DNA from: an uncultured Gammaproteobacteria bacterium
GTDB taxonomy: Bacteria > Patescibacteriota > Microgenomatia > UBA8517
Assembly (NCBI GenBank): GCA_964494885.1
Contig: CAZBTH010000005.1
Location: 29,277-89,167 of the forward strand
Direction: 5' to 3'
Length of the DNA stretch: 59,891 bases
Under the pieces are notes generated by a model that searched no databases, was not told the origin of the DNA, and saw only the letters and a list, made by a program, of their open reading frames with translations. This document shows positions 1 through 59,891 of this stretch, in pieces (the first letter of the stretch is position 1; every line of letters begins with the position of its first letter). Made by a program: the position numbers and the translations under genes.

Positions 1-1092
1 AATTGATGTATGAGCCGGTACAGATATCAAAAACATTGCCTGAGCGAAAAGTAAAATAATAAAGGGGTTGATTGCCTGTAAATAATTAGTGCCATATAAG
101 AAGGGTATTATAAATCTTGCCAAGGGTATACCTATTGCTATCCCCAAAACTGCCAAAAAAAATGTAAAAACCTGAACTTTTTTTAAATATTCTTTTGCTT
201 TTAAGTCGGAGTCAAATCCTGCAAGCTTCGGTGCCACAACAGTACCAATTGCAAAAACAATCTGAGGGACAATACCGGATAGTTGCAGCGCCGCTGAATA
301 TATACCTATGTCATAAAGTGACAACAGTCTTGTTGACAATAGAGTGTCAATTTTCCCCCCAAAGGCCGCAACTAGTGTAAACGTTGCAACCCATATGTTG
401 TATCGAAAAAATTCTCCTGCGACGTCCTTCTCGCCTTTTACATCAAAAAATCTTGGCAAAAACATGAGGCCTACCAAAAAACCAAAAAAGGGAACCAAAA
501 TATATGTCCCCAGGGAAGTGTTTGTATCGAGAAAACCAAAATACACCAAAATCAGGGTTATCAACAAACGGAGAAGGTTCGTTCCTATGTTTACTCCATT
601 CCAAATCCAATATTTCTGCAATGACTGAAGCGCGTAAGTTGAAAATGAAAATACCAAATAGCTCCCCACACCAAGTAAGGCCAAGCGCATAGGGAAAACC
701 AACTCAGGCTTAAAAAAGAATCCTGTTACAATACTCGGCACTAAAAACCATCCAAAAGATAAGACGGCCAGCCACATAACCACCCTTGTTTCAAGCGAAA
801 GTTTGAGAAACTTTAAAGCCTTATTTTTATCGATATTTATATACTTACTTACAAATCTGACAGTACCAGTATCACTCCCAACGTTGGCAACATCTGCGAT
901 AAGTGTTAAAACAGCGACCGAAACCGAAAATATTCCAAAGGCGGAGGGACCTAGGCGCCTTGCCAGAATAAAATAAAACGCGAGGCCCAAAAGTCCATTA
1001 ACTATGGTTCCAAAGGAGGTAATAATTGTCTGGGAAAAAGTTTTTGTGGATAGAATTTCCTTAACTCTGTTTAAATTTACGGTAAATCGCAT
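1..1092 (-). CDS. Wzx-like oligosaccharide/polysaccharide flippase (MOP superfamily); the C-terminal end runs off the left window edge
   Basis: Not in the supplied ORF track because it is open to the window edge. My reverse-complement translation from ATG (1092..1090) reads MRFTVNLNRVKEILSTKTFSQTIITSFGTIVNGLLGLAFYFILARRLGPSAFGIFSVSVAVLTLIADVANVG... It stays open for 364 codons to base 1 and is multi-TM throughout. The motif ARRLGPSAFG resembles GRILGPVDYG in the second flippase (37934..39208). The start overlaps the upstream gene by 32 nt. Confidence 0.8.
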   Translation of the reverse strand, partial: MRFTVNLNRVKEILSTKTFSQTIITSFGTIVNGLLGLAFYFILARRLGPSAFGIFSVSVAVLTLIADVANVGSDTGTVRFVSKYINIDKNKALKFLKLSLETRVVMWLAVLSFGWFLVPSIVTGFFFKPELVFPMRLALLGVGSYLVFSFSTYALQSLQKYWIWNGVNIGTNLLRLLITLILVYFGFLDTNTSLGTYILVPFFGFLVGLMFLPRFFDVKGEKDVAGEFFRYNIWVATFTLVAAFGGKIDTLLSTRLLSLYDIGIYSAALQLSGIVPQIVFAIGTVVAPKLAGFDSDLKAKEYLKKVQVFTFFLAVLGIAIGIPLARFIIPFLYGTNYLQAINPFIILLFAQAMFLISVPAHTSI

Positions 1093-3592
1093 ATGCCAAG
1101 TATGACACAAGAAGCGTCAAAATTGAACCCAAACTGACTTTATTGCCCAATTTTAAATATTTCTCGCCAGCAAATTTAACCGTGATCCGGTCGCTGTCTC
1201 CCAGATAATATCCGTTTATCATAGAAAAAACTGGTAAATGCAGATTGGGAGTATCGGACTCCCATCCGCGGTCAAAATTCTGAGTATAAATCAACCAGCG
1301 GTCCCCGCCGCTGGTCATATATTCTTTTGATAAACCACCTTTTTCTTTAACCGAAACAGTATGCCAATCAAATAGGGACGAATCCAAATTGCCTACGATT
1401 CCAAAATTGGATATATACGCACTCGCCTGCTTAACGGAACTGTTAAATTCTTCCTCGGAAATAACTGCAATAGTATTTAAAACTTCCAAGTTCGTATTGT
1501 TTTCAATCTCATATTCAAACTTGCCGGATTTTAATATTTTTTGTTCGAAGTTCCATGTCAGTTTTTGCTGTTTCAAAGTACCGGATCTTTTGGCAATTAT
1601 ATATTTTCCGTCTTTCGGAATTTCAAAAACATAGTTAATTTTTTCTCCTTTTTTTGTAGAAAACGCCATCCCACATCCAAAATCAAAATCTCTAAACTTA
1701 AAATCTCGAATTAGAAGTTCATATTTATACTTAAGGTATTGATTAGAACTGTAAATCGCCCACTCTGATTTTGAAGTATCTCCTACAAACTTAAAATATC
1801 GTTGCAAAAAACTCATAGCAAGGTCTGTGGAATTACCTCCGTTCAATACTATTTTTAAAGAGTCCGGTCTAACTTTTTCAAAGATGTTGGGATCAAACTT
1901 ACCGCTCTCGGCATATATGGCAGTTGGAACTTTATTGGTAGGAATAATATCAGACCCGACAACAAGTGCCAGTTTCTTAACGGAATAAACTTCGGGTCTG
2001 GGATCTTCAATCTTAAAAATCGGAATCTCTGTTCCCCAATCTTCTTTTGTAAGTCCCGTGGTCTGGGAAACCAATTTGTTTATTTCCCACCAATTAGCGA
2101 TATCTTTCTCAGTTGGATAAATATTGCGAGGATTGCCGGATAATATAATATATTTCACACCAAACACTCTTAACCAATTTACAAAACCGGTGTTGTTCAA
2201 AAAATTGTAAGGGTCTTCACCCTCGTTAATGGAAGCAAACGGTCTATATGACACAAGTTGGTTGGCGCTAAGGGCTGGTTTAGCTGAAGTTTCGAAAGCA
2301 ACCTGTGGTTTTTCGTTAAACCATAACGTTTTGAAACTACCACTCCCCTGATTTAAATGGTTGTATATTGTCAGATAATCCTCGCTTTCCCGTCTCGCCG
2401 ACAAATTAAAGTTCATTTTTCCGATAACCGCTGGGGAAATTAGTAAAATAAGGTATAGATAAACCGCAACAAATACGAACCGCTTTAAGTGAATATTTCT
2501 AAATAAATTAGAGGCCAGCTCAACCGTATTCCCAATTAAAATTCCCCCCAAAAGGACTATGGGGATAATAAACTTGCTTGAATCCCTGAAAATAGAACCG
2601 AATGGAACCCTATTTACAAAGAATTCATACCAACTTCCCAACGGGGGGGCGCTTCCTTTGGAGACAAAGGCAAAAAATAAAAACATCAGGGAAAAAATAT
2701 AATATTTTTTATCCACCTTCCTAAACATTAATCCGCCGAACGCCAAAGCAGGAACAAAGGAAAAGTAAAAAAACGGCTGAACGACTTTACCAAAAATGTT
2801 AGACGGCCAGTGAGGCGCAAATAAAAACAAAGAATTAAGGAGAGACGAAAGTTGGAGTTCTGTAACTGAAGTACTAAGCCCCCCCACTCCACCTTTTATT
2901 ATCGGCAAGAGCCAGGAAGCATTCACGGGAATTAAAAGCATTCCGGCCAATATCAACCAGAACAAATTTACAATCCGGCCTTCTAAAATCTGCCATAAGA
3001 ATATTACCAGAAAAGATAAAATCGCTATGCGGGGGTCAAGATAACAGAGGGCGGCAGTCGCAAAAAGAGCACGGGCAAATTTATGGATAGAACAACTATC
3101 AAGAAACCTTTTCCAAAAAAGAACCGTGAATGGAAAAACACCATAACTAAGAGCTATTCCCACCTGTCCGCCATCTATCAATAAAATAAAATAAGTATTC
3201 AAAAGATAAAAGAGTGAAGAAAAGAATTGCACAGTTTTTGACAACTTTAGATATTTGGTCAAAAAATAAGGACCAAACCCGGCAAGTATTACAGACGGAA
3301 AATAAAAAAGAATTCTGACAATTGCGTCGTTTCCCAATCCAAGATATTTATTAAGGGCTCCATAAATCACCATCATTGGAGAAAGCCAAAGAGCGAGATT
3401 TCTTCCGCCAAAATCCGTACCATTTTGAGACCAAATGGAAAGCCCCGAAACAAGTTCCTCCAATCCTTCGGGGTAAAAATACGGAGCATCTCCCCAAGCC
3501 AAATGTAAATTTTTAAAGAAGGATATATAAACAAATAAAGAGGGAGTCAAAATCAGAAAAACATATAACAAAATTTTGAAATATCTATTCAT
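1061..3592 (-). CDS. Large polytopic membrane protein with an extracytoplasmic C-terminal domain and a terminal TM anchor (GT-C / YfhO / AftD-type architecture); function unknown
   Basis: ORF 1061..3631. The more likely ATG is at 3592 (MNRYFKILLYVFLIL...). The N-terminal ~400 aa are a run of hydrophobic helices, followed by a ~400-aa non-hydrophobic domain and a last helix LGSILTLLVSYLAYAIY with a basic tail. Confidence 0.85.
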   Translation of the reverse strand: MNRYFKILLYVFLILTPSLFVYISFFKNLHLAWGDAPYFYPEGLEELVSGLSIWSQNGTDFGGRNLALWLSPMMVIYGALNKYLGLGNDAIVRILFYFPSVILAGFGPYFLTKYLKLSKTVQFFSSLFYLLNTYFILLIDGGQVGIALSYGVFPFTVLFWKRFLDSCSIHKFARALFATAALCYLDPRIAILSFLVIFLWQILEGRIVNLFWLILAGMLLIPVNASWLLPIIKGGVGGLSTSVTELQLSSLLNSLFLFAPHWPSNIFGKVVQPFFYFSFVPALAFGGLMFRKVDKKYYIFSLMFLFFAFVSKGSAPPLGSWYEFFVNRVPFGSIFRDSSKFIIPIVLLGGILIGNTVELASNLFRNIHLKRFVFVAVYLYLILLISPAVIGKMNFNLSARRESEDYLTIYNHLNQGSGSFKTLWFNEKPQVAFETSAKPALSANQLVSYRPFASINEGEDPYNFLNNTGFVNWLRVFGVKYIILSGNPRNIYPTEKDIANWWEINKLVSQTTGLTKEDWGTEIPIFKIEDPRPEVYSVKKLALVVGSDIIPTNKVPTAIYAESGKFDPNIFEKVRPDSLKIVLNGGNSTDLAMSFLQRYFKFVGDTSKSEWAIYSSNQYLKYKYELLIRDFKFRDFDFGCGMAFSTKKGEKINYVFEIPKDGKYIIAKRSGTLKQQKLTWNFEQKILKSGKFEYEIENNTNLEVLNTIAVISEEEFNSSVKQASAYISNFGIVGNLDSSLFDWHTVSVKEKGGLSKEYMTSGGDRWLIYTQNFDRGWESDTPNLHLPVFSMINGYYLGDSDRITVKFAGEKYLKLGNKVSLGSILTLLVSYLAYAIYRKFKQS

Positions 3593-3752
3593 AAAAAGAA
3601 TATTTAAAGACAGTTCCAAAACACAGAACAAAGAATAAATAATTCGAGACTTTGATTGCCAATCCGGCGTGACCTAAAAACAAAATGGCTCCTATTCCAA
3701 CAAGACCTAAAAAGCATAATCCCAAAATTCCCATTGCAATAATTTTCATCAT
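3585..3752 (-). CDS. Small hydrophobic protein (about 2 TM), hypothetical
   Basis: ORF 3585..3779. An internal ATG at 3752 gives MMKIIAMGILGLCFLGLVGIGAILFLGHAGLAIKV... It fills the gap between two co-oriented genes and has no recognisable family. Confidence 0.35.
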   Translation of the reverse strand: MMKIIAMGILGLCFLGLVGIGAILFLGHAGLAIKVSNYLFFVLCFGTVFKYSFYE

Positions 3753-3762
3753 CCTAATTATA

Positions 3763-4131
3763 CTAAACCGAAGAAACAAATTTAATTACAATCAAAACCA
3801 TGAAACCGTAAATATAATTACCAATCAGTTCCGACAATGTCAATAAACCCAATAAGTCAAAAAGGCCGGAGATTATAAATAAACCAAAACAAAAATATAA
3901 AATAGTTTTCCATCCAACTCTGAATATCAGAAACAAACTGGCCAAAACCAAAAAGGCGACCAATTCCTTTATAAATATTAGGTTGAAATATGGTAGCCAC
4001 GAAAATGTTGACCATATAAATACTACAAACACAAAGAAAAAGACACGTAGTCTGTTATTATTCACCCATACAAAAAAACGTCCCAGATAAACGTCCATCA
4101 AATTATTCAGATAACGGCTATTAATTTTCAT
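3763..4131 (-). CDS. Small integral membrane protein (about 4 TM), hypothetical
   Basis: ORF 3763..4155. The ATG at 4131 forms an ATGA overlap with the stop of the upstream 1169-aa gene (4128). Hydrophobic segments include VFFFVFVVFIWSTFSWL, LVAFLVLASLFLIF and ILYFCFGLFIISGLF. Confidence 0.6.
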   Translation of the reverse strand: MKINSRYLNNLMDVYLGRFFVWVNNNRLRVFFFVFVVFIWSTFSWLPYFNLIFIKELVAFLVLASLFLIFRVGWKTILYFCFGLFIISGLFDLLGLLTLSELIGNYIYGFMVLIVIKFVSSV

Positions 4132-7100
4132 ATTTTTTTCTTTTTCTCCTTCCAAGATGTCAGATACACCAAGATCAATATTATGGCTACCGACATTGAA
4201 ATCTTCGAACCTTTTTCAAATGATTCTTGCGGCCTATACACTAAAGACAAATTATACGATTTCCCACTTGGTAGTAACCATCCGTTTTCATATCCATTAA
4301 CTACGAAGTGGCGTAAATCTGTCGACCCACCCACATCCGTAAGTTCCCACTGACCATTAAACGATTGATTAAATATTAAAATTGTATCTTTATCCAATTT
4401 ATCTACCGCTATGTTATATCTGGTAGGATCAATCTTTTTATAGTTAACACTCGTTGCTCCATGGTCAACAGTGTTATCTTTAATCGCATAAATTTCCGGG
4501 CTAAAAATCTCAAGAATGTTTATTTTAACGTTTTGGGGAATTGAACCGTCATATCTGCAAAGATATACCAAAGGTTCGTCTGCGCCCACAGAAGGCGCAA
4601 AAAAATATTTGAACGGAGTACCGTCAGGATTTAACGAAACGTCTACCTCAATATCTCCTCTCAAAAATTCATCGGTTGACAGACGGCGTTGACTGTTCTC
4701 TTTGATGTACAACCTCATGTTCGGCAAATAAACATCGGATGACAAAGTCAAAACATAATTCCTATATTTATTAAAATTGTCGATCTTACCAACTAAACAC
4801 CCGCGTGTTCCTGTAGGAAAATCAACCTGTCCTTTATTCGTAATCTGAAAAAGATCGGGTAAATTTGGAAATCTTAAACTAAGTTTGCCTGTTTTCGAAA
4901 GTTCGGCAGGTCCCGCAAATATCCATCGACCATCTTGTAATCCATTAAAACTTAAGTGTTGGTCGGTATTTAACGTCATATCTGACGGAAAGACAACTCC
5001 TCCCTTATGATCGCTTGGCAACGTTGCCTTATCAAGAAGAAAATCGTATTGTCCGCCATTTGGGAGATCCACGTTGTAGACTTTATCTAGATGCCAATCA
5101 CCTCCGTCACCAACCAAACTACTAAATTGCCTCTTTAATAGGAGGCTTTGCCAAAGAATTTTGAACATATAGTCTTTTGTTTCCGATTTTTCATAACTAA
5201 AATTCGAATTATTTACATAATCCCTAAAATATCTCTGAACCGGATTGGCGGTTTCATAAACTTTGGAAACGAAATAAAAATTTGATTTCAAGGCGGTTGA
5301 CTCGGAAAGTATATTATTTATATTTTCCATGTAGATATTAATGTCATCTAATCCTCGGTTTATATACTTTTTATCAATCCTTAAATCGATCATGGACCTA
5401 ACTTCACTTAACTTTGTCATTGTCAGACCCAGGTAAGCGGCCAGTTTTGAATTTTCGTCTGTAGTGTTTAACAAAAGTTTTTCGTTTCTTTTTTCCTTAA
5501 TCACATAAAACGGAGAATTGGGTAAGACCCTGACGGGTGGGTAGTCTGCATATTTCCCCAAATTCTCGACCAAACAAGATTCGCAACTTAATGGGAAAAA
5601 CTCCTGAGAGATAAGATTCTTAAACCCTCCGTCGTTAGAATTTTTTTGGCCCACCCAGTCTCCGTTAATGTATTTTGGAGTTGTAAGCTCTTTTGACAGA
5701 TATGTGTGATCTTCGGGAATTGAAAAAAGGGAACCAGCCAATCTAAATGTGTCATCCGAATCAACTTCAACTATTTTATAGAGCGACCACGAACCAATAG
5801 TTTTGGCAAGCCTCAGGTCTCCGTTATCGGCAAAGCTTTTTGTGGCTCTCAAGTATTCTTCTTTTGTGTTATTATCCTGGGCCAAATAGTCCTCTCTTAA
5901 AAAAATATAATTTATTCCAAGTTTCCTTGAAAAATCAAAAAAAACTGGACTTCTTTGCAAGAAAAGTGTGTAAAGTCTGTTTATCTTGTCCGATTCAACC
6001 GGATTGTTTGCAACATCGTTGGCTACAAATGAACCGTTAATAAACATTACGGATGGAAGAGGAGAAAGACTCCAATATCCCCAAGTATAGTTATCGTTCC
6101 CAAACCCCCCATCAAATGCAGGTACAATCAATGCCTTTCCATTAAAATTCGTAAATTTTAACCATTGGTTAAACTCGACTACATACCCCGGAACTCTAAC
6201 CAATGTACTTTTATCCGGTTGCCATCTAAATAAATAGTTGCCATTTAACATAATAAAGTTATACGACATCCAGCCTCCGATAATAACCAAAACAAAAACA
6301 GGGACTATTGCCAATGACACCATTTTCAATCGATGGGGAAGCCAACCCACCATCTTTGAATATAGAAATTCCCCCAGCTTCGATAATGAGTATGAAAGAA
6401 ACACTGAAAAAGCGATTATAAAAGAGCCGGCAAATTTAAAATATGGAGATCTGAATATTGAAAACCCCGGAACTCTTTCATACAAAAAGGTATAAATAAA
6501 ACCCAATGGCGAGTTGGTTCCTGAAGTGAAAAACATCGATACAAGAAACAGAATTGCAAAAAAGGAAATTAAATATTTCTCAATTTTTTCTTTCGCAAAC
6601 AACATTCCGGAAAATGATAGTATTGGAAGAACGAAACTAATTAAAACCAATATTCTATTTGTTAAATAAATAGTTGCGTACGAGATTTCGGGATTAGGAA
6701 GCCCCCCGGTTAAATACCAATCAGGAACCCCCTGAAATCTAAACAGGTTAATAAAAAATGTACCTCTGCTTATATAAATCAGCCATTCTTTTCCGGCAGA
6801 AATAGTCCCAGATCCAACAACCTTGGCATAATCTGAACTAATCAATGTGGAAATAAAAGGCAATATTGAATATAAGTTAAGTAACACAAAAAAGATGATA
6901 TTTAAAACACTGAAGATTAAAGCTCTCTTTAAATATGAAAAATCTTTCTCTTTGCGCGCAACCACGAAGGCAAATAAAAGGTAAACCACGCTAGTTACAA
7001 ACAAACCCCCATAAAGAGGCAGCCCTAACCAGCTACCTCCATTGAAAACAGAAAAAACGAAGGAAAATATAATCGAACTCTTTAGGACTGATTTCGCTTT

Positions 7101-7613
7101 GTCGAACAATATTGCCAAGGCAAACGTCAAAAAAAGAAGAATCACACAAACAAGTTCGTATTTTGCGCGTTCTAAAATAAAAATCGACTGAGAAATAAAG
7201 AAATTAAAAGTCAAAAATAGAGGAAAAACATATGGAACGAGCCTTCCCAATTTTTGCTTAAGCGAGTATGAAAAAATGGAAGAAAAAATAAAAAGCATGC
7301 TTAGCCAAAAGAACACCGCAATTTGATTTCCGGCAAAAGAATTTTCCCCAAACAAAGACAACGTGTAATCAATTGCGTGAAGCATTATGCTGCCAAAATG
7401 AGGTGAGTTATCAGTCCCAAAATTAATACGGTCATCCCAAGCAAAAAATCTGGTTTTTAAAAAACTTCCTGTATCTAATGCAAGGCCGGAATCGTGTCCT
7501 GCAACTATATAACCAGTAGGCATCCAGGCCTTAGTAAGAAACCATATTCCTGTTAAAGCCACAGCTACATAAAAAACGTAGATAACCCAATCTCTATTTA
7601 AAAATTTTTTCAT
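4128..7613 (-). CDS. Very large membrane protein, AftD-like (DUF3367-type putative arabinofuranosyl/glycosyl-transferase architecture)
   Basis: ORF 4128..7637, with a likely ATG at 7613 (MKKFLNRDWVIYVF...). The N-terminal ~470 aa are polytopic. The first loop, GHDSGLALDTGSFLKTRFFAWDDRINFGTDNSPHFGSIMLH, resembles from memory the DTKLDL...FL...W....FG..QNQ.YGY signature of mycobacterial AftD/DUF3367. A ~650-aa soluble domain follows, then a terminal TM ISMSVAIILILVYLTSW. Confidence 0.8.
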   Translation of the reverse strand: MKKFLNRDWVIYVFYVAVALTGIWFLTKAWMPTGYIVAGHDSGLALDTGSFLKTRFFAWDDRINFGTDNSPHFGSIMLHAIDYTLSLFGENSFAGNQIAVFFWLSMLFIFSSIFSYSLKQKLGRLVPYVFPLFLTFNFFISQSIFILERAKYELVCVILLFLTFALAILFDKAKSVLKSSIIFSFVFSVFNGGSWLGLPLYGGLFVTSVVYLLFAFVVARKEKDFSYLKRALIFSVLNIIFFVLLNLYSILPFISTLISSDYAKVVGSGTISAGKEWLIYISRGTFFINLFRFQGVPDWYLTGGLPNPEISYATIYLTNRILVLISFVLPILSFSGMLFAKEKIEKYLISFFAILFLVSMFFTSGTNSPLGFIYTFLYERVPGFSIFRSPYFKFAGSFIIAFSVFLSYSLSKLGEFLYSKMVGWLPHRLKMVSLAIVPVFVLVIIGGWMSYNFIMLNGNYLFRWQPDKSTLVRVPGYVVEFNQWLKFTNFNGKALIVPAFDGGFGNDNYTWGYWSLSPLPSVMFINGSFVANDVANNPVESDKINRLYTLFLQRSPVFFDFSRKLGINYIFLREDYLAQDNNTKEEYLRATKSFADNGDLRLAKTIGSWSLYKIVEVDSDDTFRLAGSLFSIPEDHTYLSKELTTPKYINGDWVGQKNSNDGGFKNLISQEFFPLSCESCLVENLGKYADYPPVRVLPNSPFYVIKEKRNEKLLLNTTDENSKLAAYLGLTMTKLSEVRSMIDLRIDKKYINRGLDDINIYMENINNILSESTALKSNFYFVSKVYETANPVQRYFRDYVNNSNFSYEKSETKDYMFKILWQSLLLKRQFSSLVGDGGDWHLDKVYNVDLPNGGQYDFLLDKATLPSDHKGGVVFPSDMTLNTDQHLSFNGLQDGRWIFAGPAELSKTGKLSLRFPNLPDLFQITNKGQVDFPTGTRGCLVGKIDNFNKYRNYVLTLSSDVYLPNMRLYIKENSQRRLSTDEFLRGDIEVDVSLNPDGTPFKYFFAPSVGADEPLVYLCRYDGSIPQNVKINILEIFSPEIYAIKDNTVDHGATSVNYKKIDPTRYNIAVDKLDKDTILIFNQSFNGQWELTDVGGSTDLRHFVVNGYENGWLLPSGKSYNLSLVYRPQESFEKGSKISMSVAIILILVYLTSWKEKKKKI

Positions 7614-7620
7614 ACATAGG

Positions 7621-8286
7621 TTATTTTTCAAAAACAAGGAAGCAGGTACTGTTTATGTATGGGAGGTCTGTTTTAATCGGAAGTCCAAAACTAAAATACT
7701 TGCTTATTCTGTACAGAAAAGGAATAAAAGTCGCGTAAACCACCTTTGTTTTGGAAAAACCCACCGATTTACCGGTTTTTACCCACCAAGACGCCGGATG
7801 AACATTGATATGAGTTGGGTCGGATAGCGATCTTTTTGTAGGGAACGGAGTTGAAAATATAAATATGCCACCTTTTTTGAGCATTTGTTTAATGTTTTTT
7901 AGGGATTTTCCGGGGTTTTCAAGATGCTCAAGTACCTCGAAGGCCACTATAAAATCGTACTTTTTGTCCGTCTTATCCTTTTCCACGTCAAATTTGAAAA
8001 ACTTGATATCTTTTTGGATTTTACCCGCTTTGCCGACTATGAACGAAGAAACATCGCTCCCGGAAACATCAAAACCCCTATTTTTAAAAATTCTTGCAAA
8101 GTACCCCAATGAAGATCCAAGCTCGTGGAGCTTTCTCCCGTCTCCTTTCTTAATATCTACATATCTATCTAAAAAACGAGCCCATCCGTCAGCCCAGTTA
8201 ACGTATATGTCAAATTCAGATTTTGTATATTTATCAAAAAATCTCCTATAATACTTCTTGTCGAAATTTGAATTCCCGTGTACCAT
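7621..8286 (-). CDS. Class I SAM-dependent methyltransferase
   Basis: Motif I-like LHELGSSLGYFARIFKNRGFDVSGSDVS. Post-I/II FDFIVAFEVLEHLENP. LKKGGIFIFSTP. Confidence 0.85.
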   Translation of the reverse strand: MVHGNSNFDKKYYRRFFDKYTKSEFDIYVNWADGWARFLDRYVDIKKGDGRKLHELGSSLGYFARIFKNRGFDVSGSDVSSFIVGKAGKIQKDIKFFKFDVEKDKTDKKYDFIVAFEVLEHLENPGKSLKNIKQMLKKGGIFIFSTPFPTKRSLSDPTHINVHPASWWVKTGKSVGFSKTKVVYATFIPFLYRISKYFSFGLPIKTDLPYINSTCFLVFEK

Positions 8287-8293
8287 TTTTGAA

Positions 8294-8322
8294 TTGACTC
8301 ATAAGACCTATGGGTGCATAAT
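8294..8322 (+). promoter_or_regulatory. Sigma-70-like promoter: TTGACT-17-CATAAT, 6 nt upstream of GTG 8329
   Basis: TTGACT at 8294..8299, a 17-nt spacer, CATAAT at 8317..8322, then atcacc and GTG. Confidence 0.45.
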
Positions 8323-9369
8323 ATCACCGTGGCCAGACCTATTCAACCTCAAAAAATATTAATAACAGGATCCGCGGGATTTATTGGTGGGTACCTTGTC
8401 CAGGAATTTCTCGACCAGGGACATACAGTAATTGGCATCGACAATTATTCCAAATACGGAAAAGTTAAAAAAAGCTACGACAATCACCCAAACTACAAAC
8501 TCTATGTCCACGATGTAAAAGATACAAAATTCTTAACCAAAATCGCAAAGGATTGCGACTATATTGTTGCTCTTGCAGCCATGATTGGGGGGATTACCTA
8601 TTTCCACAAATTCGCCTATGATTTATTGGCCGAGAATGAGCGAATTATGGCCTCAACATTTGATGCCGCAATAGAAGCGCACAAAGATGGAAAACTTAAA
8701 AAAATAGTCGTTTTAAGCAGTAGTATGGTTTTTGAGTCCACTAATGTTTATCCCACCCCCGAAAATATTATTGAAAAAACTCCTCCACCTAAATCCACTT
8801 ATGGTTTTCAAAAACTCGCAACCGAATATTTTTGCAAGGGGGCCTGGGAACAATACCAACTCCCATATACAATTCTTAGACCATTTAACTGTGTTGGAAT
8901 CGGCGAAAAGCGCGCAAAAAATGAGGTGGAAATTAAAAGTGGAAACGTCAAACTTGCAATGAGCCACGTTGTACCCGATCTTGTGCAAAAAGTGTTGGCG
9001 AGGCAGGACCCTTTGCATATATTGGGCAAGGGAAATCAAGTCCGTTGTTATACATTTGGAGCAGATCTTGCAAAGGGAATCGTCACAGCCACTTTCTCAC
9101 CTAAGGCCAAGAACGAAGATTTCAACCTTTCAACCAACGAAGCAACCTCGGTTTTGCAGCTTGCAAAAGTAATTTGGAAAAAAGTCAACGGAAACAAACC
9201 CTTTCATTATGTTTCGGATGAAGCATTTATATATGACGTGCAAAAAAGAGTCCCGGATACCAGTAAAGCCAAAAAAGTGTTGGGTTATGAAGCAAAAACA
9301 ACCTTGAGTCAAATGTTAGATGAAGTAATCCCCTGGATAAAAGAGCAGATTAAATTAGGTGGTATTTAA
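8314..9369 (+). CDS. NAD-dependent nucleotide-sugar epimerase/dehydratase (extended SDR)
   Basis: Rossmann motif ILITGSAGFIGGYLV and catalytic YGFQK (YxxxK). The track start is GTG 8314. An alternative GTG at 8329 sits 6 nt after a promoter-like CATAAT. Confidence 0.9.
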   Translation: MHNITVARPIQPQKILITGSAGFIGGYLVQEFLDQGHTVIGIDNYSKYGKVKKSYDNHPNYKLYVHDVKDTKFLTKIAKDCDYIVALAAMIGGITYFHKFAYDLLAENERIMASTFDAAIEAHKDGKLKKIVVLSSSMVFESTNVYPTPENIIEKTPPPKSTYGFQKLATEYFCKGAWEQYQLPYTILRPFNCVGIGEKRAKNEVEIKSGNVKLAMSHVVPDLVQKVLARQDPLHILGKGNQVRCYTFGADLAKGIVTATFSPKAKNEDFNLSTNEATSVLQLAKVIWKKVNGNKPFHYVSDEAFIYDVQKRVPDTSKAKKVLGYEAKTTLSQMLDEVIPWIKEQIKLGGI

Positions 9370-9376
9370 AAACCGT

Positions 9377-10690
9377 TTACTTTTTGGACTCTTTGTTCGA
9401 CTTCGGAGTAAAATCGCGAAGTCTGAAAACAATCTTGCCCGTGCCAAACATATTCCAAATATCGCAAACCAGACAGTCTTTTGATACTACTTTACCAATC
9501 TCAACCAAAGACAAGTCCTTATAAGCATCGTGGTTGGTGCCTACCATAACTATATCCGCATCTATTAGTGTTTCATCCAGTGGCTCCGAATACATAAGAG
9601 GGTCTGTTATAGAAACCTTTCCGCCTTCTGCTGCAAAATACTTGGCTAGTTTAGGCACAAGGGAAAATCTGGAATCGTCAATGTTCTTTTTAAACGCCAA
9701 TCCTAAAATTGCAACCTTTTTACCGTTCACATTCCCGACTTCGGCTTTAACTCTTTTGAAAAGATAACCGGGAATGTTTTCATTAAGTCTCCAGGAAGCC
9801 ATTACCAGTTCCATAAACGGGCTTTTATCAATCAGGAAAAACCCATCTTTGACAAGACAAGGCCCTGCAGTAAGTCCCGGCGACTTGAGTCCAGCGCGTT
9901 TATAACCATTGTTCACCAGATTTAATACTTCGTAAATATCGCATCCGTAGTCTTCCGCAATCATCATGAACTCGTTGCCGATTGCAAAATCGATGTATCG
10001 ATACATATTACAAAAAAGTTTAGACAATTCAGCCGCCTCAGGTTTTGAATAATGAATTGTTTTTGTAATCTTTGAAAAGATTTTAGTAGCTTCTTTAGCA
10101 CTTTCGGGTTCGGTCGTACCGATTATTTGTGGTATTTGAACCAATTCCTCAACCGACTTGCCCTCAGCGATCCGTTCCGGACAATAAGCCATATAAATAT
10201 CCTTCCCCACCTTAAGTTTTGTACGTTCCTCAACAAATCTCACCAACTGTCTTAGACTTCCCGGAGAAATAGTGCTTCTTAGAATTATTACATGCCCTTT
10301 TTGTATAAATGGGGTTAGTTCTGAAAAGAGTTTCTCTATTTGACTATGATCGGGACTATAAGTCGAGTCGATCGGGGTTCCTAATGTAAGAATTATGTAT
10401 TTATTTTCGGAAAGGGATTCTTTAATATGATCCGAGGAATAAATTCTGAATTTATTACCGATGTATTTTTGAAGCAGCTCATCTGCCCCCTCTTCCAAAA
10501 AAGGCATTTTCTTGCTCTGAAGAAAAGCAACCCTTGCCGGGTCCACATCAATACCCGACACATCAAACCCTTTGTCCGCTAGAACAAGGGCTAGGGGTAA
10601 ACCAACCCTTCCGATACCAAACACTACTATGTTGTTTTCTTTGAGCACACGGCTATGGTACATAAAGATCATTTGTTTATCAAGAAGCAA
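9377..10690 (-). CDS. Nucleotide-sugar dehydrogenase (UDP-glucose/GDP-mannose dehydrogenase family; WecC/WbpA-like)
   Basis: N-terminal VFGIGRVGLPLALVLADKGFDVSGIDVD (GxGxxG), central YCPERIAEGK, C-terminal GLAFKKNIDDSRFS. The track start is TTG 10690. ATG alternatives lie at 10672 and 10663. Confidence 0.9.
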   Translation of the reverse strand: MLLDKQMIFMYHSRVLKENNIVVFGIGRVGLPLALVLADKGFDVSGIDVDPARVAFLQSKKMPFLEEGADELLQKYIGNKFRIYSSDHIKESLSENKYIILTLGTPIDSTYSPDHSQIEKLFSELTPFIQKGHVIILRSTISPGSLRQLVRFVEERTKLKVGKDIYMAYCPERIAEGKSVEELVQIPQIIGTTEPESAKEATKIFSKITKTIHYSKPEAAELSKLFCNMYRYIDFAIGNEFMMIAEDYGCDIYEVLNLVNNGYKRAGLKSPGLTAGPCLVKDGFFLIDKSPFMELVMASWRLNENIPGYLFKRVKAEVGNVNGKKVAILGLAFKKNIDDSRFSLVPKLAKYFAAEGGKVSITDPLMYSEPLDETLIDADIVMVGTNHDAYKDLSLVEIGKVVSKDCLVCDIWNMFGTGKIVFRLRDFTPKSNKESKK

Positions 10691-10696
10691 TCCGAT

Positions 10697-10702
10697 ATTA
10701 TA
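10697..10702 (-). promoter_or_regulatory. -10-like TATAAT, 6 nt upstream of the TTG start (10690) of the dehydrogenase gene
   Basis: The minus strand reads TATAAT-atcgga-TTG. The hexamer overlaps the ATG of the divergent GT4 gene. Confidence 0.3.
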
Positions 10703-11946
10703 TGAAGGTTAATTTGATTATGTTAACCTACGACAGCCGAATATTAATAGCCACCTTCTCACCTTGGAAAAAGGGCAAAAGACTGCCCACAAACGGGATG
10801 GTCGAGCCATTGGTTGACTATTTTTCCGATAGATTTGAGGATGTCTATCTTTTGGATCAACCACACCCCGGGTCGGATATTCTAATTCCAAGAGTCGAAA
10901 TTTACAAAAACGGTAAATTAAGAAAGATTAAAAGCTCCTCTTTTTTTGTTTCGGCACTCTCCCCTCTCCTTGCTGCCCAAAACGTTTCGGCAACACAGAT
11001 CTCATTTAAACTCAGGGATTTTTTGTCGGTAATCGATCTGGTGATCGGACAAAAGCTAAAAATTGACTTATTTATCGGATTTGAATCAGTTAACGCAATA
11101 GCTGGTATTTTTCTTAAAAAGATTGGCTTTATAAAAAAAGTTATTTATTATGTTTCCGATTTCTCACCAAAAAGATATAAATCCGGATGGTTTAACAAAT
11201 TATATCTATATCTTGATAAAACGGCGGCCAGGTATTCTGACGCAACATGGAACGTTTCGGAAGCAATGCCAGCGGCCCGGAAAAAACTGGGCTATGATAT
11301 GAAAAATTTTTCTCCTCAGATACTGGCACCCAATGCTTTTTTTAAAAAGGAAATTAAGTTCTTACCACTTGAGAAAACAAAACCGTATAGCATCATTTAT
11401 GCCGGGACCTTGGGTTTGGAAAACGGCCCTGACCTGGCAATTCAAATGATGCCACAGATAATAAAAAGGTTCCCGTCCGCTTCTTTAACAATCGCAGGTG
11501 GCGGAAGACCTGAAGATGAAAAATTACTCAAAGATTTAATTCAAAAATTAAATCTTGAAAAAAGTGTTAATTTCGTGGGGTTTGTTCCTACCAACAAGGA
11601 GCTTTATGAACTAGTCCGGAAACACAGGATTCTAATTGCCCCATACAAAGCTATACGCGAATCCGTTAGATGGTACGCAGACGCGGTAAAAATAAGAATG
11701 GCTTTAGCTTGTGGTTTACCGGTCGTCACCACCCAAGTCCCCCCTAACGGCAAATTAGCAGAAAAAGCAGGAGCAGGAATAATAACAAAGGACAACCCAA
11801 AAGATTTGGCAAAAACCGTAATTGGCATTTTCTCGGACAAAAAACAATATTTAAAAATGAGGAATGCGGCAATTGCTGCAGCAAAAGAAAATACCTGGGA
11901 AAATTCATATAGCTCCGCTCTTAACAAAATGAACCTTACCAATTAG
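10702..11946 (+). CDS. Glycosyltransferase, GT-B fold (GT4-like); paralog of 14477..15610 and 21102..22199
   Basis: C-terminal half is GT4-like (GLENGPDLAIQMMPQIIKRFPSASLTIAGGG ... ACGLPVVTT). The N-terminal half shares KVIYYVSDFSPKRY ... SDATWNVSEAM with the two paralogs. Confidence 0.85.
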   Translation: MKVNLIMLTYDSRILIATFSPWKKGKRLPTNGMVEPLVDYFSDRFEDVYLLDQPHPGSDILIPRVEIYKNGKLRKIKSSSFFVSALSPLLAAQNVSATQISFKLRDFLSVIDLVIGQKLKIDLFIGFESVNAIAGIFLKKIGFIKKVIYYVSDFSPKRYKSGWFNKLYLYLDKTAARYSDATWNVSEAMPAARKKLGYDMKNFSPQILAPNAFFKKEIKFLPLEKTKPYSIIYAGTLGLENGPDLAIQMMPQIIKRFPSASLTIAGGGRPEDEKLLKDLIQKLNLEKSVNFVGFVPTNKELYELVRKHRILIAPYKAIRESVRWYADAVKIRMALACGLPVVTTQVPPNGKLAEKAGAGIITKDNPKDLAKTVIGIFSDKKQYLKMRNAAIAAAKENTWENSYSSALNKMNLTN

Positions 11947-12020
11947 TGACGCAAGCCTAACACCAAACTGTTTATTTCATTTAATGAAGCTCCGATAGTG
12001 ACAATATTTCCCGGCAAAAT

Positions 12021-13646
12021 CTATTCTATCAAGCTAAGTGTTTTGGTTTTAGAATTATAATAGAACGAGTGAACTTTGGATTTATTTAACTTATTCTCTT
12101 TTATTGTAGGCTCTAATTTTTCTTTGTCAGCAAAATATCCAAATCCATAATTACCGACCTGCGAATATCCACTGCTACCTATTTCAAACAAATAACTGTC
12201 TCGCAACAAATCAGCGGGGATTTTTCCACTCTCATAATATAAGGTCATTAGTGTATACCCCATCCCTTGTTGAAACGGCACTTTATGCCCTGCAATGTAA
12301 TAATCAGAATCGGAGGTGATGTAAAATACATTTATGTTTTGGTTAAGACTCGGGACAGCGGTCTTGAGTTGGTCTATAAATTGCTTCCGCTCAGATGCCG
12401 TTTCCACGTCTCTTTTTAAACCGTCGTTAATATACTTTACATGCCACGCCATAAACAGCAGAAATAATAAAACTATTACAGGTTTGATATAAAAGATTTT
12501 AAATTTTCTGTAAACGCTTAGTAAAAGCCAGGCAAGTATTACACCTGCCGCAACTGAGGATAAATAATAATATCTGGACTCCAAATACGAAAAGCTTTTC
12601 GACACAACGGTATAAGGTAAATAGTTAACTAATAAGAATATGCTAAAAAAAGTAATATATTTCTTCTCCGGACTTGAAGAAAGCTTTAAGAAAACAACTA
12701 CCAAGACCATGATTATGCCACTTAAACAAACAGCCAGTAAATCCAGTACTGCCGTCTGCGCAATTAAGATTGTGGTTGGCGACGACGGGAACGGGTAATA
12801 TGCAAGGGTAAACAATCTGGCAAACCATAAAAATGGTTCAGAAGGTACAAAAACCAACGAAAAAGATGTAAGCGGGTAAAATAGCACCCTGGTTAATAAC
12901 ACCGCCCAATAATTGGAAGTCGCCCCAGTCAGGAATAATGCATCCGGGCCGGTTGTAAACTTAAACTGTAGCAAACGAAAAACCACAATTGTCAGTGAAG
13001 ACAGAAAGAAATACCAATATGTATAAATAAACTTTCTCAATGAATACTTTTTAAAGATCAATGTCGAAAAAGGCAAAAACAGTAACAAAAATATTCCCGT
13101 TTCCTTGAAAAATAACGAGGTATAGACCAGAAGAAAATTAACCAAAAGCCATTTTTTATTGTCGTCTACTAAATATTTAAAGTAAAAAATCAGGGAAACC
13201 AAGATTAATGTGGTTGATGGGAGCGTATTCACCGATGCCGCCATCCATGTAATTGCATTCTGAGAAACACTATTTACTGCAAAAAATAAACCCGCTAAAA
13301 AGGCCATTAGCGAATTCTTAAACAACTTTCCGGTTAAGTGAAAAACTATCAAACTGTTTGTTATATGAAGCGCAATGGCAAATACTGCTACCGGCAGAGT
13401 GTTTCTAGGAAAAAAATTGTGAAATATATATAACAAGACATTTGTAAGTATCCTTCCTTGACCAAGAATAATCCCCCACACCCCCCCCGTACTCTGCAAT
13501 ATCATTCCCTTTCCTTTAACTAAAGAAAGGCCATAACCCAACCACTCGTCTTGCTGAAAAAAAAGTTTAGTAACCGGCATGTAAACGACCAGTATTGTTG
13601 CTGTTATAATAAGGCAATACAAAATCGTTTTCCAGTTTTTATTCAT
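12021..13646 (-). CDS. Polytopic membrane protein, GT-C-like, with a C-terminal extracytoplasmic domain
   Basis: About 11-12 hydrophobic helices. The first loop carries FFQQDEWLGYGL (an acidic DE loop as in ArnT/PMT-type enzymes). The last ~140 aa are non-hydrophobic. Confidence 0.8.
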   Translation of the reverse strand: MNKNWKTILYCLIITATILVVYMPVTKLFFQQDEWLGYGLSLVKGKGMILQSTGGVWGIILGQGRILTNVLLYIFHNFFPRNTLPVAVFAIALHITNSLIVFHLTGKLFKNSLMAFLAGLFFAVNSVSQNAITWMAASVNTLPSTTLILVSLIFYFKYLVDDNKKWLLVNFLLVYTSLFFKETGIFLLLFLPFSTLIFKKYSLRKFIYTYWYFFLSSLTIVVFRLLQFKFTTGPDALFLTGATSNYWAVLLTRVLFYPLTSFSLVFVPSEPFLWFARLFTLAYYPFPSSPTTILIAQTAVLDLLAVCLSGIIMVLVVVFLKLSSSPEKKYITFFSIFLLVNYLPYTVVSKSFSYLESRYYYLSSVAAGVILAWLLLSVYRKFKIFYIKPVIVLLFLLFMAWHVKYINDGLKRDVETASERKQFIDQLKTAVPSLNQNINVFYITSDSDYYIAGHKVPFQQGMGYTLMTLYYESGKIPADLLRDSYLFEIGSSGYSQVGNYGFGYFADKEKLEPTIKENKLNKSKVHSFYYNSKTKTLSLIE

Positions 13647-13721
13647 AATTTTGCTGTGGGTGTCTCAGTGCGGTATTATTATACAGTTATTTTGAATTCC
13701 ATCCATACTAAACTTAAAAAT

Positions 13722-14420
13722 ATGTGGTCCTATATCAAACAAAGAAAAACATATAAAACAGTAAAATGGGCCATTTATAAAATAATCAATATCTTTCTCG
13801 TAGCGATTAATTTAAGAAATCGGGAATATTATTATTCAAAATGGATCGTCGATCGCGGAGATGAAAATTTATATACTAAATATCCACTTTCTACAAAAAG
13901 TTTAGTATTGGACGTTGGAGGGTACGTAGGTAATTTCTCAGATAAAATTAATACGCTCTACAACCCAAAATTAATAATACTCGAACCTGTAAAAAAGTAC
14001 TTTAATGTTTTGAAAAGAAAATACTCAAATTGCGAAAATATCATTTTGTATAATTACGGGTTATCAAACAAAAATTCTTTACAAAAAATTTATATTTCGG
14101 CCGACGGAACCTCACTGATTAAAAAAAGCGACATATCCGAGAAAATTAAATTAATGAACGCCGCCTCTTTTTTTAAAAAATATAGACATATTGACTTACT
14201 TTCGATAAATATTGAGGGAGCAGAATATGATGTTCTGAATAGAATTATAGAAACAGGGAATATTAAAAAAATAAAATATCTTCAAATACAATTCCACTCC
14301 TTCGTCCCAAATGCTATCAACAAAAGAAAAGACATTGTAAAAAACATTTCAAAAACTCACGATATTCATTTTTCTTATCCTTTTGTATGGGAAGCTTTTG
14401 TTCATAAAAAGAAGGTTTAA
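13722..14420 (+). CDS. FkbM-family methyltransferase
   Basis: VLDVGGYVGNFSDKI (SAM motif) and LLSINIEGAEYDVL are typical of the FkbM family. The track ORF starts at 13551, but its first 57 codons overlap the divergent gene and look non-protein-like. ATG 13722 (MWSYIKQRK) is preferred. Confidence 0.85.
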   Translation: MWSYIKQRKTYKTVKWAIYKIINIFLVAINLRNREYYYSKWIVDRGDENLYTKYPLSTKSLVLDVGGYVGNFSDKINTLYNPKLIILEPVKKYFNVLKRKYSNCENIILYNYGLSNKNSLQKIYISADGTSLIKKSDISEKIKLMNAASFFKKYRHIDLLSINIEGAEYDVLNRIIETGNIKKIKYLQIQFHSFVPNAINKRKDIVKNISKTHDIHFSYPFVWEAFVHKKKV

Positions 14421-14476
14421 ATTTTTAAAGCAGCAACATAGTACCCGAAGAAAACCTGCCCATTTAGTTTTCGTGG

Positions 14477-15610
14477 CTAGATATCCAAATCCGAAAATAT
14501 CTTCTCATAATCAAAACCTTTAGAATACTCAATGGCGTTTTTTCTAAATTCGCTATTTATTTTCGGTTTCATGATAAATGTTAGTTTTTCTATTAGATCT
14601 TTGCCATCATCATGAATAATTAAACCGCATTTGCCCTTTTCAATTTCTTTCGCATTCCAAGGAATATTAGTCAAAAGAACGGGTACACCACAAGCCAAAT
14701 AGGTTTTAACCTTGCCAGGATCTGCATAATAAGTATAGTTGTCATTTGTTTTTCTATATGGAGCGATTGCAACAGATGAATTGGCAATTTCATTTTCCAA
14801 TGTAATGGTAACTATTTTGCCAAGAAACTTGCAATATTTACCTACTGAAAGTTGGTTGGCCAGATTAACAAGTTGACCTTTATAATTTCCGTCTCCGATT
14901 ATTTTAAATATAAAATTTGGATTCTTTTTTATTATTTCGGGTATTTTTTTGATAACCACATCAACCCCTTGTTTTGCCAGTAAATGACCCATAAATACTA
15001 AGGTGTTTTTTTGACATGATTTATACGGCACCCTTTTAATACGATCTGTCCAAACCCCATACGGTACAACTCGATGGAATTTATAAACATCTTCGTCAAT
15101 TCCAAAAAATATTTTTCTTCCCTTAATCATTTTTTGTGAAAGATCCCAAACCTCGTCGGAGTTTTTACAAGCGAAGATGTTTATCCTGTGGTAAATTGAA
15201 TTCTTCCACTTATTTTCAAATCGGCCAAAAGGAACAAAGTCCATATTCCAATACACAACCTTCTTGCAGATCCCAAGAGTTTTTAAAAATATTCCAAAAA
15301 GTGCACAAAGCCCGTCCATCCCAACGAATATGTCAATTTTTCTTTTTGCAGATAATAGCCATTTTGCAGTAAAAAAGAATTCCTTAAAATATATTAATGA
15401 CTCAGGAAGAAAAGCGTAGTCCAAAGACTTTTCTCGTTTGATCTTTCTCCAATTTGGATAATGATCAAGCACACTTCTCCGATCTTTTGTATCCGAGAAA
15501 CTATGCTTAATATGGAAGATATTGTACCCATTTTTTTTATGTAAAAAATATACTAAATCATCGTCCGGTTGGGGAAGATGTTTATGGGCAACAATTGCGA
15601 TATTTTTCAT
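14477..15610 (-). CDS. Glycosyltransferase, GT-B fold (GT4-like); paralog of 10702..11946 and 21102..22199
   Basis: KVVYWNMDFVPFGRF ... SDEVWDLSQKM in the N-terminal half. FMGHLLAKQGVDVVIKKIPEIIKKNPNFIFKIIGDG ... ACGVPVLLT in the C-terminal half. Confidence 0.85.
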   Translation of the reverse strand: MKNIAIVAHKHLPQPDDDLVYFLHKKNGYNIFHIKHSFSDTKDRRSVLDHYPNWRKIKREKSLDYAFLPESLIYFKEFFFTAKWLLSAKRKIDIFVGMDGLCALFGIFLKTLGICKKVVYWNMDFVPFGRFENKWKNSIYHRINIFACKNSDEVWDLSQKMIKGRKIFFGIDEDVYKFHRVVPYGVWTDRIKRVPYKSCQKNTLVFMGHLLAKQGVDVVIKKIPEIIKKNPNFIFKIIGDGNYKGQLVNLANQLSVGKYCKFLGKIVTITLENEIANSSVAIAPYRKTNDNYTYYADPGKVKTYLACGVPVLLTNIPWNAKEIEKGKCGLIIHDDGKDLIEKLTFIMKPKINSEFRKNAIEYSKGFDYEKIFSDLDI

Positions 15611-15612
15611 TG

Positions 15613-17460
15613 TTAAAAAAATTTGTTAATCCAATTGGATAAAGTTAGAAGGGCAAAAATGTTATTATGGTGACCCAGATCACTTGAAAAATATTTGTTT
15701 ACGTAGCTATCAAGTTTGTCGTCGTCAAATATCCCCGTTTGTCTGAACTTTTTCGAATTCAATTGGCTTAGTGTATATTCTTTTAGATCTTTCCTTAACC
15801 AATCGCCGATTGGAGCATTAAACCCCCTTTTAGGACGGTTAACTATATTTTCCGGTATTATGTTTTTTTCAATAAGCATCTTTTTAAATATATATTTTTT
15901 GTTAAAATTTTTAATTTTCAAATTCGACGGTATTTTTGCAGTCAATTCCATTAACTCGTAATCCAAAAGCGGAGCCCTTACTTCAAGACTTGCACTCATA
16001 GAAGCTATATCCATTTTGTATAGCAGATCCTCAGGTAAATACGAGTTTATATCCGCTTTTAGCGCATTATCGACATCTGTTAACCTACTATCAAACTGGT
16101 CTTTATCAATCAAAAAAGTGTCATTTGTTATCTTGGAAAGAATGTTTTCTTTATCTTGAGTATTAAAAAAGCTCTTGTAATACATATACCTCTTATAAAA
16201 AGGTGCATCAAAAGTGTCTGAAAATGTTTTAAGCCTGGCTGTCAAAAGATTTGGAGAAAGATTAAAAAGCGAGCTAATAACCGGCTTAACTAAATAATTT
16301 CTCAACTTTCTCGGTAATAAACTATAGTAATCGCCAAAGGCAACGATATTATATCTATCATAACCGGCAAAATTTTCATCTCCGCCGTCACCACTCAACG
16401 CAACCGTCACATCCTTTCTGACAAATCTCGAAAGGAAAAGTGTCGGAATTAGAGAATTGTCTGCAAACGGTTCGTCGTAATAATCCGAAATTTTAGGAAG
16501 TTCTTCTTTGAATATTTTAGAATTAATTTTAATGTATGAGTGGTCTGTACAATACAATTCCGCAATTTGTTTTGAATATCTGGTCTCGTCAAACGCAGGA
16601 TCGGTGAACCCTATACTGAAAGTCTTAATGCGTTTTGCGGAATTCATTGCCATAAAAGCGGTCGTCGCACTTGAATCAACACCACCGCTCAAAAAAGCTC
16701 CTATTGGAACATCAGATACCATTCTGTCTTTGACCGACTTGTTAACTTTTTCTTCCAACAACTCAATCCATTCACTCTCGCTCAGATTAAGTTTTTTAGA
16801 AAAATCCAAATTCCAGTATTTGTTAATTTTTAATTTTCCTTCTTTAAAAATAAAATAACTTGCAGATGGTAACTTGTAGATATTCTTGAAACCGGTCTTT
16901 GGTGCAGGTACATACTGAAGGGTCAGATAATCACTTAGCGCCTCGGTGTCCATCTTTGGTTTTTCTTTAACCACTGACAAAATCCCTTTTATCTCTGAGG
17001 CAAAAACAAAAGTTTTGCCGTCAAAAAAATATTTTAGTGGTTTTTCACCCAGTCTATCCCTTGTGCCAAAAAGTAAGTTGTTTTTCATATCATATATTAC
17101 AAAGGCAAACATACCGTTTAGATATCTCAAACAATTGATTCCCCACTTTTTATATGCATATATAATTACTTCGGTGTCGGAATTGCTTCTAAATTTAAAT
17201 TGTTTTTCGAGTTTTTGCCGGACTTCCATGAAGTTGTATATTTCGCCGTTATAAACAATGCAAATGCTTTTTTCATCATCAAACATCGGCTGGTGCCCTT
17301 TTGGCGAAAGGTCAATAATTGCCAACCTATTAGTACCCAAACCAATATTTCCTTTTATAAAGATTCCACTATCATCCGGCCCACGATGACGGGTTGCCTG
17401 AAGCATTTTTTCAACTTTTTCTCTACCAACATCTCCCACGTAACCTACAATTCCACACAT
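15613..17460 (-). CDS. asnB: Asparagine synthase (glutamine-hydrolysing) family amidotransferase; in this context probably a sugar/uronate amidotransferase
   Basis: N-terminal nucleophile MCGIVGY and PP-loop FLSGGVDSS. A strong SD (AAGGAGGG) lies 7 nt upstream of the ATG. The ATG overlaps the upstream stop by 1 nt (TAATG). Confidence 0.9.
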   Translation of the reverse strand: MCGIVGYVGDVGREKVEKMLQATRHRGPDDSGIFIKGNIGLGTNRLAIIDLSPKGHQPMFDDEKSICIVYNGEIYNFMEVRQKLEKQFKFRSNSDTEVIIYAYKKWGINCLRYLNGMFAFVIYDMKNNLLFGTRDRLGEKPLKYFFDGKTFVFASEIKGILSVVKEKPKMDTEALSDYLTLQYVPAPKTGFKNIYKLPSASYFIFKEGKLKINKYWNLDFSKKLNLSESEWIELLEEKVNKSVKDRMVSDVPIGAFLSGGVDSSATTAFMAMNSAKRIKTFSIGFTDPAFDETRYSKQIAELYCTDHSYIKINSKIFKEELPKISDYYDEPFADNSLIPTLFLSRFVRKDVTVALSGDGGDENFAGYDRYNIVAFGDYYSLLPRKLRNYLVKPVISSLFNLSPNLLTARLKTFSDTFDAPFYKRYMYYKSFFNTQDKENILSKITNDTFLIDKDQFDSRLTDVDNALKADINSYLPEDLLYKMDIASMSASLEVRAPLLDYELMELTAKIPSNLKIKNFNKKYIFKKMLIEKNIIPENIVNRPKRGFNAPIGDWLRKDLKEYTLSQLNSKKFRQTGIFDDDKLDSYVNKYFSSDLGHHNNIFALLTLSNWINKFF

Positions 17461-18278
17461 TATTTTTCCCTCCTTAGTAAATTAAACATTGAGAATTTTA
17501 TTTTTGTGGGCACTACAAGCATCACCGCTATGCGCGAGACAATATACAACCAATCAATTATCCTTGCTTTGTATCCATACTCCATTACCCCCTTTATTCT
17601 CGCATAGATCGCGTATTTTTCTTGCAGTCTGTTTTTTGCTATAGAGCTGGATTTATCATGCATTCTTAATTTAATTAAAACATCTTTGAGGTTCGCAAAT
17701 TTCGATTTTGCCCCAATCCTGAAATAGAGTTCCGCATCTTGGCTCAAGAGAATATTTTCATCATACCCATTTAACTCCTCCAACAATTTCTTACTCCAAA
17801 TAGTCGCCGGATGGGCAAATGGACTATATAAAAATATTATTTTTCTTAACTCCGAATCACCCACAGGATATCTTCTCGTATATCGTCTATTTAGTTTTTC
17901 ATCACACACTTCGGCTGCGCCGCCACTAACACCGACTTCTTTATGTGACTCCATGAAACGAAATTGTTTTTCAAGTCTGTCCGGGTAACTATAGTCATCG
18001 GCATCCATTCGAACAATGTATTTGCCAACTGAAAGGGAAAGACCTTTGTTTAAAACTTTGGAAGTGCCGGCATGTTTTTTAAGAGGGATGAAAACAATCC
18101 TATTGTCTTTTTTTAGATGCTTTTTAATAATTGTTCCTGAAGAGTCGGTAGATGCGTCGTCAACAATAATGAATTCAAATTCTCTAAACGTCTGAGACAG
18201 AATACTTTCAATCGCCACATCAAGATATTTTGCACAATTGTATACGGGCATTAAAACCGATATTTTTATTCCCTTCAT
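17460..18278 (-). CDS. Glycosyltransferase family 2 (GT-A)
   Basis: ISVLMPVYNCAKYLDVAIESILSQTFREFEFIIVDDASTDSS and RMDADD. Confidence 0.9.
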   Translation of the reverse strand: MKGIKISVLMPVYNCAKYLDVAIESILSQTFREFEFIIVDDASTDSSGTIIKKHLKKDNRIVFIPLKKHAGTSKVLNKGLSLSVGKYIVRMDADDYSYPDRLEKQFRFMESHKEVGVSGGAAEVCDEKLNRRYTRRYPVGDSELRKIIFLYSPFAHPATIWSKKLLEELNGYDENILLSQDAELYFRIGAKSKFANLKDVLIKLRMHDKSSSIAKNRLQEKYAIYARIKGVMEYGYKARIIDWLYIVSRIAVMLVVPTKIKFSMFNLLRREK

Positions 18279-18284
18279 CCGGCT

Positions 18285-18293
18285 ATTTTATCA
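18285..18293 (-). promoter_or_regulatory. Extended -10 (TGaTAAAAT), 6 nt upstream of ATG 18278
   Basis: The minus strand reads TGATAAAAT-agccgg-ATG. Confidence 0.4.
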
Positions 18294-18372
18294 CGTACCC
18301 GGTAAAAAACATTGCCTACTGGAATGGACAAATGGGGATACGAAGTATAGACTATAGCCACGAATTGAAACT

Positions 18373-19479
18373 GTGACAAAACGAAAACTTATCACCATTG
18401 TTACCCCGGCCCACAACGAAGAAAAAAGTTTGGCAAAATTGGCAGACGAGGTGAAAGCTGTAATGCAAAAAATGGGTCGATTTAATTACGAATGTATTAT
18501 TGTCGACGACGGAAGTTCGGATGGTACATGGCCGGAAATATTAAGGATCGTAAAACACAATAAAAGAGTTAGGGGGTTGAGGCTAACAAGGAACTTTGGA
18601 CAACAAATAGCAATAACCGCCGGTATTGACGCAGCAAAAGGCGATGCTGTCATTTACCTAGATTCGGACTTGCAACATCCTCCAAGTTTATTTCCGAAAT
18701 TAATATCCAAGTGGTTGGAGGGTGCAAAAATTGTACACACAAAACGAGTGGAAACCAAAGATATTTCTTTCTTTAAAAACCTCATGTCTAAATTATTTTA
18801 CGCTTTTACAAATGCGCTTTCGGATACGCAAATAGAAGAAGGTATGGCGGATTTTAAATTATTAGATAAAGAAGTATACCGACGGCTTCAGACAATGAAA
18901 GAGAAGAACAGATTCCTAAGAGGGATGGTCTCTTGGATGGGATATCCCACTGCCGTAGTGGACTATGTAGCAAGAAAGAGAACTGCAGGAAAGGCATGGT
19001 ATAATTTCGGAAGAAATCTGGAATTTGCCAAAATCGGAATTTTGTCACTTTCAACTAAACCTTTAAAATATATTCTGTACTTCGGCTTTTTTCTTACCAC
19101 CTCTTCACTAATAAGTCTTGTTGGTATGATTTTAGTAATACTATATGAAAAAAATCTTAGGTATTTTTCCCCCACAATAGTGTTAGTTGTGTTTAATACA
19201 CTTCTAATCGGTTTTGTAATTGCAAGTATGGGAATCGTCGCCCTATATATAAGTTTTTTGCATAAAGAAATCATTAACAGACCGATTTACCTCATTTCCG
19301 AAAAGGTCAACTTCAAAAATAAGGTGAAGCCACCCAACACAAACGACTGGGTATCTTCTCCCACACTTCGTCGGGAGCGGAATCCCTCGCGCCGCCGGCA
19401 AAGCCTTTGGCGACGCACGGCCGAAGCGAAACATCTTCGCTCACACCCACGAGGTATTTCGCGAAGGGGGATAAAATAA
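18373..19479 (+). CDS. GT2 polyprenyl-phosphate sugar synthase (DPM1/GtrB/ArnC-like) with an atypical ~50-aa Arg-rich C-terminal extension
   Basis: VTPAHNEEKSL, IIVDDGSSDGT and YLDSDLQHPP, plus two C-terminal TM helices (YILYFGFFLTTSSLISLVGMILVIL and IVLVVFNTLLIGFVIASMGIVALYISFL). A canonical end would be near ...RPIYLISEKVNF. The tail is encoded by a GC-rich patch. Confidence 0.85.
   Translation: MTKRKLITIVTPAHNEEKSLAKLADEVKAVMQKMGRFNYECIIVDDGSSDGTWPEILRIVKHNKRVRGLRLTRNFGQQIAITAGIDAAKGDAVIYLDSDLQHPPSLFPKLISKWLEGAKIVHTKRVETKDISFFKNLMSKLFYAFTNALSDTQIEEGMADFKLLDKEVYRRLQTMKEKNRFLRGMVSWMGYPTAVVDYVARKRTAGKAWYNFGRNLEFAKIGILSLSTKPLKYILYFGFFLTTSSLISLVGMILVILYEKNLRYFSPTIVLVVFNTLLIGFVIASMGIVALYISFLHKEIINRPIYLISEKVNFKNKVKPPNTNDWVSSPTLRRERNPSRRRQSLWRRTAEAKHLRSHPRGISRRGIK
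19325..19470. other. GC-rich patch (about 60% G+C by hand count over 19341..19460) in an AT-rich background, open in several frames
   Basis: Three overlapping minus-strand ORFs plus the plus-strand tail of the GT2 gene are all open here. It contains small hairpins, e.g. agcgaa-acatc-ttcgct, and the palindrome ttcgcgaa. Confidence 0.6.
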
Positions 19480-19483
19480 TCCA

Positions 19484-20428
19484 ATGAAAAAAAATTTCTG
19501 GAAAAGTAAAATTGTTGTAGTAACCGGAGGAAGCGGCTTCCTGGGAACTCATCTTGTCAAAAAACTTTCAAACCTGAAGCCGGCAAAAATAATAATTCCA
19601 AACCATAAAAGAGTTGATTTAAGAGATTACCACACCTGCCTCAAAACATTTAAAAATGCTGACATTGTAATTCATCTTGCGGGAAATGTGGGTGGAATCG
19701 GATATAACCAAGGCAAACCCGCAGAACTTTTTGATGACAATATTTTAATGGGTGTAAATACAATGCGCGCGGCAAAGGCATGCAATGTAAAAAAGGTGGT
19801 TATAATTGGTACAATTTGCGCTTATCCTAAATTTACGCCCGTACCCTTTAAAGAAAAGGATCTTTGGAACGGATATCCGGAAGAAACAAATGCCCCGTAC
19901 GGTCTTGCCAAAAAAATGTTGTTGGTCCAATCTCAGGCATATAGAAAACAATATGGGTTTAATTCCATCTATATCTTACCCGTAAATATGTACGGGCCCG
20001 GAGATAATTTCGATCCCGCTTCTTCCCATGTAATTCCCGCTCTTATTAAAAAGTTTGCAGAGGCAAAAAGTAAGAAGTCCAAAAGGGTAGTAATTTGGGG
20101 TTCCGGGAAACCCACCCGAGAGTTTCTTTACGTTGAAGACGCCGCAGAAGGAATTTTAAATGCCTGCGAAAAATACAATAAGTCTGACCCCGTGAACTTA
20201 GGGTCGGGGTTTGAGATATCCATCAAAGAACTGGCAAGAACAATCTCAAAAATGATTGATTTTAAAGGCAGTATTATATTCGATAAATCAAAACCGGACG
20301 GGCAGCCAAGAAGAAGATTGTACGTTGGTAAAGCAATAAAAGAATTTGGATTTAAAGCTAGTGTCAACTTCAAAGCCGGCCTTAGAAACACAATAGATTG
20401 GTACCTATGCAATAAAGATGCTATTTAA
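19484..20428 (+). CDS. fcl: GDP-L-fucose synthase (GDP-4-keto-6-deoxymannose 3,5-epimerase/4-reductase)
   Basis: VVVTGGSGFLGTHLV, NAPYGLAKK (YxxxK), and NMYGPGDNFDPASSHVIPALIKKF, which is characteristic of Fcl/WcaG/GER1. Confidence 0.85.
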   Translation: MKKNFWKSKIVVVTGGSGFLGTHLVKKLSNLKPAKIIIPNHKRVDLRDYHTCLKTFKNADIVIHLAGNVGGIGYNQGKPAELFDDNILMGVNTMRAAKACNVKKVVIIGTICAYPKFTPVPFKEKDLWNGYPEETNAPYGLAKKMLLVQSQAYRKQYGFNSIYILPVNMYGPGDNFDPASSHVIPALIKKFAEAKSKKSKRVVIWGSGKPTREFLYVEDAAEGILNACEKYNKSDPVNLGSGFEISIKELARTISKMIDFKGSIIFDKSKPDGQPRRRLYVGKAIKEFGFKASVNFKAGLRNTIDWYLCNKDAI

Positions 20429-21094
20429 TTTATTTGCATATGCCTTACGATAAAAATTTGCTACCATAAATTTTTCCACCCCTGGTGTGTTTACTGTCTC
20501 AACAATTACTATTTTCGGTCTAAATTTGATCCAATCATTACTTTTCAAAACATCTAGATCATAACCTTCGGTGTCTATTGACATAAAGTCGATTGTTTTC
20601 ACTTCATATTTTCTAAATACTTTTGATAAACTGGTCATCCTAATTCTGGATATTGAATCAAGTGCGAAACCTTCTTCTTGATATTCTTCAGCTTTATGTT
20701 TTGAAAACGTAGAAAGTGTTGACGGAAACATTTTATAGAAATTGAAACTTTTTTCTTTTGTTCCTATACCAACATTCAAATTAACATCTCTTTTTCGTGC
20801 TTTATAAAATTTATAAATATTGTCGGGATTCGGTTCTATGTTTACACCTTTCCAACCTTTAAGATAAAACCTCTTGGTATTGCTGAATCTTTCCGGATCA
20901 TAGGCTCCGACATCGACATAAAAACCGCTCTTCTTGCCTTTAAGCAATTTGTCTATAATAACATCCTCCCCGTTTTGACTGAAAGAGTTATTTAGGACTT
21001 GCCACCACAAATACCGAAACAGCTCATAGATCCCGAAATAAATAAACTGGATTGGACCATATAGTTTATATTTTGCAAAAAGAGAGTGTTTCAC
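20405..21094 (-). CDS. FkbM-family methyltransferase
   Basis: GFYVDVGAYDPERFSNT and FMSIDTEGYDLDVLKS. The 3' end overlaps the convergent fcl by 24 nt. Confidence 0.85.
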   Translation of the reverse strand: MKHSLFAKYKLYGPIQFIYFGIYELFRYLWWQVLNNSFSQNGEDVIIDKLLKGKKSGFYVDVGAYDPERFSNTKRFYLKGWKGVNIEPNPDNIYKFYKARKRDVNLNVGIGTKEKSFNFYKMFPSTLSTFSKHKAEEYQEEGFALDSISRIRMTSLSKVFRKYEVKTIDFMSIDTEGYDLDVLKSNDWIKFRPKIVIVETVNTPGVEKFMVANFYRKAYANKLNSIFIA

Positions 21095-21101
21095 TTATGA
21101 A

Positions 21102-22199
21102 TTAGAGAGTCGTGTCAAAACTTTCATCTAAAATCTTTTTCATATCATATTTTTTTGCCAAAAGACACGCATTTTTTCTACATTCCAACCAATAATTTTT
21201 ATCACTCAGCATTTTATCCATTGCCCTCTCGAGATCCTTAGTACCTGGTTTAATTACCAACCCTGCTTTGTATCTTTCTACATCGTCCGCAGTACCGACC
21301 ACGTCGGTAATAATAACAGGTGTGCCGCACGCCAAATATTCTCTCGCTTTTTTTGAATCTCCATAATAAACCCAACTATAATCTTTCGAAAAAGTATAAA
21401 TAGCCAGCGCAGCCGCCGACTTTGATACTTCCCTTAATAAATCTTTATTGGAAAGCTGGCCCAAAAAAATTATATTTTTAGATAATTCCACCTTCTTAGT
21501 TTTTTCTTTCAGTTTTTCCTGGTACGGCCCAGTCCCAATTATTGAAAGTCTTGCCTTAGGAAATTTAGTCACAACATTTTTAAAAGCTTTTAGAACAAGA
21601 TTAAGCACTGGACCATGAGTAAGTCCGGCAACCATAACTATATTATTTCTGTTTACTTTTCCGACAGGCAATCTGGGACAATTTTCAAAAACCGGTGAAT
21701 TTGGAACAAATTTTATTTTTGCATCAGGTATACCTTGTTTATTCCGAACGTCTATGATTCTCGATGAAACATTCCAGACTTCATCGGAATTTTTTGATAC
21801 AAACCTGTCAATACCGAGATAGATATTATTTAAAATCTTGTTTTTAAACCTTGTTGGTGTATAGTCAACGCAATAAAAAATAGTCTTTTTCACTAGACCA
21901 ATTTTCTTTAAAATCACTCCGGCAAACGCATTCAAGGGATCAATTCCTATAAAAATTTTCGGTATATAAACAGCTGCTGTCATTACTGTTTTAACCGTTT
22001 CAAAAACAGATTTTATAATAAGCGGTGTACGGGAGACTAACGGATACTCGATCGTTTGAAACGACCTTTTGTTTGTGTTTAGAAAATCTTTAATTACATT
22101 AAAAGGTCCGTATACAGGCCCTGATTCAGTGTGGTAAACGTGGCTTACAAGAAGAATTCTACCCCTTTGAAAGTTCTTACTGCTTTTCATACCATTCAA
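21102..22199 (-). CDS. Glycosyltransferase, GT-B fold (GT4-like); paralog of 10702..11946 and 14477..15610
   Basis: KTIFYCVDYTPTRF ... SDEVWNVSSRI. VAGLTHGPVLNLVLKAFKNVVTKFPKARLSIIGTG ... ACGTPVIIT. Confidence 0.85.
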   Translation of the reverse strand: MNGMKSSKNFQRGRILLVSHVYHTESGPVYGPFNVIKDFLNTNKRSFQTIEYPLVSRTPLIIKSVFETVKTVMTAAVYIPKIFIGIDPLNAFAGVILKKIGLVKKTIFYCVDYTPTRFKNKILNNIYLGIDRFVSKNSDEVWNVSSRIIDVRNKQGIPDAKIKFVPNSPVFENCPRLPVGKVNRNNIVMVAGLTHGPVLNLVLKAFKNVVTKFPKARLSIIGTGPYQEKLKEKTKKVELSKNIIFLGQLSNKDLLREVSKSAAALAIYTFSKDYSWVYYGDSKKAREYLACGTPVIITDVVGTADDVERYKAGLVIKPGTKDLERAMDKMLSDKNYWLECRKNACLLAKKYDMKKILDESFDTTL

Positions 22200-23052
22200 T
22201 TGTTTTTCTTAAACCCTTCTCAAATGAAGTTTTCGCCTCCCATTTGAGTTCTTTTTTCGCCAGGGATAAATCCTGGTTAATGTTGAAGACCTTACCCTCC
22301 TCCGTAGAGGTAAAGTCAACTTCGATGTCTCTCCTCATCACCTTTTTGAAAACTTCAAGCACTTCTAAAACCGAATACTTTTTAGCCGCCCCTAAGTTAA
22401 AAATTCCCGCTTTCCTTGCTCGTATTGCCGTAGAAAATGCTTCAACTATGTCACCGACATACAAATAATCTCTTTCTTGTTTACCATCACCATAAATAAT
22501 CACCTTGCCATTGTCTTTTATGTTTGAATAAAATGTGTATATTATCCCCTTAGAATTTCCAGGACCATAAACGTTAAAGGGGCGGAAAATGGTTGCAGGA
22601 TTGCCGGTTTTTGTAACCCAATATTGAACCTCCTTTTCAGCGAGGTATTTTGTCAATCCGTATTCGGTGTTCGGAAGACATTCATCGGTTTCCTTAAATT
22701 TGCTTTTTTTGTCTTTTCCATAAACAGCGACCGATGAAGTGAAGATGAATTGTTTTATTGGATGCTTTAACATTTCTATCACCAGATTGCGAGTAGCTAC
22801 AACATTATCTTTGATCAACTCCTCTTCCGGTGGCAAGTTTCTTCCCGCTAAATGAATAACCACCTCAACATCCTTTAAAAACTTCGCTATGCCTACCCCG
22901 CTAACTAAATTTCCATGTATCCACTTTATTTCCTTGGGTAGCGTAGGCTTTTCTTCTATTGCAAGAACACTAATTGAGTGGCCTTCACCTTGAAGTTTAT
23001 TAATAATATGCCTGCCCATAAACCCCGTTGCGCCGGTTATTCCAATTTTCAT
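22177..23052 (-). CDS. NAD-dependent nucleotide-sugar epimerase/reductase (extended SDR)
   Basis: IGITGATGFMGRHII and YGLTKYLAEK. The ATG at 23052 forms an ATGA overlap with the upstream stop. The track start at 23064 is TTG. Confidence 0.85.
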   Translation of the reverse strand: MKIGITGATGFMGRHIINKLQGEGHSISVLAIEEKPTLPKEIKWIHGNLVSGVGIAKFLKDVEVVIHLAGRNLPPEEELIKDNVVATRNLVIEMLKHPIKQFIFTSSVAVYGKDKKSKFKETDECLPNTEYGLTKYLAEKEVQYWVTKTGNPATIFRPFNVYGPGNSKGIIYTFYSNIKDNGKVIIYGDGKQERDYLYVGDIVEAFSTAIRARKAGIFNLGAAKKYSVLEVLEVFKKVMRRDIEVDFTSTEEGKVFNINQDLSLAKKELKWEAKTSFEKGLRKTIEWYEKQ

Positions 23053-24053
23053 TTTTTTATCCAACCTTCTTTCTCTAATAAAGAACGGAGTTCTTTTTTC
23101 CCGATTTGAGTCGTGGTGTCTGAAGCATATCGAAATTCTTTTTGTCTCCTTAAACCTGCATATTTTTTCTCTACCGCCGGGATAGAAATCTGGGGTAAAA
23201 TTACGTAGTAATCTCCAAATTCAACTGTTCTCACACTTTCTGCCGGACTAATCAGTGTTTCATGGATTTTTTCACCGGGGCGGATACCCATATTAATGAT
23301 GTTCTTAGAATTTTTACCGTTAGCCTCTAAAAGAACTTCAGCAAGATCCGCGATGGAATGGCCAGGCATTTTTCTTACAAAAACCTCACCTCCAACACCT
23401 TCCGTCATTGCTGTTAATACCAACTCAACGCTTTTTTGGAGAGTCAGAATGAAACGGGTCATCCCGGGGTCTGTAATAGTTAAGGGCTTACCCTCTAAAA
23501 TCAATTTCTTAAAATGTGGCACAACAGACCCTCTTGAGCCAAGAACATTCCCATATCTTGTAGAAACAAAAACAGTATTGCCCACATCGTAGAGATTTGC
23601 AGTTGTAATAAGCCGTTCCTGGAGTGCTTTGGCCATTCCATAAGCATTTATGGGCTCAACAGCCTTGTCAGTAGAAAGTGCGACAACTTTTTCTACTCCT
23701 TCATCTCTTGCCGCTTCAATTATGTTTTCGGCGCCAATAACGTTCGTCTTGACACCCTCCCAAACATTATATTCAACCTCTGTGATCCACTTTAGAGCAG
23801 CCGCATGAACGATGATATCCACGCCTCGCACGGCCTCACGAACACTCCTAAAGTCCCTAATATCGCCCAACACAAAACGGATACCCTGTTTATCCTTATA
23901 TTCCAACCTCATAACACCCTGCTTGTCTTCATCTCTACTGAATACGATTATTTCTTTGGGTTCATACTTCAGAATTTCACCGATGAACATGCGACCAAAA
24001 GATCCTGTACCACCCGTAACCAATATTCGTTTTCCCTTAAGAATTCTTGTCAT
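23049..24053 (-). CDS. UDP-sugar 4,6-dehydratase, PseB/FlaA1/CapD (Polysacc_synt_2) family
   Basis: ILVTGGTGSFGRMF, FSRDEDKQ, STDKAVEPINAYGMAKAL, and the hallmark TRYGNVLGSRGSVVPHF. Confidence 0.85.
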   Translation of the reverse strand: MTRILKGKRILVTGGTGSFGRMFIGEILKYEPKEIIVFSRDEDKQGVMRLEYKDKQGIRFVLGDIRDFRSVREAVRGVDIIVHAAALKWITEVEYNVWEGVKTNVIGAENIIEAARDEGVEKVVALSTDKAVEPINAYGMAKALQERLITTANLYDVGNTVFVSTRYGNVLGSRGSVVPHFKKLILEGKPLTITDPGMTRFILTLQKSVELVLTAMTEGVGGEVFVRKMPGHSIADLAEVLLEANGKNSKNIINMGIRPGEKIHETLISPAESVRTVEFGDYYVILPQISIPAVEKKYAGLRRQKEFRYASDTTTQIGKKELRSLLEKEGWIKK

Positions 24054-24067
24054 GTTTAGATGTCACG

Positions 24068-24076
24068 ATTATACCA
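24068..24076 (-). promoter_or_regulatory. Extended -10 (TGgTATAAT), 14 nt upstream of the 4,6-dehydratase ATG, located in the loop of a hairpin
   Basis: The minus strand reads TGGTATAAT-cgtgacatctaaac-ATG. The arms gtcacgatta / taatcgtcac (24062..24090) pair at 9 of 10 positions. Confidence 0.3.
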
Positions 24077-24142
24077 GAATTAATCGTCACTAGGAATGTA
24101 TTGATAACAATTTGAGTCTCTATGTAAAATCGTACAAATGGG

Positions 24143-25264
24143 CTATTTTGCAACGTACAAACTTTTTATTGCGGATGCCACACTAATCATCTGTTTATCG
24201 GTTAGGGCCAACCCAGAAGGAATATATAAACCATTTTTTTCAATATTTTCCGTATTAACAAATTTATCGTTGTTTTTCAGATATTTTTTCAAGACGGGTT
24301 GGTTGTTAGGCGAATAAAAGAAGTCCCTTGTCTCAATCCCTTTATTGCTAAGTTCCTCACGAAGCCTATTCTTACTCATTCCAAATTTTTCTTCGTCAAG
24401 TAAAATCCCATACATCCAGTAAACGTTTTTTACATAGCTTTTAGTTTGAGGCAATCTAATTCCTGGGACATCTTTAAGCAGGATATTGTATAAGGAGGCC
24501 ATATACTGCTTTTTAAGAAGATACTCGTCGATATGGGCTATTTCCCCGCACCCCAACGCGCCTTGTAGGTTGGTCATTCTATAATTAAAACCGACACCAT
24601 CATGAATAAACCGTTTGGCTGCCGAGTGGTGCAAATCTCTAAACATTCTTGCTTTTGTTGCTAAGATCTCGTTATTAGTTACCATCATTCCCCCTTCGCC
24701 GGTCGTGACTATCTTGTTGGCATAAAAACTAAATGCGTTTATTTCTCCGAAAGAACCACATTTTTTCCCCCTGTATTCCCCGCCGCAAGCTTCGGCTGCG
24801 TCTTCTAAAACCATAGTTTTATGTCTACCTGCAATTTTCATAATTTCAGACATCTCTGCCGCGTGCCCATAAATGTGAACCGGAATGATTACCTTTGTTC
24901 TTTTTGTAATTTTATTTTCGATTTGTTCAACATCAATATTAAAAGTATCAGGTTCACAATCGACAAAAACCGGTTTCGCTCCTGTATATAACACTGCAAG
25001 CCATGTTGCACCCATTGTAAAAGCGGGGACAATTACCTCATCTCCGGGGCCAACCCCTAATGATAATAATGCGACATGAAGTGCGGCCGTACCATTACAA
25101 ACGGCTATTCCGTATTTCATACCAATATAAGAAGCAAACTTTTCCTCTAGCTCCTTTACATAATTGCCTGATGAGGATATCCACCCACTATCAAGTGCCT
25201 TATTTACAAATATTTTTGAATCTTCAGACAAAACGGGTTCGTTAACTGGAATGTGGTTAAACAT
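24143..25264 (-). CDS. DegT/DnrJ/EryC1/StrS-family PLP-dependent sugar aminotransferase
   Basis: FSFYANKIVTTGEGGMMVTN (PLP lysine motif) and the N-terminal IPVNEP...ALDSGWISS pattern. Confidence 0.9.
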   Translation of the reverse strand: MFNHIPVNEPVLSEDSKIFVNKALDSGWISSSGNYVKELEEKFASYIGMKYGIAVCNGTAALHVALLSLGVGPGDEVIVPAFTMGATWLAVLYTGAKPVFVDCEPDTFNIDVEQIENKITKRTKVIIPVHIYGHAAEMSEIMKIAGRHKTMVLEDAAEACGGEYRGKKCGSFGEINAFSFYANKIVTTGEGGMMVTNNEILATKARMFRDLHHSAAKRFIHDGVGFNYRMTNLQGALGCGEIAHIDEYLLKKQYMASLYNILLKDVPGIRLPQTKSYVKNVYWMYGILLDEEKFGMSKNRLREELSNKGIETRDFFYSPNNQPVLKKYLKNNDKFVNTENIEKNGLYIPSGLALTDKQMISVASAIKSLYVAK

Positions 25265-25294
25265 TTGATAGTTCTATAATTTTGTTTTTTATGA

Positions 25295-25384
25295 CATCCT
25301 CCTCGCATTTTGAATGCGAGGTTTCCCTTAAGGGAGGATGACATATCGGCGTTCAATTCATCCTCGCAGCGAGCTGCGAGGTTT
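25295..25384. repeat. Two copies of a GC-rich hairpin element (TCCTCGCA-loop-TGCGAGGTTT) plus nested palindromes
   Basis: Hairpin 1: cctcgcat-tttga-atgcgagg (25301..25321), nested within catcctcc...ggaggatg (25295..25340), which also contains the palindrome cccttaaggg (25325..25334). Hairpin 2: cctcgcagc-ga-gctgcgagg (25362..25381). Both are followed by gttt. Confidence 0.7.
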
Positions 25385-26045
25385 TCTTGAATGCTGTTAT
25401 AAGATAGGGTATATCTTTTGGACTGCCAATTTCAACACCACGGGCTTTCAAAGAATCGAAAATCATATTCTCCACCATATGTCCGACTTCCATTTCAAGT
25501 TCCCAGTATTTTCTTCCACCTAATCTTTGTGCTAGATCGCTATCATCATTTAAATACTGCTTTCTTGTCGAGACTTCTTCGATGCGCCTATCAAAAGGAA
25601 CAATCTCAGACCCCATGGTTATATTATCTAGATAGAACTGGAGGAATTCTAATATTGAAACTTCTGCATATAAAACTTTTTCCAAAAAATCCGGACCGGT
25701 TGCAGTCATCAATCTTTCGTCGGGTTTGATTTCTTTGTAATAAAGCTCTATTTTTTCTCTATCAGCTGACGAAAAATCATCAGGAAAATTATCCAACCTT
25801 TTTTCCCAATCATGAATAATTGCAACCGACTCAAAGGCCCTTCGCTCCCCGTCTGTTAATCCAAGCAAGACTCCCAACACTTTTGCACCAAGTAGTTGGG
25901 TAACGCCGTGTTCTCTGACGTTTTTCCAACCTTCACGTTTAGTGAGTTTCCCTAAATAAAGGAGGTGAAATTCATCTTCGTAATCCAACAATTCTTTAAA
26001 CATAACCGTGACCTGCATTCTAATCATCGCAGACACAAAACGCAA
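25353..26045 (-). CDS. HD-domain protein (putative metal-dependent phosphohydrolase); start uncertain
   Basis: AIIHDWEK HD motif preceded by NVREHGVTQLLG. The track start is TTG 26045. In-frame ATGs lie at 26027, 26018 and 26003 (MFKELLDYEDEF...). Confidence 0.7.
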   Translation of the reverse strand: MRFVSAMIRMQVTVMFKELLDYEDEFHLLYLGKLTKREGWKNVREHGVTQLLGAKVLGVLLGLTDGERRAFESVAIIHDWEKRLDNFPDDFSSADREKIELYYKEIKPDERLMTATGPDFLEKVLYAEVSILEFLQFYLDNITMGSEIVPFDRRIEEVSTRKQYLNDDSDLAQRLGGRKYWELEMEVGHMVENMIFDSLKARGVEIGSPKDIPYLITAFKKTSQLAARMN

Positions 26046-26116
26046 GACCGCTGATAAAAGATAATTCTAAAAAACTTATGTATTAGAGTGGGCTAGAAGT
26101 AGCTCTACTATTCTGC

Positions 26117-26917
26117 TTAAATACTTGTATATAGAATTCCAAACATTGCGCCTATACCCTCAATTACTTTTACTGTTACCATTCCCAAAGACAAAAATGG
26201 ATGTGAAACTATCTTTCTCCATTTTTTAAAAAAGACCAGCCTTAAAACCAAATTGCCAAGACCTAAGATTTGCTCTGGATGTCTTTTTAAAAACGTTCCG
26301 GCATGAGAGGCATAATAGTATTTCTTTTTGGCTGACCTAAATGGAGAGAATTTGCCTTCATCGTGGTATATAAAACTTTTAATTCGGCCAATTTTGATTC
26401 CTGCTTTTCGCATTCTCAGCGGCAAATCGTAATCCTCTGGACCTGTTATGCCCGTATCATAACCGTTAAACTTTTTAAAAGTGGATTTTTTGAAAAATCT
26501 GGGAGCTTCAATCGTATCATCGCCTACATAAAATTCCCTTTCGAAAACTTTAAATTTTGTCCAAAAACCAATACCGAATGATTTCTCGGGGATGATGAGT
26601 GCCTCCACTTTGGGGTCTTTTGTAACTACACCGAAACAATCTTCCAACACACGTGGAGACAAGGTCATATCGGCATCCAACACAAGAACGTACTCGCCTC
26701 GTGATTTTTGCACACCATAATTCCTCTGAGCAGATCTTTCCGGCCCTTTATTAAAAACCCGAGCCCCAAACTTTCCTGCAATATCTTTTGTATCGTCGGT
26801 CGAGGCATTGTCAACCACAATTGTTTCAAAATCTCTATATGTTTGCCTCCTTAGACTCTCCAGAAATTTTGGTAAATGGAGAGATTCGTTTTTTGTAGTT
26901 ACTATTATTGAAGTCAT
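26117..26917 (-). CDS. Glycosyltransferase family 2 (GT-A)
   Basis: IIVTTKNESLHLPKFLESLRRQTYRDFETIVVDNASTDDT and VLDADM. An SD-like AAGGGA lies 5 nt upstream of the ATG. Confidence 0.9.
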   Translation of the reverse strand: MTSIIVTTKNESLHLPKFLESLRRQTYRDFETIVVDNASTDDTKDIAGKFGARVFNKGPERSAQRNYGVQKSRGEYVLVLDADMTLSPRVLEDCFGVVTKDPKVEALIIPEKSFGIGFWTKFKVFEREFYVGDDTIEAPRFFKKSTFKKFNGYDTGITGPEDYDLPLRMRKAGIKIGRIKSFIYHDEGKFSPFRSAKKKYYYASHAGTFLKRHPEQILGLGNLVLRLVFFKKWRKIVSHPFLSLGMVTVKVIEGIGAMFGILYTSI

Positions 26918-26932
26918 ATTTTTCCCTTGCTA

Positions 26933-26962
26933 TTGTAAAATGATACCACACTGGAATATAAT
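26933..26962 (+). promoter_or_regulatory. Sigma-70-like promoter: TTGTAA-18-TATAAT, 8 nt upstream of ATG 26971
   Basis: TTGTAA at 26933..26938, TATAAT at 26957..26962, then ccccttgt and ATG. No SD. Confidence 0.4.
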
Positions 26963-26970
26963 CCCCTTGT

Positions 26971-27471
26971 ATGACATCTTTTAAATTGCGTCTTTTGGCA
27001 GTATTTTCGGTCTTAGTTCTCTTCTTGTCAATCACCCCAGCCGTTTTTGCAGAGTCTCCGGAATCTTTTGGATTAACCCCCCAAAATACTCTCCCTGGAA
27101 GTTCCGGCTATTTGTTCAAAAGGGCAAAGGAGAAAGTAGCAGAAAAGTTTAAATTTTCCAAAAATTCAAAGTATGAGTACAGAAAATGGCTGCTTGAGAG
27201 AAGAGTGTCCGAATACGTAAGCCTTGTGGAAAAAAATGAACAAACACAAATCTCGGACGCCTCGCAAAGGTTGGCTTTTGAGGCAGGAATCCTTGCCGAA
27301 AGTTCTATCACAGAATCCAAGGAAAAGAAGTCCGAAATTATCAGTTTGTTTGAAAAATACAAGCCAATCCTTGGAAAGATGAGGGACAACTTCCCTGCCA
27401 ATACTCCCTACTGGCTCTTGTCTCAACAGGATGTTGACACTATGGATATTTTGACTGAAAAACTTAAGTAA
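26971..27471 (+). CDS. Secreted helical protein, DUF5667-like, hypothetical
   Basis: Signal peptide MTSFKLRLLAVFSVLVLFLSITPAVFA. LPGSSGYLFKRAKEKV resembles the P.S.LY.LKR..E.V motif of DUF5667 proteins. The stop overlaps the next ATG (TAATG). Confidence 0.7.
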   Translation: MTSFKLRLLAVFSVLVLFLSITPAVFAESPESFGLTPQNTLPGSSGYLFKRAKEKVAEKFKFSKNSKYEYRKWLLERRVSEYVSLVEKNEQTQISDASQRLAFEAGILAESSITESKEKKSEIISLFEKYKPILGKMRDNFPANTPYWLLSQQDVDTMDILTEKLK

Positions 27472-28415
27472 TGGCTAAGTTTCCGCAAATTTCATTTATT
27501 ATTCCTGCCAAAGACGAAGAAAAAACAATTTCACTTCTTTATTCTCAGATTGCTGACGAGATGAAAAAACTTCGTAAATCTTTCGAGATTATCTTTGTCG
27601 ATGACGGATCCACCGATTCAAGTTTCAGAGAAATGGCCAGAATCCACAAGAAGGACAAGAACGTAAAGATAATTAGGCACCGTGGCAACTTTGGAAAATC
27701 CATTTCCCTTCAAAGCGGTTTTGATGCCAGCCGCGGCGAAATGGTAATTACAATGGACGCCGATTTGCAGGACGACCCAAAGGAAATATCAAAATTTATT
27801 AAAAAAATTGAAGATGGTTACGACTTGGTATCGGGTTGGAAAAAGAAAAGATATGACCCATTAACAAAAACCATTCCTTCGAAAATGGGTAATTGGCTTA
27901 CCAGAAAACTTACGGGCGTAACAATTCATGACTTAAATTGCGGCTTTAAAGCCTACAGAAAAAGAGTTTTGACAAATATTCATCTTTATGGAGAACTATA
28001 CAAGTTCATACCAGTTCTTGTCGCACATCAAAATTTTAAAGTTACAGAGATCGTGGTATCTCACAAACCCAGAAAATTTGGTAAAAGCAAATTTGGCATA
28101 GAAAGAAATATTAAAGGTGTACTTGATTTAATAACGGTAGTTTTCCTTACCGGTTACATCCGGCGTCCAGGCCATTTTTTTGGATTTTGGGGTATGGTTT
28201 CGTTTTTTATCGGTTTCTTAATCGGTATCTATATCACCTATCTTAGAGTCACAACCGGTTCAATCCAATTTCGCCAACCACTATTGTTTTTGGGAATGCT
28301 CTTGATGATAATCGGTGTGCAACTTATATCTACTGGGCTGGTCGCCGAAATGATCGTCAGCTTAAATCAGAAAGGCCTGTCCAAAAATAAATATATTGAA
28401 GAAACAAGTCCTTAA
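27471..28415 (+). CDS. GT2 polyprenyl-phosphate sugar synthase (DPM1/GtrB/ArnC-like)
   Basis: FIIPAKDEEKTI, IFVDDGSTDSS and TMDADLQDDP, plus two C-terminal TM helices (FFGFWGMVSFFIGFLIGIYITYL and LLFLGMLLMIIGVQLISTGLVAEMIV). Confidence 0.9.
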   Translation: MAKFPQISFIIPAKDEEKTISLLYSQIADEMKKLRKSFEIIFVDDGSTDSSFREMARIHKKDKNVKIIRHRGNFGKSISLQSGFDASRGEMVITMDADLQDDPKEISKFIKKIEDGYDLVSGWKKKRYDPLTKTIPSKMGNWLTRKLTGVTIHDLNCGFKAYRKRVLTNIHLYGELYKFIPVLVAHQNFKVTEIVVSHKPRKFGKSKFGIERNIKGVLDLITVVFLTGYIRRPGHFFGFWGMVSFFIGFLIGIYITYLRVTTGSIQFRQPLLFLGMLLMIIGVQLISTGLVAEMIVSLNQKGLSKNKYIEETSP

Positions 28416-30565
28416 GGCAGAATTTTAAGCCCTGAAATTTGTATCCTCATATTTCTAAATACACAGGTGTCGTTCATTTGCGGATCAAATAATATATATC
28501 TAGTCTTTGTTCCTGGAAATAAAAACAAAAAATTTCCTTTTTTCCATTCAGCAGTCGTCGGAGGAACCTGTGCTGTGTCGGGCGGATCCATTTCCTTCGC
28601 CCAATTTTTGTTATCCAACGATAGAGCCATATATCCACCCTTTTGCACGCTACACCCTACATTACTATGCCAAATTTTCAAGCCCGTCAAAAAAATATCT
28701 TTCCCCATATCAATCCACAACTCCTTATTTGCTGTATTTTTTCTTAACAATGTCGAAGCCGGTTGATAATTTATTTCTTCACGAAACGCAGGCTTCGTGT
28801 GTTCAATATCATTTTTCCAAACCTTAACAAGCGGTACGCCGTCAACACTTGACACATAAACCGGATCCAAATATCTATCATAATATTGAAAACTATACCA
28901 ATATTTAAACGGCCACTCATAATCTAACTCGATTTCATATTCCCCTTCCCTCTTTGTACCGCTCCATGACCCGTTATAGTACTCTATGTCTTCACGTAAA
29001 CTGTTTCTGGCGATATTTGCCTGTGTCGCTATTGTCAAACCCAACCTTGCATTCGGTATAGCATTCTTATTAATCCAGTCAACACCCTGTTGATAAGCAT
29101 TTCCGTATGTGTTCCCCCAATACGGAATATTTTTACTTTTGGCCCCAGGCAAACCCCCGATCAATTGATTGAAATAAACATTTTCATTTGGATGTATTCT
29201 TACTATTTCATATGCCGAAAAAATCATAGAAACTAGAATTATGATTGAGATAAAGGTTTTGTATTTTGTGTATCTAAGTAAAGCGTAAGTCCCGATGCCT
29301 GCTTCTAGCGCCAACGCCGGAACATATTCCATAATCTGCCTTACTCCCCCATATATCCCCGCTCCCGGCCAAGAGACCCTTAAAATGGGTATAAATAGCC
29401 ACAGTAAAACCAGTAACGGGAAACTATCTTTTCTTTTAAATGTCAGGTAAACCGAATATATAATTCCCACCAGAGACAATAATAAAATCGGCACTTGGGT
29501 AGTATAAATAATCCACAGCGTAGGATAAGTGTTCCATTTGTGAATTAAATAAGAAGACATCTCAGCAGCTGTCCCTGTCCCGATCTGTCTATAAAAATCT
29601 AGTATGCGCATTGTGTTCCTAAATGGGTCTGACCATAGGTATGGCCACGAGGCGTAAACTATTCCCATTGCTATGGGGATATAGAGAATTAGCATCGCAA
29701 ACACGCTTTTTGATAAAAATATTTTTCTTGTTTCAAGATATTTCGTCGTTATAAAATAGACAAACCACGGGACAACAACTAGCGGCGCAAATGCAATGTT
29801 TAACTTCGTTCCTAAACCAAGACCTGCAAAAATTGAAGATACTAATACCAATTTCCATTTTTTTCTTGTGATACCAAAGAAAAGAAAAAGTAAAGTGAGG
29901 CCGTAATAAGAAGCAAGTGGTGGGTCCTTGATATTAAAATGTGATTCCGAAAAAAATAAGGGGTAGATTGCCAAGGATGCAGAAGCAACGAAAGCCGGTA
30001 ACGCACCGTAATTAATGTATGTAGCTATTCCGACCGCTAAAACTATCAGAAAACTTGTAAGCACTTCATATAAATGGTGAGAATCGAGGTCTCCCACCAA
30101 ATGAAGTCGTTGGTAGAAGACAGTGTTAGTTAACGCTGCCAAGATGTCATTAATCGGAGGATGCCCACCTTCATTCGCAATAATATAATTATAATTATAA
30201 GTATCGTGTTGATAGGTACTGCGCCACAATGAAAACAATCTGTGTTGATATTGGGCTGTTATGGCATCCTCATAAATTTTGCCCTTTATTTTTAAGGGGA
30301 GTGTATCGGTAGCACCACCCGGCGAGACGTCGCATTTGTTGTTTGCCCACGATGGACATTCACTGTTCACTCTCGGATATTTTGGTAAGGTTGAGTAGTC
30401 TTTTTCACCAGTCAAAAAAAAGTGTAAATATGCCTGGCCCCGCATAAAATGATAGGGTTCGTCCCAGTTAATTCCATAATCTTTAATCGTGCCAACACCA
30501 AAAATCAAAAACAGAACCGGTACAAACAGAATCGGAAAGAAGTATTTAATTAGAACTTTTTTCAT
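28412..30565 (-). CDS. GT-C membrane glycosyltransferase (ArnT/PMT-like) fused to a C-terminal discoidin (F5/8 type C)-like domain
   Basis: The first loop is GINWDEPYHFMRGQAYLHF, followed by about 12 TM. The C-terminal ~125 aa read ELWIDMGKDIFLTGLKIWHSN...MALSLDNKNWAKE...TKTRYILFDPQMNDTCVFRNMRIQISG, which matches the discoidin pattern. Confidence 0.85.
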   Translation of the reverse strand: MKKVLIKYFFPILFVPVLFLIFGVGTIKDYGINWDEPYHFMRGQAYLHFFLTGEKDYSTLPKYPRVNSECPSWANNKCDVSPGGATDTLPLKIKGKIYEDAITAQYQHRLFSLWRSTYQHDTYNYNYIIANEGGHPPINDILAALTNTVFYQRLHLVGDLDSHHLYEVLTSFLIVLAVGIATYINYGALPAFVASASLAIYPLFFSESHFNIKDPPLASYYGLTLLFLFFGITRKKWKLVLVSSIFAGLGLGTKLNIAFAPLVVVPWFVYFITTKYLETRKIFLSKSVFAMLILYIPIAMGIVYASWPYLWSDPFRNTMRILDFYRQIGTGTAAEMSSYLIHKWNTYPTLWIIYTTQVPILLLSLVGIIYSVYLTFKRKDSFPLLVLLWLFIPILRVSWPGAGIYGGVRQIMEYVPALALEAGIGTYALLRYTKYKTFISIIILVSMIFSAYEIVRIHPNENVYFNQLIGGLPGAKSKNIPYWGNTYGNAYQQGVDWINKNAIPNARLGLTIATQANIARNSLREDIEYYNGSWSGTKREGEYEIELDYEWPFKYWYSFQYYDRYLDPVYVSSVDGVPLVKVWKNDIEHTKPAFREEINYQPASTLLRKNTANKELWIDMGKDIFLTGLKIWHSNVGCSVQKGGYMALSLDNKNWAKEMDPPDTAQVPPTTAEWKKGNFLFLFPGTKTRYILFDPQMNDTCVFRNMRIQISGLKILP

Positions 30566-31202
30566 ATATTCCTATGGTACTCATGATGTCTAATTTACGT
30601 AATCTTTCTACAAAGCTCAGTTCTGTTAACGTTTCATAAAAATCGTCTTCTGTTTTCAACCAGTGTCTCATGAATTTTATCTCACCCAAATACGATATCC
30701 GCCGCTTTTTGAGGAAAGGGATATATTTGCTTATTGGCAACTCACAAACAGCGTCGTACAGACTTCTTATAATACTTTTGTGCGGTTCTATGAAACAAAG
30801 CCGTCCCTCCCTCTTTAAAACTCGATTGATTTCACTTAAAGCCTTACGATACTTCATGAAATGATGGAAAACCGAATCCACCAATACGACATCGAATGTT
30901 CCATCTTTAAACGGAAGTTTTTCAGCACTGGCTAAATAAAACTTGGCTTTCGGTGTTAGCCGCTTTGCGCTTTTGATAAGTGCCTCAGAAATATCAACAC
31001 CGAATATATTTTTAACACCTGTCTTATATAAGAGGTGGACATTAAGACCGTCCCCGCAACCCAAATCCAAAATTTTTTCTTTTTTCTTTATTCTAAAAAA
31101 ACGTAGTCTTCTTATTCTTTCCTCCGGATTGCGTCTTGTCTCGACACAGGCTTCTTCCCAATGCTTTGTCTGATCCCATGTGTTAATCGACTTTAATACC
31201 AT
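30546..31202 (-). CDS. Class I SAM-dependent methyltransferase
   Basis: ILDLGCGDGLNVHLL, FDVVLVDSVFHHF and LKREGRLCFIEP. Confidence 0.85.
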   Translation of the reverse strand: MVLKSINTWDQTKHWEEACVETRRNPEERIRRLRFFRIKKKEKILDLGCGDGLNVHLLYKTGVKNIFGVDISEALIKSAKRLTPKAKFYLASAEKLPFKDGTFDVVLVDSVFHHFMKYRKALSEINRVLKREGRLCFIEPHKSIIRSLYDAVCELPISKYIPFLKKRRISYLGEIKFMRHWLKTEDDFYETLTELSFVERLRKLDIMSTIGIYEKSSN

Positions 31203-31208
31203 TCAGTG

Positions 31209-31214
31209 ATTTTA
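31209..31214 (-). promoter_or_regulatory. -10-like TAAAAT, 6 nt upstream of ATG 31202
   Basis: The minus strand reads TAAAAT-cactga-ATG. Confidence 0.3.
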
Positions 31215-31299
31215 CACCAACAAACCGATCAAATTAAGTACCAAATACTCCTGTTTGACTAAATGAATTTTTATTTATACTATATGACCCTGAAAGGAT

Positions 31300-31305
31300 T
31301 ATAAT
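31300..31305 (+). promoter_or_regulatory. -10 TATAAT, 8 nt upstream of ATG 31314. An alternative upstream promoter is TTGACT (31255..31260)-17-TACTAT (31278..31283)
   Basis: Read directly: gatTATAATgtagcgacATG. Confidence 0.35.
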
Positions 31306-31313
31306 GTAGCGAC

Positions 31314-31715
31314 ATGAAAGTTGAGACAATAAAGGACGGAGCTAAAATATTAGCTATTATCATTAAAGGAACAAATACAAAAAATTATCAATTTTTTTCA
31401 CCTGAAAATTTCCCTTTACAAGTCGGCGCTGTTGGCAAAAAAAAAGGTGAAAAAATTCGTGCCCATTTACATAACGAGCCTGTAAGGACAGTCAGAATAA
31501 CGCAAGAATGTTTGTACATAGAAAAGGGCCGCGTAAAAGTTACAATTTACAATAAAAGAGGAAAGGTTGTGGCAAAAAGAATTTTAAAAGCTACTGATAA
31601 AATACTTTCGGCATCAGGGGGACACGGGTTTGAAATTCTCGAAGATACTGTCTTTTTTGAAGTTAAACAAGGCCCGTATCCGGGATACGACAAAGCTAAG
31701 ACTTATTTAGAATAA
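31314..31715 (+). CDS. Small cupin-fold protein, possibly WbuC-like
   Basis: 133 aa and beta-rich, with AHLHNEP...ECLYIEKGRVKV...GGHGFEILEDTVFFEVKQGPY. Small cupins of this type are common in O-antigen-like loci. The family assignment is tentative. Confidence 0.6.
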   Translation: MKVETIKDGAKILAIIIKGTNTKNYQFFSPENFPLQVGAVGKKKGEKIRAHLHNEPVRTVRITQECLYIEKGRVKVTIYNKRGKVVAKRILKATDKILSASGGHGFEILEDTVFFEVKQGPYPGYDKAKTYLE

Positions 31716-31722
31716 CCGATAG

Positions 31723-32961
31723 ATGATTAAGAAAGACAAAACTCCGGTTTTTATTATTTCCGGGAAATCTCCACTTTCAGCATCTGGTGGTGGGTATTCC
31801 AGTTTTGCTTTTAACCTTGCAAAGGTTATCAAAAAACTTGGACACCCTGTTTATATCGTCGCGCTAGGAAACGAAACTAAGCAAACTAAAATCGATGCAG
31901 GAAAGCTTCTTCTTTTTAAAGCAACTCTCCCACTCCTAAACGTAAATATTTACGCACTTCCAGGTTTGCCTATTTATTCGATTATTTTTGCACAAGGAAT
32001 TCAAAAAATTGCCGATCAAAATGGATACAAAAAATTCATAGTATGGGGAATCGGACCCTGGGGTCTGGCGGGCGCATTTCTAAAAATATTCTCAAAAAGT
32101 AAGGTCACCTTTTACAATAACTACTTTACAACAATACGACATGAGTGGTGGGGTGGTGTGAGAGCTCTCAGGGTCAAAGATTACGGTTTATGGCCGAAAA
32201 TTAAATACTTGGCTATTTACTTTACAGTCGCGCAATACCTGGCCTTATTAGAAAAAATAACACTAAAACGAACAGATAAGATTATTACCAATTACAGTTC
32301 AACAGAACGGATTATTAATAAAGAGTTCGGCATTGACTTCAAAAAATTCTACAGAACCCATTCGTATGTTCAAATATATAAAAGGCGTGTCAAGATTGGT
32401 AATTCAAATGATTTTACAAAATTACCTGCAAAATATTTATTTTTCTTTTCCAGACAGGATCCCAGGAAAGGGGTAAATTTTCTACTTCATGCAATGAAGA
32501 TTTTATCTGAACGAGATTTCAAAACCCCTCTGATCATTGCTGGCGGTGGCGATATGCTTAAATACAACATGCAGCTTGCCGCGAAACTCAAAATTGAAAA
32601 GACTGTCAAATTCTTGGGATTTGTTAACGATACTGAACCACTTATGAAGGGGTGCGCCCTATTCGCTTTTCCTTCAATTGAGGAGGGCTCTAGTGCCCTA
32701 ACTATTCACGAAGCAATGGAAATGGGCTTGCCTATAGTTACAACTGCATGCGACGGTATAGTAGAGGATATCAAAAATGGAAAATCGGGAATCCTTGTGC
32801 CAATGGAGAATCCGGAGGCAATGGCGAACGCAATTGAAGATATAATTAGAAACCCGAACCTGGCCAAAAAACTGGGGAGAGGAGCGAAAGAGGCTTATAA
32901 AAAAACATTTAATTCAAACCTTGTAAAGCGGGGATTAGGAAAGTTGCTCCAAAAAATATGA
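31723..32961 (+). CDS. Glycosyltransferase family 4 (GT-B)
   Basis: N-terminal SGGGYSSFAFNLAKV and C-terminal FPSIEEGSSALTIHEAMEMGLPIVTTACDGIVEDIKNGKSGILV. Confidence 0.9.
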   Translation: MIKKDKTPVFIISGKSPLSASGGGYSSFAFNLAKVIKKLGHPVYIVALGNETKQTKIDAGKLLLFKATLPLLNVNIYALPGLPIYSIIFAQGIQKIADQNGYKKFIVWGIGPWGLAGAFLKIFSKSKVTFYNNYFTTIRHEWWGGVRALRVKDYGLWPKIKYLAIYFTVAQYLALLEKITLKRTDKIITNYSSTERIINKEFGIDFKKFYRTHSYVQIYKRRVKIGNSNDFTKLPAKYLFFFSRQDPRKGVNFLLHAMKILSERDFKTPLIIAGGGDMLKYNMQLAAKLKIEKTVKFLGFVNDTEPLMKGCALFAFPSIEEGSSALTIHEAMEMGLPIVTTACDGIVEDIKNGKSGILVPMENPEAMANAIEDIIRNPNLAKKLGRGAKEAYKKTFNSNLVKRGLGKLLQKI

Positions 32962-33716
32962 ATACCACATTAGGCAACGTAGATTACTCGATAGCGCATA
33001 CAGAAATCCTTGGTAAGTCCGACAGGGTGCGAGTTGCAAAACAGTTACTTACAATTGTCCAAGTACACCTCAAGCACAAAAATTTAAAGTCATTCCTGGT
33101 CCTTGATATTGGATGCTCCAGTGGGATAATCACTCGGGAAATTGCAAAGCATAGCAGAAAAGTGATCGGCATAGATGTTGACGGGAATGCAATAAAGAAA
33201 GCTGCCGTAGATTTTAGGTCGGTTAAAAATTTAAAATTTAAGGTGGCAAAGGGTGAAAAAATTCCGTTCAGGAAGAATTGCTTTGACATTGTTTTCTGCA
33301 ATCAAGTTTATTCCTATGTATCAAATCCCCACAAAATGATGCTTGAAATTAAACGGGTTTTAAAGCCGGGAGGAATATGTTTATTTACAGGTGATAATTT
33401 ACTACGTCCTGTTGAACCGCTATATAGACTGCCACTTATCCGATTACTCCCAAAAAACATAACTAAATACATTCTGAGTATTTCTGGTTACAAATCATAT
33501 TACATTGGAAGTTATAAAAGTTATTGGGGTTTGAAAAAACTTTGCAATAATTTCGTAATTGAAGACTATACTCTAGAAGTTATAAAACACCCGAAAAAAT
33601 ATAAATTTAGTAAAATTTTAAAATACGAAAAGCTAATAAATTTTACTCCATCTTTAATATTGAAACTTCTTGAGCCATTCTTGCCGACGTTTATATTTAT
33701 ATTGAAGAAAAATTAG
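32958..33716 (+). CDS. Class I SAM-dependent methyltransferase
   Basis: VLDIGCSSGIITREIA, FDIVFCNQVYSYVSNP and LKPGGICLFTG. ATGA overlap with the upstream GT4. Confidence 0.85.
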   Translation: MNTTLGNVDYSIAHTEILGKSDRVRVAKQLLTIVQVHLKHKNLKSFLVLDIGCSSGIITREIAKHSRKVIGIDVDGNAIKKAAVDFRSVKNLKFKVAKGEKIPFRKNCFDIVFCNQVYSYVSNPHKMMLEIKRVLKPGGICLFTGDNLLRPVEPLYRLPLIRLLPKNITKYILSISGYKSYYIGSYKSYWGLKKLCNNFVIEDYTLEVIKHPKKYKFSKILKYEKLINFTPSLILKLLEPFLPTFIFILKKN

Positions 33717-34840
33717 TGGCCGGCATTAACAACTTTGTTTAACAATAGTAGACTTTTCGCCCTGGAGACCGTCCAAGAAAAATTTTTACTCCAAGACATG
33801 GAACCTCTTTGAAGTTTTTCATACAGTTTATTATTTTCGAAAAGCGAGATTGTTACATTTGCGATTTCTTCCGGTGAGTTTCTTGTGACTATAACTCCAC
33901 TTTGCCCGTCTTTGACCGAATCCACCAATCCAGAAGATTTATATGCAATGACCGGAGTTCCGACCGCATTTGCCTCAATATTCACAAGCCCCCAACCTTC
34001 ATGAGCTGACGGATTTACCAAAACGTGACTTTTTGCCAGTAGCTCAAACTTCTTAGCATCCGTTACCCTTCCCCAGAATTTTACTTTATCCTTTAAGCCC
34101 AAGTCAGAGATCTTTGATTTTATTTTTTTGAAATAATCTTCAGTTTCCGGTTTACCAATAATCCAGAAATTATATTCACCTGTTTTATCCAATAGAGAAA
34201 AGCACTCGATAGCATCTTCGATTCCCTTGTCCTTTGCTAAAGTTCCCAAAAATGTTACTGTTTTGATCTTAGGTCTACGATCTACGATCTTAGACCTTGG
34301 AAGGATTACCCCATGGGGTACAATTGTAATATTTTTAAGTGGGATTCCAAATTTTGAAACTTCAATTTTTGCCGATTCGGATCCGGTCATAAACTGGACT
34401 TTCTTATATATGAGAAAAATAAACGGTTCAAAGATAAAGCCAATCGCACCAATTATCAAATTCATAGGAAACGGCAATGGGTTTAGAAGCCAAACTTTAC
34501 CTGCCACCTCTTGAATAAGAGCTAATTTTGGTTTTCTAACGTATAACGGGGTGAAAAAGGGAATACCGTGGAACTGATCGACAACCAGATCTACATCTTT
34601 TCTGTTTTTGAAATAGTAATAAATAGCAGCTATTTGGACCCCCAAATACTGATATCCGGATCTTACTATTTTTATTCCATCTATGTTTTCTTCAGTTGCC
34701 GAATCTTCAAACCGCGACGAAAACCAAACAATATCGTTACCTGCATTATACCACCCCTTTGCATGCTCCCAAACACTCTGCTCAGCCCCACCTGCCAGGG
34801 GATGTTTCGGATCGCGCCAAGATAAGATCAATACTCTCAT
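33713..34840 (-). CDS. Glycosyltransferase family 4 (GT-B)
   Basis: MRVLILSWRDPKHPLAGGAEQ and NPSAHEGWGLVNIEANAVGTPVIAYKSSGLVDSVKDGQSGVIV (E-x7-E). Confidence 0.9.
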   Translation of the reverse strand: MRVLILSWRDPKHPLAGGAEQSVWEHAKGWYNAGNDIVWFSSRFEDSATEENIDGIKIVRSGYQYLGVQIAAIYYYFKNRKDVDLVVDQFHGIPFFTPLYVRKPKLALIQEVAGKVWLLNPLPFPMNLIIGAIGFIFEPFIFLIYKKVQFMTGSESAKIEVSKFGIPLKNITIVPHGVILPRSKIVDRRPKIKTVTFLGTLAKDKGIEDAIECFSLLDKTGEYNFWIIGKPETEDYFKKIKSKISDLGLKDKVKFWGRVTDAKKFELLAKSHVLVNPSAHEGWGLVNIEANAVGTPVIAYKSSGLVDSVKDGQSGVIVTRNSPEEIANVTISLFENNKLYEKLQRGSMSWSKNFSWTVSRAKSLLLLNKVVNAGH

Positions 34841-34844
34841 TGAT

Positions 34845-34914
34845 GTATGATATAAGATTTACGATATAAGATGTATGACATAAGATATACGATCTAAGAT
34901 TTATGAGATTTGAT
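34845..34914. repeat. About five tandem copies of a degenerate 14-bp unit (nTAyGAyATAAGAT)
   Basis: The units are gtatgatataagat | ttacgatataagat | gtatgacataagat | atacgatctaagat | ttatgagatttgat. TAAGAT recurs at an exact 14-nt period (34853, 34867, 34881, 34895). The array spans the 5' region of the GT4 gene and the 3' end of the four-helix-bundle gene. Confidence 0.7.
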
Positions 34915-35268
34915 ATATCTTATCAGCCCTCCGAGTAACGCTCCAACATTATTACACTGATTGAGTAAATTTTCATAGTCAAAAATTTTGATATATCCAA
35001 GATCTCTGGCCAACAAAAGGTGGTATTTTGTTTCTTCCAATGAACCTTTTGCCGTATATAAGAACTGCAAATATTCGGTCTTGTGTTGTCTGGAGTTTCC
35101 CTCAACTATGTTGGCTGCAACAGAAGAAACAGATCTGCACACCTGGTCTATCAATCTATATCTTTCATCTGATGGAAACTTTTTAGTTATTCTATATACA
35201 TTAACAACTAGCCCGTGGGCTTCCTGCCAAACTTTTAAATCTTCAAACTTATTTTTTACAGAAACCAT
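34894..35268 (-). CDS. Four-helix-bundle protein (23S rRNA intervening-sequence protein / Avd-like family)
   Basis: FEDLKVWQEAHGLVVNVYRITKKFPSDERYRLIDQVCRSVSSVAANIVEGNSRQHKTEYLQFLYTAKGSLEETKYHLLLARDLGYI is the textbook pattern of this family. Confidence 0.9.
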   Translation of the reverse strand: MVSVKNKFEDLKVWQEAHGLVVNVYRITKKFPSDERYRLIDQVCRSVSSVAANIVEGNSRQHKTEYLQFLYTAKGSLEETKYHLLLARDLGYIKIFDYENLLNQCNNVGALLGGLIRYIKSHKS

Positions 35269-35292
35269 ATATCTTACATCTTAAATCATATA

Positions 35293-37173
35293 TCAGAGAT
35301 TTGGGCTTTTAACAGCCCAAATCTCGGCATTGGCATTACTAAAAATTTTTTCAACATTAAGATCTCCTGGGGAAAAAGGAAGCTTCTCGGTGTATTCTTC
35401 AAATTTAACCAAGTAAATATACTTTACATTAAGTTTGTCAAACTCGGTCTTCGCCACAGCTTGGGTTTTGGCGACAAATACAGACTTATTATACACAACA
35501 GGATTCCCTGAATATTTACCAACATAACCTCTCCTGTTTGAAAACTCCGGCGGTTTGTACTCTGTATGCCACGAACACTGCAAACATTCATTGTCGTAAA
35601 TCACAACACGTCCAAATGGCTGTGATTTCAAATATAAAAGCGCATAGATTTCACCCTGAGGTATTGTATAACTGACTTTAGTAAAATAGTTCCATCCCTG
35701 CCCCATCAGGAGGTATAGTATCGCCAATTTCTGTCTGAAGAAATGTATCGCTTCCGCGGAGAAATCTTTTATTTCAATTCCGCCCGCCGGTACCAATTCC
35801 CCTATCGTAGAGATTTTAACTTCGCTTCCGGTTTGAATAACATCGATTAGCGGTGACTTTTTAACAAAATCCGGAACTTTAATTCCCCTGCCCTTAATCG
35901 TAAAATTGTCGTCGTTAGTAATAATTTCAAAATCTCCCTGTAATATCCAAATATTGTCTGTGTCGGAAACTGTGTCTATAACAGCCGGAATATTTTCAGA
36001 TAAGGTAAATTGAAAATTGGGTGAATCATAGTACGGATCCTTCAAAGTGCTATTGTAAATCCTAAGATCCAATATTCTGATTTCGTTTTTATCAAAATCC
36101 TTTATATAAAATAATCTATATTTACCACTTCCATACCAAAATGATTGGATATTCTTTCCAAGTAAATCTTTTGATTCAATTTTGTAGGATGGTGACACAT
36201 CCGTAAATTTTTGACGATACCACGTCGAAAAATCGGCCATTGTAAGAATTTTTATTCCGTTTGTGGTCAAACTGTTGACATATTCTATTTGCTTGGCAAA
36301 TTCTCCTTTATAACCATCCGGATCAAGATCGGATTCAAGTCCCACTGTAACTTGAGCAAAACCATTTAATTTATTCATAGATAAATACATACTAATTAGT
36401 TTTTGAAAATAATCTACATCCTGATGAATTGGCGCCCCCAAATAGTCTTGTGTGCTATACAAACTGCTCTCGTAACCATTTAGGGGGTCTCGCGGCGCCC
36501 ACTGCAAATTTACAACATCAATCTTGTCTGCACCTGTTGATGCCGGAACTATTGAATAGAGTTTACTTGGATAATAAGAAAGACCCCATGGCTGTCCCCA
36601 AATTTGATAACCGTCGGTTGAATACTGATCAGAACAAACCAGGTTCGCTACTATTCCATATTTTTCTTTCATATAGGAGAGAGAATATTCATCAGTCCAC
36701 CAAGACCCAACAGACTTCGGGTAATATCCGAATTTTTCCTTGAAGGTTTGAAAAACTTTATCTATCAACACTCTCCTATCCTCTTGTGTATATCCCGATA
36801 GGAACACACTTGCCGCATGATGCCAAGAGCCTGTATTGTGATAAGTTATTTTTGAATCTGCTGAAAAAGTAGGCGTAACCTCCAGAAAAATTCCTAATTC
36901 CTGACTTTTGTCCATACCCCTTGCGACTGACATAACTTCCGGGTTTTGCATAGCGTCATAAGTCATTAGCCACGTCGCAGGAATGTTATTCTTACGAATA
37001 ATTAAATACTCATTTCTCATTCCCTCGGCGGGTTTACCGCTATACGCTGAGATTCTTACGGGGTTAACTACAGTAATGAATTGAGTAGGATCCTCAGCAA
37101 AAACTTTACCCGGAAGACATAGGAGGAAAAATACACTAATGGTGGCCACGGAGAAATTCTTGAATCTACGCAT
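35293..37173 (-). CDS. Secreted protein of unknown function (possible carbohydrate-active beta/alpha-barrel-like N-terminal half)
   Basis: Signal peptide MRRFKNFSVATISVFFLLCLPGKVFA, with no further TM. The C-terminal ~60 aa (VKYIYLVKFEEY...VEKIFSNANAEIWAVK) resemble the C-termini of the membrane proteins at 51337.. and 56710... The enzymatic assignment is a guess. Confidence 0.8.
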   Translation of the reverse strand: MRRFKNFSVATISVFFLLCLPGKVFAEDPTQFITVVNPVRISAYSGKPAEGMRNEYLIIRKNNIPATWLMTYDAMQNPEVMSVARGMDKSQELGIFLEVTPTFSADSKITYHNTGSWHHAASVFLSGYTQEDRRVLIDKVFQTFKEKFGYYPKSVGSWWTDEYSLSYMKEKYGIVANLVCSDQYSTDGYQIWGQPWGLSYYPSKLYSIVPASTGADKIDVVNLQWAPRDPLNGYESSLYSTQDYLGAPIHQDVDYFQKLISMYLSMNKLNGFAQVTVGLESDLDPDGYKGEFAKQIEYVNSLTTNGIKILTMADFSTWYRQKFTDVSPSYKIESKDLLGKNIQSFWYGSGKYRLFYIKDFDKNEIRILDLRIYNSTLKDPYYDSPNFQFTLSENIPAVIDTVSDTDNIWILQGDFEIITNDDNFTIKGRGIKVPDFVKKSPLIDVIQTGSEVKISTIGELVPAGGIEIKDFSAEAIHFFRQKLAILYLLMGQGWNYFTKVSYTIPQGEIYALLYLKSQPFGRVVIYDNECLQCSWHTEYKPPEFSNRRGYVGKYSGNPVVYNKSVFVAKTQAVAKTEFDKLNVKYIYLVKFEEYTEKLPFSPGDLNVEKIFSNANAEIWAVKSPNL

Positions 37174-37947
37174 TTAACTTGTTATCCAATTTTTTCTATT
37201 AACATCATCATAGTAATGAAGAATTTTTAGTCTGTAAAAAACCGCCGCTGTATCCCAAGCCATCCAAAAAGAAGTTGACCATTTTATCGCGCTATTTGAT
37301 TTATTAAATCGAACCTCTATCGGAGCTTCGAAGATCCTGTTGAAGCCCAGATATTTAGCAACCGAAAGCATTTCAATATCCATTGCATAACTCTTAACCA
37401 AAAGTCTGGGGAGAATTTTCTCAACCACTTTCCTTTTAAATATTTTTATTCCGCTTTGAGTATCCGTAAGAGAAAGATTAAAAAGAAGCTTAACGCCAAC
37501 ATGATAACCCAAACTCAAGATTTTTCGTAAGAGAGGATAATTAACACGGGAAACAGGGTGTTTTTTTGATCCCACTATTATGTCTGCATCATACCAATTC
37601 ATGTGCGCCAAAAGCATCATTATTCCTTTTGGACTTATATCCATTCCGGCATCTAAAAAGGATATTATTTCACCTTTAGCTTTTCCCATTCCAAAACGTA
37701 CGGCATGACCCTTGCCTTTATTAACTTTGTAAGTAAACACTTTCAATTTTGAAGATTTAATTTTTGACGCCTCCCGAAAAGTTTTGTCCATGTCGCCATC
37801 CACAACACAGATCACCTCAAAGTCGTAGTCCCTCCCCAACCCTTCTCCCAATGTTGATAAAATATTATCCAAATCCTGCCTGATGGTTTTCTCCTGTTTA
37901 TAGGCGGGGACAATTACTGAAAGAATTTTGATCTTAGGCTTTTCCAT
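37174..37947 (-). CDS. Glycosyltransferase family 2 (GT-A)
   Basis: LSVIVPAYKQEKTI, ICVVDGDMDKT and SFLDAGMDISP. The track ORF extends to 38094, but that extension lies inside the upstream flippase. ATG 37947 (MEKPKIKILSV) gives a 14-nt overlap. Confidence 0.85.
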   Translation of the reverse strand: MEKPKIKILSVIVPAYKQEKTIRQDLDNILSTLGEGLGRDYDFEVICVVDGDMDKTFREASKIKSSKLKVFTYKVNKGKGHAVRFGMGKAKGEIISFLDAGMDISPKGIMMLLAHMNWYDADIIVGSKKHPVSRVNYPLLRKILSLGYHVGVKLLFNLSLTDTQSGIKIFKRKVVEKILPRLLVKSYAMDIEMLSVAKYLGFNRIFEAPIEVRFNKSNSAIKWSTSFWMAWDTAAVFYRLKILHYYDDVNRKNWITS

Positions 37948-39208
37948 ATTGTTTTCTTTTGGCCAGGCCATACCGCGAAGTATATCCCAAAAAAACGCCT
38001 TCACCAAAAAGCATGAGGGTGCATATGGCAAGCGATACCTGAATAACCTCCAGAATACTTGAATGAAAAATCCATAACAATATTGCTTGTCCAAACGCAG
38101 CTAATACCGGAAATACTATTATTCGCGTTTTTCCAAGAGAAAGTGAAAAATTTACCAACAATAGAGCAAGGGTGTATACCAGCATAAAAAGGCCCATCCA
38201 GACCAGATCTCTTGAGGCTGCCAGATAGGCCGACCCGTAAAGAATATTGATTGCAAAATCTGAGAATAAGTAATAAATTCCAACTGCGGAACCCGAAACA
38301 AATAACGTTAGTCCAAGCGACCCCCAAAATATTTTCAGATACCCCTCCCCTTTGGCGCTCCTGCCGGCAACGACAGGAAACATTACGGAAGATATTGGAG
38401 AGGATGCAAAAAATATTATTTTTCCAAGCGTAGAAAGAGCTGCGTAGATTCCGGCATCGAAAGGGGTTAAGAAATGTTTAACAAGAATTACATCTGTTGT
38501 AAAGATTGAAGTAAACGCCAAAGCTTGTAAAAAAACAGGTAGTGAATATTTCAGAAAAGGTTTTAAATTGTATTTATTTTTAAGTTTTTTTGTTTTTTTG
38601 ATATCCCTTACGTACCACTTTGAAACAAAATATGCCAAGAGCCCACCGGCAAACACACCAATCATTGCACCGAATACGGAATAACCCATGATAACCAAAA
38701 TTACACCCAAACAAATTTTTGTAAGTGAGGAAGTAAAATTAGGTAAAACAAATCCCATAAATTTCAATAAACCCTGTGCTGTGGCTTGGTTTACCAGGGT
38801 AATTAACGACAAAAATAAAACCGGTGTTATAAGTATAATAAGAAAGATGTTGTTAATATGTAAAAAGTTGGCAATAAAGGGAGAGGCAAAAATTGTAAAC
38901 AATGAAAGAATCGATGCCATCTTAAGCACAACTTTGCTCAACGAGCTAAAAATGGTTGCGACTTCTGTTGAGGACTTTCCGGATGAAATAAACTTCACAA
39001 TAGATACTGACGTTGAGGTTGGAACAATTCCCACAATATACAAAATGGAGAAAAGGCTGGCAAGGACACCGTAATCAACCGGGCCGAGAATACGGCCCAT
39101 AACCAGATGGTAAACGTAATTTACCACATTGATGGCCATGCTACCGCCAATCATTATGGCGCTGCCTGAAAAAAGCGGGTGACTAACTAATTTCTTGAGT
39201 TTTTTCAT
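37934..39208 (-). CDS. Wzx-like oligosaccharide/polysaccharide flippase (MOP superfamily)
   Basis: About 12 TM, with an N-terminus MKKLKKLVSHPLFSGSAIMIGGSMAINVVNYVYHLVMGRILGPVDYGVLAS typical of polysaccharide biosynthesis (Wzx/RfbX) proteins. Confidence 0.85.
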   Translation of the reverse strand: MKKLKKLVSHPLFSGSAIMIGGSMAINVVNYVYHLVMGRILGPVDYGVLASLFSILYIVGIVPTSTSVSIVKFISSGKSSTEVATIFSSLSKVVLKMASILSLFTIFASPFIANFLHINNIFLIILITPVLFLSLITLVNQATAQGLLKFMGFVLPNFTSSLTKICLGVILVIMGYSVFGAMIGVFAGGLLAYFVSKWYVRDIKKTKKLKNKYNLKPFLKYSLPVFLQALAFTSIFTTDVILVKHFLTPFDAGIYAALSTLGKIIFFASSPISSVMFPVVAGRSAKGEGYLKIFWGSLGLTLFVSGSAVGIYYLFSDFAINILYGSAYLAASRDLVWMGLFMLVYTLALLLVNFSLSLGKTRIIVFPVLAAFGQAILLWIFHSSILEVIQVSLAICTLMLFGEGVFLGYTSRYGLAKRKQYGKA

Positions 39209-40035
39209 TTATTTTTAGTTAATGTCAACTTGAGTCCGTCTTTTATAGACGTAAAGAGATTCGTATTAATCCCCAACTTTTTTAATCCAATTGTACTTGC
39301 CTTACTTCGCCTAATTTCATTTCTGGACTCCAAATACTTAACAGCGTAAGGTTTACCAACAATTTTTCCGACAAATTTTGCCAAATCCAAAATTCTAATT
39401 TCCTTTCCCGTTCCAAGATCTACAGACCCCACCGGCACCTTAGCCGTTAGCATCACCTCAACCGCCTTAGTAACATCATCAATAAAGATAAAATCTCTTG
39501 TTTGGTTGCCGTCGCCGTATATCTCTATTTCGCCAATTTTTCTTATACCTTTATAAAAGTTGTGTATGGCATAGCCATATGCAGGATTCTGGCCTTTGCC
39601 GTAAATATTAAACGGTCTTAAAACTACCGTTTCGATCCGGTCCTTATATGAAGTTGCTATCGCCTCTTCAAAAACCTTTGAAGCGCCGTATGGTGTAAGA
39701 GGTTTTCCGTATACTGCCGCTGAGGAAAAAAAGATAATCCGTTTTACTTTATTTCGGATGGCGGCGTCAATTACTTTAAACGTTCCAATGCCGTTATTCA
39801 TAAAATAATCCAACGGTTTTTCCCACGATTCGTTTCCGGAAACATAAGCCGCAAGGTGTATAACAACCTCTACGTTTTTGAGATTGCTATTCAATAATTT
39901 TGTATCGAATATATCTTTTCCATCTTTGACATCAAACCCAACAATTTTATGTTTTTTTGACAACGAGCGCGACAAATGAGTCCCAACAAAACCTTTTGAA
40001 CCGGTAATTAATATTTTCATATTTAAGCTATCCAA
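39205..40035 (-). CDS. NAD-dependent nucleotide-sugar epimerase/dehydratase (short, extended SDR)
   Basis: ILITGSKGFVGTHL and YGASKVFEE (YxxxK). ATGA overlap with the upstream gene. Confidence 0.85.
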   Translation of the reverse strand: MDSLNMKILITGSKGFVGTHLSRSLSKKHKIVGFDVKDGKDIFDTKLLNSNLKNVEVVIHLAAYVSGNESWEKPLDYFMNNGIGTFKVIDAAIRNKVKRIIFFSSAAVYGKPLTPYGASKVFEEAIATSYKDRIETVVLRPFNIYGKGQNPAYGYAIHNFYKGIRKIGEIEIYGDGNQTRDFIFIDDVTKAVEVMLTAKVPVGSVDLGTGKEIRILDLAKFVGKIVGKPYAVKYLESRNEIRRSKASTIGLKKLGINTNLFTSIKDGLKLTLTKNK

Positions 40036-41168
40036 TATCCTCTAACAAAAAGCGTTGTCAATATTATCCCTAATCCAACTGATGCAAGAATAAAAGGCGT
40101 GACATATTTACTAAACCGGGTAATTAAGTATGGAAAAAGAAACACCACCGACACAAGAGCATACCTTGGCATCGAGGAAAATGTACCGGTCAAGGTCGGA
40201 AGCAAAAGTGTGCTTAGAGAAAAAAACCAATAACTAAATCTCATCTTCTTAAAAAAGACTATCAAAGTTGTAAGAGGAATTATAGTAAATACAAATTCAA
40301 TAAATGCATTAAAAAACGGCAAGGTCAAAATGCTTGTCGTCAAAAATATTTTTATATATCTATAAATTACCTGAGGGAAAAGGATTATTTCCGTGCTACT
40401 TCTCCCAGCCCCAAATACCGGTTGTGCAGTTAAAAAATAAAACGTGTCATTGAAAGTCACGTTAAGGAAATACATATAGACAAAAAGGCCTAACGGTGTA
40501 ATCAAAGTCCAAATATAGTTTATTTTGTTCCTACTTTGAAACACCTCTATCAAATACAACGGGATAAGAAGCGCCCCTGTGATCCTTGTTGCCGTCGCAA
40601 GGGAAATCAGAATTGCTCCCCAAAAAAAATTTCCCTTTCTAATAAGGTAGATTGAAGAAACTGTCAAAAGCAAAAACAAACTTTCGGTATATATGGCACC
40701 AAAGAAAAATGAAGTTGGAAATACCAAAAGAAAAACGACGGTTAAAAAAGCTGTATCCTTTTTAAAATCAATATTAATTAACTTAAATAAAACATAAAGT
40801 GCACCTAAAAAAAATAAGTTAGTAAGAATTATCCCTGAATAAAAAAAGGCGGGGTCGGTGAAAAAAATGGTGTCAAGATTTGCAACTCTAGGGAAAATAA
40901 ATGAAAAAAATCGAATTAAGATTGGAAAAAGCGGGAAAAAAGCCTGGGAATATTGGGCAAGATAACCATCCTGCGCAATCCGAAGGTAATGGACTCCATC
41001 AAAATTTCCAAAGCCCCAAATCCAGTTTGGTAAATGGGTAATCTCCAACACCTTATCCACATAAGGAAATCTGGCACCGAAAACCGGTAAAAAATAGATC
41101 GATAAAAACGCAACAAAAAAAAGAGCTACACGCCAAATCAAAAACGAGGTCAAAATCTTTTTAAACAT
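40023..41168 (-). CDS. GT-C membrane mannosyltransferase-like protein (PIG-V / Mannosyl_trans2-like)
   Basis: FGNFDGVHYLRIAQDGYLAQYSQAFFPLFPILIR matches the FDG..Y..IA..GY....AFFPL signature of the PIG-V-like family, and there are about 9 TM. ATG 41168 (MFKKILTSFLIW) is preferred over the track start at 41303, which lies inside the upstream GT4. Confidence 0.8.
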   Translation of the reverse strand: MFKKILTSFLIWRVALFFVAFLSIYFLPVFGARFPYVDKVLEITHLPNWIWGFGNFDGVHYLRIAQDGYLAQYSQAFFPLFPILIRFFSFIFPRVANLDTIFFTDPAFFYSGIILTNLFFLGALYVLFKLINIDFKKDTAFLTVVFLLVFPTSFFFGAIYTESLFLLLTVSSIYLIRKGNFFWGAILISLATATRITGALLIPLYLIEVFQSRNKINYIWTLITPLGLFVYMYFLNVTFNDTFYFLTAQPVFGAGRSSTEIILFPQVIYRYIKIFLTTSILTLPFFNAFIEFVFTIIPLTTLIVFFKKMRFSYWFFSLSTLLLPTLTGTFSSMPRYALVSVVFLFPYLITRFSKYVTPFILASVGLGIILTTLFVRGYWIA

Positions 41169-42222
41169 TTTCGTACACTTTCCAAGTTTCCTTGGCGGTT
41201 TTTTCCCATGAGTAAGTCCTGGGGAGTTTTTTATTGATATTGGGATTTGATATTGCTTTCGATAGTGATACTGCATCGAAATCACAATACGAAAATTCAT
41301 CACCCATTACTTCTACCATACACTGTGACCTGACTAACACAATCGGGGTTTTGCAAGAGACTGCCTCAACCGCAGGCAATCCAAAACCCTCATATATTGA
41401 AGGTTGAATGTAAACACTAGCTAAATTGTAAATCTTAACAAGATCGTCGTCCGGCACAAAACCCAATCTAGTAACATTTCTGTCATCTACTAATTTACGT
41501 AAATTTTCCAAATGAGAAAGTTGAGGATGAGATCTTCCAAATATTTTCCTTGCCACGTCTTGCGGGCCATTGGGAACCTGTTGTGTTAACTGCTCAATAT
41601 CTTTAGCTTGTTTTCCAACAATAACTAGAGGGGTGCCACACAATTGACAAGCTTTTATTAAATTTGGAATATTTTTGTTGTAATTTATGTCGCCCACGTA
41701 AAGTGCAAACTTTTTAGGAAGGTTATATTTCACTACAATACTATATAGTATTGTAGTGTTTGTAATTTTCTTAAACATGTCACGAGGAGCAAGGTGTGTT
41801 ACGAAAACTTTTTTAGGGTCTATTCCCAAAAACCTGCAAATGTCTTTTTTTGAAGTCTCGGATATGGTTAAAATCGCATCAACATTCTTTTTGATAAAGT
41901 ATTTATTCAATGTCCATCTAATTCCACCCCTAATTCCGGACGGATAATGTGCGGGGTAAATGAGTGGAATAAGATCGTAAATGGTTAAAATAAACTTCGT
42001 ATTTTTTGGTTTTGTAAAAGGGACAGAAATTATGTATGGGTTGAATGAAGTGAAATGGATTAGATCGAATTTGGAAAACTCCTTACTGTTAAAATCGTTG
42101 TCTAATACGCTAAATTTTTTATTACCTTTTTTAAATGCATCAACTAGCTCCCTGGTATAAACACCAATCCCACGAACAGAGTCTCCCGAGACAAGTGGTC
42201 TGGCATCAATCGCAACTTTCAT
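41161..42222 (-). CDS. Glycosyltransferase family 4 (GT-B)
   Basis: MKVAIDARPLVSGDSVRGIGVYTRELV and QPSIYEGFGLPAVEAVSCKTPIV (E-x7-E). A strong SD (AAGGAGG) lies 7 nt upstream. Confidence 0.9.
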   Translation of the reverse strand: MKVAIDARPLVSGDSVRGIGVYTRELVDAFKKGNKKFSVLDNDFNSKEFSKFDLIHFTSFNPYIISVPFTKPKNTKFILTIYDLIPLIYPAHYPSGIRGGIRWTLNKYFIKKNVDAILTISETSKKDICRFLGIDPKKVFVTHLAPRDMFKKITNTTILYSIVVKYNLPKKFALYVGDINYNKNIPNLIKACQLCGTPLVIVGKQAKDIEQLTQQVPNGPQDVARKIFGRSHPQLSHLENLRKLVDDRNVTRLGFVPDDDLVKIYNLASVYIQPSIYEGFGLPAVEAVSCKTPIVLVRSQCMVEVMGDEFSYCDFDAVSLSKAISNPNINKKLPRTYSWEKTAKETWKVYENV

Positions 42223-42956
42223 AAGTTTTCCTCCTTATACCCTTCGGGGTAAAATTCAATTTCAGTAGGACTGCCCCTATCGATAGTCGCATCAACTATT
42301 TTTTCAGATACAGATTCCGGAGTAAGATATTGCTTTCCTGCCCTTTGAAGATCTGCTCTATGATCAATTCCACCGTTTCCGAAACTTGTCATAACACTTC
42401 CCAACGTTAAAAGTTGAAATTTGATTTTTCCATCTTTAAATTCTTTTGCCAACGAAAGAGTTAGTCCCCGCAAACCGAATTTTGAAGTACAATAGGCTGA
42501 TCTACCGGCTGTAGGAAACACCCCCATGCCCGATCCTATGTTAAATACCAAAGGATTGTCTGACTTTTGGAGTAGAGGTATAAGTTTTTTCGTTAGATAA
42601 AATGGTGCAGTTAAGTTTAAACCGATAGAAAGGTTCCAATCTTCAACTGTCAGATCTCCGATTTTTTTATAAATTCCCGTTCCAGCAACATTATATAAAA
42701 AATCAATTTTGTCATGTTTCGTAAAAACGTCGCTGCAAAATTTCTCAATTGCGGATATGTCCGTTAAATCTACTGAAAAATACTCACCTTTATTTTCACG
42801 AACCATTTCGGCCAAATTAGAATTCGGGCTCTCGTGCATATCAACCATAACACAGAAAACTCCTTTTTCCGTTAGCTTTTTAACTAACGCACTACCAATT
42901 CCTCCCCCTGCGCCGGTAACTATCGCTATTTTGCCGTTTATTTCATTTGTTTCCAT
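42219..42956 (-). CDS. Short-chain dehydrogenase/reductase (classical SDR)
   Basis: IAIVTGAGGGIGSALVKKL (TGxxxGxG), NIGS and YCTSKFGLRGL (YxxxK). Confidence 0.9.
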   Translation of the reverse strand: METNEINGKIAIVTGAGGGIGSALVKKLTEKGVFCVMVDMHESPNSNLAEMVRENKGEYFSVDLTDISAIEKFCSDVFTKHDKIDFLYNVAGTGIYKKIGDLTVEDWNLSIGLNLTAPFYLTKKLIPLLQKSDNPLVFNIGSGMGVFPTAGRSAYCTSKFGLRGLTLSLAKEFKDGKIKFQLLTLGSVMTSFGNGGIDHRADLQRAGKQYLTPESVSEKIVDATIDRGSPTEIEFYPEGYKEENL

Positions 42957-43830
42957 TTGTAATATATTTATAATAGGCTACCGGAAAGTGTATTGACGAG
43001 AAAAATGCCCACAAAAAGCCCTGGGGGCCATCCAATAAACCCTTGTGACGGAAATAGATGTTCAAAAATATATATAGGGGTTTGTACATAGTATATAGGA
43101 ACAAACTCCAAAAATTTTTAGGGACTTTATCCTCATTCAGTTCTTTTGCTTTCAGATCGGTGTAGCGGTTAAGCCTTGAAAGATAACGTCTCATTGTAGG
43201 GGAATCATAGTGTTTTAGATCGTTAAATAGCCAAGACACTTCCCCATCTATTTGAATTTGCTCATGAACAGACTTTTGCGGAAAACGCGCCTTCCCATTT
43301 TTGACCAAGCGAATAACTCCGTCAGGGTAAACTCCTCCGTATCTCAACGGGCGTCCCAAAAAAATATTAAGACGAGGTATAAAAAACGCGACAACTTCTC
43401 CGGTTTCCTGACCGATTTTTCCATCACGCGCTTCAATCAAACGTTGGTGTTTTTTCTGACGAGACGTCACGCGGATATCCAAATCGAGTCTCTTTTTAAT
43501 ATCATCATTCGACATATTTATTACTTCATTTATTTCCTTAGCTAGGGCCGGGGTCACTTCTTCGTCGGCATCAAGCTGCAGTACCCAATCCCCAGTAGCT
43601 CTCTCCAGAGCTTTTTGCTTGGTTATATGGAAGATATCGTGGTGTTGTTCAAGAAAAACTTTAGCCCCGTATTCATTTGCGATTTCTACCGTTTTATCCG
43701 TGGAGTGTTCATCTACCACAACAATCTCATCGGCAATTTCCTTAACCGATTCAAGGCAGCGACCGATGTTTTCTTCCTCGTTTCTGACAGCGAGGACTAC
43801 GCTTAATTTAGGTGAACTGTTATCTTTCAT
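42943..43830 (-). CDS. Glycosyltransferase family 2 (GT-A)
   Basis: LSVVLAVRNEEENIGRCLESV, VVVDEHSTDKT and LQLDADEE. Confidence 0.85.
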   Translation of the reverse strand: MKDNSSPKLSVVLAVRNEEENIGRCLESVKEIADEIVVVDEHSTDKTVEIANEYGAKVFLEQHHDIFHITKQKALERATGDWVLQLDADEEVTPALAKEINEVINMSNDDIKKRLDLDIRVTSRQKKHQRLIEARDGKIGQETGEVVAFFIPRLNIFLGRPLRYGGVYPDGVIRLVKNGKARFPQKSVHEQIQIDGEVSWLFNDLKHYDSPTMRRYLSRLNRYTDLKAKELNEDKVPKNFWSLFLYTMYKPLYIFLNIYFRHKGLLDGPQGFLWAFFSSIHFPVAYYKYITNGNK

Positions 43831-45404
43831 TATTTATATTTTTTCCCCTCTACAAGGAAAAATGCGTCGGATCCATCAGGGTATTTTACCAGTTTTTTTA
43901 CATCAAAATAGTCTTTAAACCTCAAACCACTATAAAAGCTGGGTGTAATTGTATATAAAATTCCAGGAGAAGGATAACTTTCTATTGGGTCCCAATTGCC
44001 AAAATTGTATTTACCAAAGGAGGAAACAGTGTTAAAACTATTGGACTGACTTAGATCATACCTCACAGTGCTTAAGAATAACGGCAGTGGAACTCTTAAA
44101 TAGTACAAAAAGAATATATAGGGTTGCTGACGAACTTTATCTACAAAAACTTCGGTATATTCAGGGTGTTCAAGGGCATAAAGTGCCGATTGTTTCATAC
44201 CATATTGCCACTCGATCGCCTCAGCGACAGAATACCGGGTTAAATAATAAACAATATAGTTTTTCACCTCGAGGCTTAAAAACAAAACTATCACGACTGA
44301 TACGGCAACTTTTAACCATTTTTTCCTGAATATTTCAACCACTCCGGCAGCTCCACTAGCTGAAAGAAGTAATATTGGTCCCATTATAAAAATGCTTCTT
44401 GTGGCATGAGGAGTTAACGACGAAACCGCTCCCGGAATTGGAGACACTAGCAGCCACGAAACCAAAAAGAATAAGGTCTCCCATCTTTTCTTTACCAAAA
44501 TCATAAGTAATCCAACTATGGATAGTATTAGATCGATTTTGTAGAATTCCCCTATCACCTTGACCGAAGCTCTCGGACTGGTGTCCCCTGTTTGAAACAG
44601 ATATGAATAAGTAAAATATTCCTTGTAGTTATGTAAAATAATGTTTGCCTTTCCACCGTACTTGTTAACCACCTCCTCGGAGAACTTAGTTTGGTTTATT
44701 CTGGCAAACCCCAAAATCCTAGAATCCATAATAACCAGCCCTGCAAAAAACAATACAATTGAGGCAGACAAAATCAAAATTTTTTTGTTTCTGAGAAAGC
44801 CTTTAATATGAATCAAACAAAGAAGAAGAATAATTGGAGGAACAATTATTTCGGCCGATTGGTAAGCGAAAATACTTATTCCCCAAAATAGAAATGAAAA
44901 AGGAACCAACCATTTTGCCTTTGTTAAACCCAGATAAAATATGGCAGTACCAGCCAAGAAGAAAAATAAGGCAAAATTAGCTTCCCATAGGCCTCTCGAA
45001 TAATGGATTGCGTACGGGGAAACTGCCATAAACAGAGCGGCGAAAAGACCTGCGACTTCATTTTTAAAAAGCATCTTTGCCAAAAGGTAAATCGCGAAGA
45101 TGCTCAAAACCCCAACAGCTGCACTACTTGCCCTGGTATTGTAATCTGAAATTCCAAAAGATTTATACACCAAGGCAGTCAGATAAATATGAACCGGATG
45201 TTTATCATCTCCAAATGATCTGAAAACCAACGGGAACTCCGCCCCGTATTCATCCTCTCCCCAATTTACGATTGTCCAAGCATTGTACCCAGCCGCAACC
45301 TCATCCCAATTAAGTGATGGTGGAATTTGATCAAGTTTGTAAAATCTTAAAATGCCTCCCAAAATAACAATTAAAACCAAAAATAGAAGAGATAATTTTT
45401 TCAT
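43830..45404 (-). CDS. GT-C membrane glycosyltransferase (ArnT/PMT, GT39/83-like), tandem paralog 1 of 5
   Basis: The first loop is LNWDEVAAGYNAWTIVNWGEDEYGAEFPLVFRSFGDDKHPVHIYL, followed by about 11 TM and a C-terminal soluble ~130 aa containing RQQPYIFFLYYLRVP. Confidence 0.9.
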   Translation of the reverse strand: MKKLSLLFLVLIVILGGILRFYKLDQIPPSLNWDEVAAGYNAWTIVNWGEDEYGAEFPLVFRSFGDDKHPVHIYLTALVYKSFGISDYNTRASSAAVGVLSIFAIYLLAKMLFKNEVAGLFAALFMAVSPYAIHYSRGLWEANFALFFFLAGTAIFYLGLTKAKWLVPFSFLFWGISIFAYQSAEIIVPPIILLLCLIHIKGFLRNKKILILSASIVLFFAGLVIMDSRILGFARINQTKFSEEVVNKYGGKANIILHNYKEYFTYSYLFQTGDTSPRASVKVIGEFYKIDLILSIVGLLMILVKKRWETLFFLVSWLLVSPIPGAVSSLTPHATRSIFIMGPILLLSASGAAGVVEIFRKKWLKVAVSVVIVLFLSLEVKNYIVYYLTRYSVAEAIEWQYGMKQSALYALEHPEYTEVFVDKVRQQPYIFFLYYLRVPLPLFLSTVRYDLSQSNSFNTVSSFGKYNFGNWDPIESYPSPGILYTITPSFYSGLRFKDYFDVKKLVKYPDGSDAFFLVEGKKYK

Positions 45405-46765
45405 CGATTTGTAAATTGAAAGCCGTCAAATGAAGCCACTTTTGAAAATCCCCAGTTACCGACAGGGTTTAGTTTGACTTCTTCCCTGAATTTTTCCGGA
45501 GGATATTTTAAATAGTAAAGAGCAAAAATGTATGGCTGGGCATATCTATCCGTAACAAAACCACTTCTTTGTTTCTCAAAAATCTGCTTATATTCAAACT
45601 GCCAAGCACTGGCACTTTGTGTAGGATATTTGACAATAAAATCCTGAATATAAAATTCGAAGAATAGATAGTAGGCAATCACAGCAGCCGAGAAAATTAC
45701 AACACCAAATTTTTTGAAATTATCTTTCAAGAAATACACTCCAAAGGCAGAAATAATTGAAAAAGACGGAGCTGCCAGAAGAGCACGAAGAGCGTGGGGA
45801 GATTCTTTGGTAAGGGCGGCAGGGATCGGTGCCAAAAGCAACATTACCAAAGGAATAAAGTAGAATATTTTTTTGCTCTTAAAAATCGCAAATAGACCGA
45901 TAAGAATTAGGGGTAGCTCAAACCAATAAAGCTGCCCATGTCCCGGAATTTGACTCCTGGGATTCGTATCCCCTGTTGTAAAAAGGAATTTGGGGCTTAA
46001 GTGAAAAAAATAGTTTTTAACAAAATCCGTTTTACCGGTTATTTCTACCTGGGCAAATCGTGCTCCTCCCGTGTCATATTTATATAATCTGTAAACAGGT
46101 ATGAGACTTAATCCGAAAAGCAAAACTGAGATTAAAATTGGAAACAAATTTTTCTTTAATGCAGCTATATTATGAAATTTATATATAAAGAGAATTGCCA
46201 ACCAAATAGGAACAATTATCCGAAAAGAATTATAACTATAGAACGATAAGATAAATCCGATTACCGAGACAGAGATCAAATATCTGTTTTTATCGATGAA
46301 AAGAAACAGATAGGTGGAGAGCAAAAAGAAAAAGAGTCCGGCGGTGGCTTCGTAGCCGGTCCTCGAAAATATAAAAAACCAAGGTGAAAAACTAAGGATA
46401 AAAGCGGAAAGAATCGCTGTTCCTTCTTTGCCTGTAATTTTTTTGACAAGCCAGTAAACAATGATAAGAGTTCCCAAAGAATATAAAACGGCAGGAAGTC
46501 TGACCGCATATTCATTAAGCCCGATCGCTTTTACAAAAACAACTACGCTATAAATATAAACCGGAAGTTTAAATTCTCCGAAAGCGCGGAAATGTAAGGG
46601 TAATTTATCTCCCCACTCGTCTTTTAGGTCGGTCGCGATCGAATACGCGTTGTAGCCGATCGAGGCTTCATCCCAATAAACCGATACCGGAATTTCGGCT
46701 ATCTTATAAAGCCTGGAAACCAGAAAAAGAAATAATACAAACGCAAGGATTAAATTATTTCGCAT
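45401..46765 (-). CDS. GT-C membrane glycosyltransferase (ArnT/PMT-like), tandem paralog 2 of 5
   Basis: VYWDEASIGYNAYSIATDLKDEWGDKLPLHFRAFGEFKLPVYIY, and YAQPYIFALYYLKYPPEKF near the C-terminus. Confidence 0.9.
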   Translation of the reverse strand: MRNNLILAFVLFLFLVSRLYKIAEIPVSVYWDEASIGYNAYSIATDLKDEWGDKLPLHFRAFGEFKLPVYIYSVVVFVKAIGLNEYAVRLPAVLYSLGTLIIVYWLVKKITGKEGTAILSAFILSFSPWFFIFSRTGYEATAGLFFFLLSTYLFLFIDKNRYLISVSVIGFILSFYSYNSFRIIVPIWLAILFIYKFHNIAALKKNLFPILISVLLFGLSLIPVYRLYKYDTGGARFAQVEITGKTDFVKNYFFHLSPKFLFTTGDTNPRSQIPGHGQLYWFELPLILIGLFAIFKSKKIFYFIPLVMLLLAPIPAALTKESPHALRALLAAPSFSIISAFGVYFLKDNFKKFGVVIFSAAVIAYYLFFEFYIQDFIVKYPTQSASAWQFEYKQIFEKQRSGFVTDRYAQPYIFALYYLKYPPEKFREEVKLNPVGNWGFSKVASFDGFQFTNR

Positions 46766-48425
46766 TTTTTTCTACAACTTCGAAAGCCCGATTGCCATTA
46801 AGGAAATCGACAATCAAAAGTCTGGGCAAATTATCGGAAAAATCTCCCTGTTTACCAATAAACAATATTTTCTTCCCCGGATTGGCATTCACAATATCCT
46901 GATAACGGGTACCGGTATCTCCCAGATCGGGAAAGTAAAACTTATCAAACTTCAAAACCCATATCCACTGATAGGCTTCAAAGCGATCCAAATTAGGATC
47001 ATCCCGATAACTTCCCGGGTTCCAGTTCAGAAAAAAGAGGGTAAACATATGGGGTTCGCCATAAGCCCGACTGAAAACAATTAAATCGTAATTTTGGTAA
47101 TTATCTTTTACGAAAGACGCAACTTGTCTGTAACCATATTGCCAATCACGGGAATAAAACACAGGGTAATTATTATAATAATTGTTCAAATAACCTTTAA
47201 AACCAATCAGCAAGAATATTGCCGAAATCGCAACAATTATCCAACCCAAATATTTTTTTCTATTGAAAAATATGAATGTTTCGTAGAAACCAAGTGCTGT
47301 AAATATCTGATAAGGAATAATCGCCAGAATTGTTCTTAGAGCATTCGGAATACTATCTACAGTTGCCGCGACAGGGATAAATACCAAAAGCAACCAAGAA
47401 ACAAGAAGCCATCTCCATTTATTCTTACTTCTAAAAATGAAGTACAGACCAATCAAGATAAAGGGGGCCTGAATTGCATAAAGTTCCCCAATTCCCTGAA
47501 CATGGTGTTGTTTATGCCCTGCGCCATTTATAAAAAGAAAGTCGGGGGTAAAATGGCTCAGATAATTTCCTGTAAACACATAAACATAATGCGTAACTTT
47601 GTTATGAATGAGGCGCGGCAAGGGCTCAGGAAAGTGAGTACTGCCCCTTGCCTGATTCACTCTTTGTACAAAGCCGTGATCGTCTGTAATGCTTACGAGT
47701 TTTAGTCTGGCAGTTGCTTGTCCACTTATCATAAAGATTGCAAGCGGAATCATTGAGATAATAAAAATCGAAAGTCCCAGAATAAAGATCCTGAAATTCT
47801 TCAGGATTTCTTTTCGATAAATTATTAACAAGGTAAAAAGAAACAGCGGTGTAAAAACTCTGGCGGCATTATATGTATAAATTGAAATGATGAAAGGGAG
47901 TATCGACCATAGCCAATATTTTTTTTGTTTAAAACCGCGAGCAAAAAGCCATGCACCAATTACCACCCAAAAAACAGAAAAACTAGATTCGAATGAAGCC
48001 CTTGTCAGCTGTATATGCCAGGGGGATATTGCTAAGAGAAAAGAAGAAATGACGGCGATCCAATCATTTTCAAATAGTTCTTTTGTCAAAAAAAACAGGA
48101 ACAAAATAGTCAAAACTCCATAAATGATCGGCGTAATCCTGACACCAAATTCGTTGAGGCCGAATATTGCAATCGCCGGAATTGAGGCGTAAATCTGAGC
48201 CGGAAGTTTATATTCACCGTAAGCTTTAAAATGAACAGGCATGAATTTGCCCCATTCGTCTCTGCCGGTTTTGAGAATTGAATAGGCATTGTAACCGATT
48301 GAAACCTCATCCCAATTAAGTGCAGGGGGGTCTGATGTAACTTTGTAGAACCTCAAAGCAAAACCCAAAAGAACAACCAGCACCAAAGCGATTAATGCGA
48401 TTTTATCCTCTAATATTTTGAACAT
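46755..48425 (-). CDS. GT-C membrane glycosyltransferase (ArnT/PMT-like), tandem paralog 3 of 5
   Basis: LNWDEVSIGYNAYSILKTGRDEWGKFMPVHFKAYGEYKLPAQIY, and YGEPHMFTLFFLNWNPGSY near the C-terminus. Confidence 0.9.
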   Translation of the reverse strand: MFKILEDKIALIALVLVVLLGFALRFYKVTSDPPALNWDEVSIGYNAYSILKTGRDEWGKFMPVHFKAYGEYKLPAQIYASIPAIAIFGLNEFGVRITPIIYGVLTILFLFFLTKELFENDWIAVISSFLLAISPWHIQLTRASFESSFSVFWVVIGAWLFARGFKQKKYWLWSILPFIISIYTYNAARVFTPLFLFTLLIIYRKEILKNFRIFILGLSIFIISMIPLAIFMISGQATARLKLVSITDDHGFVQRVNQARGSTHFPEPLPRLIHNKVTHYVYVFTGNYLSHFTPDFLFINGAGHKQHHVQGIGELYAIQAPFILIGLYFIFRSKNKWRWLLVSWLLLVFIPVAATVDSIPNALRTILAIIPYQIFTALGFYETFIFFNRKKYLGWIIVAISAIFLLIGFKGYLNNYYNNYPVFYSRDWQYGYRQVASFVKDNYQNYDLIVFSRAYGEPHMFTLFFLNWNPGSYRDDPNLDRFEAYQWIWVLKFDKFYFPDLGDTGTRYQDIVNANPGKKILFIGKQGDFSDNLPRLLIVDFLNGNRAFEVVEKNAK

Positions 48426-48438
48426 ATTGTTTGTAGTA

Positions 48439-49908
48439 CTATTTTCCTAAAACCAAAAAGTGCCAAAAAAATGGAAAATACATCCTTGAGAGCGGGGTCG
48501 TCGAGACCATTGGACAAGTTTTACTTTGGCACTCGAGTTCATAAGCATTGTAAATATATTTAATATTAAACCACATTCCGGTAGCAACTATTACCACAAT
48601 AACCAAACGGGATATTACTTTAAGCCAGTCCTTGTTAAAAATTGTATCAGCCAAAGACGGCAGCATTAATGACGAAAAAACAGTTCTATATGTTAACGTC
48701 TCAACCCTGGGCCTAAAAGCATTAACAAGAAGCATCCTGTTGCCAAGTAGCATTCCGGCCGCAAAAAAAGTGGTAAAAAAATCAGCTTTCTTGACCAAAT
48801 ACTCTATTCCCCAAGCCCCCAAAATCGCCAAAAACGGATAACTGGGGTATCTGTACCACGCAAGGAGGTCGCTTTCCCCTCCTGTAAACATCACAACAGC
48901 AACCGAGAAGATAAAGGGGATTGTAACAAACCGTTGAATACCTTCTTTTGCAGTAAAGATAAAATAAACGGCAGATATTAAACAAAACACAAACCAACTG
49001 TCCCGAAAAACAACAGTATCAACCCCGGGTGTAATAAAATACCACGCTAAACTTCCGAACCCCGTAGGACGTTGAGATTGAACACCGTAAATAATTTTAA
49101 AAATCTCCGCATCGTAATGCATACCGTATAGAAAAAACGCAACAATAAAAGGAATGCTGGCTATAATCAGATACAAACAATACCTAATAGCCGTTTTGGT
49201 TTTGCCGATTTTGTAGAGTTTTTCGAATGTAAAATACAAGGCCAGTAGGATAAGTAAATAACCGGTAGGTTTAGATAGTCCCGCAATACCGGCAACTAAA
49301 GGTATCGGCGCAATGTACCAAAAATTTGGTTTTTGCCAAAATAGCATTAATAGATAAACCATAAGAGTTAGCAAAAATGCAATCAAGGTTTCCGGCATCG
49401 CCAGTCTTGCAGCAAAAACCATAATCGGCACTGTTCCGTAAATAAGCATTGCCAAAACACCCCGCCAAAACCCCCCGATTTTTTTCGCAATCAGGAAAAT
49501 AAAGATTGACGTAAGCGTACTTATTAAAACCGTGGGTATTCTTATATACGAAGACGGGATAAAGTCATTCCTGTTGGCTCCATATAAATGAGCAAACCAA
49601 CCCACCAAAAGCGAAAAAAGTGGCGGTTCATCAAGCCATGGCTTATAAAGTGTAACCGATGCTCTGGGGGAGCCACCCTTATAATTAACCTCTCCTTTAT
49701 AGACCTCTGAACGGACAGGATACGGAAGTGTAGACCACGAAACAGGCACCCCCGTTTCAACCAAGTTTATTCCGCTCCAAGCATACAATTGTTCATCCAA
49801 GTGGTTAGCGGTGGGAACTCTTTCATAATTGTGGGCTCGGAGAATAAAGGTAAATATCAAAACTATTAAAAAAAGGGCCGTTTTAAAAAGGGGTAGTTTA
49901 TTTAGCAT
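48439..49908 (-). CDS. GT-C-like polytopic membrane glycosyltransferase (more divergent member of the tandem array)
   Basis: The first loop is NHLDEQLYAWSGINLVETGVPVSWS, followed by about 12 TM. It has no large soluble domain. Confidence 0.8.
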   Translation of the reverse strand: MLNKLPLFKTALFLIVLIFTFILRAHNYERVPTANHLDEQLYAWSGINLVETGVPVSWSTLPYPVRSEVYKGEVNYKGGSPRASVTLYKPWLDEPPLFSLLVGWFAHLYGANRNDFIPSSYIRIPTVLISTLTSIFIFLIAKKIGGFWRGVLAMLIYGTVPIMVFAARLAMPETLIAFLLTLMVYLLMLFWQKPNFWYIAPIPLVAGIAGLSKPTGYLLILLALYFTFEKLYKIGKTKTAIRYCLYLIIASIPFIVAFFLYGMHYDAEIFKIIYGVQSQRPTGFGSLAWYFITPGVDTVVFRDSWFVFCLISAVYFIFTAKEGIQRFVTIPFIFSVAVVMFTGGESDLLAWYRYPSYPFLAILGAWGIEYLVKKADFFTTFFAAGMLLGNRMLLVNAFRPRVETLTYRTVFSSLMLPSLADTIFNKDWLKVISRLVIVVIVATGMWFNIKYIYNAYELECQSKTCPMVSTTPLSRMYFPFFWHFLVLGK

Positions 49909-51316
49909 TGTCTATTCTCACGTTTCCATAGATTTTCGGAAAAGTTCCATATTGCTTAATAACTAAATTGGGGTCGACTTTCGCATAGACCTCATATGCG
50001 TACTCAATATTGTCAATCTTTTTTGTTGATAAAGTAATCACCTTGCCGTTGTCTTTATTATTAATTGCCGATAAAGATGCAATTTTGGCCTCGTAAGACC
50101 AAAATGAAGCAAATTTACCGGGTGCTAAAAAGTAGACCCTTTGCAGCACAAAAACCGATTGGATTAATATAATAGCAACAAAAAAATAAGCTAATTTTCT
50201 TGAAAGATTCGAAAGTGCATACGAAGTTATGAGAATAAAAGGAGGAAGCATTAGAGCGTTCCTTAATCCGTGAGCCTGACCCAAAAACATGGTTGCAAGC
50301 GGCGTAATTAGGATCCACGCTCCTACCAAAACTAACTTTCTCTTTTCTCTATTCCAAAGAGTAATTAGCCCAATTAGAAGAAGTGGAAGTTCAGCCAAAT
50401 AAAACATTCCCCATTCCCCGGGATTATGAACCGGATTCCCATCCCCTCTCAAATATAAAAATTTTGGTGAAAGATTCTCTGTGTAAACGTCCAAAAGTAT
50501 ATGGAAATATTCGAACGGTTTATTGAAAAAAACAGGCTTTAGTAATACGGGAAGTGTCGAGAATGTCCTTTCAGCATTATTCAGCTGAATTATTTGTTCC
50601 CGAATATTCATATCAGATAATATATTTATCGTTAAAAACCGTCGTTCACTTAACCCCTTGAATGTCTCGTTAATTGTCAAACCACCAAAAACAACAAGGA
50701 TAACAACCGAAGCAATGAAAAATTTATTTCTAATTACTTTCTTAAATCCCCCAAACCAAATTAGAACAAAAAACATTAAAGGCAGAGTTAATTTAAAGGT
50801 GGGATATGTAAAGATTGTGAGTCCCCAAGCAATTGCCCAGAGGATATATTTTTTGTAAAGGTAAGAGACTATACCTAAAAGGGCCAAAAATAGGGCAAAA
50901 TGCGCTTCAAAACCACCACGAGCAAGGTATATGTCCCAAAGAGAAATCGAAGTGATAAAACATGCGATCAATCCTGTTTTTTCATTAAACAATTTCTTTC
51001 CCAGGAAATACATTAGGGCTATTATTCCCAACGAAGAAAGAATGGATAAGCTCCTTACCCCCCACTCCGTAGGACCAAAAAGATATACAAAAGGAACAGA
51101 TGCATAAATATACCCTCCAGGGCGCCCTGACCCCATCTGAAATGTGACAGGTAACTTTGTACCTGTGGAGTCCATGCCGGTTTTCATTATGGAATAGGTG
51201 TCTAGTGCAATTGTCAGTTCATCGCCGTACATGGGGAGGGCTGTAATTCTATAAATCCTGAGAATCAATCCCATGATTACTATTCCGAGAAGAATAAGAA
51301 TGGATTTGCGGACCAT
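49898..51316 (-). CDS. GT-C membrane glycosyltransferase (ArnT/PMT-like), tandem paralog 5 of 5
   Basis: MYGDELTIALDTYSIMKTGMDSTGTKLPVTFQMGSGRPGGYIY aligns with the WDE...G.DE.G...P..F loop of the three paralogs downstream. The track start at 51337 is TTG. ATG 51316 (MVRKSILILLG) is preferred. Confidence 0.85.
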   Translation of the reverse strand: MVRKSILILLGIVIMGLILRIYRITALPMYGDELTIALDTYSIMKTGMDSTGTKLPVTFQMGSGRPGGYIYASVPFVYLFGPTEWGVRSLSILSSLGIIALMYFLGKKLFNEKTGLIACFITSISLWDIYLARGGFEAHFALFLALLGIVSYLYKKYILWAIAWGLTIFTYPTFKLTLPLMFFVLIWFGGFKKVIRNKFFIASVVILVVFGGLTINETFKGLSERRFLTINILSDMNIREQIIQLNNAERTFSTLPVLLKPVFFNKPFEYFHILLDVYTENLSPKFLYLRGDGNPVHNPGEWGMFYLAELPLLLIGLITLWNREKRKLVLVGAWILITPLATMFLGQAHGLRNALMLPPFILITSYALSNLSRKLAYFFVAIILIQSVFVLQRVYFLAPGKFASFWSYEAKIASLSAINNKDNGKVITLSTKKIDNIEYAYEVYAKVDPNLVIKQYGTFPKIYGNVRIDNAK

Positions 51317-51322
51317 ATAACC

Positions 51323-51330
51323 ATTATAAT
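51323..51330. promoter_or_regulatory. Palindromic ATTATAAT that can serve as a -10 box in both directions in a 20-bp divergent intergenic region
   Basis: Read directly: CAT-ataacc-ATTATAAT-ttagca-ATG. On the plus strand, TATAAT (51325..51330) lies 6 nt before ATG 51337. On the minus strand, TATAAT (51328..51323) lies 6 nt before ATG 51316. Confidence 0.45.
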
Positions 51331-51336
51331 TTAGCA

Positions 51337-53241
51337 ATGGAGAAAATACTAATGGGAAGCATAGTGGGTTTTGTTGCTTTCACTTCGATCTCCTATATTT
51401 TGATAGTTTTAAATGTCCCCTTTTTAATCATTCCATTTACCGTTCTCGGAGTAGTTTTTGCATACAGGCCGTTAGTCGGAACGGTTAGACAGATCAAATT
51501 CAGGTGGAACGCGCAAACTTGGCTGATTTTGGCTGTTTTTGTCATTGGAATTTTAGGACAACTTGCAGTAATTTCCCCAAGCGGTGTTTTCCAAAACGGC
51601 AATTTGGTTTTTTGGTCGGCTCACGGTCACGACGGTGTGTGGCATATAGCTCTTATGGAAGAATTCAAAAAAGGATACCCCTTTCAAGACCCGTCATTTG
51701 CGGGTGAGAAACTTGTTAACTACCACTTTTTCTCCGACATTGCCCCTGCTATGGTTTCCAAGTATCTACCAATTTCGGATCTTGATTTATATTTCAGGAT
51801 ATTTCCGTTAATTTATTCAATATTCCTTGGTGCTTCCGCTTTTTATCTGACCAGAAAGATCACAAATAGTTTTAGCGCTTCTCTTTGGGCTACTGTTTTT
51901 ACATATTTTGCAGGAAGTTTCGGGTTCATTGTCACCTACTTAAAAAATAAAACAATCGGCGGAGAAAGTATTTTTTGGGCGACACAACCTCAAAGTTCAA
52001 GCGGAAATCCGCCTCAAATTGTTTCCAATTTCCTCCTTTTAACTTCCCTCTATTTTTTAATCACATATTTGCAAAAAAAGAAAAGTAAATTGATGTTTGC
52101 AATTTGTGTACTTCTAATAGGAACCGTTTCCGCTTTCAAAATATATGCAGGTGTAGTCCTCCTGGGTGCCCTAGGAATAGCCGGTCTTTGGCAATTAATC
52201 AGAGATCATAATTTCGGATTACTTTTGATAACTTTTTTCAGTGGGATATTGGCGGCACTTTTGTATTTCCCCAATTCCTCCGGCTCGACCTCTTTTTTGA
52301 TATTCCAACCTTGGTGGTATATAAGAACAATGGTGGTAGAACCGTCACGATTAAATCTAATCGACTGGGAACTTAGACGTCAAACATATATTTCGGTCGG
52401 TAGAATTACTTCTTATTTAAGAGTAATTCAACTTGAAGGAACGGCATTTTTGATATTCTTTTTTGGTAATCTTGGTATGCGTTTCCTCGGGCTTTGGGAC
52501 ATGGTCAAAATGTCAAAAAATTCTTTAAAAAATTATTTCAATTTAATGTTTGTACTTATTATCGTTATTTCTTTAATACTACCGTTACTATTCTTGCAAA
52601 AAGGCGTTGCCAGCAATACCAGCCAATTTTTGCAATACTTTGTATTACTTTTTGGAATATTGGCAGGAATAACAACTGCGAAAATACTGTCAAAGGTGAA
52701 GACACCGATACGCATTATAGTTACTGCCTTAATGATACTGATGACAATTCCTACTCAAGCCGGACTCTTGTATGAATTTTACGGACCCCTAAATCACCCC
52801 AGATCCCCCTTCGCTCAAATTACTAAGGAGGAGCTGATTGCTCTAAAATTTATAAAGGAAAACACTGCCGATAGCGATGTCATAATAACCCCTCCATACA
52901 ACCAATACCTTAACTTGGGGGGGTCTACACCAAATATTTGGGACTGGTTCGACACATCATATATTGCTGCTCTATCAGCACGAAGAACTTATATGGACGA
53001 TTACGAACAAGCAGACATCATGGGGTATGATTACAAACCGAGACTGGAGATAAAAAAGATAATATTTGAAAGTGATAATAGCACCGAAGTTAAAGCTGCT
53101 TTAGCCAAAACAAATGCTAATCTAATTTATTTCCCTATAGCAGAAAAGCCAAAAGTTAATCTGAATGAAATCGGTCTATCTATGGTTTTTGAAAACCAAA
53201 GCGTGCAGATTTGGGATACAAAAATACACAAAAATTATTAA
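51337..53241 (+). CDS. Polytopic membrane protein, 'DGVWH' family, paralog of 56710..58356; putative GT-C-like
   Basis: AHGHDGVWHIALMEEFKKGYPFQDPSFAGEKLVNYHFFSDI aligns with LARDGVWHEALVGQLLGGVPPQNPGFAGQVLTNYHYFFDI in the paralog. About 14 TM, then a ~150-aa C-terminal soluble domain ending FENQSVQIWDTK. Confidence 0.85.
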   Translation: MEKILMGSIVGFVAFTSISYILIVLNVPFLIIPFTVLGVVFAYRPLVGTVRQIKFRWNAQTWLILAVFVIGILGQLAVISPSGVFQNGNLVFWSAHGHDGVWHIALMEEFKKGYPFQDPSFAGEKLVNYHFFSDIAPAMVSKYLPISDLDLYFRIFPLIYSIFLGASAFYLTRKITNSFSASLWATVFTYFAGSFGFIVTYLKNKTIGGESIFWATQPQSSSGNPPQIVSNFLLLTSLYFLITYLQKKKSKLMFAICVLLIGTVSAFKIYAGVVLLGALGIAGLWQLIRDHNFGLLLITFFSGILAALLYFPNSSGSTSFLIFQPWWYIRTMVVEPSRLNLIDWELRRQTYISVGRITSYLRVIQLEGTAFLIFFFGNLGMRFLGLWDMVKMSKNSLKNYFNLMFVLIIVISLILPLLFLQKGVASNTSQFLQYFVLLFGILAGITTAKILSKVKTPIRIIVTALMILMTIPTQAGLLYEFYGPLNHPRSPFAQITKEELIALKFIKENTADSDVIITPPYNQYLNLGGSTPNIWDWFDTSYIAALSARRTYMDDYEQADIMGYDYKPRLEIKKIIFESDNSTEVKAALAKTNANLIYFPIAEKPKVNLNEIGLSMVFENQSVQIWDTKIHKNY

Positions 53242-54930
53242 CCACAAGACAATAAACGTCAACGTGACGGCATTAAACAAACGCTCTATTTTAGACTGAA
53301 CGACATTCCAACTAATTTCATTATTGCCTTCAATAAAATCATTTATCGCAAAGCAGACCCTTCCTTCACAATCGGAGTAGACTTGGGTTTTTCCATTTAG
53401 AGTGAAGGCAAAAACACCGGGAAAATAGTCCAAATTTAATATTATTTTTTTATCTAAAATATCTTTTTTTTCAATCGTTAGCATTAAGGATCCGTATGTA
53501 CTCCCCCTTCTTATCTCTATATTTTGAACTATCAGGCCTGTGTCGGTTGATGCCACCGGTGTTTTGGGCGAACACTGTGCCAGTTTACCTGCGGGGAGCA
53601 CATTATCCTGAAACTGTGTTATGGAATTATGGCTGTAATTTAGTGTGCTCAAGTTTTCATAATAAATAAGAGTTTTTTGATATACTGGCTGAGGCAAAAG
53701 ATAATTCCGGTTTGCAATTATAGCCAGAGGTGGAATTACCAATATAATTAAATAGTAGATCGGTCTGTATTTTATTCTTGAAACCACGAACGCAAAAAGC
53801 GAGCTTAAAACGAATATTATTATTCCCAATATTCTCCAGGGAAACTGTATCGCCTGTAAAATGGTTATTTTTTCCCATATGAATCCGGACGACGACAGAT
53901 CAATAAATATAAACAACAACGACAATGTGGAGAACACGATAATCCATATGTTATCTAAAATAAATTTTCGGTTAAGTCTAAATTTTGAAAGATATATCCG
54001 ACACGCTAAATATACTAATGCCACGACCAGAACTATCCACTGTGCAAGTCCTATCTGAAACGACATGCCGTCTAATTTTGTCCCAATTGCCGAATCGCCA
54101 TATCCCCACGGCGAATACAGAAGTTGAGATAAAATAGGAAAGTGATCTTTATATGAAAATACAGGTATACCGATCTGTGTAAATTTCTCTTCAAGTAATG
54201 CAGGAAAAATAAAAAAGGCTCCAAAACCGATAATACTTAAATACGAAAATATCAGTAAAATAATTTCTTTTTTCTCTTTAACTTGTTTTAACAAAACTTT
54301 AGTCACTAAATATGCGGTTATTACAGATAGGCCCAACAGAAAAACAACGTTGTGGGCAATACTCAGTAAGCCACCCGAGACGGAAGCCAGAAATAAATAC
54401 AATATATATCGATTTTGTTTGCTACCAATGGCTAATGAATAAAAATAAAAAACAGCAGGAAGAATCGCATAAGCCAGATATTCAGGACTCCCCCTGACAT
54501 AAATCAGTGAAAATTTATAGGGTGCATACAAATATAAAAGTGATCCCACAAACGACACCAACCAATCTTTTGTTTCATTTTTTAACCACAAAAAGAAAAA
54601 CAGGCTCCCCATAAATAACGACAATAAACTAATTATTTTTATAGAATTCATAATATTTCCTGTTACAAACGTTAGACTTGCCGAAATATAGTAAAAAAGA
54701 GGATTAAAAAAATTATATATCGGTGTTCCGCACTCAAAATTTAATATTCCTGCCCACCTTAAAGGAAATTGACCCTCTTTTAACGTTCGAGTTGCATCCA
54801 GAGTTCTCACTAGATGGTGATCCAGATCGTGGGTTTGGTATATCGAATATTTAAACAGGCCCCTTCCCGCCCAAGCTGTCAAAACCGTAAGACCGATCAC
54901 AACTAAAAATATTCTTTTGAAGCTATTCAT
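53176..54930 (-). CDS. Polytopic membrane protein with a C-terminal beta-rich domain and a terminal TM anchor (YfhO-like architecture)
   Basis: The first loop is YQTHDLDHHLVRTLDATRTLKEGQFPLRWAGILNFECGTPIYNFFNPLFYY, followed by about 12 TM. The C-terminal segment LNLDYFPGVFAFTLNG... is followed by the helix AVTLTFIVLWLIIFVYF. The 3' end overlaps the convergent gene by 66 nt. Confidence 0.85.
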   Translation of the reverse strand: MNSFKRIFLVVIGLTVLTAWAGRGLFKYSIYQTHDLDHHLVRTLDATRTLKEGQFPLRWAGILNFECGTPIYNFFNPLFYYISASLTFVTGNIMNSIKIISLLSLFMGSLFFFLWLKNETKDWLVSFVGSLLYLYAPYKFSLIYVRGSPEYLAYAILPAVFYFYSLAIGSKQNRYILYLFLASVSGGLLSIAHNVVFLLGLSVITAYLVTKVLLKQVKEKKEIILLIFSYLSIIGFGAFFIFPALLEEKFTQIGIPVFSYKDHFPILSQLLYSPWGYGDSAIGTKLDGMSFQIGLAQWIVLVVALVYLACRIYLSKFRLNRKFILDNIWIIVFSTLSLLFIFIDLSSSGFIWEKITILQAIQFPWRILGIIIFVLSSLFAFVVSRIKYRPIYYLIILVIPPLAIIANRNYLLPQPVYQKTLIYYENLSTLNYSHNSITQFQDNVLPAGKLAQCSPKTPVASTDTGLIVQNIEIRRGSTYGSLMLTIEKKDILDKKIILNLDYFPGVFAFTLNGKTQVYSDCEGRVCFAINDFIEGNNEISWNVVQSKIERLFNAVTLTFIVLWLIIFVYFCIPNLHALVFKNHR

Positions 54931-55532
54931 CGATTACTTAGAAGTCGCAAAAACAAATTGCCATAAATTTCCTTTATGACCTCCATTTTATTTACAGGTT
55001 TAAAATAAAGAACAATCGGAAGTCCGCCTTTGTGTATTTTTTTGTCATAGGTATACTCTACAATCCAACCTGGCATACTCTGACCAGGCCGGTCATTTTC
55101 GATGTAGAAAATTTCGATCGTTTCCCCTGGCCCGGCATCGGGGGAAGCCAAAGTAAAAACATAGGTTTTGTTTTTTGAATCCGGAAGGGGATCAAAAACA
55201 AACTTTATAAAATTTCCGTCTTCAACATTCTGACCATTTATTACCGATGTTCTGATTTTATTCATGCTTTCATCGAAAAGTGTAAAAATTATATCCTTTT
55301 TATTTTTTAAGTTGGGATTCCTTATCGACGTGCCGATCGCCGAAAGATTTGCTTTTTCTGATGTAAATTTTTGCGAAATGTCGCGGATATCGTAAACACC
55401 CAACCGCTGATCGGAAATATATCCTGGCTGAACACCGTGTGGAATCAATTTAATTCCAAGTGCGAGTACCGCAGGGAACAAAAATACCAAGAACAGGATT
55501 GCCAAAGTTGTAAACCAAATTAGTTTTTTCAT
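54927..55532 (-). CDS. Single-pass (N-terminal anchor) extracytoplasmic protein, hypothetical
   Basis: MKKLIWFTTLAILFLVFLFPAVLAL is followed by a ~170-aa beta-rich domain. ATGA overlaps on both sides. Confidence 0.75.
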   Translation of the reverse strand: MKKLIWFTTLAILFLVFLFPAVLALGIKLIPHGVQPGYISDQRLGVYDIRDISQKFTSEKANLSAIGTSIRNPNLKNKKDIIFTLFDESMNKIRTSVINGQNVEDGNFIKFVFDPLPDSKNKTYVFTLASPDAGPGETIEIFYIENDRPGQSMPGWIVEYTYDKKIHKGGLPIVLYFKPVNKMEVIKEIYGNLFLRLLSNR

Positions 55533-56713
55533 ATAATTTTATGCTCCACATCCTCCTTAAAAATCTTGTATATCATCACCAAATTACCTGCAGCCAAAAT
55601 AGAATGGAAAACTGCCTGAATATTAACCGGGTCATAGACTTTTTGTATAAAAGTGAAGGGCGTAGGAAGCATGTCATACCAAACACTGTAAACCCTAAAT
55701 AACGAAATTGTCATATACCTGTCTCGGAAAAGAGCCGGTATCGCAAAAGCTATTATGCCAAAAAGAAATAACAACCAAGAATATTCAGGTTTCTTTACAG
55801 ACAGTATTACTAAAAATGGCGCTAACCAAAGGAGCCACTGGATATGGAATAATGCAAAAGAAAAAATAATCAAAAACACAGAAACCCAATAGTTAAACAG
55901 GTTGATCTTTTTATCAAAAAGAGCCGCATAGAAGAACAGGAGCGAAAGAGCCAGTGTTGCAAAGTCAGATGTAAATACACCCGTGGTAAGCCCCGAAACT
56001 AATGCCGATTGAAAAAACGCGTTAGAAATAAAGGGCGAGATTACTATTCCGAAAGTAATTAACGGAGTAACGGAAAGAATAATCTTCTCTTTCAGGTTCC
56101 TTCCCGCCAGAAATAAAAACGGAATAAAAAGTAGTGGGTATAATTTAAAACCGGAGGCTAGTCCCAAAATAAGCGAAGCAGAAAACAACTTCTCTTTTTT
56201 GATCATTAAAAACGACAAGATCGTTAAAACTACAGAAAAGATATCTACATTAGAAAAAACATAAACAATAATTATTGTAAACGGGTTGAATAGCCAAAAA
56301 ACGAAAGCCTTCTTTTTGTCCTCTTTATCTTCAAAAAACTTCATCAATAGAAACGCAATCAGAATATCCAAAACCAAATACGGAAACTTAAGTGCGACCA
56401 GATATTTAAATATATTTGGATTTTCAACCGCAGAATACGAACCAGCATCGGCAAGCCAGGAATTAAAACCTTCGCCTAAAATTCCGGAGACTGCCCATTG
56501 ATACCCACCTAATGTGAAATAAGTTAGCGGAAAATACACAAAATCATCTTTTAACGTGAGGGATTTCTTGTTTTCAACAAGATAGGTATAAATATTAAAC
56601 ACCCCCGCTTTTAAAAATGATGCTTGAAAGTTGATAGTCTTAATATCCGGGTGGAATAAAAACCCTGCTACCAAAAGCCTCAAAATAATTGCCAAAACCA
56701 AAAGTCTTTTCAT
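55529..56713 (-). CDS. Polytopic membrane protein, GT87/DUF2029-like putative glycosyltransferase; paralog of 58353..59618
   Basis: LKFPYLVLDILIAFLLMKFFEDKEDKKKAFVFWLFNPFTIIIVY aligns with LKLPYLIFDLGVAALLFKFFKDPKNKFLAFSLWMFNPVNLYATY in the paralog. About 10 TM. Confidence 0.8.
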   Translation of the reverse strand: MKRLLVLAIILRLLVAGFLFHPDIKTINFQASFLKAGVFNIYTYLVENKKSLTLKDDFVYFPLTYFTLGGYQWAVSGILGEGFNSWLADAGSYSAVENPNIFKYLVALKFPYLVLDILIAFLLMKFFEDKEDKKKAFVFWLFNPFTIIIVYVFSNVDIFSVVLTILSFLMIKKEKLFSASLILGLASGFKLYPLLFIPFLFLAGRNLKEKIILSVTPLITFGIVISPFISNAFFQSALVSGLTTGVFTSDFATLALSLLFFYAALFDKKINLFNYWVSVFLIIFSFALFHIQWLLWLAPFLVILSVKKPEYSWLLFLFGIIAFAIPALFRDRYMTISLFRVYSVWYDMLPTPFTFIQKVYDPVNIQAVFHSILAAGNLVMIYKIFKEDVEHKII

Positions 56714-58356
56714 TGTACTTTATATATATTAACAGTATCGTTCTCAAAAATCTTAATCATTGGATATTCTTCCTCGGCCATTGGCAATGGATAGATCTTG
56801 GGTAAATAAATATAGCGTATATTGTTATCTTTCAAAAACAGGCTTGACCAGTTTAAATCTTTTTCGACGAAAAATCTGTCGGCATTTTTTATCCTTGCCT
56901 CATAATCGGTATTAAGGATTATCTGTTGCTCAACATCTTCGATGTAAACACTTTTTCCGGAATGGGCGGACACATATGAGTTATCTGCGTAAACGCTTAA
57001 TGGAAAAGGGTCTTTAAATTTGCCACGCAGATCTCTATCGAACGGATGCTTTAAGACGGTACCATCTGCCTGAGTAGAAAGATATTTTAAAGCGGTGTAT
57101 TCCATACCGGACAGATAAGCCGGGGGGTTGGGATAAAACCAACTACGGAACGTGGCGACCGAGCTAATGGGTGTAATCAGAACAATCGCAACTGTAAAAA
57201 ATACCGGAAACTTTTTTATTGAATTTGCTGCATACAGTCCGGCGAAATATAAAAAATAATAAAAGAACTGTATCACGTTCCACGCATTACCCTTTTGAAC
57301 AAAAAGAAGTGTCGGAACAATCGAAACGATCATCAAGAAAAAAATAAAGATGTGCAAATCTTCCTTAAAAAAATTCTTCCTCAGACCCCAAAGTCCAATA
57401 ATTCTTGTCCCCAAATTCCCGACAAAAAATATTGACAAACTTATAACTTCAATTACTCCGTAGTGAAACCATTTGTGACCTCCCAAATACGCAAATCTCC
57501 TGGCTGTAAAATTTGGAATACCAACCCTATCCCCAGCATCAATCATCGTATCAATTAACCAAAGCGGCTGGAACCCGACAAGGCCGGCAGCCCACCTACT
57601 AATTGACAGATAGATCATGGCAAATATCCCTGCTGAAAAAATTAACACCGGCAAAAGACTGAAATTTTTGTCGAAAAATATTTTCTTTAACGTCAAAACA
57701 AATAATGCACTGAGACATATTGCGCCTGCATACGCTTTAAAACCGACAAGAACCCCGAACGCAATTGATAAAATCAAACCTTTTAAAAAGTCCGGTTTTT
57801 TAAGATACAAATCTAAAAGGATTACTGAAAAAATTATTATGACCAACGATATTGCATAGGGGGGATTTAAGTTCATTGAAACCGGCTGGTTAGCCCAAAA
57901 CGCCGATTCTCCGGCAAAAGGTTGATGTTTGATAAGACCCACAACCCAGCCAAAACTACTTGCAAAATAGGCAAAAAATACCGCCCAAAGACTGGTTTTT
58001 TTATCTTTGAAAAGAATGTTGGCTAATTTGTACGTTCCGACTCCGAGAAGAATGGAAAACATAATCGGAAAGAAACGATAAATTAAAAACTGAGGCGAGA
58101 AAAAAGTGAATTGCGATATCTTGGCCACCAAAATATCGAAAAAATAATGGTAATTAGTTAATACCTGCCCAGCAAAACCAGGGTTTTGAGGGGGAACACC
58201 TCCAAGCAACTGCCCAACAAGTGCTTCGTGCCATACACCATCCCTAGCAAGCGGGCCAAAATATCCTACGCCGTAATCATAAAGCCATCCGCTTCGAAAC
58301 ATGGCAACGCCTTGAAAAATTGTGCCCAAGATGGTTAATACCGTTAAGATAATCAT
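56710..58356 (-). CDS. Polytopic membrane protein, 'DGVWH' family, paralog of 51337..53241; putative GT-C-like
   Basis: See 51337..53241. The C-terminus is NIRYIYLPKIYPLPMAEEEYPMIKIFENDTVNIYKVQ. Confidence 0.85.
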   Translation of the reverse strand: MIILTVLTILGTIFQGVAMFRSGWLYDYGVGYFGPLARDGVWHEALVGQLLGGVPPQNPGFAGQVLTNYHYFFDILVAKISQFTFFSPQFLIYRFFPIMFSILLGVGTYKLANILFKDKKTSLWAVFFAYFASSFGWVVGLIKHQPFAGESAFWANQPVSMNLNPPYAISLVIIIFSVILLDLYLKKPDFLKGLILSIAFGVLVGFKAYAGAICLSALFVLTLKKIFFDKNFSLLPVLIFSAGIFAMIYLSISRWAAGLVGFQPLWLIDTMIDAGDRVGIPNFTARRFAYLGGHKWFHYGVIEVISLSIFFVGNLGTRIIGLWGLRKNFFKEDLHIFIFFLMIVSIVPTLLFVQKGNAWNVIQFFYYFLYFAGLYAANSIKKFPVFFTVAIVLITPISSVATFRSWFYPNPPAYLSGMEYTALKYLSTQADGTVLKHPFDRDLRGKFKDPFPLSVYADNSYVSAHSGKSVYIEDVEQQIILNTDYEARIKNADRFFVEKDLNWSSLFLKDNNIRYIYLPKIYPLPMAEEEYPMIKIFENDTVNIYKVQ

Positions 58357-59618
58357 TTTCTTTCAACCCATTTGGGGAAATAATAATAAATAAAATAGGC
58401 AGCTACGGAGACAAACACGGTTTGTAAGATACTTCTTGTGAAGTTTATATCTACATTCATTCGCAAACTTTCCCAAATTCCCGATTGTCCGTATAAACCG
58501 GGGGAAATTGGAGAGAAGAGCCAAACGGACAAACCCGGATCAAAAAAAGACACCTGCCCAAGCCAAACGACAAACAATGTAACGGTTAGCGGCCAGTGGG
58601 AAAAACGCGACTTAATTAAATCAATAACTAAAAACGGCGTTAACCATAAAAACCACTGAGGATGGGTATGAGTAAAAATAAAGAAAAGCAAAATTACCAT
58701 GAAAAATCTCCGCCAGAGACTGCCTGACACGCCCTTGACGAAAAAGAAAACAATGTATGTAAAAAGTATAAATAGAGGAAAAAACATAATGGCTTCTCCG
58801 CCAGATATGGGAAGAGTTGCATATAGACTTTTTGTTGTCTGACCGGCAAGAAGCGCAGTAGCTCTAAATCCGTCTGAATTTATGAAAGGTAGAATGGTTG
58901 CAAGATAAGTTAGTGCTCCGATTCCAAGGATTTTAACTCTATCCCACCACTTACCCTTCATCAGTGCGAGTGGTACAAGAAATAAAAACGGGAATATCTT
59001 AAAAGAAGCGCCCAAACCCAGAAAGAAAGCCGGCCAAAAAAGATTTTCCTGCCTGCCGGCAGGCAGGTCTTTTTTAACAGCCGTATAAAGTGCCAGAATG
59101 CTCAAAAATGTGGGAATTACATCAAACTGCCCCATCATGTATGTTGCGTATAAATTAACCGGATTAAACATCCATAAGCTAAATGCCAAAAATTTGTTTT
59201 TGGGATCTTTGAAAAATTTGAAAAGTAGAGCCGCCACTCCCAGGTCAAAAATCAGATATGGAAGCTTGAGAACCAGTAGCAAAAAATTAAGCTGAATATT
59301 GCCCAAAAGTGAAGGCAATTTAAAAATAAAATCATGAAGAAGTTCTCTGTTAAACGGGAGCGAGATTACATAACTGACTGGACCCAGAAAGAAATAAACT
59401 AATGGCGGATAATTAAAGAGGTTGGTCGGATAGATTTTTAAAATCGGGTCAGAAAGTGGTAAGTTTCCTAAATAATCGTAAAAATTTAAGACATTTCCTT
59501 TGGCAATCACCTCACCGGCAAAGTAGAACGGTTGGACATCCGAATGGAATGTCGAAAATGCCAAGAACAACCGGATTAAAACTCCTATCGTTAGAACCAT
59601 GAGGATTTTTTTTGTCAT
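58353..59618 (-). CDS. Polytopic membrane protein, GT87/DUF2029-like putative glycosyltransferase; paralog of 55529..56713
   Basis: FHSDVQPFYFAGEVIAKGNVLNFYDYL...FNYPPLVYFFLG, with about 10 TM. Paralog alignment as above. Confidence 0.8.
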   Translation of the reverse strand: MTKKILMVLTIGVLIRLFLAFSTFHSDVQPFYFAGEVIAKGNVLNFYDYLGNLPLSDPILKIYPTNLFNYPPLVYFFLGPVSYVISLPFNRELLHDFIFKLPSLLGNIQLNFLLLVLKLPYLIFDLGVAALLFKFFKDPKNKFLAFSLWMFNPVNLYATYMMGQFDVIPTFLSILALYTAVKKDLPAGRQENLFWPAFFLGLGASFKIFPFLFLVPLALMKGKWWDRVKILGIGALTYLATILPFINSDGFRATALLAGQTTKSLYATLPISGGEAIMFFPLFILFTYIVFFFVKGVSGSLWRRFFMVILLFFIFTHTHPQWFLWLTPFLVIDLIKSRFSHWPLTVTLFVVWLGQVSFFDPGLSVWLFSPISPGLYGQSGIWESLRMNVDINFTRSILQTVFVSVAAYFIYYYFPKWVERK

Positions 59619-59891
59619 TTGTTTTTTCTAACAAGCATTGTAACAATACCCAGAATACTCAACAAGGAAATTATATCTAATATTCCCCTAAACTTTGTTT
59701 CCCGAAATGCTACTTCGACCTGATGTTCCCCCGCGGGAACCTTAAACTCAACCTGACCATACGGTTTGCCGGCGTAGACTTCTACCTGTTTCCCGTCAAC
59801 TGAAACCACCCATCCAGGGAAATAGTATTTGTAATAATCATAAACAGTTTCTTTTGTATAGCTTACATTGAATGTAGTATTCATTCCGGAG
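59615..59891 (-). CDS. C-terminal fragment of a larger membrane protein (YfhO-like C-terminus); the N-terminus lies beyond the right window edge
   Basis: The frame is open to the window edge. YYKYYFPGWVVSVDGKQVEV...EHQVEVAFRE, then a TM ILDIISLLSILGIVTML with a basic tail. This has the same layout as the C-terminus of 53176..54930 (DYFPGVFAFTLNG... plus TM). Confidence 0.75.
   Translation of the reverse strand, partial: SGMNTTFNVSYTKETVYDYYKYYFPGWVVSVDGKQVEVYAGKPYGQVEFKVPAGEHQVEVAFRETKFRGILDIISLLSILGIVTMLVRKNK

Follow-up and report, generated by a model that had tools for sequence, protein, structure and literature searches.

Gene content of the locus

The DNA analysed here, a 60-kb stretch referred to as the window, comes from a groundwater Candidatus Woesebacteria (Microgenomates, CPR). 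Checking it ORF by ORF gave approximately 52 genes, dominated by functions in the building of sugar chains (Table 1). Genes follow one another closely, stop codons overlapping start codons, and one strand predominates; the GC content is uniform along the window at 33–40%. Scans for tRNA genes and Pfam domains found no tRNA, integrase or transposase genes in the window. A complete 1.08-Mb genome of a relative, CP066686.1, bears a locus collinear over the parts compared, with 79–89% nucleotide identity at both window ends (positions 23.5–46.8 kb lay outside the comparison), and most of its proteins there are annotated as hypothetical. Small differences in methyltransferase gene content separate the window from its closest complete relative. 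No paper describing the locus was found in the literature.

Table 1. Features of the window. Genes are named in the text by their first coordinate. SN, sugar-nucleotide enzyme; MT, methyltransferase; OST, oligosaccharyltransferase. The complete polytopic proteins are the complete GT-C entries and the flippase at 37934–39208.
Position	Strand	Class	Product	Basis
1–1092	−	Wzx	Flippase, N-terminal 364 aa, cut by window start	PF01943 Polysacc_synt, E 1.5e-16
1061–3631	−	GT-C	AftD/PTPS_related-like, 856 aa	Homologues with PF10131
3585–3779	−		Small membrane ORF, 64 aa	Position
3763–4155	−		Small membrane ORF, 130 aa	Position
4128–7637	−	GT-C	AftD-like, 1169 aa	Family profile, AF2 model, Foldseek
7621–8286	−	MT	Class I	Pfam
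8314–9369	+	SN	NDP-sugar epimerase/dehydratase	Pfam
9377–10690	−	SN	NDP-sugar dehydrogenase	Pfam; NCBIfam subfamily 303 bits, above cut-off
10702–11946	+	GT4		Pfam
12021–13646	−	GT-C	GT39/PMT_2-like, 541 aa, QQDEW	Homologues
13551–14420	+	MT	FkbM	Pfam
14477–15610	−	GT4		Pfam
15613–17460	−	SN	AsnB-type glutamine amidotransferase	Pfam
17460–18278	−	GT2		Pfam
18373–19479	+	GT2	Polyprenyl-phosphate-sugar synthase, GtrB/PgfS/ArnC type	GT2 domain, then two C-terminal TM helices
19484–20428	+	SN	GDP-fucose-synthase-like	Pfam; NCBIfam Fcl E 2e-86, below equivalog cut-off
20405–21094	−	MT	FkbM	Pfam
21102–22199	−	GT4		Pfam
22177–23064	−	SN	Epimerase/reductase	Pfam
23049–24053	−	SN	PseB/FnlA-like UDP-GlcNAc 4,6-dehydratase	Pfam; NCBIfam PseB E 7e-106, below equivalog cut-off
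24143–25264	−	SN	LegC/PseC-like aminotransferase	Pfam; NCBIfam LegC-family E 9e-101, below equivalog cut-off
25353–26045	−		Unknown function, 230 aa
26117–26917	−	GT2		Pfam
26971–27471	+		Secreted DUF5667 protein	Pfam
27471–28415	+	GT2	Second polyprenyl-phosphate-sugar synthase, ArnC/PgfS/AglJ type	NCBIfam
28412–30565	−	GT-C	PMT_2/PMT, 717 aa, NWDE	Pfam
30546–31202	−	MT		Pfam
31314–31715	+		Unknown function, 133 aa
31723–32961	+	GT4		Pfam
32958–33716	+	MT		Pfam
33713–34840	−	GT4		Pfam
34894–35268	−		23S-rRNA-IVP-family four-helix protein	Pfam
35293–37173	−		Secreted, unknown function, 626 aa
37174–38094	−	GT2		Pfam
37934–39208	−	Wzx	Complete flippase	Pfam Polysacc_synt_3, E 9e-17
39205–40035	−	SN	NDP-sugar epimerase	Pfam
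40023–41303	−	GT-C	PIG-V-like	Pfam Mannosyl_trans2 E 3e-13, 50.4 bits (cut-off 22.4)
41161–42222	−	GT4		Pfam
42219–42956	−	SN	Short-chain dehydrogenase	Pfam
42943–43830	−	GT2		Pfam
43830–45404	−	GT-C	PMT_2/GT39-like, tandem, NWDE
45401–46765	−	GT-C	PMT_2/GT39-like, tandem, YWDE
46755–48425	−	GT-C	PMT_2/GT39-like, tandem, NWDE
48439–49908	−	GT-C	PMT_2/GT39-like, tandem, LDEQ
49898–51337	−	GT-C	PMT_2/GT39-like, tandem, GDEL
51337–53241	+	GT-C	OST-like, no Pfam model, 634 aa	Paralogue of 56710–58356
53176–54930	−	GT-C	PTPS_related	PF10131 39.5 bits (cut-off 26.4)
54927–55532	−		Single-TM protein, 201 aa
55529–56713	−	GT-C	GT87 (PimE-type)	Pfam GT87 28.5 bits (cut-off 25)
56710–58356	−	GT-C	OST-like fold, no Pfam model, 548 aa	AF2 and Foldseek
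58353–59618	−	GT-C	GT87-like, 421 aa	Paralogue of 55529–56713
59615–59891	−	GT-C	C-terminal 91 aa, cut by window end	Orthologue of 534-aa PTPS_related/PMT_2 gene in CP066686.1

GT-C proteins

Sixteen complete polytopic proteins are encoded in the window. One is a Wzx flippase, and the other 15, judged by HMM matches, transitive homology or predicted fold, all belong to the GT-C superfamily. The first-pass annotation of this DNA had counted sixteen GT-C-like proteins, which holds as 15 complete proteins and the fragment at the right edge, the sixteenth complete polytopic protein being the flippase. Nine of the 15 exceeded Pfam gathering scores, three (1061, 12021 and 58353) were supported via paralogues or homologues, and three rest on predicted fold, two through models of their own (4128 and 56710) and one through a paralogue (51337). 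At least six families are represented: GT39/PMT_2-like (seven members), AftD-like (two), GT87 (two), PIG-V-like (one), PTPS_related (one) and the OST-like family (two), plus the fragment. Bacterial genomes typically have only a handful of GT-C genes per thousands, and 15 among approximately 52 genes is far above chance expectation.

The loop-1 motifs quoted in that annotation were all found, just past the first TM helix. In all four families examined, the loop-1 acidic residue was invariant or nearly so: D49 (4128 family), D39 (56710 family) and E34 (12021 family) were invariant, and conservation was at least 90% for D33 of the 12021 family and D48 of 1061. A loop-1 Asp/Glu is catalytic in characterised GT-C enzymes. 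Enzymatic function of the locus proteins is inferred throughout, no activity having been shown.

The five tandem proteins all exceeded the PMT_2 gathering score and carry a loop-1 DE motif; four of them are mutual paralogues (25–31% identity). Protein 28412, whose first loop is long (approximately 130 aa), scored above cut-off with both PMT_2 (32.1 bits, cut-off 26.1) and PMT (25.6 bits, cut-off 22.7), and 12021 has many homologues with PF13231 and an 87% orthologue named "glycosyltransferase family 39 protein". By its Mannosyl_trans2 match, 40023 is PIG-V-like and not a Wzx flippase; the gene probably starts close to 41168, which agrees with a gene call of 381 aa.

At the left end, 1061 consists of a membrane module, an ectodomain of approximately 420 aa and a C-terminal TM anchor, and PF10131 was present in homologues at 38–58% identity. 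Besides its membrane module and C-terminal TM anchor, 4128 has an alpha/beta domain, beta-sandwich domains and a helical DUF5667 insert. Pfam GT-C_AftD was sub-threshold for 4128 itself and matched by 10 of 28 family members; the family profile aligned with AftD (6w98/6wbx) at E 1e-6, and the AF2 model (pLDDT 84) had AftD as its top Foldseek match (E 2.3e-18). Comparison of the two families with hhalign gave a probability of 99.8% (E 2e-30). The two small ORFs between these genes had no Pfam match, and CP066686.1 has 122-aa and 54-aa gene calls at the equivalent position. The adjacent flippase fragment is 84% identical in amino acids to a 429-aa Wzx of CP066686.1.

Toward the right end, 51337 had no Pfam or NCBIfam match and is linked to 56710 by 32% identity (E 8e-79). 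None of the 143 homologues of 56710 has a Pfam domain; its AF2 model (pLDDT 82, pTM 0.84) matched AglB, STT3 and PglB at E 2e-9 to 1e-6, as well as DPY19, AftA and ArnT. The convergent overlap of 66 nt between 51337 and 53176 is kept in CP066686.1. Protein 58353 is 31% identical to 55529 (E 4e-29), and its CP066686.1 orthologue had weak GT87 and Mannosyl_trans matches. The fragment at 59615 showed a weak YfhO C-terminal match and approximately 97% amino acid (tblastx) and 87% nucleotide identity to its orthologue. The likeness to mycobacterial arabinogalactan/LAM assembly proposed earlier applies to family content, with two AftD-like and two GT87/PimE-like proteins, but arabinose-donor genes are absent from the window.

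Donor synthases and cytoplasmic enzymes

Assignment of 18373 and 27471 to the DPM1/GtrB/ArnC type of donor synthase was borne out by full-length NCBIfam alignments, for 18373 with PgfS (E 1.6e-69) and ArnC (E 3.6e-34), both below equivalog cut-offs, and for 27471 with ArnC (E 3e-51), PgfS (E 3e-40) and AglJ (E 1e-23). Both have a DxDLQ motif (DSDLQ at residue 97 and DADLQ at residue 96, respectively) and two C-terminal TM helices (residues 233–301 and 234–298). A GtrB-like gene lies at most 10 kb away in 28 of 80 OST-like loci. Pfam revealed no flippase of the GtrA/GtcA type for polyprenyl-phosphate sugars in the window.

Pfam and NCBIfam agreed with the earlier counts of six GT2, six GT4, five methyltransferases and two Wzx-type flippases (one truncated at the left window edge, and 40023 not among them); approximately nine sugar-nucleotide enzymes were counted where ten or so had been given. 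With 12 GT-A/GT-B transferases, two Wzx and a full sugar-nucleotide toolkit, the cytoplasmic arm is as large as the extracytoplasmic one, and the machine described as largely extracytoplasmic is therefore a hybrid. Pfam detected no Wzy, WaaL, LCP ligase or priming phosphoglycosyltransferase in the window, so both arms are incomplete as seen there; Wzz is absent as well. No PDB relative was found for the secreted 626-aa protein.

Distribution

The OST-like family, which has no Pfam model, an OST-resembling fold and no WWDYG, was used as a marker. Across 57 species-level genomes of Woesebacteria, Daviesbacteria and related groups, the median number of GT-C genes around the marker gene was 8 per 21.6 kb, the copy number varying from 1 to 12 among lineages. 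A core order recurs in many species: PTPS_related (two to four copies), GT87, OST-like, GT87, OST-like and a variable number of PMT_2. This recurrence, together with the operon-like overlaps, suggests functional coupling at least inside the GT-C block. The first-pass annotation would have been contradicted if most candidates had fallen outside the GT-C fold or if an identical locus had a characterised product; all 15 complete non-flippase candidates were GT-C, and no such locus was found in the collinear relative or the literature.

Proposed function

Based on the observed gene content, family and fold membership, loop-1 conservation, synteny and distribution, we consider it likely (probability approximately 0.7) that the locus builds an envelope glycan through two coupled arms, one assembling Wzx-flipped oligosaccharides in the cytoplasm and the other elaborating a glycan outside it from polyprenyl-phosphate sugars; the product is unknown. 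In the first arm, the 4,6-dehydratase, aminotransferase, reductases/epimerases, NDP-sugar dehydrogenase, AsnB-type amidotransferase and GDP-fucose-synthase-like enzyme may supply unusual sugars (a 6-deoxyhexose, a uronic acid or the corresponding amide, and a sugar of the 2-acetamido-4-amino-2,4,6-trideoxyhexose type), from which the four soluble GT2 and six GT4 would build one or two polyprenyl-diphosphate-linked oligosaccharides, with five methyltransferases as candidates for decoration and the two Wzx for export. In the second, the two membrane-anchored GT2 would load single sugars onto polyprenyl phosphate and, after flipping, 15–16 GT-C enzymes would transfer them at the outer face, each serving a linkage or acceptor of its own. 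The type of donor, the side of the membrane on which catalysis takes place, the sequence of steps, the sugars and the acceptor are all inferred. With only two donor synthases for at least 15 GT-C proteins, either many of these proteins draw on the same donors or further donors are encoded outside the locus. The likeliest acceptor is a polysaccharide anchored to lipid or to the wall (a lipoglycan or a secondary wall polymer), and surface proteins may serve as well. Against the two-arm model count the lack of any known activity, glycan or acceptor, the absence of a GtrA/GtcA-type flippase, the incompleteness of both arms in the window and the small number of donor synthases.

A role mainly in protein glycosylation is possible but doubtful. 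In this reading, secreted, S-layer or pilin proteins would be O-glycosylated at Ser/Thr by the seven GT39/PMT_2-like proteins, in the manner of Pmt in Actinobacteria or PgfM1/M2 in Streptococcus mutans. The oligosaccharide flipped by Wzx would be moved to protein en bloc by the OST-like pair, and the remaining GT-C proteins would extend the protein-bound glycan. In its favour, the proteins with PMT/PMT_2 matches have the DE motif that typifies protein O-mannosyltransferases, and PgfS, a component of a protein-glycosylation system, is the nearest match of one donor synthase. Wzx without Wzy or WaaL leaves an en bloc transferase missing, and the top structural matches of the 56710 family are AglB, STT3 and PglB, including the AglB-S2 C-terminal globular domain (3vu0, probability 0.98). 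However, the peptide-binding WWD(YG) motif was absent in all 30 members of that family examined, the OST-like proteins had no STT3 Pfam match, MIR domains are absent and no candidate acceptor protein was identified. The AftD-like proteins with their beta-sandwich ectodomains and the GT87 and PIG-V-like proteins also point to non-protein acceptors, since the known systems with these families have glycolipids or polysaccharides as acceptors.

We regard as similarly tentative the idea of several unrelated co-located modules, in which a Wzx-dependent heteropolysaccharide unit would sit beside multiple independent three-component systems decorating separate polymers, for example peptidoglycan, a teichoic-like polymer or lipids. 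The presence of two Wzx and of two donor synthases points to two or more sub-pathways, and the differing methyltransferase content and the variable GT-C copy number fit as well; the core gene order shared by many species and the overlapping genes speak for coupling instead. The possibility that the genes belong to several separate pathways also counts against the two-arm model.

It is unlikely that many of the GT-C-fold proteins are non-transferases, acting as scaffolds, as transporters of lipids or glycolipids, or as receptors for lipids from a host. Such functions would suit CPR bacteria, which are not known to make their own lipids, and five of the 15 have no direct above-threshold Pfam match. 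GT-C-like membrane modules are sometimes non-catalytic, a point against the two-arm model: MmpA, which 1061 matches weakly, resembles the AftD membrane part yet acts in trehalose-lipid transport (PMC8698533). Against this stand the loop-1 conservation in four of four families and the co-location of donor synthases with the GT-C genes.

A horizontally acquired, strain-variable surface-antigen island of O-antigen or capsule type, which the wholly glycan-related content and small methyltransferase differences might suggest, is very improbable given the uniform composition, the absence of mobility, tRNA, Wzy, Wzz and WaaL genes, the collinear relative and the GT-C core conserved in Woesebacteria and Daviesbacteria. 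The locus is conserved and chromosomal, and the word island used for it earlier is misleading. Its description as a striking investment is apt: in CP066686.1 the locus continues on either side of the part that matches the window and covers at least 78 kb (7% of that genome), with approximately 20 GT-C genes.

Gene content of the locus

The window carries approximately 52 tightly packed genes, most of them on the minus strand; in many cases, the stop codon of one gene overlaps the start codon of the next. All ORFs of at least 150 aa, plus ORFs in three intergenic gaps of about 500 bp, were searched against Pfam, and glycan biosynthesis accounted for nearly all genes with an assignable function. 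ORFs are named here by their first window coordinate. Sixteen complete ORFs encode proteins with many TM segments, 15 being GT-C candidates and one a flippase. The first-pass annotation had counted sixteen GT-C-like proteins and two Wzx flippases; both counts are essentially right, since a further GT-C gene and a second Wzx gene are cut by the window edges. ORF 40023, considered as a second complete Wzx, was PIG-V-like by Pfam, and the actual second Wzx is the partial gene at the left edge.

Coordinates of window features discussed in the text
Feature	Position (nt)	Strand	Extent	Basis
Second Wzx flippase	1-1092	minus	first 364 aa, cut by window edge	
Two small hydrophobic ORFs	3585-4155	minus	130 aa and 64 aa	
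AftD-like GT-C protein	4128-7637		1169 aa	Foldseek
ORF with doubtful start	13551-14420			
Donor synthase	18373-19479	plus		NCBIfam
FkbM methyltransferase	20405-21094			
Soluble ORF	25353-26045	minus	230 aa	
Secreted DUF5667 protein	26971-27471	plus	166 aa	
Donor synthase	27471-28415	plus		NCBIfam
Soluble ORF	31314-31715	plus	133 aa	
23S rRNA-intervening sequence protein family	34894-35268	minus	124 aa	PF05635
Protein with signal peptide	35293-37173	minus	626 aa	
ORF with doubtful start	37174-38094			
Wzx/MOP flippase	37934-39208		complete	Pfam
PIG-V-like GT-C protein, doubtful start	40023-41303			Pfam
OST-like paralogue	51337-53241	plus		
PTPS_related GT-C protein	53176-54930	minus		Pfam
OST-like GT-C protein	56710-58356	minus		Foldseek
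Further GT-C protein	59615-59891	minus	last 91 aa, cut by window edge	

GT-C proteins

Members of the GT-C superfamily have an N-terminal membrane module in which the chain crosses the membrane 8-13 times or more. Hydropathy scans showed multiple TM segments in all 15, and the AlphaFold2 models of 56710 and 4128 displayed multi-helix membrane modules. The profile-HMM search suggested in the first-pass annotation took 9 of the 15 past the Pfam gathering thresholds for GT-C families: PMT_2 or PMT for 28412, 43830, 45401, 46755, 48439, and 49898, Mannosyl_trans2 (PIG-V) for 40023, PTPS_related for 53176, and GT87 for 55529. The other six were placed via paralogues or homologues (three), via Foldseek (two), and as a paralogue (one); 58353, for example, is a paralogue of the GT87 protein 55529 (31% identity, E 4e-29). 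Nothing useful was obtained from relaxed-threshold Pfam and NCBIfam searches with 1061, 12021, 51337, 56710, and 58353, and nothing significant from PDB profile searches with alignments of the 56710, 1061, and 12021 families. Combined HMM, paralogue or homologue, and fold evidence therefore identifies all 15 complete proteins as GT-C.

An acidic residue just after TM1 is a hallmark of GT-C catalysis. Acidic loop-1 motifs were readable at this position in all 15 sequences, every motif quoted in the first-pass annotation being present. Within families, D39 (56710), D49 (4128), and E34 (12021) are invariant, while D48 (1061) and D33 (12021) are conserved in at least 90% of members. The outward orientation of loop 1 is an inference based on the short N-terminus together with general GT-C topology. 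Evidence that the donors are polyprenyl-phosphate or -diphosphate sugars is circumstantial, consisting only of co-located GtrB/ArnC-type synthases. GT-C-like modules can also be non-catalytic, as in MmpA (PMC8698533).

The six proteins with PMT_2 or PMT matches also carry DE in loop 1 and thus passed the GT39/PMT test, which combined both features. Support for 12021 as GT39 came through homologues only, many of which carry PF13231; NCBI calls its 87% orthologue a 'glycosyltransferase family 39 protein'. No MIR domain was detected by Pfam in the GT39/PMT-like proteins. ArnT-like lipid-modifying enzymes also fall under PMT_2, so a protein acceptor is not implied for these enzymes.

ORF 4128 matched GT-C_AftD below threshold (17.4 bits, cut-off 26). 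Its family is large (2,310 representatives with E values of 1e-3 or lower); of the 28 members sampled, 10 matched GT-C_AftD (best E 1.7e-9). In the PDB, the family profile detected AftD chains at E 1e-6, aligned over only about 60 residues. The AlphaFold2 model of 4128 (pLDDT 84) comprises a GT-C module, a large ectodomain with beta-sandwich modules, and a C-terminal TM, and the fold search that the first-pass annotation had also suggested gave AftD structures 6w98, 6wby, and 6wbx as the best Foldseek matches (E 2e-18 to 5e-17, top 2.3e-18). The 1061 family is homologous to that of 4128 over the whole length (hhalign probability 99.8%, E 2e-30), and PF10131 is present in homologues that share 38-58% identity with 1061. 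Genes for decaprenyl-phosphate-arabinose synthesis were not recognised by Pfam in the window.

The DUF5667 helical domain occurs twice in the window. At residues ~704-779 of 4128 it is an insert in the AftD-like GT-C ectodomain, present in 10 of the 28 sampled family members; ORF 26971 encodes it as a separate secreted protein adjoining a donor synthase.

OST-like family

ORF 56710 and its 32%-identical paralogue 51337 had no sequence match in the PDB and no Pfam or NCBIfam match even at E 10, STT3 included. None of 143 homologues of 56710 had a precomputed Pfam domain, and the family profile found no OST in the PDB. The AlphaFold2 model of 56710 (pLDDT 82, pTM 0.84) is clearly GT-C in its predicted fold. 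Its top 12 Foldseek matches were the OST catalytic subunits AglB, STT3, and PglB (E 2e-9 to 1e-7, TM approximately 0.5), followed by the other GT-C-A enzymes DPY19, AftA, and ArnT. Like these OSTs (GT66), its best structural matches at E 2e-9, 56710 has a membrane module, an alpha/beta domain at the C-terminus, and an Asp in loop 1 that is invariant; it differs in having no STT3 sequence match and a soluble domain of only about 130 aa. A WWD-type motif (WWDYG) was found in 0 of 30 family members. A true oligosaccharyltransferase is thus unsupported by motif or HMM, and the fold alone matches.

Donor synthases and cytoplasmic genes

The GT2 ORFs 18373 and 27471 matched NCBIfam models over their full length, PgfS for the former (E 1.6e-69) and ArnC for the latter (E 3e-51), and both aligned full-length with PgfS, ArnC, and AglJ. 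Each has a DSDLQ or DADLQ motif and then two C-terminal TM helices. From these sequence features, they are predicted to be polyprenyl-phosphate-sugar synthases of the GtrB/ArnC/DPM1 type; sugar specificity remains undetermined because the scores are below equivalog cut-offs.

Pfam and NCBIfam also revealed a cytoplasmic toolkit consisting of a PseB/FnlA-like UDP-GlcNAc 4,6-dehydratase, a LegC/PseC-like aminotransferase, several SDR epimerases/reductases, an NDP-sugar dehydrogenase, an AsnB-type amidotransferase, and a GDP-fucose-synthase-like enzyme. Four more GT2, six GT4, and five methyltransferases were identified by Pfam, and the two Wzx genes complete the set. No window ORF matched Wzy_C, Wzz, Bac_transf, or MraY-type models in Pfam, and a priming phosphoglycosyltransferase, Wzy, Wzz, WaaL, and LCP ligases are absent from the window. 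Likewise, no window ORF matched the GtrA/GtcA flippase family (PF04138).

Two small hydrophobic ORFs without a family match lie between the two AftD-like genes, and CP066686.1, the complete chromosome of the closest complete relative, has predicted genes of 122 aa and 54 aa at this position. One of them, 3763-4155, is the sole small multi-TM ORF and was considered as a GtrA-like flippase; it has no Pfam support. The two could represent the missing polyprenyl-phosphate-sugar flippase or enzyme subunits.

Conservation and distribution

Identical proteins occur on groundwater metagenome contigs, and the nearest named relatives are Candidatus Woesebacteria. CP066686.1 (1,078,985 bp) is collinear with window positions 1-13,498 and 46,858-59,891 at 79-89% nucleotide identity. 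Methyltransferase genes apart, collinearity extends to approximately 23.5 kb of the window; the middle part is of nearly equal length in the two (33.7 kb vs 33.4 kb), and for 23.5-46.8 kb the comparison rests on spacing only. Opposite window positions 13551-15610, CP066686.1 has two extra methyltransferase genes (L088 7513-9195, a stretch of that chromosome), and the FkbM methyltransferase gene 20405 is absent from it. These differences hint at fine-scale variation in glycan methylation.

In CP066686.1, glycan genes run on past both window ends. The right flank has two additional GT-C genes (551 aa, PTPS_related; 774 aa, YfhO), two GT2, and a 561-aa protein without assignment; the left flank has the Wzx already cut by the window edge, three GT2, two methyltransferases, two PMT_2, two GT4, and an epimerase. 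The locus there is therefore at least 77.9 kb, or 7.2% of the genome, with approximately 20 GT-C genes. This genome is public, with the locus annotated mostly as hypothetical proteins.

With the OST-like family as the marker, a scan limited to one genome per species yielded 97 relatives, and 80 loci were kept. The labels of these loci were Microgenomates-type, unspecific CPR, or apparently mistaken. Of the 80, 57 loci were 20 kb or longer, and in them the marker gene lay amid a median of 8 GT-C homologues (range 1-12), in the recurrent order of two to four PTPS_related genes, GT87, OST-like, GT87, OST-like, and then several PMT_2. Gene order in related genomes, another check suggested in the first-pass annotation, is thus retained both in the collinear parts of CP066686.1 and in these loci. 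Woesebacteria and Daviesbacteria have dense versions of the cluster, and Collierbacteria sparse ones. Because species were selected by presence of the marker gene, the scan shows conservation of context and not prevalence.

The first-pass annotation had called the locus an island. A mobile or horizontally acquired island can be rejected: GC is uniform (33-40% along all 59,891 bp), no tRNA, Rfam family, or mobility gene was found in the window, and the locus is widely distributed in the lineage. Rather than an island specific to one strain, the cluster is a trait conserved in the lineage.

The Microgenomates-type locus is present in many TPA assemblies whose titles read 'uncultured Gammaproteobacteria' or 'uncultured Pseudomonadales', and likewise under the labels 'Clostridia' and 'Spirochaetia'; these titles look like placeholder or wrong taxonomy.

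Proposed pathway

The best-supported reading is a pathway of two arms, which rests on family membership and not on any assay, catalysis being inferred. In the cytoplasm, one or more polyprenyl-diphosphate-linked oligosaccharides would be assembled from unusual, partly methylated sugars and exported by the two Wzx flippases. Outside, sugars from polyprenyl-phosphate donors would be added by the 15-16 GT-C enzymes, which represent at least six families. The multi-step, largely extracytoplasmic machine proposed in the first-pass annotation is thus supported as an interpretation, with the amendment that it is a hybrid with a cytoplasmic arm (GT2/GT4, the toolkit, and two Wzx). The underlying chemistry is conventional; function is inferred, and none has been shown.

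GT87 and PIG-V-like families use glycolipid or polysaccharide acceptors in characterised systems. Because of this precedent and the beta-sandwich ectodomains of the AftD-like proteins, a lipid- or wall-anchored polysaccharide is favoured by analogy as the main acceptor. Protein glycosylation is kept open by the GT39-like expansion and the OST-fold pair. With Wzx but neither Wzy nor WaaL in the window, an enzyme is needed to transfer the flipped glycan to the acceptor; the OST-fold pair, without WWDYG or an STT3 sequence signal, is a speculative candidate.

A more far-reaching reading, which we regard as unlikely, is a lineage-specific, ER-like extracytoplasmic glycosylation pathway in Woesebacteria, Daviesbacteria, and related Microgenomates. 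The OST-fold pair, lacking both a Pfam model and WWDYG, would be a new class of en-bloc transferase, with the Wzx-flipped oligosaccharide as substrate and a protein or polymer of the cell surface as acceptor. Extracellular remodelling of the oligosaccharide by another dozen GT-C enzymes would follow, and the resulting glycocalyx could mediate attachment of these ultra-small cells to hosts.

The genomes of CPR bacteria are tiny, and those members that have been cultivated live attached to other microbes, which puts the cell surface at the centre of their biology. To our knowledge, their envelope chemistry is essentially unknown. About 20 GT-C enzymes rival the complement of all of Mycobacterium tuberculosis or the eukaryotic ER. 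That so many are encoded in a conserved locus filling approximately 7% of a 1-Mb genome implies that the surface glycan is complex and has high selective value. The scale is surprising, and both CPR surface biology and the product of the locus are still undetermined. The locus provides concrete gene targets for glycomics of enrichment cultures and a marker gene order by which the same machinery can be recognised in other Microgenomates, and the GT-C family without a Pfam model extends the known fold landscape.

Comparison with known systems

The logic of the locus resembles, by analogy, that of three systems. In mycobacterial and corynebacterial LM, LAM, and arabinogalactan assembly (Ppm1, decaprenyl-phosphate-arabinose; PimE, MptA-C, EmbA-C, AftA-D), many GT-C enzymes likewise extend a glycan outside from polyprenyl-phosphate sugars, and the window has AftD-like proteins with large ectodomains (4128, 1061) and GT87/PimE-like proteins (55529, 58353). 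However, the window lineage clusters 15-20 GT-C genes in 60-78 kb of a genome of approximately 1 Mb, whereas the mycobacterial genes are scattered over 4 Mb; the window has no Emb or AftA/B-type HMM match and no arabinose-donor genes; and the locus is joined to a Wzx-dependent arm in a CPR bacterium, not an actinobacterium.

In multi-component transmembrane glycosylation, including that of Gram-positive bacteria (GtrA/GtrB/GtrC; CsbB/GtcA/YfhO; S. mutans PgfS/PgfM1/PgfE/PgfM2; ArnC/ArnT; reviewed in PMC8035078 and PMC11127046; see also PMC5836110), a membrane-anchored GT2 loads polyprenyl phosphate and a GT-C transfers the sugar outside, and the window synthases match PgfS and ArnC. Known systems have one synthase and one or two GT-C, whereas the window has two synthases and 15-16; unlike three-component Gtr systems, it has no detected GtrA/GtcA flippase.

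The eukaryotic ER lumen (ALG3/9/12/6/8/10, PIG-M/V/B/Z, PMT, DPY19, STT3) is comparable in number and diversity of GT-C families, with DPM1-type synthases supplying the donors; the window likewise has PIG-V-like, PMT-like, and OST-fold members. It differs in that the locus is bacterial, has no ALG-family HMM match, and has an OST-like family without WWDYG.

Wzx/Wzy-dependent O-antigen and capsule loci share with the window Wzx flippases (two in the window), GT2 and GT4, a sugar-nucleotide toolkit, and methyltransferases, but the window has no Wzy, Wzz, WaaL, or priming transferase and is conserved across a class-level lineage instead of being strain-variable.

The locus departs from known systems in how many GT-C genes it has and how extremely they are clustered in a genome of about 1 Mb, in having about 2 synthases for 15 or more GT-C, in being fused with a Wzx arm without Wzy, and in including a GT-C family without a Pfam model. 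In full-text literature, with most subscription journals not covered, no description of the locus or of a GT-C expansion in CPR bacteria was found.

Other genes and gene starts

Mid-locus, ORF 34894 encodes a four-helix bundle assigned to the '23S rRNA-intervening sequence protein' family (E 6e-38), with a further, sub-threshold bAvd-like match. bAvd is an accessory protein of diversity-generating retroelements; no reverse transcriptase was found in the window. The signal-peptide protein 35293 had a weak DUF3863 match, no Pfam match above threshold, and no PDB relative in a single-sequence search; it probably contributes to the pathway outside the cytoplasm. The soluble ORFs 31314 and 25353, inside sugar-nucleotide blocks, had no Pfam or PDB match and may be unrecognised sugar-modifying enzymes.

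When called from the first start, ORFs 40023, 37174, and 13551 overlap their neighbours by 95-160 nt, and their true starts probably lie further downstream; on an identical contig, the PIG-V-like gene 40023 is called as 381 aa. The convergent ORFs 51337 and 53176 overlap at their 3' ends by 66 nt, and this overlap is retained in CP066686.1 (L004 13573-15327 and 15262-17166, on a stretch of that chromosome).

Follow-up and report, generated by a model that had tools for sequence, protein, structure and literature searches.

A conserved composite row of ArnT/PMT-like GT-C glycosyltransferase genes in a Woesebacteria-type groundwater bacterium

Results

Five GT-C genes lie in a row within a putative glycan-assembly island

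The window analysed here is a stretch of 59,891 nucleotides from a Woesebacteria-type groundwater bacterium (Microgenomatia, CPR). Five minus-strand open reading frames at 43830-51316, designated E, D, C, B and A in reading direction, precede a GT2 glycosyltransferase gene (Table 1). The original prediction of five overlapping or abutting genes was borne out, with coordinates unchanged: no overlap or gap exceeds 13 nt, and the genes overlap by 11 nt at E/D, 11 nt at C/B, 4 nt at B/A and 1 nt at A/GT2, while D and C are separated by 13 nt. For E, ATG 51316 is preferred to the longest-ORF start (TTG 51337), because the TTG would run into the ATG of the divergent gene F and because an ortholog with 89% identity is annotated with 472 aa. 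The array genes are co-directional and overlapping, and the terminator signal did not rise above shuffled controls. Sampled sequence words of the gene were absent from the metatranscriptome runs of the same study. Two separate groundwater samples yielded Logan contigs that cover the region evenly (about 6-11x) and cross every gene junction, which excludes an assembly artefact.

Table 1. Genes of the array and its surroundings, in window coordinates
Feature	Coordinates	Strand	Length (aa)	Assignment and features
Gene E	49898..51316	-	472	PMT_2 GT-C glycosyltransferase (34.3 bits); GDGNP at 291, HGLR at 349
Gene D	48439..49908	-	489	PMT_2 GT-C of a different subfamily (49.5 bits); LDE at 37, LDEPP at 92
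Gene C	46755..48425	-	556	PMT_2/PMT GT-C enzyme (41.3/30.3 bits); WDE at 38-40, GAGHKQHH at 301-308
Gene B	45401..46765	-	454	PMT_2/PMT GT-C enzyme (30.5/25.0 bits); GDTNP at 265, HALR at 324
Gene A	43830..45404	-	524	PMT_2 GT-C enzyme (46.2 bits); GDTSP at 273, HATR at 333
GT2 next to A	42943..43830	-	295	GT2 glycosyltransferase; DAD motif, hydrophobic C-terminal segment
SDR	42219-42956	-		Pfam/NCBIfam
GT4	41161-42222	-		Pfam/NCBIfam
PIG-V-like GT-C	40023 to about 41168/41303	-		Pfam/NCBIfam
Short epimerase	39205-40035	-		Pfam/NCBIfam
Wzx-type flippase	37934-39208	-		Pfam/NCBIfam
PpgS/PgfS-like GT2	37174 to about 37947/38094	-		Pfam/NCBIfam
Gene F	51337..53241	+	634	Multi-pass membrane protein, 'DGVWH' family, divergent from E
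Gene J	56710-58356			Paralog of F (BLASTP, 32% identity, E 8e-79)
ArnC/GtrB-like gene	27471..28415	+		Polyprenyl-phosphate sugar synthase, about 15 kb from the array

The downstream block (37174..42956, minus strand) is co-directional with the array and its junctions overlap; the order gt2a, gt4a, pigV, wzx, gt2b is kept in most of 80 related loci. Eleven GT-C-type genes fall inside 19.6 kb of the window. Gene F had no Pfam match, and comparison of its family profile with that of A, B, C and E (hhalign 95.2%, E 2.6e-8, 391 columns) identified it as a remote GT-C relative. The GT2 next to A matches Pfam Glycos_transf_2 (2.2e-20); NCBIfam gives it only sub-threshold N-terminal matches, and it is not clearly a polyprenyl-phosphate sugar synthase. 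The ArnC-like gene matches NCBIfam PRK10714 (undecaprenyl-phosphate 4-deoxy-4-formamido-L-arabinose transferase) at E 3.2e-51 over its full length (residues 4-301 against 5-299 of 316), yet stays under the equivalog cut-off; its product is a candidate producer of a lipid-linked sugar donor. The ArnC-like and PpgS-like GT2 genes share a 60-kb island with a Wzx-type flippase, GT4 enzymes and enzymes that tailor sugar nucleotides. Neither a priming phosphoglycosyl transferase nor a GtrA-type flippase was found in the window.

The array proteins are ArnT/PMT-like GT-C enzymes

All five proteins exceed the Pfam gathering score for PMT_2 (PF13231; 30.5-49.5 bits against 26.1, highest for D), the ArnT/PMT-type GT-C family of class GT-C_A. 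B and C also pass the Pfam PMT cut-off (PF02366), with matches confined to their N-terminal parts (B 10-174, C 16-232), and public records label orthologs 'glycosyltransferase family 39' (GT39). The AlphaFold (AF2) model of C (pLDDT 96.4, pTM 0.94) matched STT3, AglB, PglB, ArnT and Pmt4 in Foldseek at E 2.6e-9 to 4e-6 (STT3/AglB/PglB 1e-9 to 1e-6, ArnT 2e-7), and its fold scores to ArnT were on par with those to the protein transferases (TM 0.54-0.56). The D model (pLDDT 87.5) likewise matched STT3/AglB/PglB, ArnT and PMT structures; its best PDB match was undecaprenyl phosphate-bound ArnT (5f15; E 1.8e-6, TM 0.52). Moreover, the family profile matches the ArnT sequence 5ezm (E 3.2e-8), aligning 'K.P..iY' with ArnT 'KPPFHMW'. 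C ends in an alpha/beta domain at about 430-556; D has no C-terminal globular domain and carries a beta-hairpin (residues 68-88) in loop 1.

In 138 sequences from seven orthogroups, eight charged positions (numbered as in C: D39, E40, D56, K73, R96, E146, R240 and R364) show conservation of at least 90%. The loop-1 Asp-Glu, the Lys aligned with ArnT K85 and the Arg before a late helix are near-invariant. In the GT-C/PMT clan, the hallmarks are an acidic pair in EL1, a contact of ArnT K85 with the donor phosphate and a phosphate contact by the Arg before TM10 (PMC7801869). The K85-equivalent column generally holds Lys, with Arg in E and Glu in D; the Glu suggests that donor handling by D may differ. 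Other loop residues are orthogroup-specific: in place of the GD.NP of A, B and E, C carries GAGHKQHH. A motif search found no WWD motif in the array proteins, and Pfam detected neither a MIR domain nor the PMT C-terminal 4-TM module. Family, fold models and conserved catalytic-loop residues support their assignment as ArnT/PMT-like GT-C enzymes, as originally proposed.

Four old paralogs and one remote relative

A, B, C and E are full-length paralogs with 25-31% identity; composition-corrected BLASTP gives E values of 2e-29 to 1e-67 over about 420-540 columns (B-C 1.4e-67, B-A 1.9e-58, E against A, B and C 2e-29 to 6e-43). As the original prediction held, these four have an alignable first loop (WDE at 33, 31 and 38 in A, B and C; GDE at 31 in E), and three share a C-terminal motif (A QPYIFFLYYL at 427, B QPYIFALYYL at 410, C EPHMFTLFFL at 457) that E and D do not match. 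Alignment confirmed that the similarity exceeds transmembrane composition bias and that the catalytic-loop residues are conserved. In BLASTP, D shows no significant match to A, B, C or E; it is tied to them at profile level only (hhalign 98.7%, E 3.6e-16, 343 columns), in an alignment that pairs up the loop-1 DE.

A tree of 408 homologs from the 80 related loci resolves C, B and A as separate orthogroups with support of 1.0 (81 tips, 79 loci), 0.98 (69 tips, 68 loci) and 0.99 (76 tips, 69 loci), respectively; the E clade (47 tips, 42 loci) is weakly supported (0.61). Each copy has its own orthologs, and dN/dS is 0.08-0.12 for all five genes (0.09-0.10 for E). These data support old duplications, as first suggested, and indicate that each copy is under purifying selection; together with the orthogroup-specific loop residues, this suggests that the copies are not redundant. 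D is 96% identical to its nearest relative while its neighbours are 88-90% identical, and its synonymous divergence is lower than theirs (dS 0.28 vs 0.44-0.70).

A composite row retained across the lineage

We compared the 80 loci from Woese-, Davies- and Shapirobacteria, 61 of them fully sampled, over a locus span of 21.6 kb. Among these 61, each of the C, B and A orthogroups is present in 55-60 loci, in fixed order, with B directly after C in 49 and A directly after B in 50; the GT2 follows A in 66 of 73 cases and is a fixed fourth member of this near-universal module. Four loci without a B-clade gene have a second A-clade gene in the B slot, so that three genes are retained. E adjoins an F-type gene in 37 of 41 cases, and D is sporadic (19/61 loci). 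The related loci hold 2-9 copies per 21.6 kb, which fall into about nine orthogroups. Upstream of C, gene content varies between genomes whose C orthologs are only 74-80% identical to that of the window; the three closest genomes have the identical five-gene set in the same order. The upstream copies belong to a small number of old orthogroups (E, D, O1-O4) and are not recent lineage-specific duplicates.

The originally proposed array of five stands as five genes in a row, but not as one duplication series. Judged from synteny and phylogeny, the row is a composite of three modules: the near-universal C-B-A plus GT2, E with F, and the sporadic D, which comes from a different PMT_2 subfamily. 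The enzyme class is ordinary, but the row is retained throughout the whole lineage.

Discussion

Taken together, our data favour, with a probability of roughly 70%, a model in which this three-part row encodes catalytically competent GT-C enzymes that perform separate outer-face transfer steps in the assembly of one envelope glycoconjugate. GT2 synthases of the same island would make a polyprenyl-phosphate-sugar donor on the cytoplasmic face, which would then be flipped across the membrane. From this donor, each array enzyme would transfer a single sugar onto an acceptor exposed on the outside of the cytoplasmic membrane. The loop-1 Asp-Glu would form the catalytic centre, and Lys (Arg in E, Glu in D) together with the late Arg would hold the donor phosphate. 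The ancient paralogs may split the labour, each serving a different sugar, linkage or acceptor step. Lipoglycans, wall polysaccharides and glycoprotein glycans are candidate products; the GT4 and GT2 enzymes encoded nearby would build a lipid-linked precursor, which the Wzx-type flippase would export. C-B-A and GT2 would be the invariant core, E would work with the GT-C-like F, and D would add an optional step. Several results weigh against this model: a priming phosphoglycosyl transferase and a GtrA-type flippase were not found in the window, the role of the GT2 beside A in donor synthesis is not clear, the clear ArnC-like synthase is encoded 15 kb off, D has Glu at the K85-equivalent column, and the metatranscriptome runs gave no match.

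CPR bacteria are not known to have an outer membrane; the term "periplasmic" in the original prediction is therefore replaced by the outer side of the cytoplasmic membrane. The analysis establishes the family and fold of the enzymes, their conserved active-site residues, the age of the copies, their synteny and the purifying selection on them; what we infer is the type of donor, the topology, the acceptor and the sequential or parallel order of the steps. A single sequential elongation line of five enzymes, as first envisaged, is plausible; at the sequence level, parallel decoration of a polymer, protein O-glycosylation or a hetero-oligomeric C-B-A machine would fit equally well.

It is possible, though we regard it as doubtful, that the copies upstream of C (D and E here, up to five others elsewhere) form a serotype-like variable set of parallel side-chain decorators, by which the surface glycan would be diversified under phage or host-recognition pressure. 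The variable copy number and upstream content are consistent with this, as is the restriction of D to 19/61 loci, and the lower dS of D would suit recent exchange. Moreover, known monoderm PMT_2 enzymes are single-sugar decorators behind serotype differences (PMC8035078). However, the variable copies belong to few old orthogroups, E is tightly linked to F, and the three closest genomes keep the same genes in the same order.

C, B and A could also be subunits of an obligate hetero-oligomeric GT-C machine like EmbA-EmbB or Pmt1-Pmt2, which is compatible with the model of separate outer-face steps and differs in its claim about mechanism. We consider it unlikely: C, B and A all carry the full catalytic residue set, so that none resembles a pseudo-enzyme scaffold, and CPR operons commonly show fixed order and overlaps regardless of complex formation by their products. 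These points weigh against the direct adjacency in 49-50 of 61 loci, the C/B and B/A overlaps, which suggest translational coupling and matched expression, the three genes kept in B-less loci, and the solved heteromeric pairs among the fold matches (Pmt1-Pmt2 6p25, EmbA-EmbB 7bvf).

An improbable alternative is that the array consists of PMT-like protein O-glycosyltransferases, each modifying different secreted or surface proteins such as S-layer protein or pilin. The PMT scores of B and C, the family 39 label of orthologs and the best fold matches, the protein-glycosylating STT3, AglB, PglB and Pmt4, point in this direction, but the PMT matches are N-terminal only, the MIR domain, 4-TM module and WWD motif were not detected, and ArnT fold scores equal those of the protein transferases. 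The fixed neighbours (Wzx flippase, GT4, GT2, PIG-V- and GT87-type GT-Cs) argue instead for oligo- or polysaccharide assembly. Finally, composition bias or assembly duplication in place of a real paralog array, for which the sole point is the lack of a BLASTP match for D, is refuted by BLASTP E values down to 1e-67, conserved charged catalytic residues, separate orthologs, contigs of two samples spanning all junctions and the hhalign match of D.

Among known systems, PMT1/2/4 (GT39) resemble the array in the loop-1 Asp-Glu motif, the PF02366 scores of B and C, the GT39 label and the presence of Pmt4 and Pmt1/2 among the fold matches. They differ in having a MIR domain and the C-terminal 4-TM module and in size (about 690-730 residues in solved full-length Pmt chains against 450-560 aa), and for most Pmt chains the fold alignment extends over about 260-300 columns only. 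Mycobacterial embCAB encodes three GT-C arabinosyltransferases (GT53; EmbA-EmbB heterodimer) and likewise consists of old GT-C paralogs arranged in tandem and in one direction. Its enzymes lengthen an envelope polysaccharide on the outside of the membrane with sugar from a polyprenyl-phosphate donor, and Emb structures also appear among the fold matches of the array models. Organism and envelope differ, however, solved Emb chains have about 1,050-1,090 residues, and the array proteins do not match Pfam Arabinose_trans. Large outer domains that bind carbohydrate are a further feature of Emb proteins.

Of the solved structures, sequence comparison reached only ArnT (undecaprenyl-phosphate-L-Ara4N:lipid A transferase, CAZy GT83; PDB 5ezm/5f15). 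In fold, ArnT gives the top match to D and one of the top matches to C (TM 0.52-0.56). It is similar in size and architecture, with a multi-pass membrane module, a C-terminal outer domain that A, B, C and E also have and D lacks, acidic first-loop residues and K85 aligned with the array Lys. Identity is 11-16%, the sequence match covers about 160 residues only, and the array proteins matched no NCBIfam ArnT model. The lipid A acceptor of ArnT is not expected in this lineage.

Monoderm systems of the same Pfam family (PMT_2) usually pair one GT-A with one GT-C, whereas the array has five PMT_2 genes in a row, its relatives have up to nine, and the window has no detected GtrA-type flippase. In these systems, a GT-A synthase makes C55-P-sugar, a GtrA- or Wzx-type flippase follows, and the GT-C enzyme (GtlB, GttB, GacL, CsdD/F, GtsC) transfers the sugar to wall polymers outside the cell (PMC8035078). 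The island has an ArnC-like synthase and Wzx-type flippases, and the same logic is expected to apply.

Results

Five adjacent genes in one co-directional run

ORF listing and translation confirmed five consecutive minus-strand genes, E, D, C, B and A in the order of transcription, exactly where the original prediction had placed them. For E, the start codon ATG 51316 is preferable to TTG 51337, with which the longest ORF opens, because the TTG shares its bases with the ATG of the divergent gene and an ortholog with 89% identity is called at 472 aa, matching ATG 51316. E and D overlap by 11 nt, D and C are separated by 13 nt, C and B overlap by 11 nt, B and A by 4 nt, and A and the GT2 gene behind it by 1 nt; the mostly overlapping co-directional run extends downstream to about 33713. 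Consensus scans found 43 promoter-like sites (57.9 expected in shuffled controls) and 24 terminator-like sites (16.7 ± 4.7 in shuffled controls), no signal above controls in either case, so the operon boundaries are drawn solely from overlaps and strand. A co-directional, overlapping run with no promoter or terminator signal makes a single long transcription unit to about 33713 likely. Words sampled from the gene were absent from the metatranscriptome runs of the same study. Independent assemblies of two groundwater samples gave contigs that cover the region at uniform depth and span all of its junctions, which rules out an assembly artefact.

Features of the array and of its surroundings, with positions in the window
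Feature	Coordinates	Strand	Length	Assignment
E	49898-51316	-	472 aa	PMT_2 GT-C
D	48439-49908	-	489 aa	PMT_2 GT-C
C	46755-48425	-	556 aa	PMT_2 GT-C
B	45401-46765	-	454 aa	PMT_2 GT-C
A	43830-45404	-	524 aa	PMT_2 GT-C
F	51337-53241	+		'DGVWH' membrane protein
J	56710-58356			'DGVWH' membrane protein
GT2 beside A	42943-43830	-		GT2
SDR	42219-42956			SDR, between GT2 and GT4
PIG-V-like gene	40023-41303			GT-C type (longest ORF)
Flippase	37934-39208			Wzx type
Flippase	1-1110			Wzx type
PpgS/PgfS-like gene	37174-38094			GT2 (longest ORF)
ArnC/GtrB-like gene	27471-28415			polyprenyl-phosphate sugar synthase (E 3e-51, full-length alignment)
Membrane protein	1061-3631		856 aa	multi-pass
Membrane protein	4128-7637		1169 aa	multi-pass
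Membrane protein	12021-13646		541 aa	multi-pass

Family membership and fold

All five proteins exceeded the curated gathering threshold of Pfam PMT_2 (PF13231, 26.1 bits), with scores of 46.2 for A, 30.5 for B, 41.3 for C, 49.5 for D and 34.3 bits for E. In composition-corrected BLASTP, A, B, C and E all match one another as full-length paralogs, at 25-31% identity over about 420-540 columns (E 2e-29 to 1e-67). D had no BLASTP match to A, B, C or E; a profile of its orthologs aligned with the A/B/C/E profile over 343 columns (hhalign 98.7%, E 3.6e-16), with the DE of loop 1 in register. Both motifs of the original prediction were found exactly as described: A, B, C and E share the alignable first loop, with WDE or GDE, and A, B and C share the C-terminal (Q/E)P(Y/H)(I/M)F.L(Y/F)(Y/F)L. 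The composition-corrected scores, together with conserved residues of the catalytic loop, exclude transmembrane composition bias as the source of this similarity.

The AlphaFold2 model of C, built on a 138-sequence alignment, reached a mean pLDDT of 96.4 and a pTM of 0.94, and Foldseek matched it to 26 PDB entries at E <= 1e-3, exclusively GT-C enzymes. Among them were STT3 of human and yeast, AglB of archaea and PglB of bacteria (E 2.6e-9 to 4e-5); ArnT (E 2e-7, TM 0.54-0.56), Pmt4 and ALG9/ALG12 were also matched, and AftD, AftB, Emb and DPY19 scored more weakly. For the D model (pLDDT 87.5), ArnT came first among 23 PDB matches at E <= 1e-3, with the complex of ArnT and undecaprenyl phosphate at the top (E 1.8e-6, TM 0.52); the model has a beta-hairpin in the first loop and lacks a C-terminal globular domain. 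Structure prediction thus gave GT-C_A folds for C and D, and the fold is assigned to A, B and E by their full-length identity to C. When PDB sequences were searched, C alone, D alone and the D-family profile found no match; the A/B/C/E profile was the only query to reach ArnT, and these searches returned no solved structure for the A/B/C/E-type family.

Membership in the named families of this fold class was rejected in each case. GT66 oligosaccharyltransferases (STT3/AglB/PglB) carry a WWDYG motif; WWD is absent from all five proteins and PF02516 was unmatched, and the likeness of fold reflects the shared GT-C_A core, at a TM of about 0.5 in the models. PMT proper (GT39) combines an N-terminal module with MIR domains in a large loop and a C-terminal 4-TM module; B (25.0 bits) and C (30.3 bits) passed PMT (PF02366) with the N-terminal module only, and no MIR or PMT_4TMC match was found in A-E at E <= 0.01. 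ArnT proper (GT83, the lipid A Ara4N transferase) is ruled out since the NCBIfam ArnT equivalog model matched none of A-E at E <= 0.01. NCBIfam placed none of the five in an above-threshold family; for Agl23 (TIGR03663, an archaeal flippase-activity-associated protein), A reached 40.1 and C 29.4 bits against a cut-off of 126.25, over the N-terminal 150-170 residues only. Lacking WWD, MIR domains and an ArnT equivalog match, A-E are, as judged from sequences and models, PMT_2 members of the GT-C_A class but not orthologs of ArnT, PMT or STT3.

Active-site residues and selection

One mark of active enzymes in the GT-C/PMT clan is a pair of acidic residues, DE or DD, in their first outer loop, which follows TM1 (PMC7801869). 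A, B, C and E have this pair in a WDE or GDE between residues 31 and 40; in D it belongs to LDE at residue 37. By the numbering of C, D39 is conserved at 87-100% and E40 at 88-100% in eight of nine orthogroups, and the ninth (O4, which has no member in the window) retains an acidic pair. In the HMM alignment the family profile 'K.P..iY' falls on ArnT 'KPPFHMW', so that K73, invariant (100%) in A, B and C and replaced by Arg in E, is aligned with ArnT K85, a basic residue of EL1 that contacts donor phosphate or metal (PMC7801869). R364 is conserved at 97-100% in A, B, C and E and is absent from D and O4; in the C model it is located just ahead of helix 366-387, and an Arg preceding TM10 contacts donor phosphate in the GT-C/PMT clan (PMC7801869). 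By homology, residues of the K73 and R364 type would contact phosphate. D is the exception, with Glu in the K73 column and Tyr in the R364 column of the MAFFT alignment.

Across 138 sequences of seven orthogroups, R25, P33, D39, E40, Y45, D56, P63, F66, Y79, G89, R96, E146, Y185, R240, L297, G313, G326, R364 and G379 show conservation of 90% or more. Beyond residue 297, a long loop distinguishes the orthogroups, with GD.NP in A, B and E and GAGHKQHH in C, where H304 and H308 are conserved; such a loop would be expected if the copies differ in substrate. For all five genes, dN/dS against the two closest genomes was 0.08-0.12, similar to neighbouring genes.

Conservation across related loci

The nearest relative is a complete 'Candidatus Woesebacteria' groundwater chromosome, CP066686.1, whose C ortholog is 90% identical and whose gene order from J to Y is the same as in the window. 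An alignment of C orthologs, searched against one genome per species, returned 343 encoding stretches, of which the best 80 loci, in records of Woesebacteria, Daviesbacteria, Shapirobacteria and Microgenomates, were analysed: ORFs were called in all 80 and assigned by BLASTP to the window's proteins, and a tree of 408 PMT_2-like proteins was built. A, B and C each formed a supported orthogroup, and four more orthogroups (O1-O4) had no member in the window.

Orthogroups of the PMT_2-like proteins in the best 80 loci, with presence in loci that have full 10-kb flanks
Orthogroup	Tips	Loci	Support	Presence
C	81	79	1.0	60/61
B	69	68	0.98	55/61
A	76	69	0.99	57/61
E	47	42	0.61 (weak)	36/61
D	24	21	1.0 (long-branched outgroup)	19/61

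Among the 61 loci with full flanks, B directly follows C in 49 and A directly follows B in 50, and PMT_2 copies number 2 to 9 per 21.6 kb (mean 5.4). The exact order E-D-C-B-A occurs in three of these loci and E-C-B-A in nine. The gene behind A is the same GT2 in 66 of 73 cases. For E, 37 of 41 non-edge cases have an F-type neighbour, which is divergent in 28 and co-directional in 9. On these counts of presence, adjacency and linkage, the array is a composite of an ancient, near-universal C-B-A-GT2 module, E coupled to F, and a sporadic D from another subfamily. The original prediction of a head-to-tail five-gene array therefore holds for five adjacent real genes but gives way to this three-part structure. 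The linkage also suggests that E and F may form a functional pair separate from the C-B-A core.

Further observations concern individual members. In four loci (L022, L024, L038 and L039) the pattern is 'C A A': a second A-clade gene fills the slot after C where the B-clade gene is absent, so three genes are kept even without B. D shares 96% and 93% amino-acid identity with its orthologs in the two nearest genomes (dS 0.28 and 0.52), against 81-90% for flanking genes (dS 0.44-1.2); recent exchange between strains or unusually strong constraint is a possible cause of such low divergence despite presence in 19 of 61 loci. Profile comparison makes the F family remotely related to the A/B/C/E family (hhalign 95.2%, E 2.6e-8); among PDB sequences the F-family profile found only chance homeodomain matches. 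Many locus records, among them L010, L013, L014 and L016, bear the title 'uncultured Gammaproteobacteria bacterium' (co-assembly bins). This title seems wrong, judging from the genes that they contain and from 55-66% identity to orthologs in Woesebacteria and Daviesbacteria.

A glycan-biosynthesis island

The whole 60-kb window is a glycan-biosynthesis island, encoding GT2 and GT4 transferases, sugar-nucleotide dehydratases and epimerases, a DegT aminotransferase, a UDP-sugar dehydrogenase, an AsnB-type amidotransferase, and FkbM and other methyltransferases. Eleven GT-C-type genes of at least five families lie within 40023-59618 (19.6 kb): one PIG-V-like gene, the five PMT_2 genes, the two 'DGVWH' genes (no Pfam match), G (PTPS_related/YfhO-like), I (matching GT87) and K, a 31%-identical paralog of I with no Pfam match of its own. 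For a genome of about 1 Mb, the size that CP066686.1 (1.08 Mb) suggests, this would be an exceptionally large commitment. No priming phosphoglycosyl transferase was found within the window. The GT2 beside A was considered and rejected as a clear polyprenyl-phosphate sugar synthase: its matches are limited to the N-terminal ~100 residues and scattered over many unrelated types of GT2.

Read as their longest ORFs, the PpgS-like GT2 and the PIG-V-like gene would run 161 and 143 nt into the genes upstream of them; the calls for their orthologs, at 257 and 381 aa, are 49 and 45 residues shorter, so the real starts probably lie near 37947 and 41168. The SDR, a short-chain dehydrogenase, is present in part of the related loci only, mostly Woesebacteria-like ones. 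Its substrate might be a lipid-linked sugar, as for DprE2 of mycobacteria. Three large membrane proteins with 9-11 hydrophobic segments had no Pfam match at E <= 0.001, and those at 1061-3631 and 4128-7637 share a short segment (43% over 63 aa, E 9e-7); all three may be further unclassified membrane glycosyltransferases or polymerases.

Discussion

By homology, each enzyme would draw a monosaccharide from a polyprenyl-phosphate sugar that is made inside the cell and flipped outward, and would pass it to an acceptor at the membrane's outer face. The DE loop is predicted to face outward, given basic N-termini followed by TM1, the positive-inside rule and GT-C precedent. GT-Cs of the PMT_2 type decorate lipoteichoic acid, wall teichoic acid and wall polysaccharides of monoderms in this way (PMC8035078).

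A, B and C have long been retained as separate genes, with group-specific loops and constant neighbours (GT2, GT4, PIG-V-like GT-C, Wzx and GT2), which argues that they probably catalyse different steps on a single envelope glycoconjugate. These could be sequential, as the original prediction proposed and as in the mycobacterial synthesis of lipomannan or arabinan, or they could add side chains in parallel, and the sequence data are compatible with either. Fixed gene order and translational coupling would also allow C, B and A to act as a hetero-oligomer, like EmbA-EmbB or Pmt1-Pmt2. In the most far-reaching proposal, C-B-A(-GT2) would form, in Microgenomatia, a lineage-defining line of extracytoplasmic assembly that works with the variable PMT_2 copies upstream and with the adjacent PIG-V-, GT87-, YfhO-like and 'DGVWH' GT-C genes, with C, B and A in one hetero-oligomer, and builds a major envelope glycoconjugate never described before, perhaps a lipoglycan like mycobacterial lipomannan/lipoarabinomannan. 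We consider this full proposal unlikely.

Genomes of the CPR are about 1 Mb in size, yet in this lineage surface glycans take up at least eleven GT-C-type genes and an island of 60 kb, and the three-gene core is kept in Woese-, Davies- and Shapirobacteria. The A/B/C/E-type family comprises 9,781 clusters (50% identity) at E <= 1e-30, and its orthologs are labelled 'glycosyltransferase family 39' or 'ArnT-like' in public records. In the literature searched we found no paper on this family or on such arrays in CPR, Patescibacteria or Microgenomates, nor any account of the conserved C-B-A trio and its expansion up to nine copies in Microgenomatia. The enzyme class, the chemistry and the general logic of the system are already known; the class and chemistry are well understood. 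Without the product, the advance is one of annotation, and its importance would rise only if the product is a lineage-defining envelope polymer. The identity of the product would reveal the envelope make-up of uncultured, probably episymbiotic cells, and what their hosts and phages meet.

A known system for comparison is multi-component transmembrane glycosylation, in which a GT-A polyprenyl-phosphate sugar synthase, a flippase and a GT-C acting on a wall polymer work together. No GtrA-type flippase was found within the window; it does contain the GT-C genes, ArnC-like and PpgS-like candidates for the synthase, and flippases of the Wzx type.
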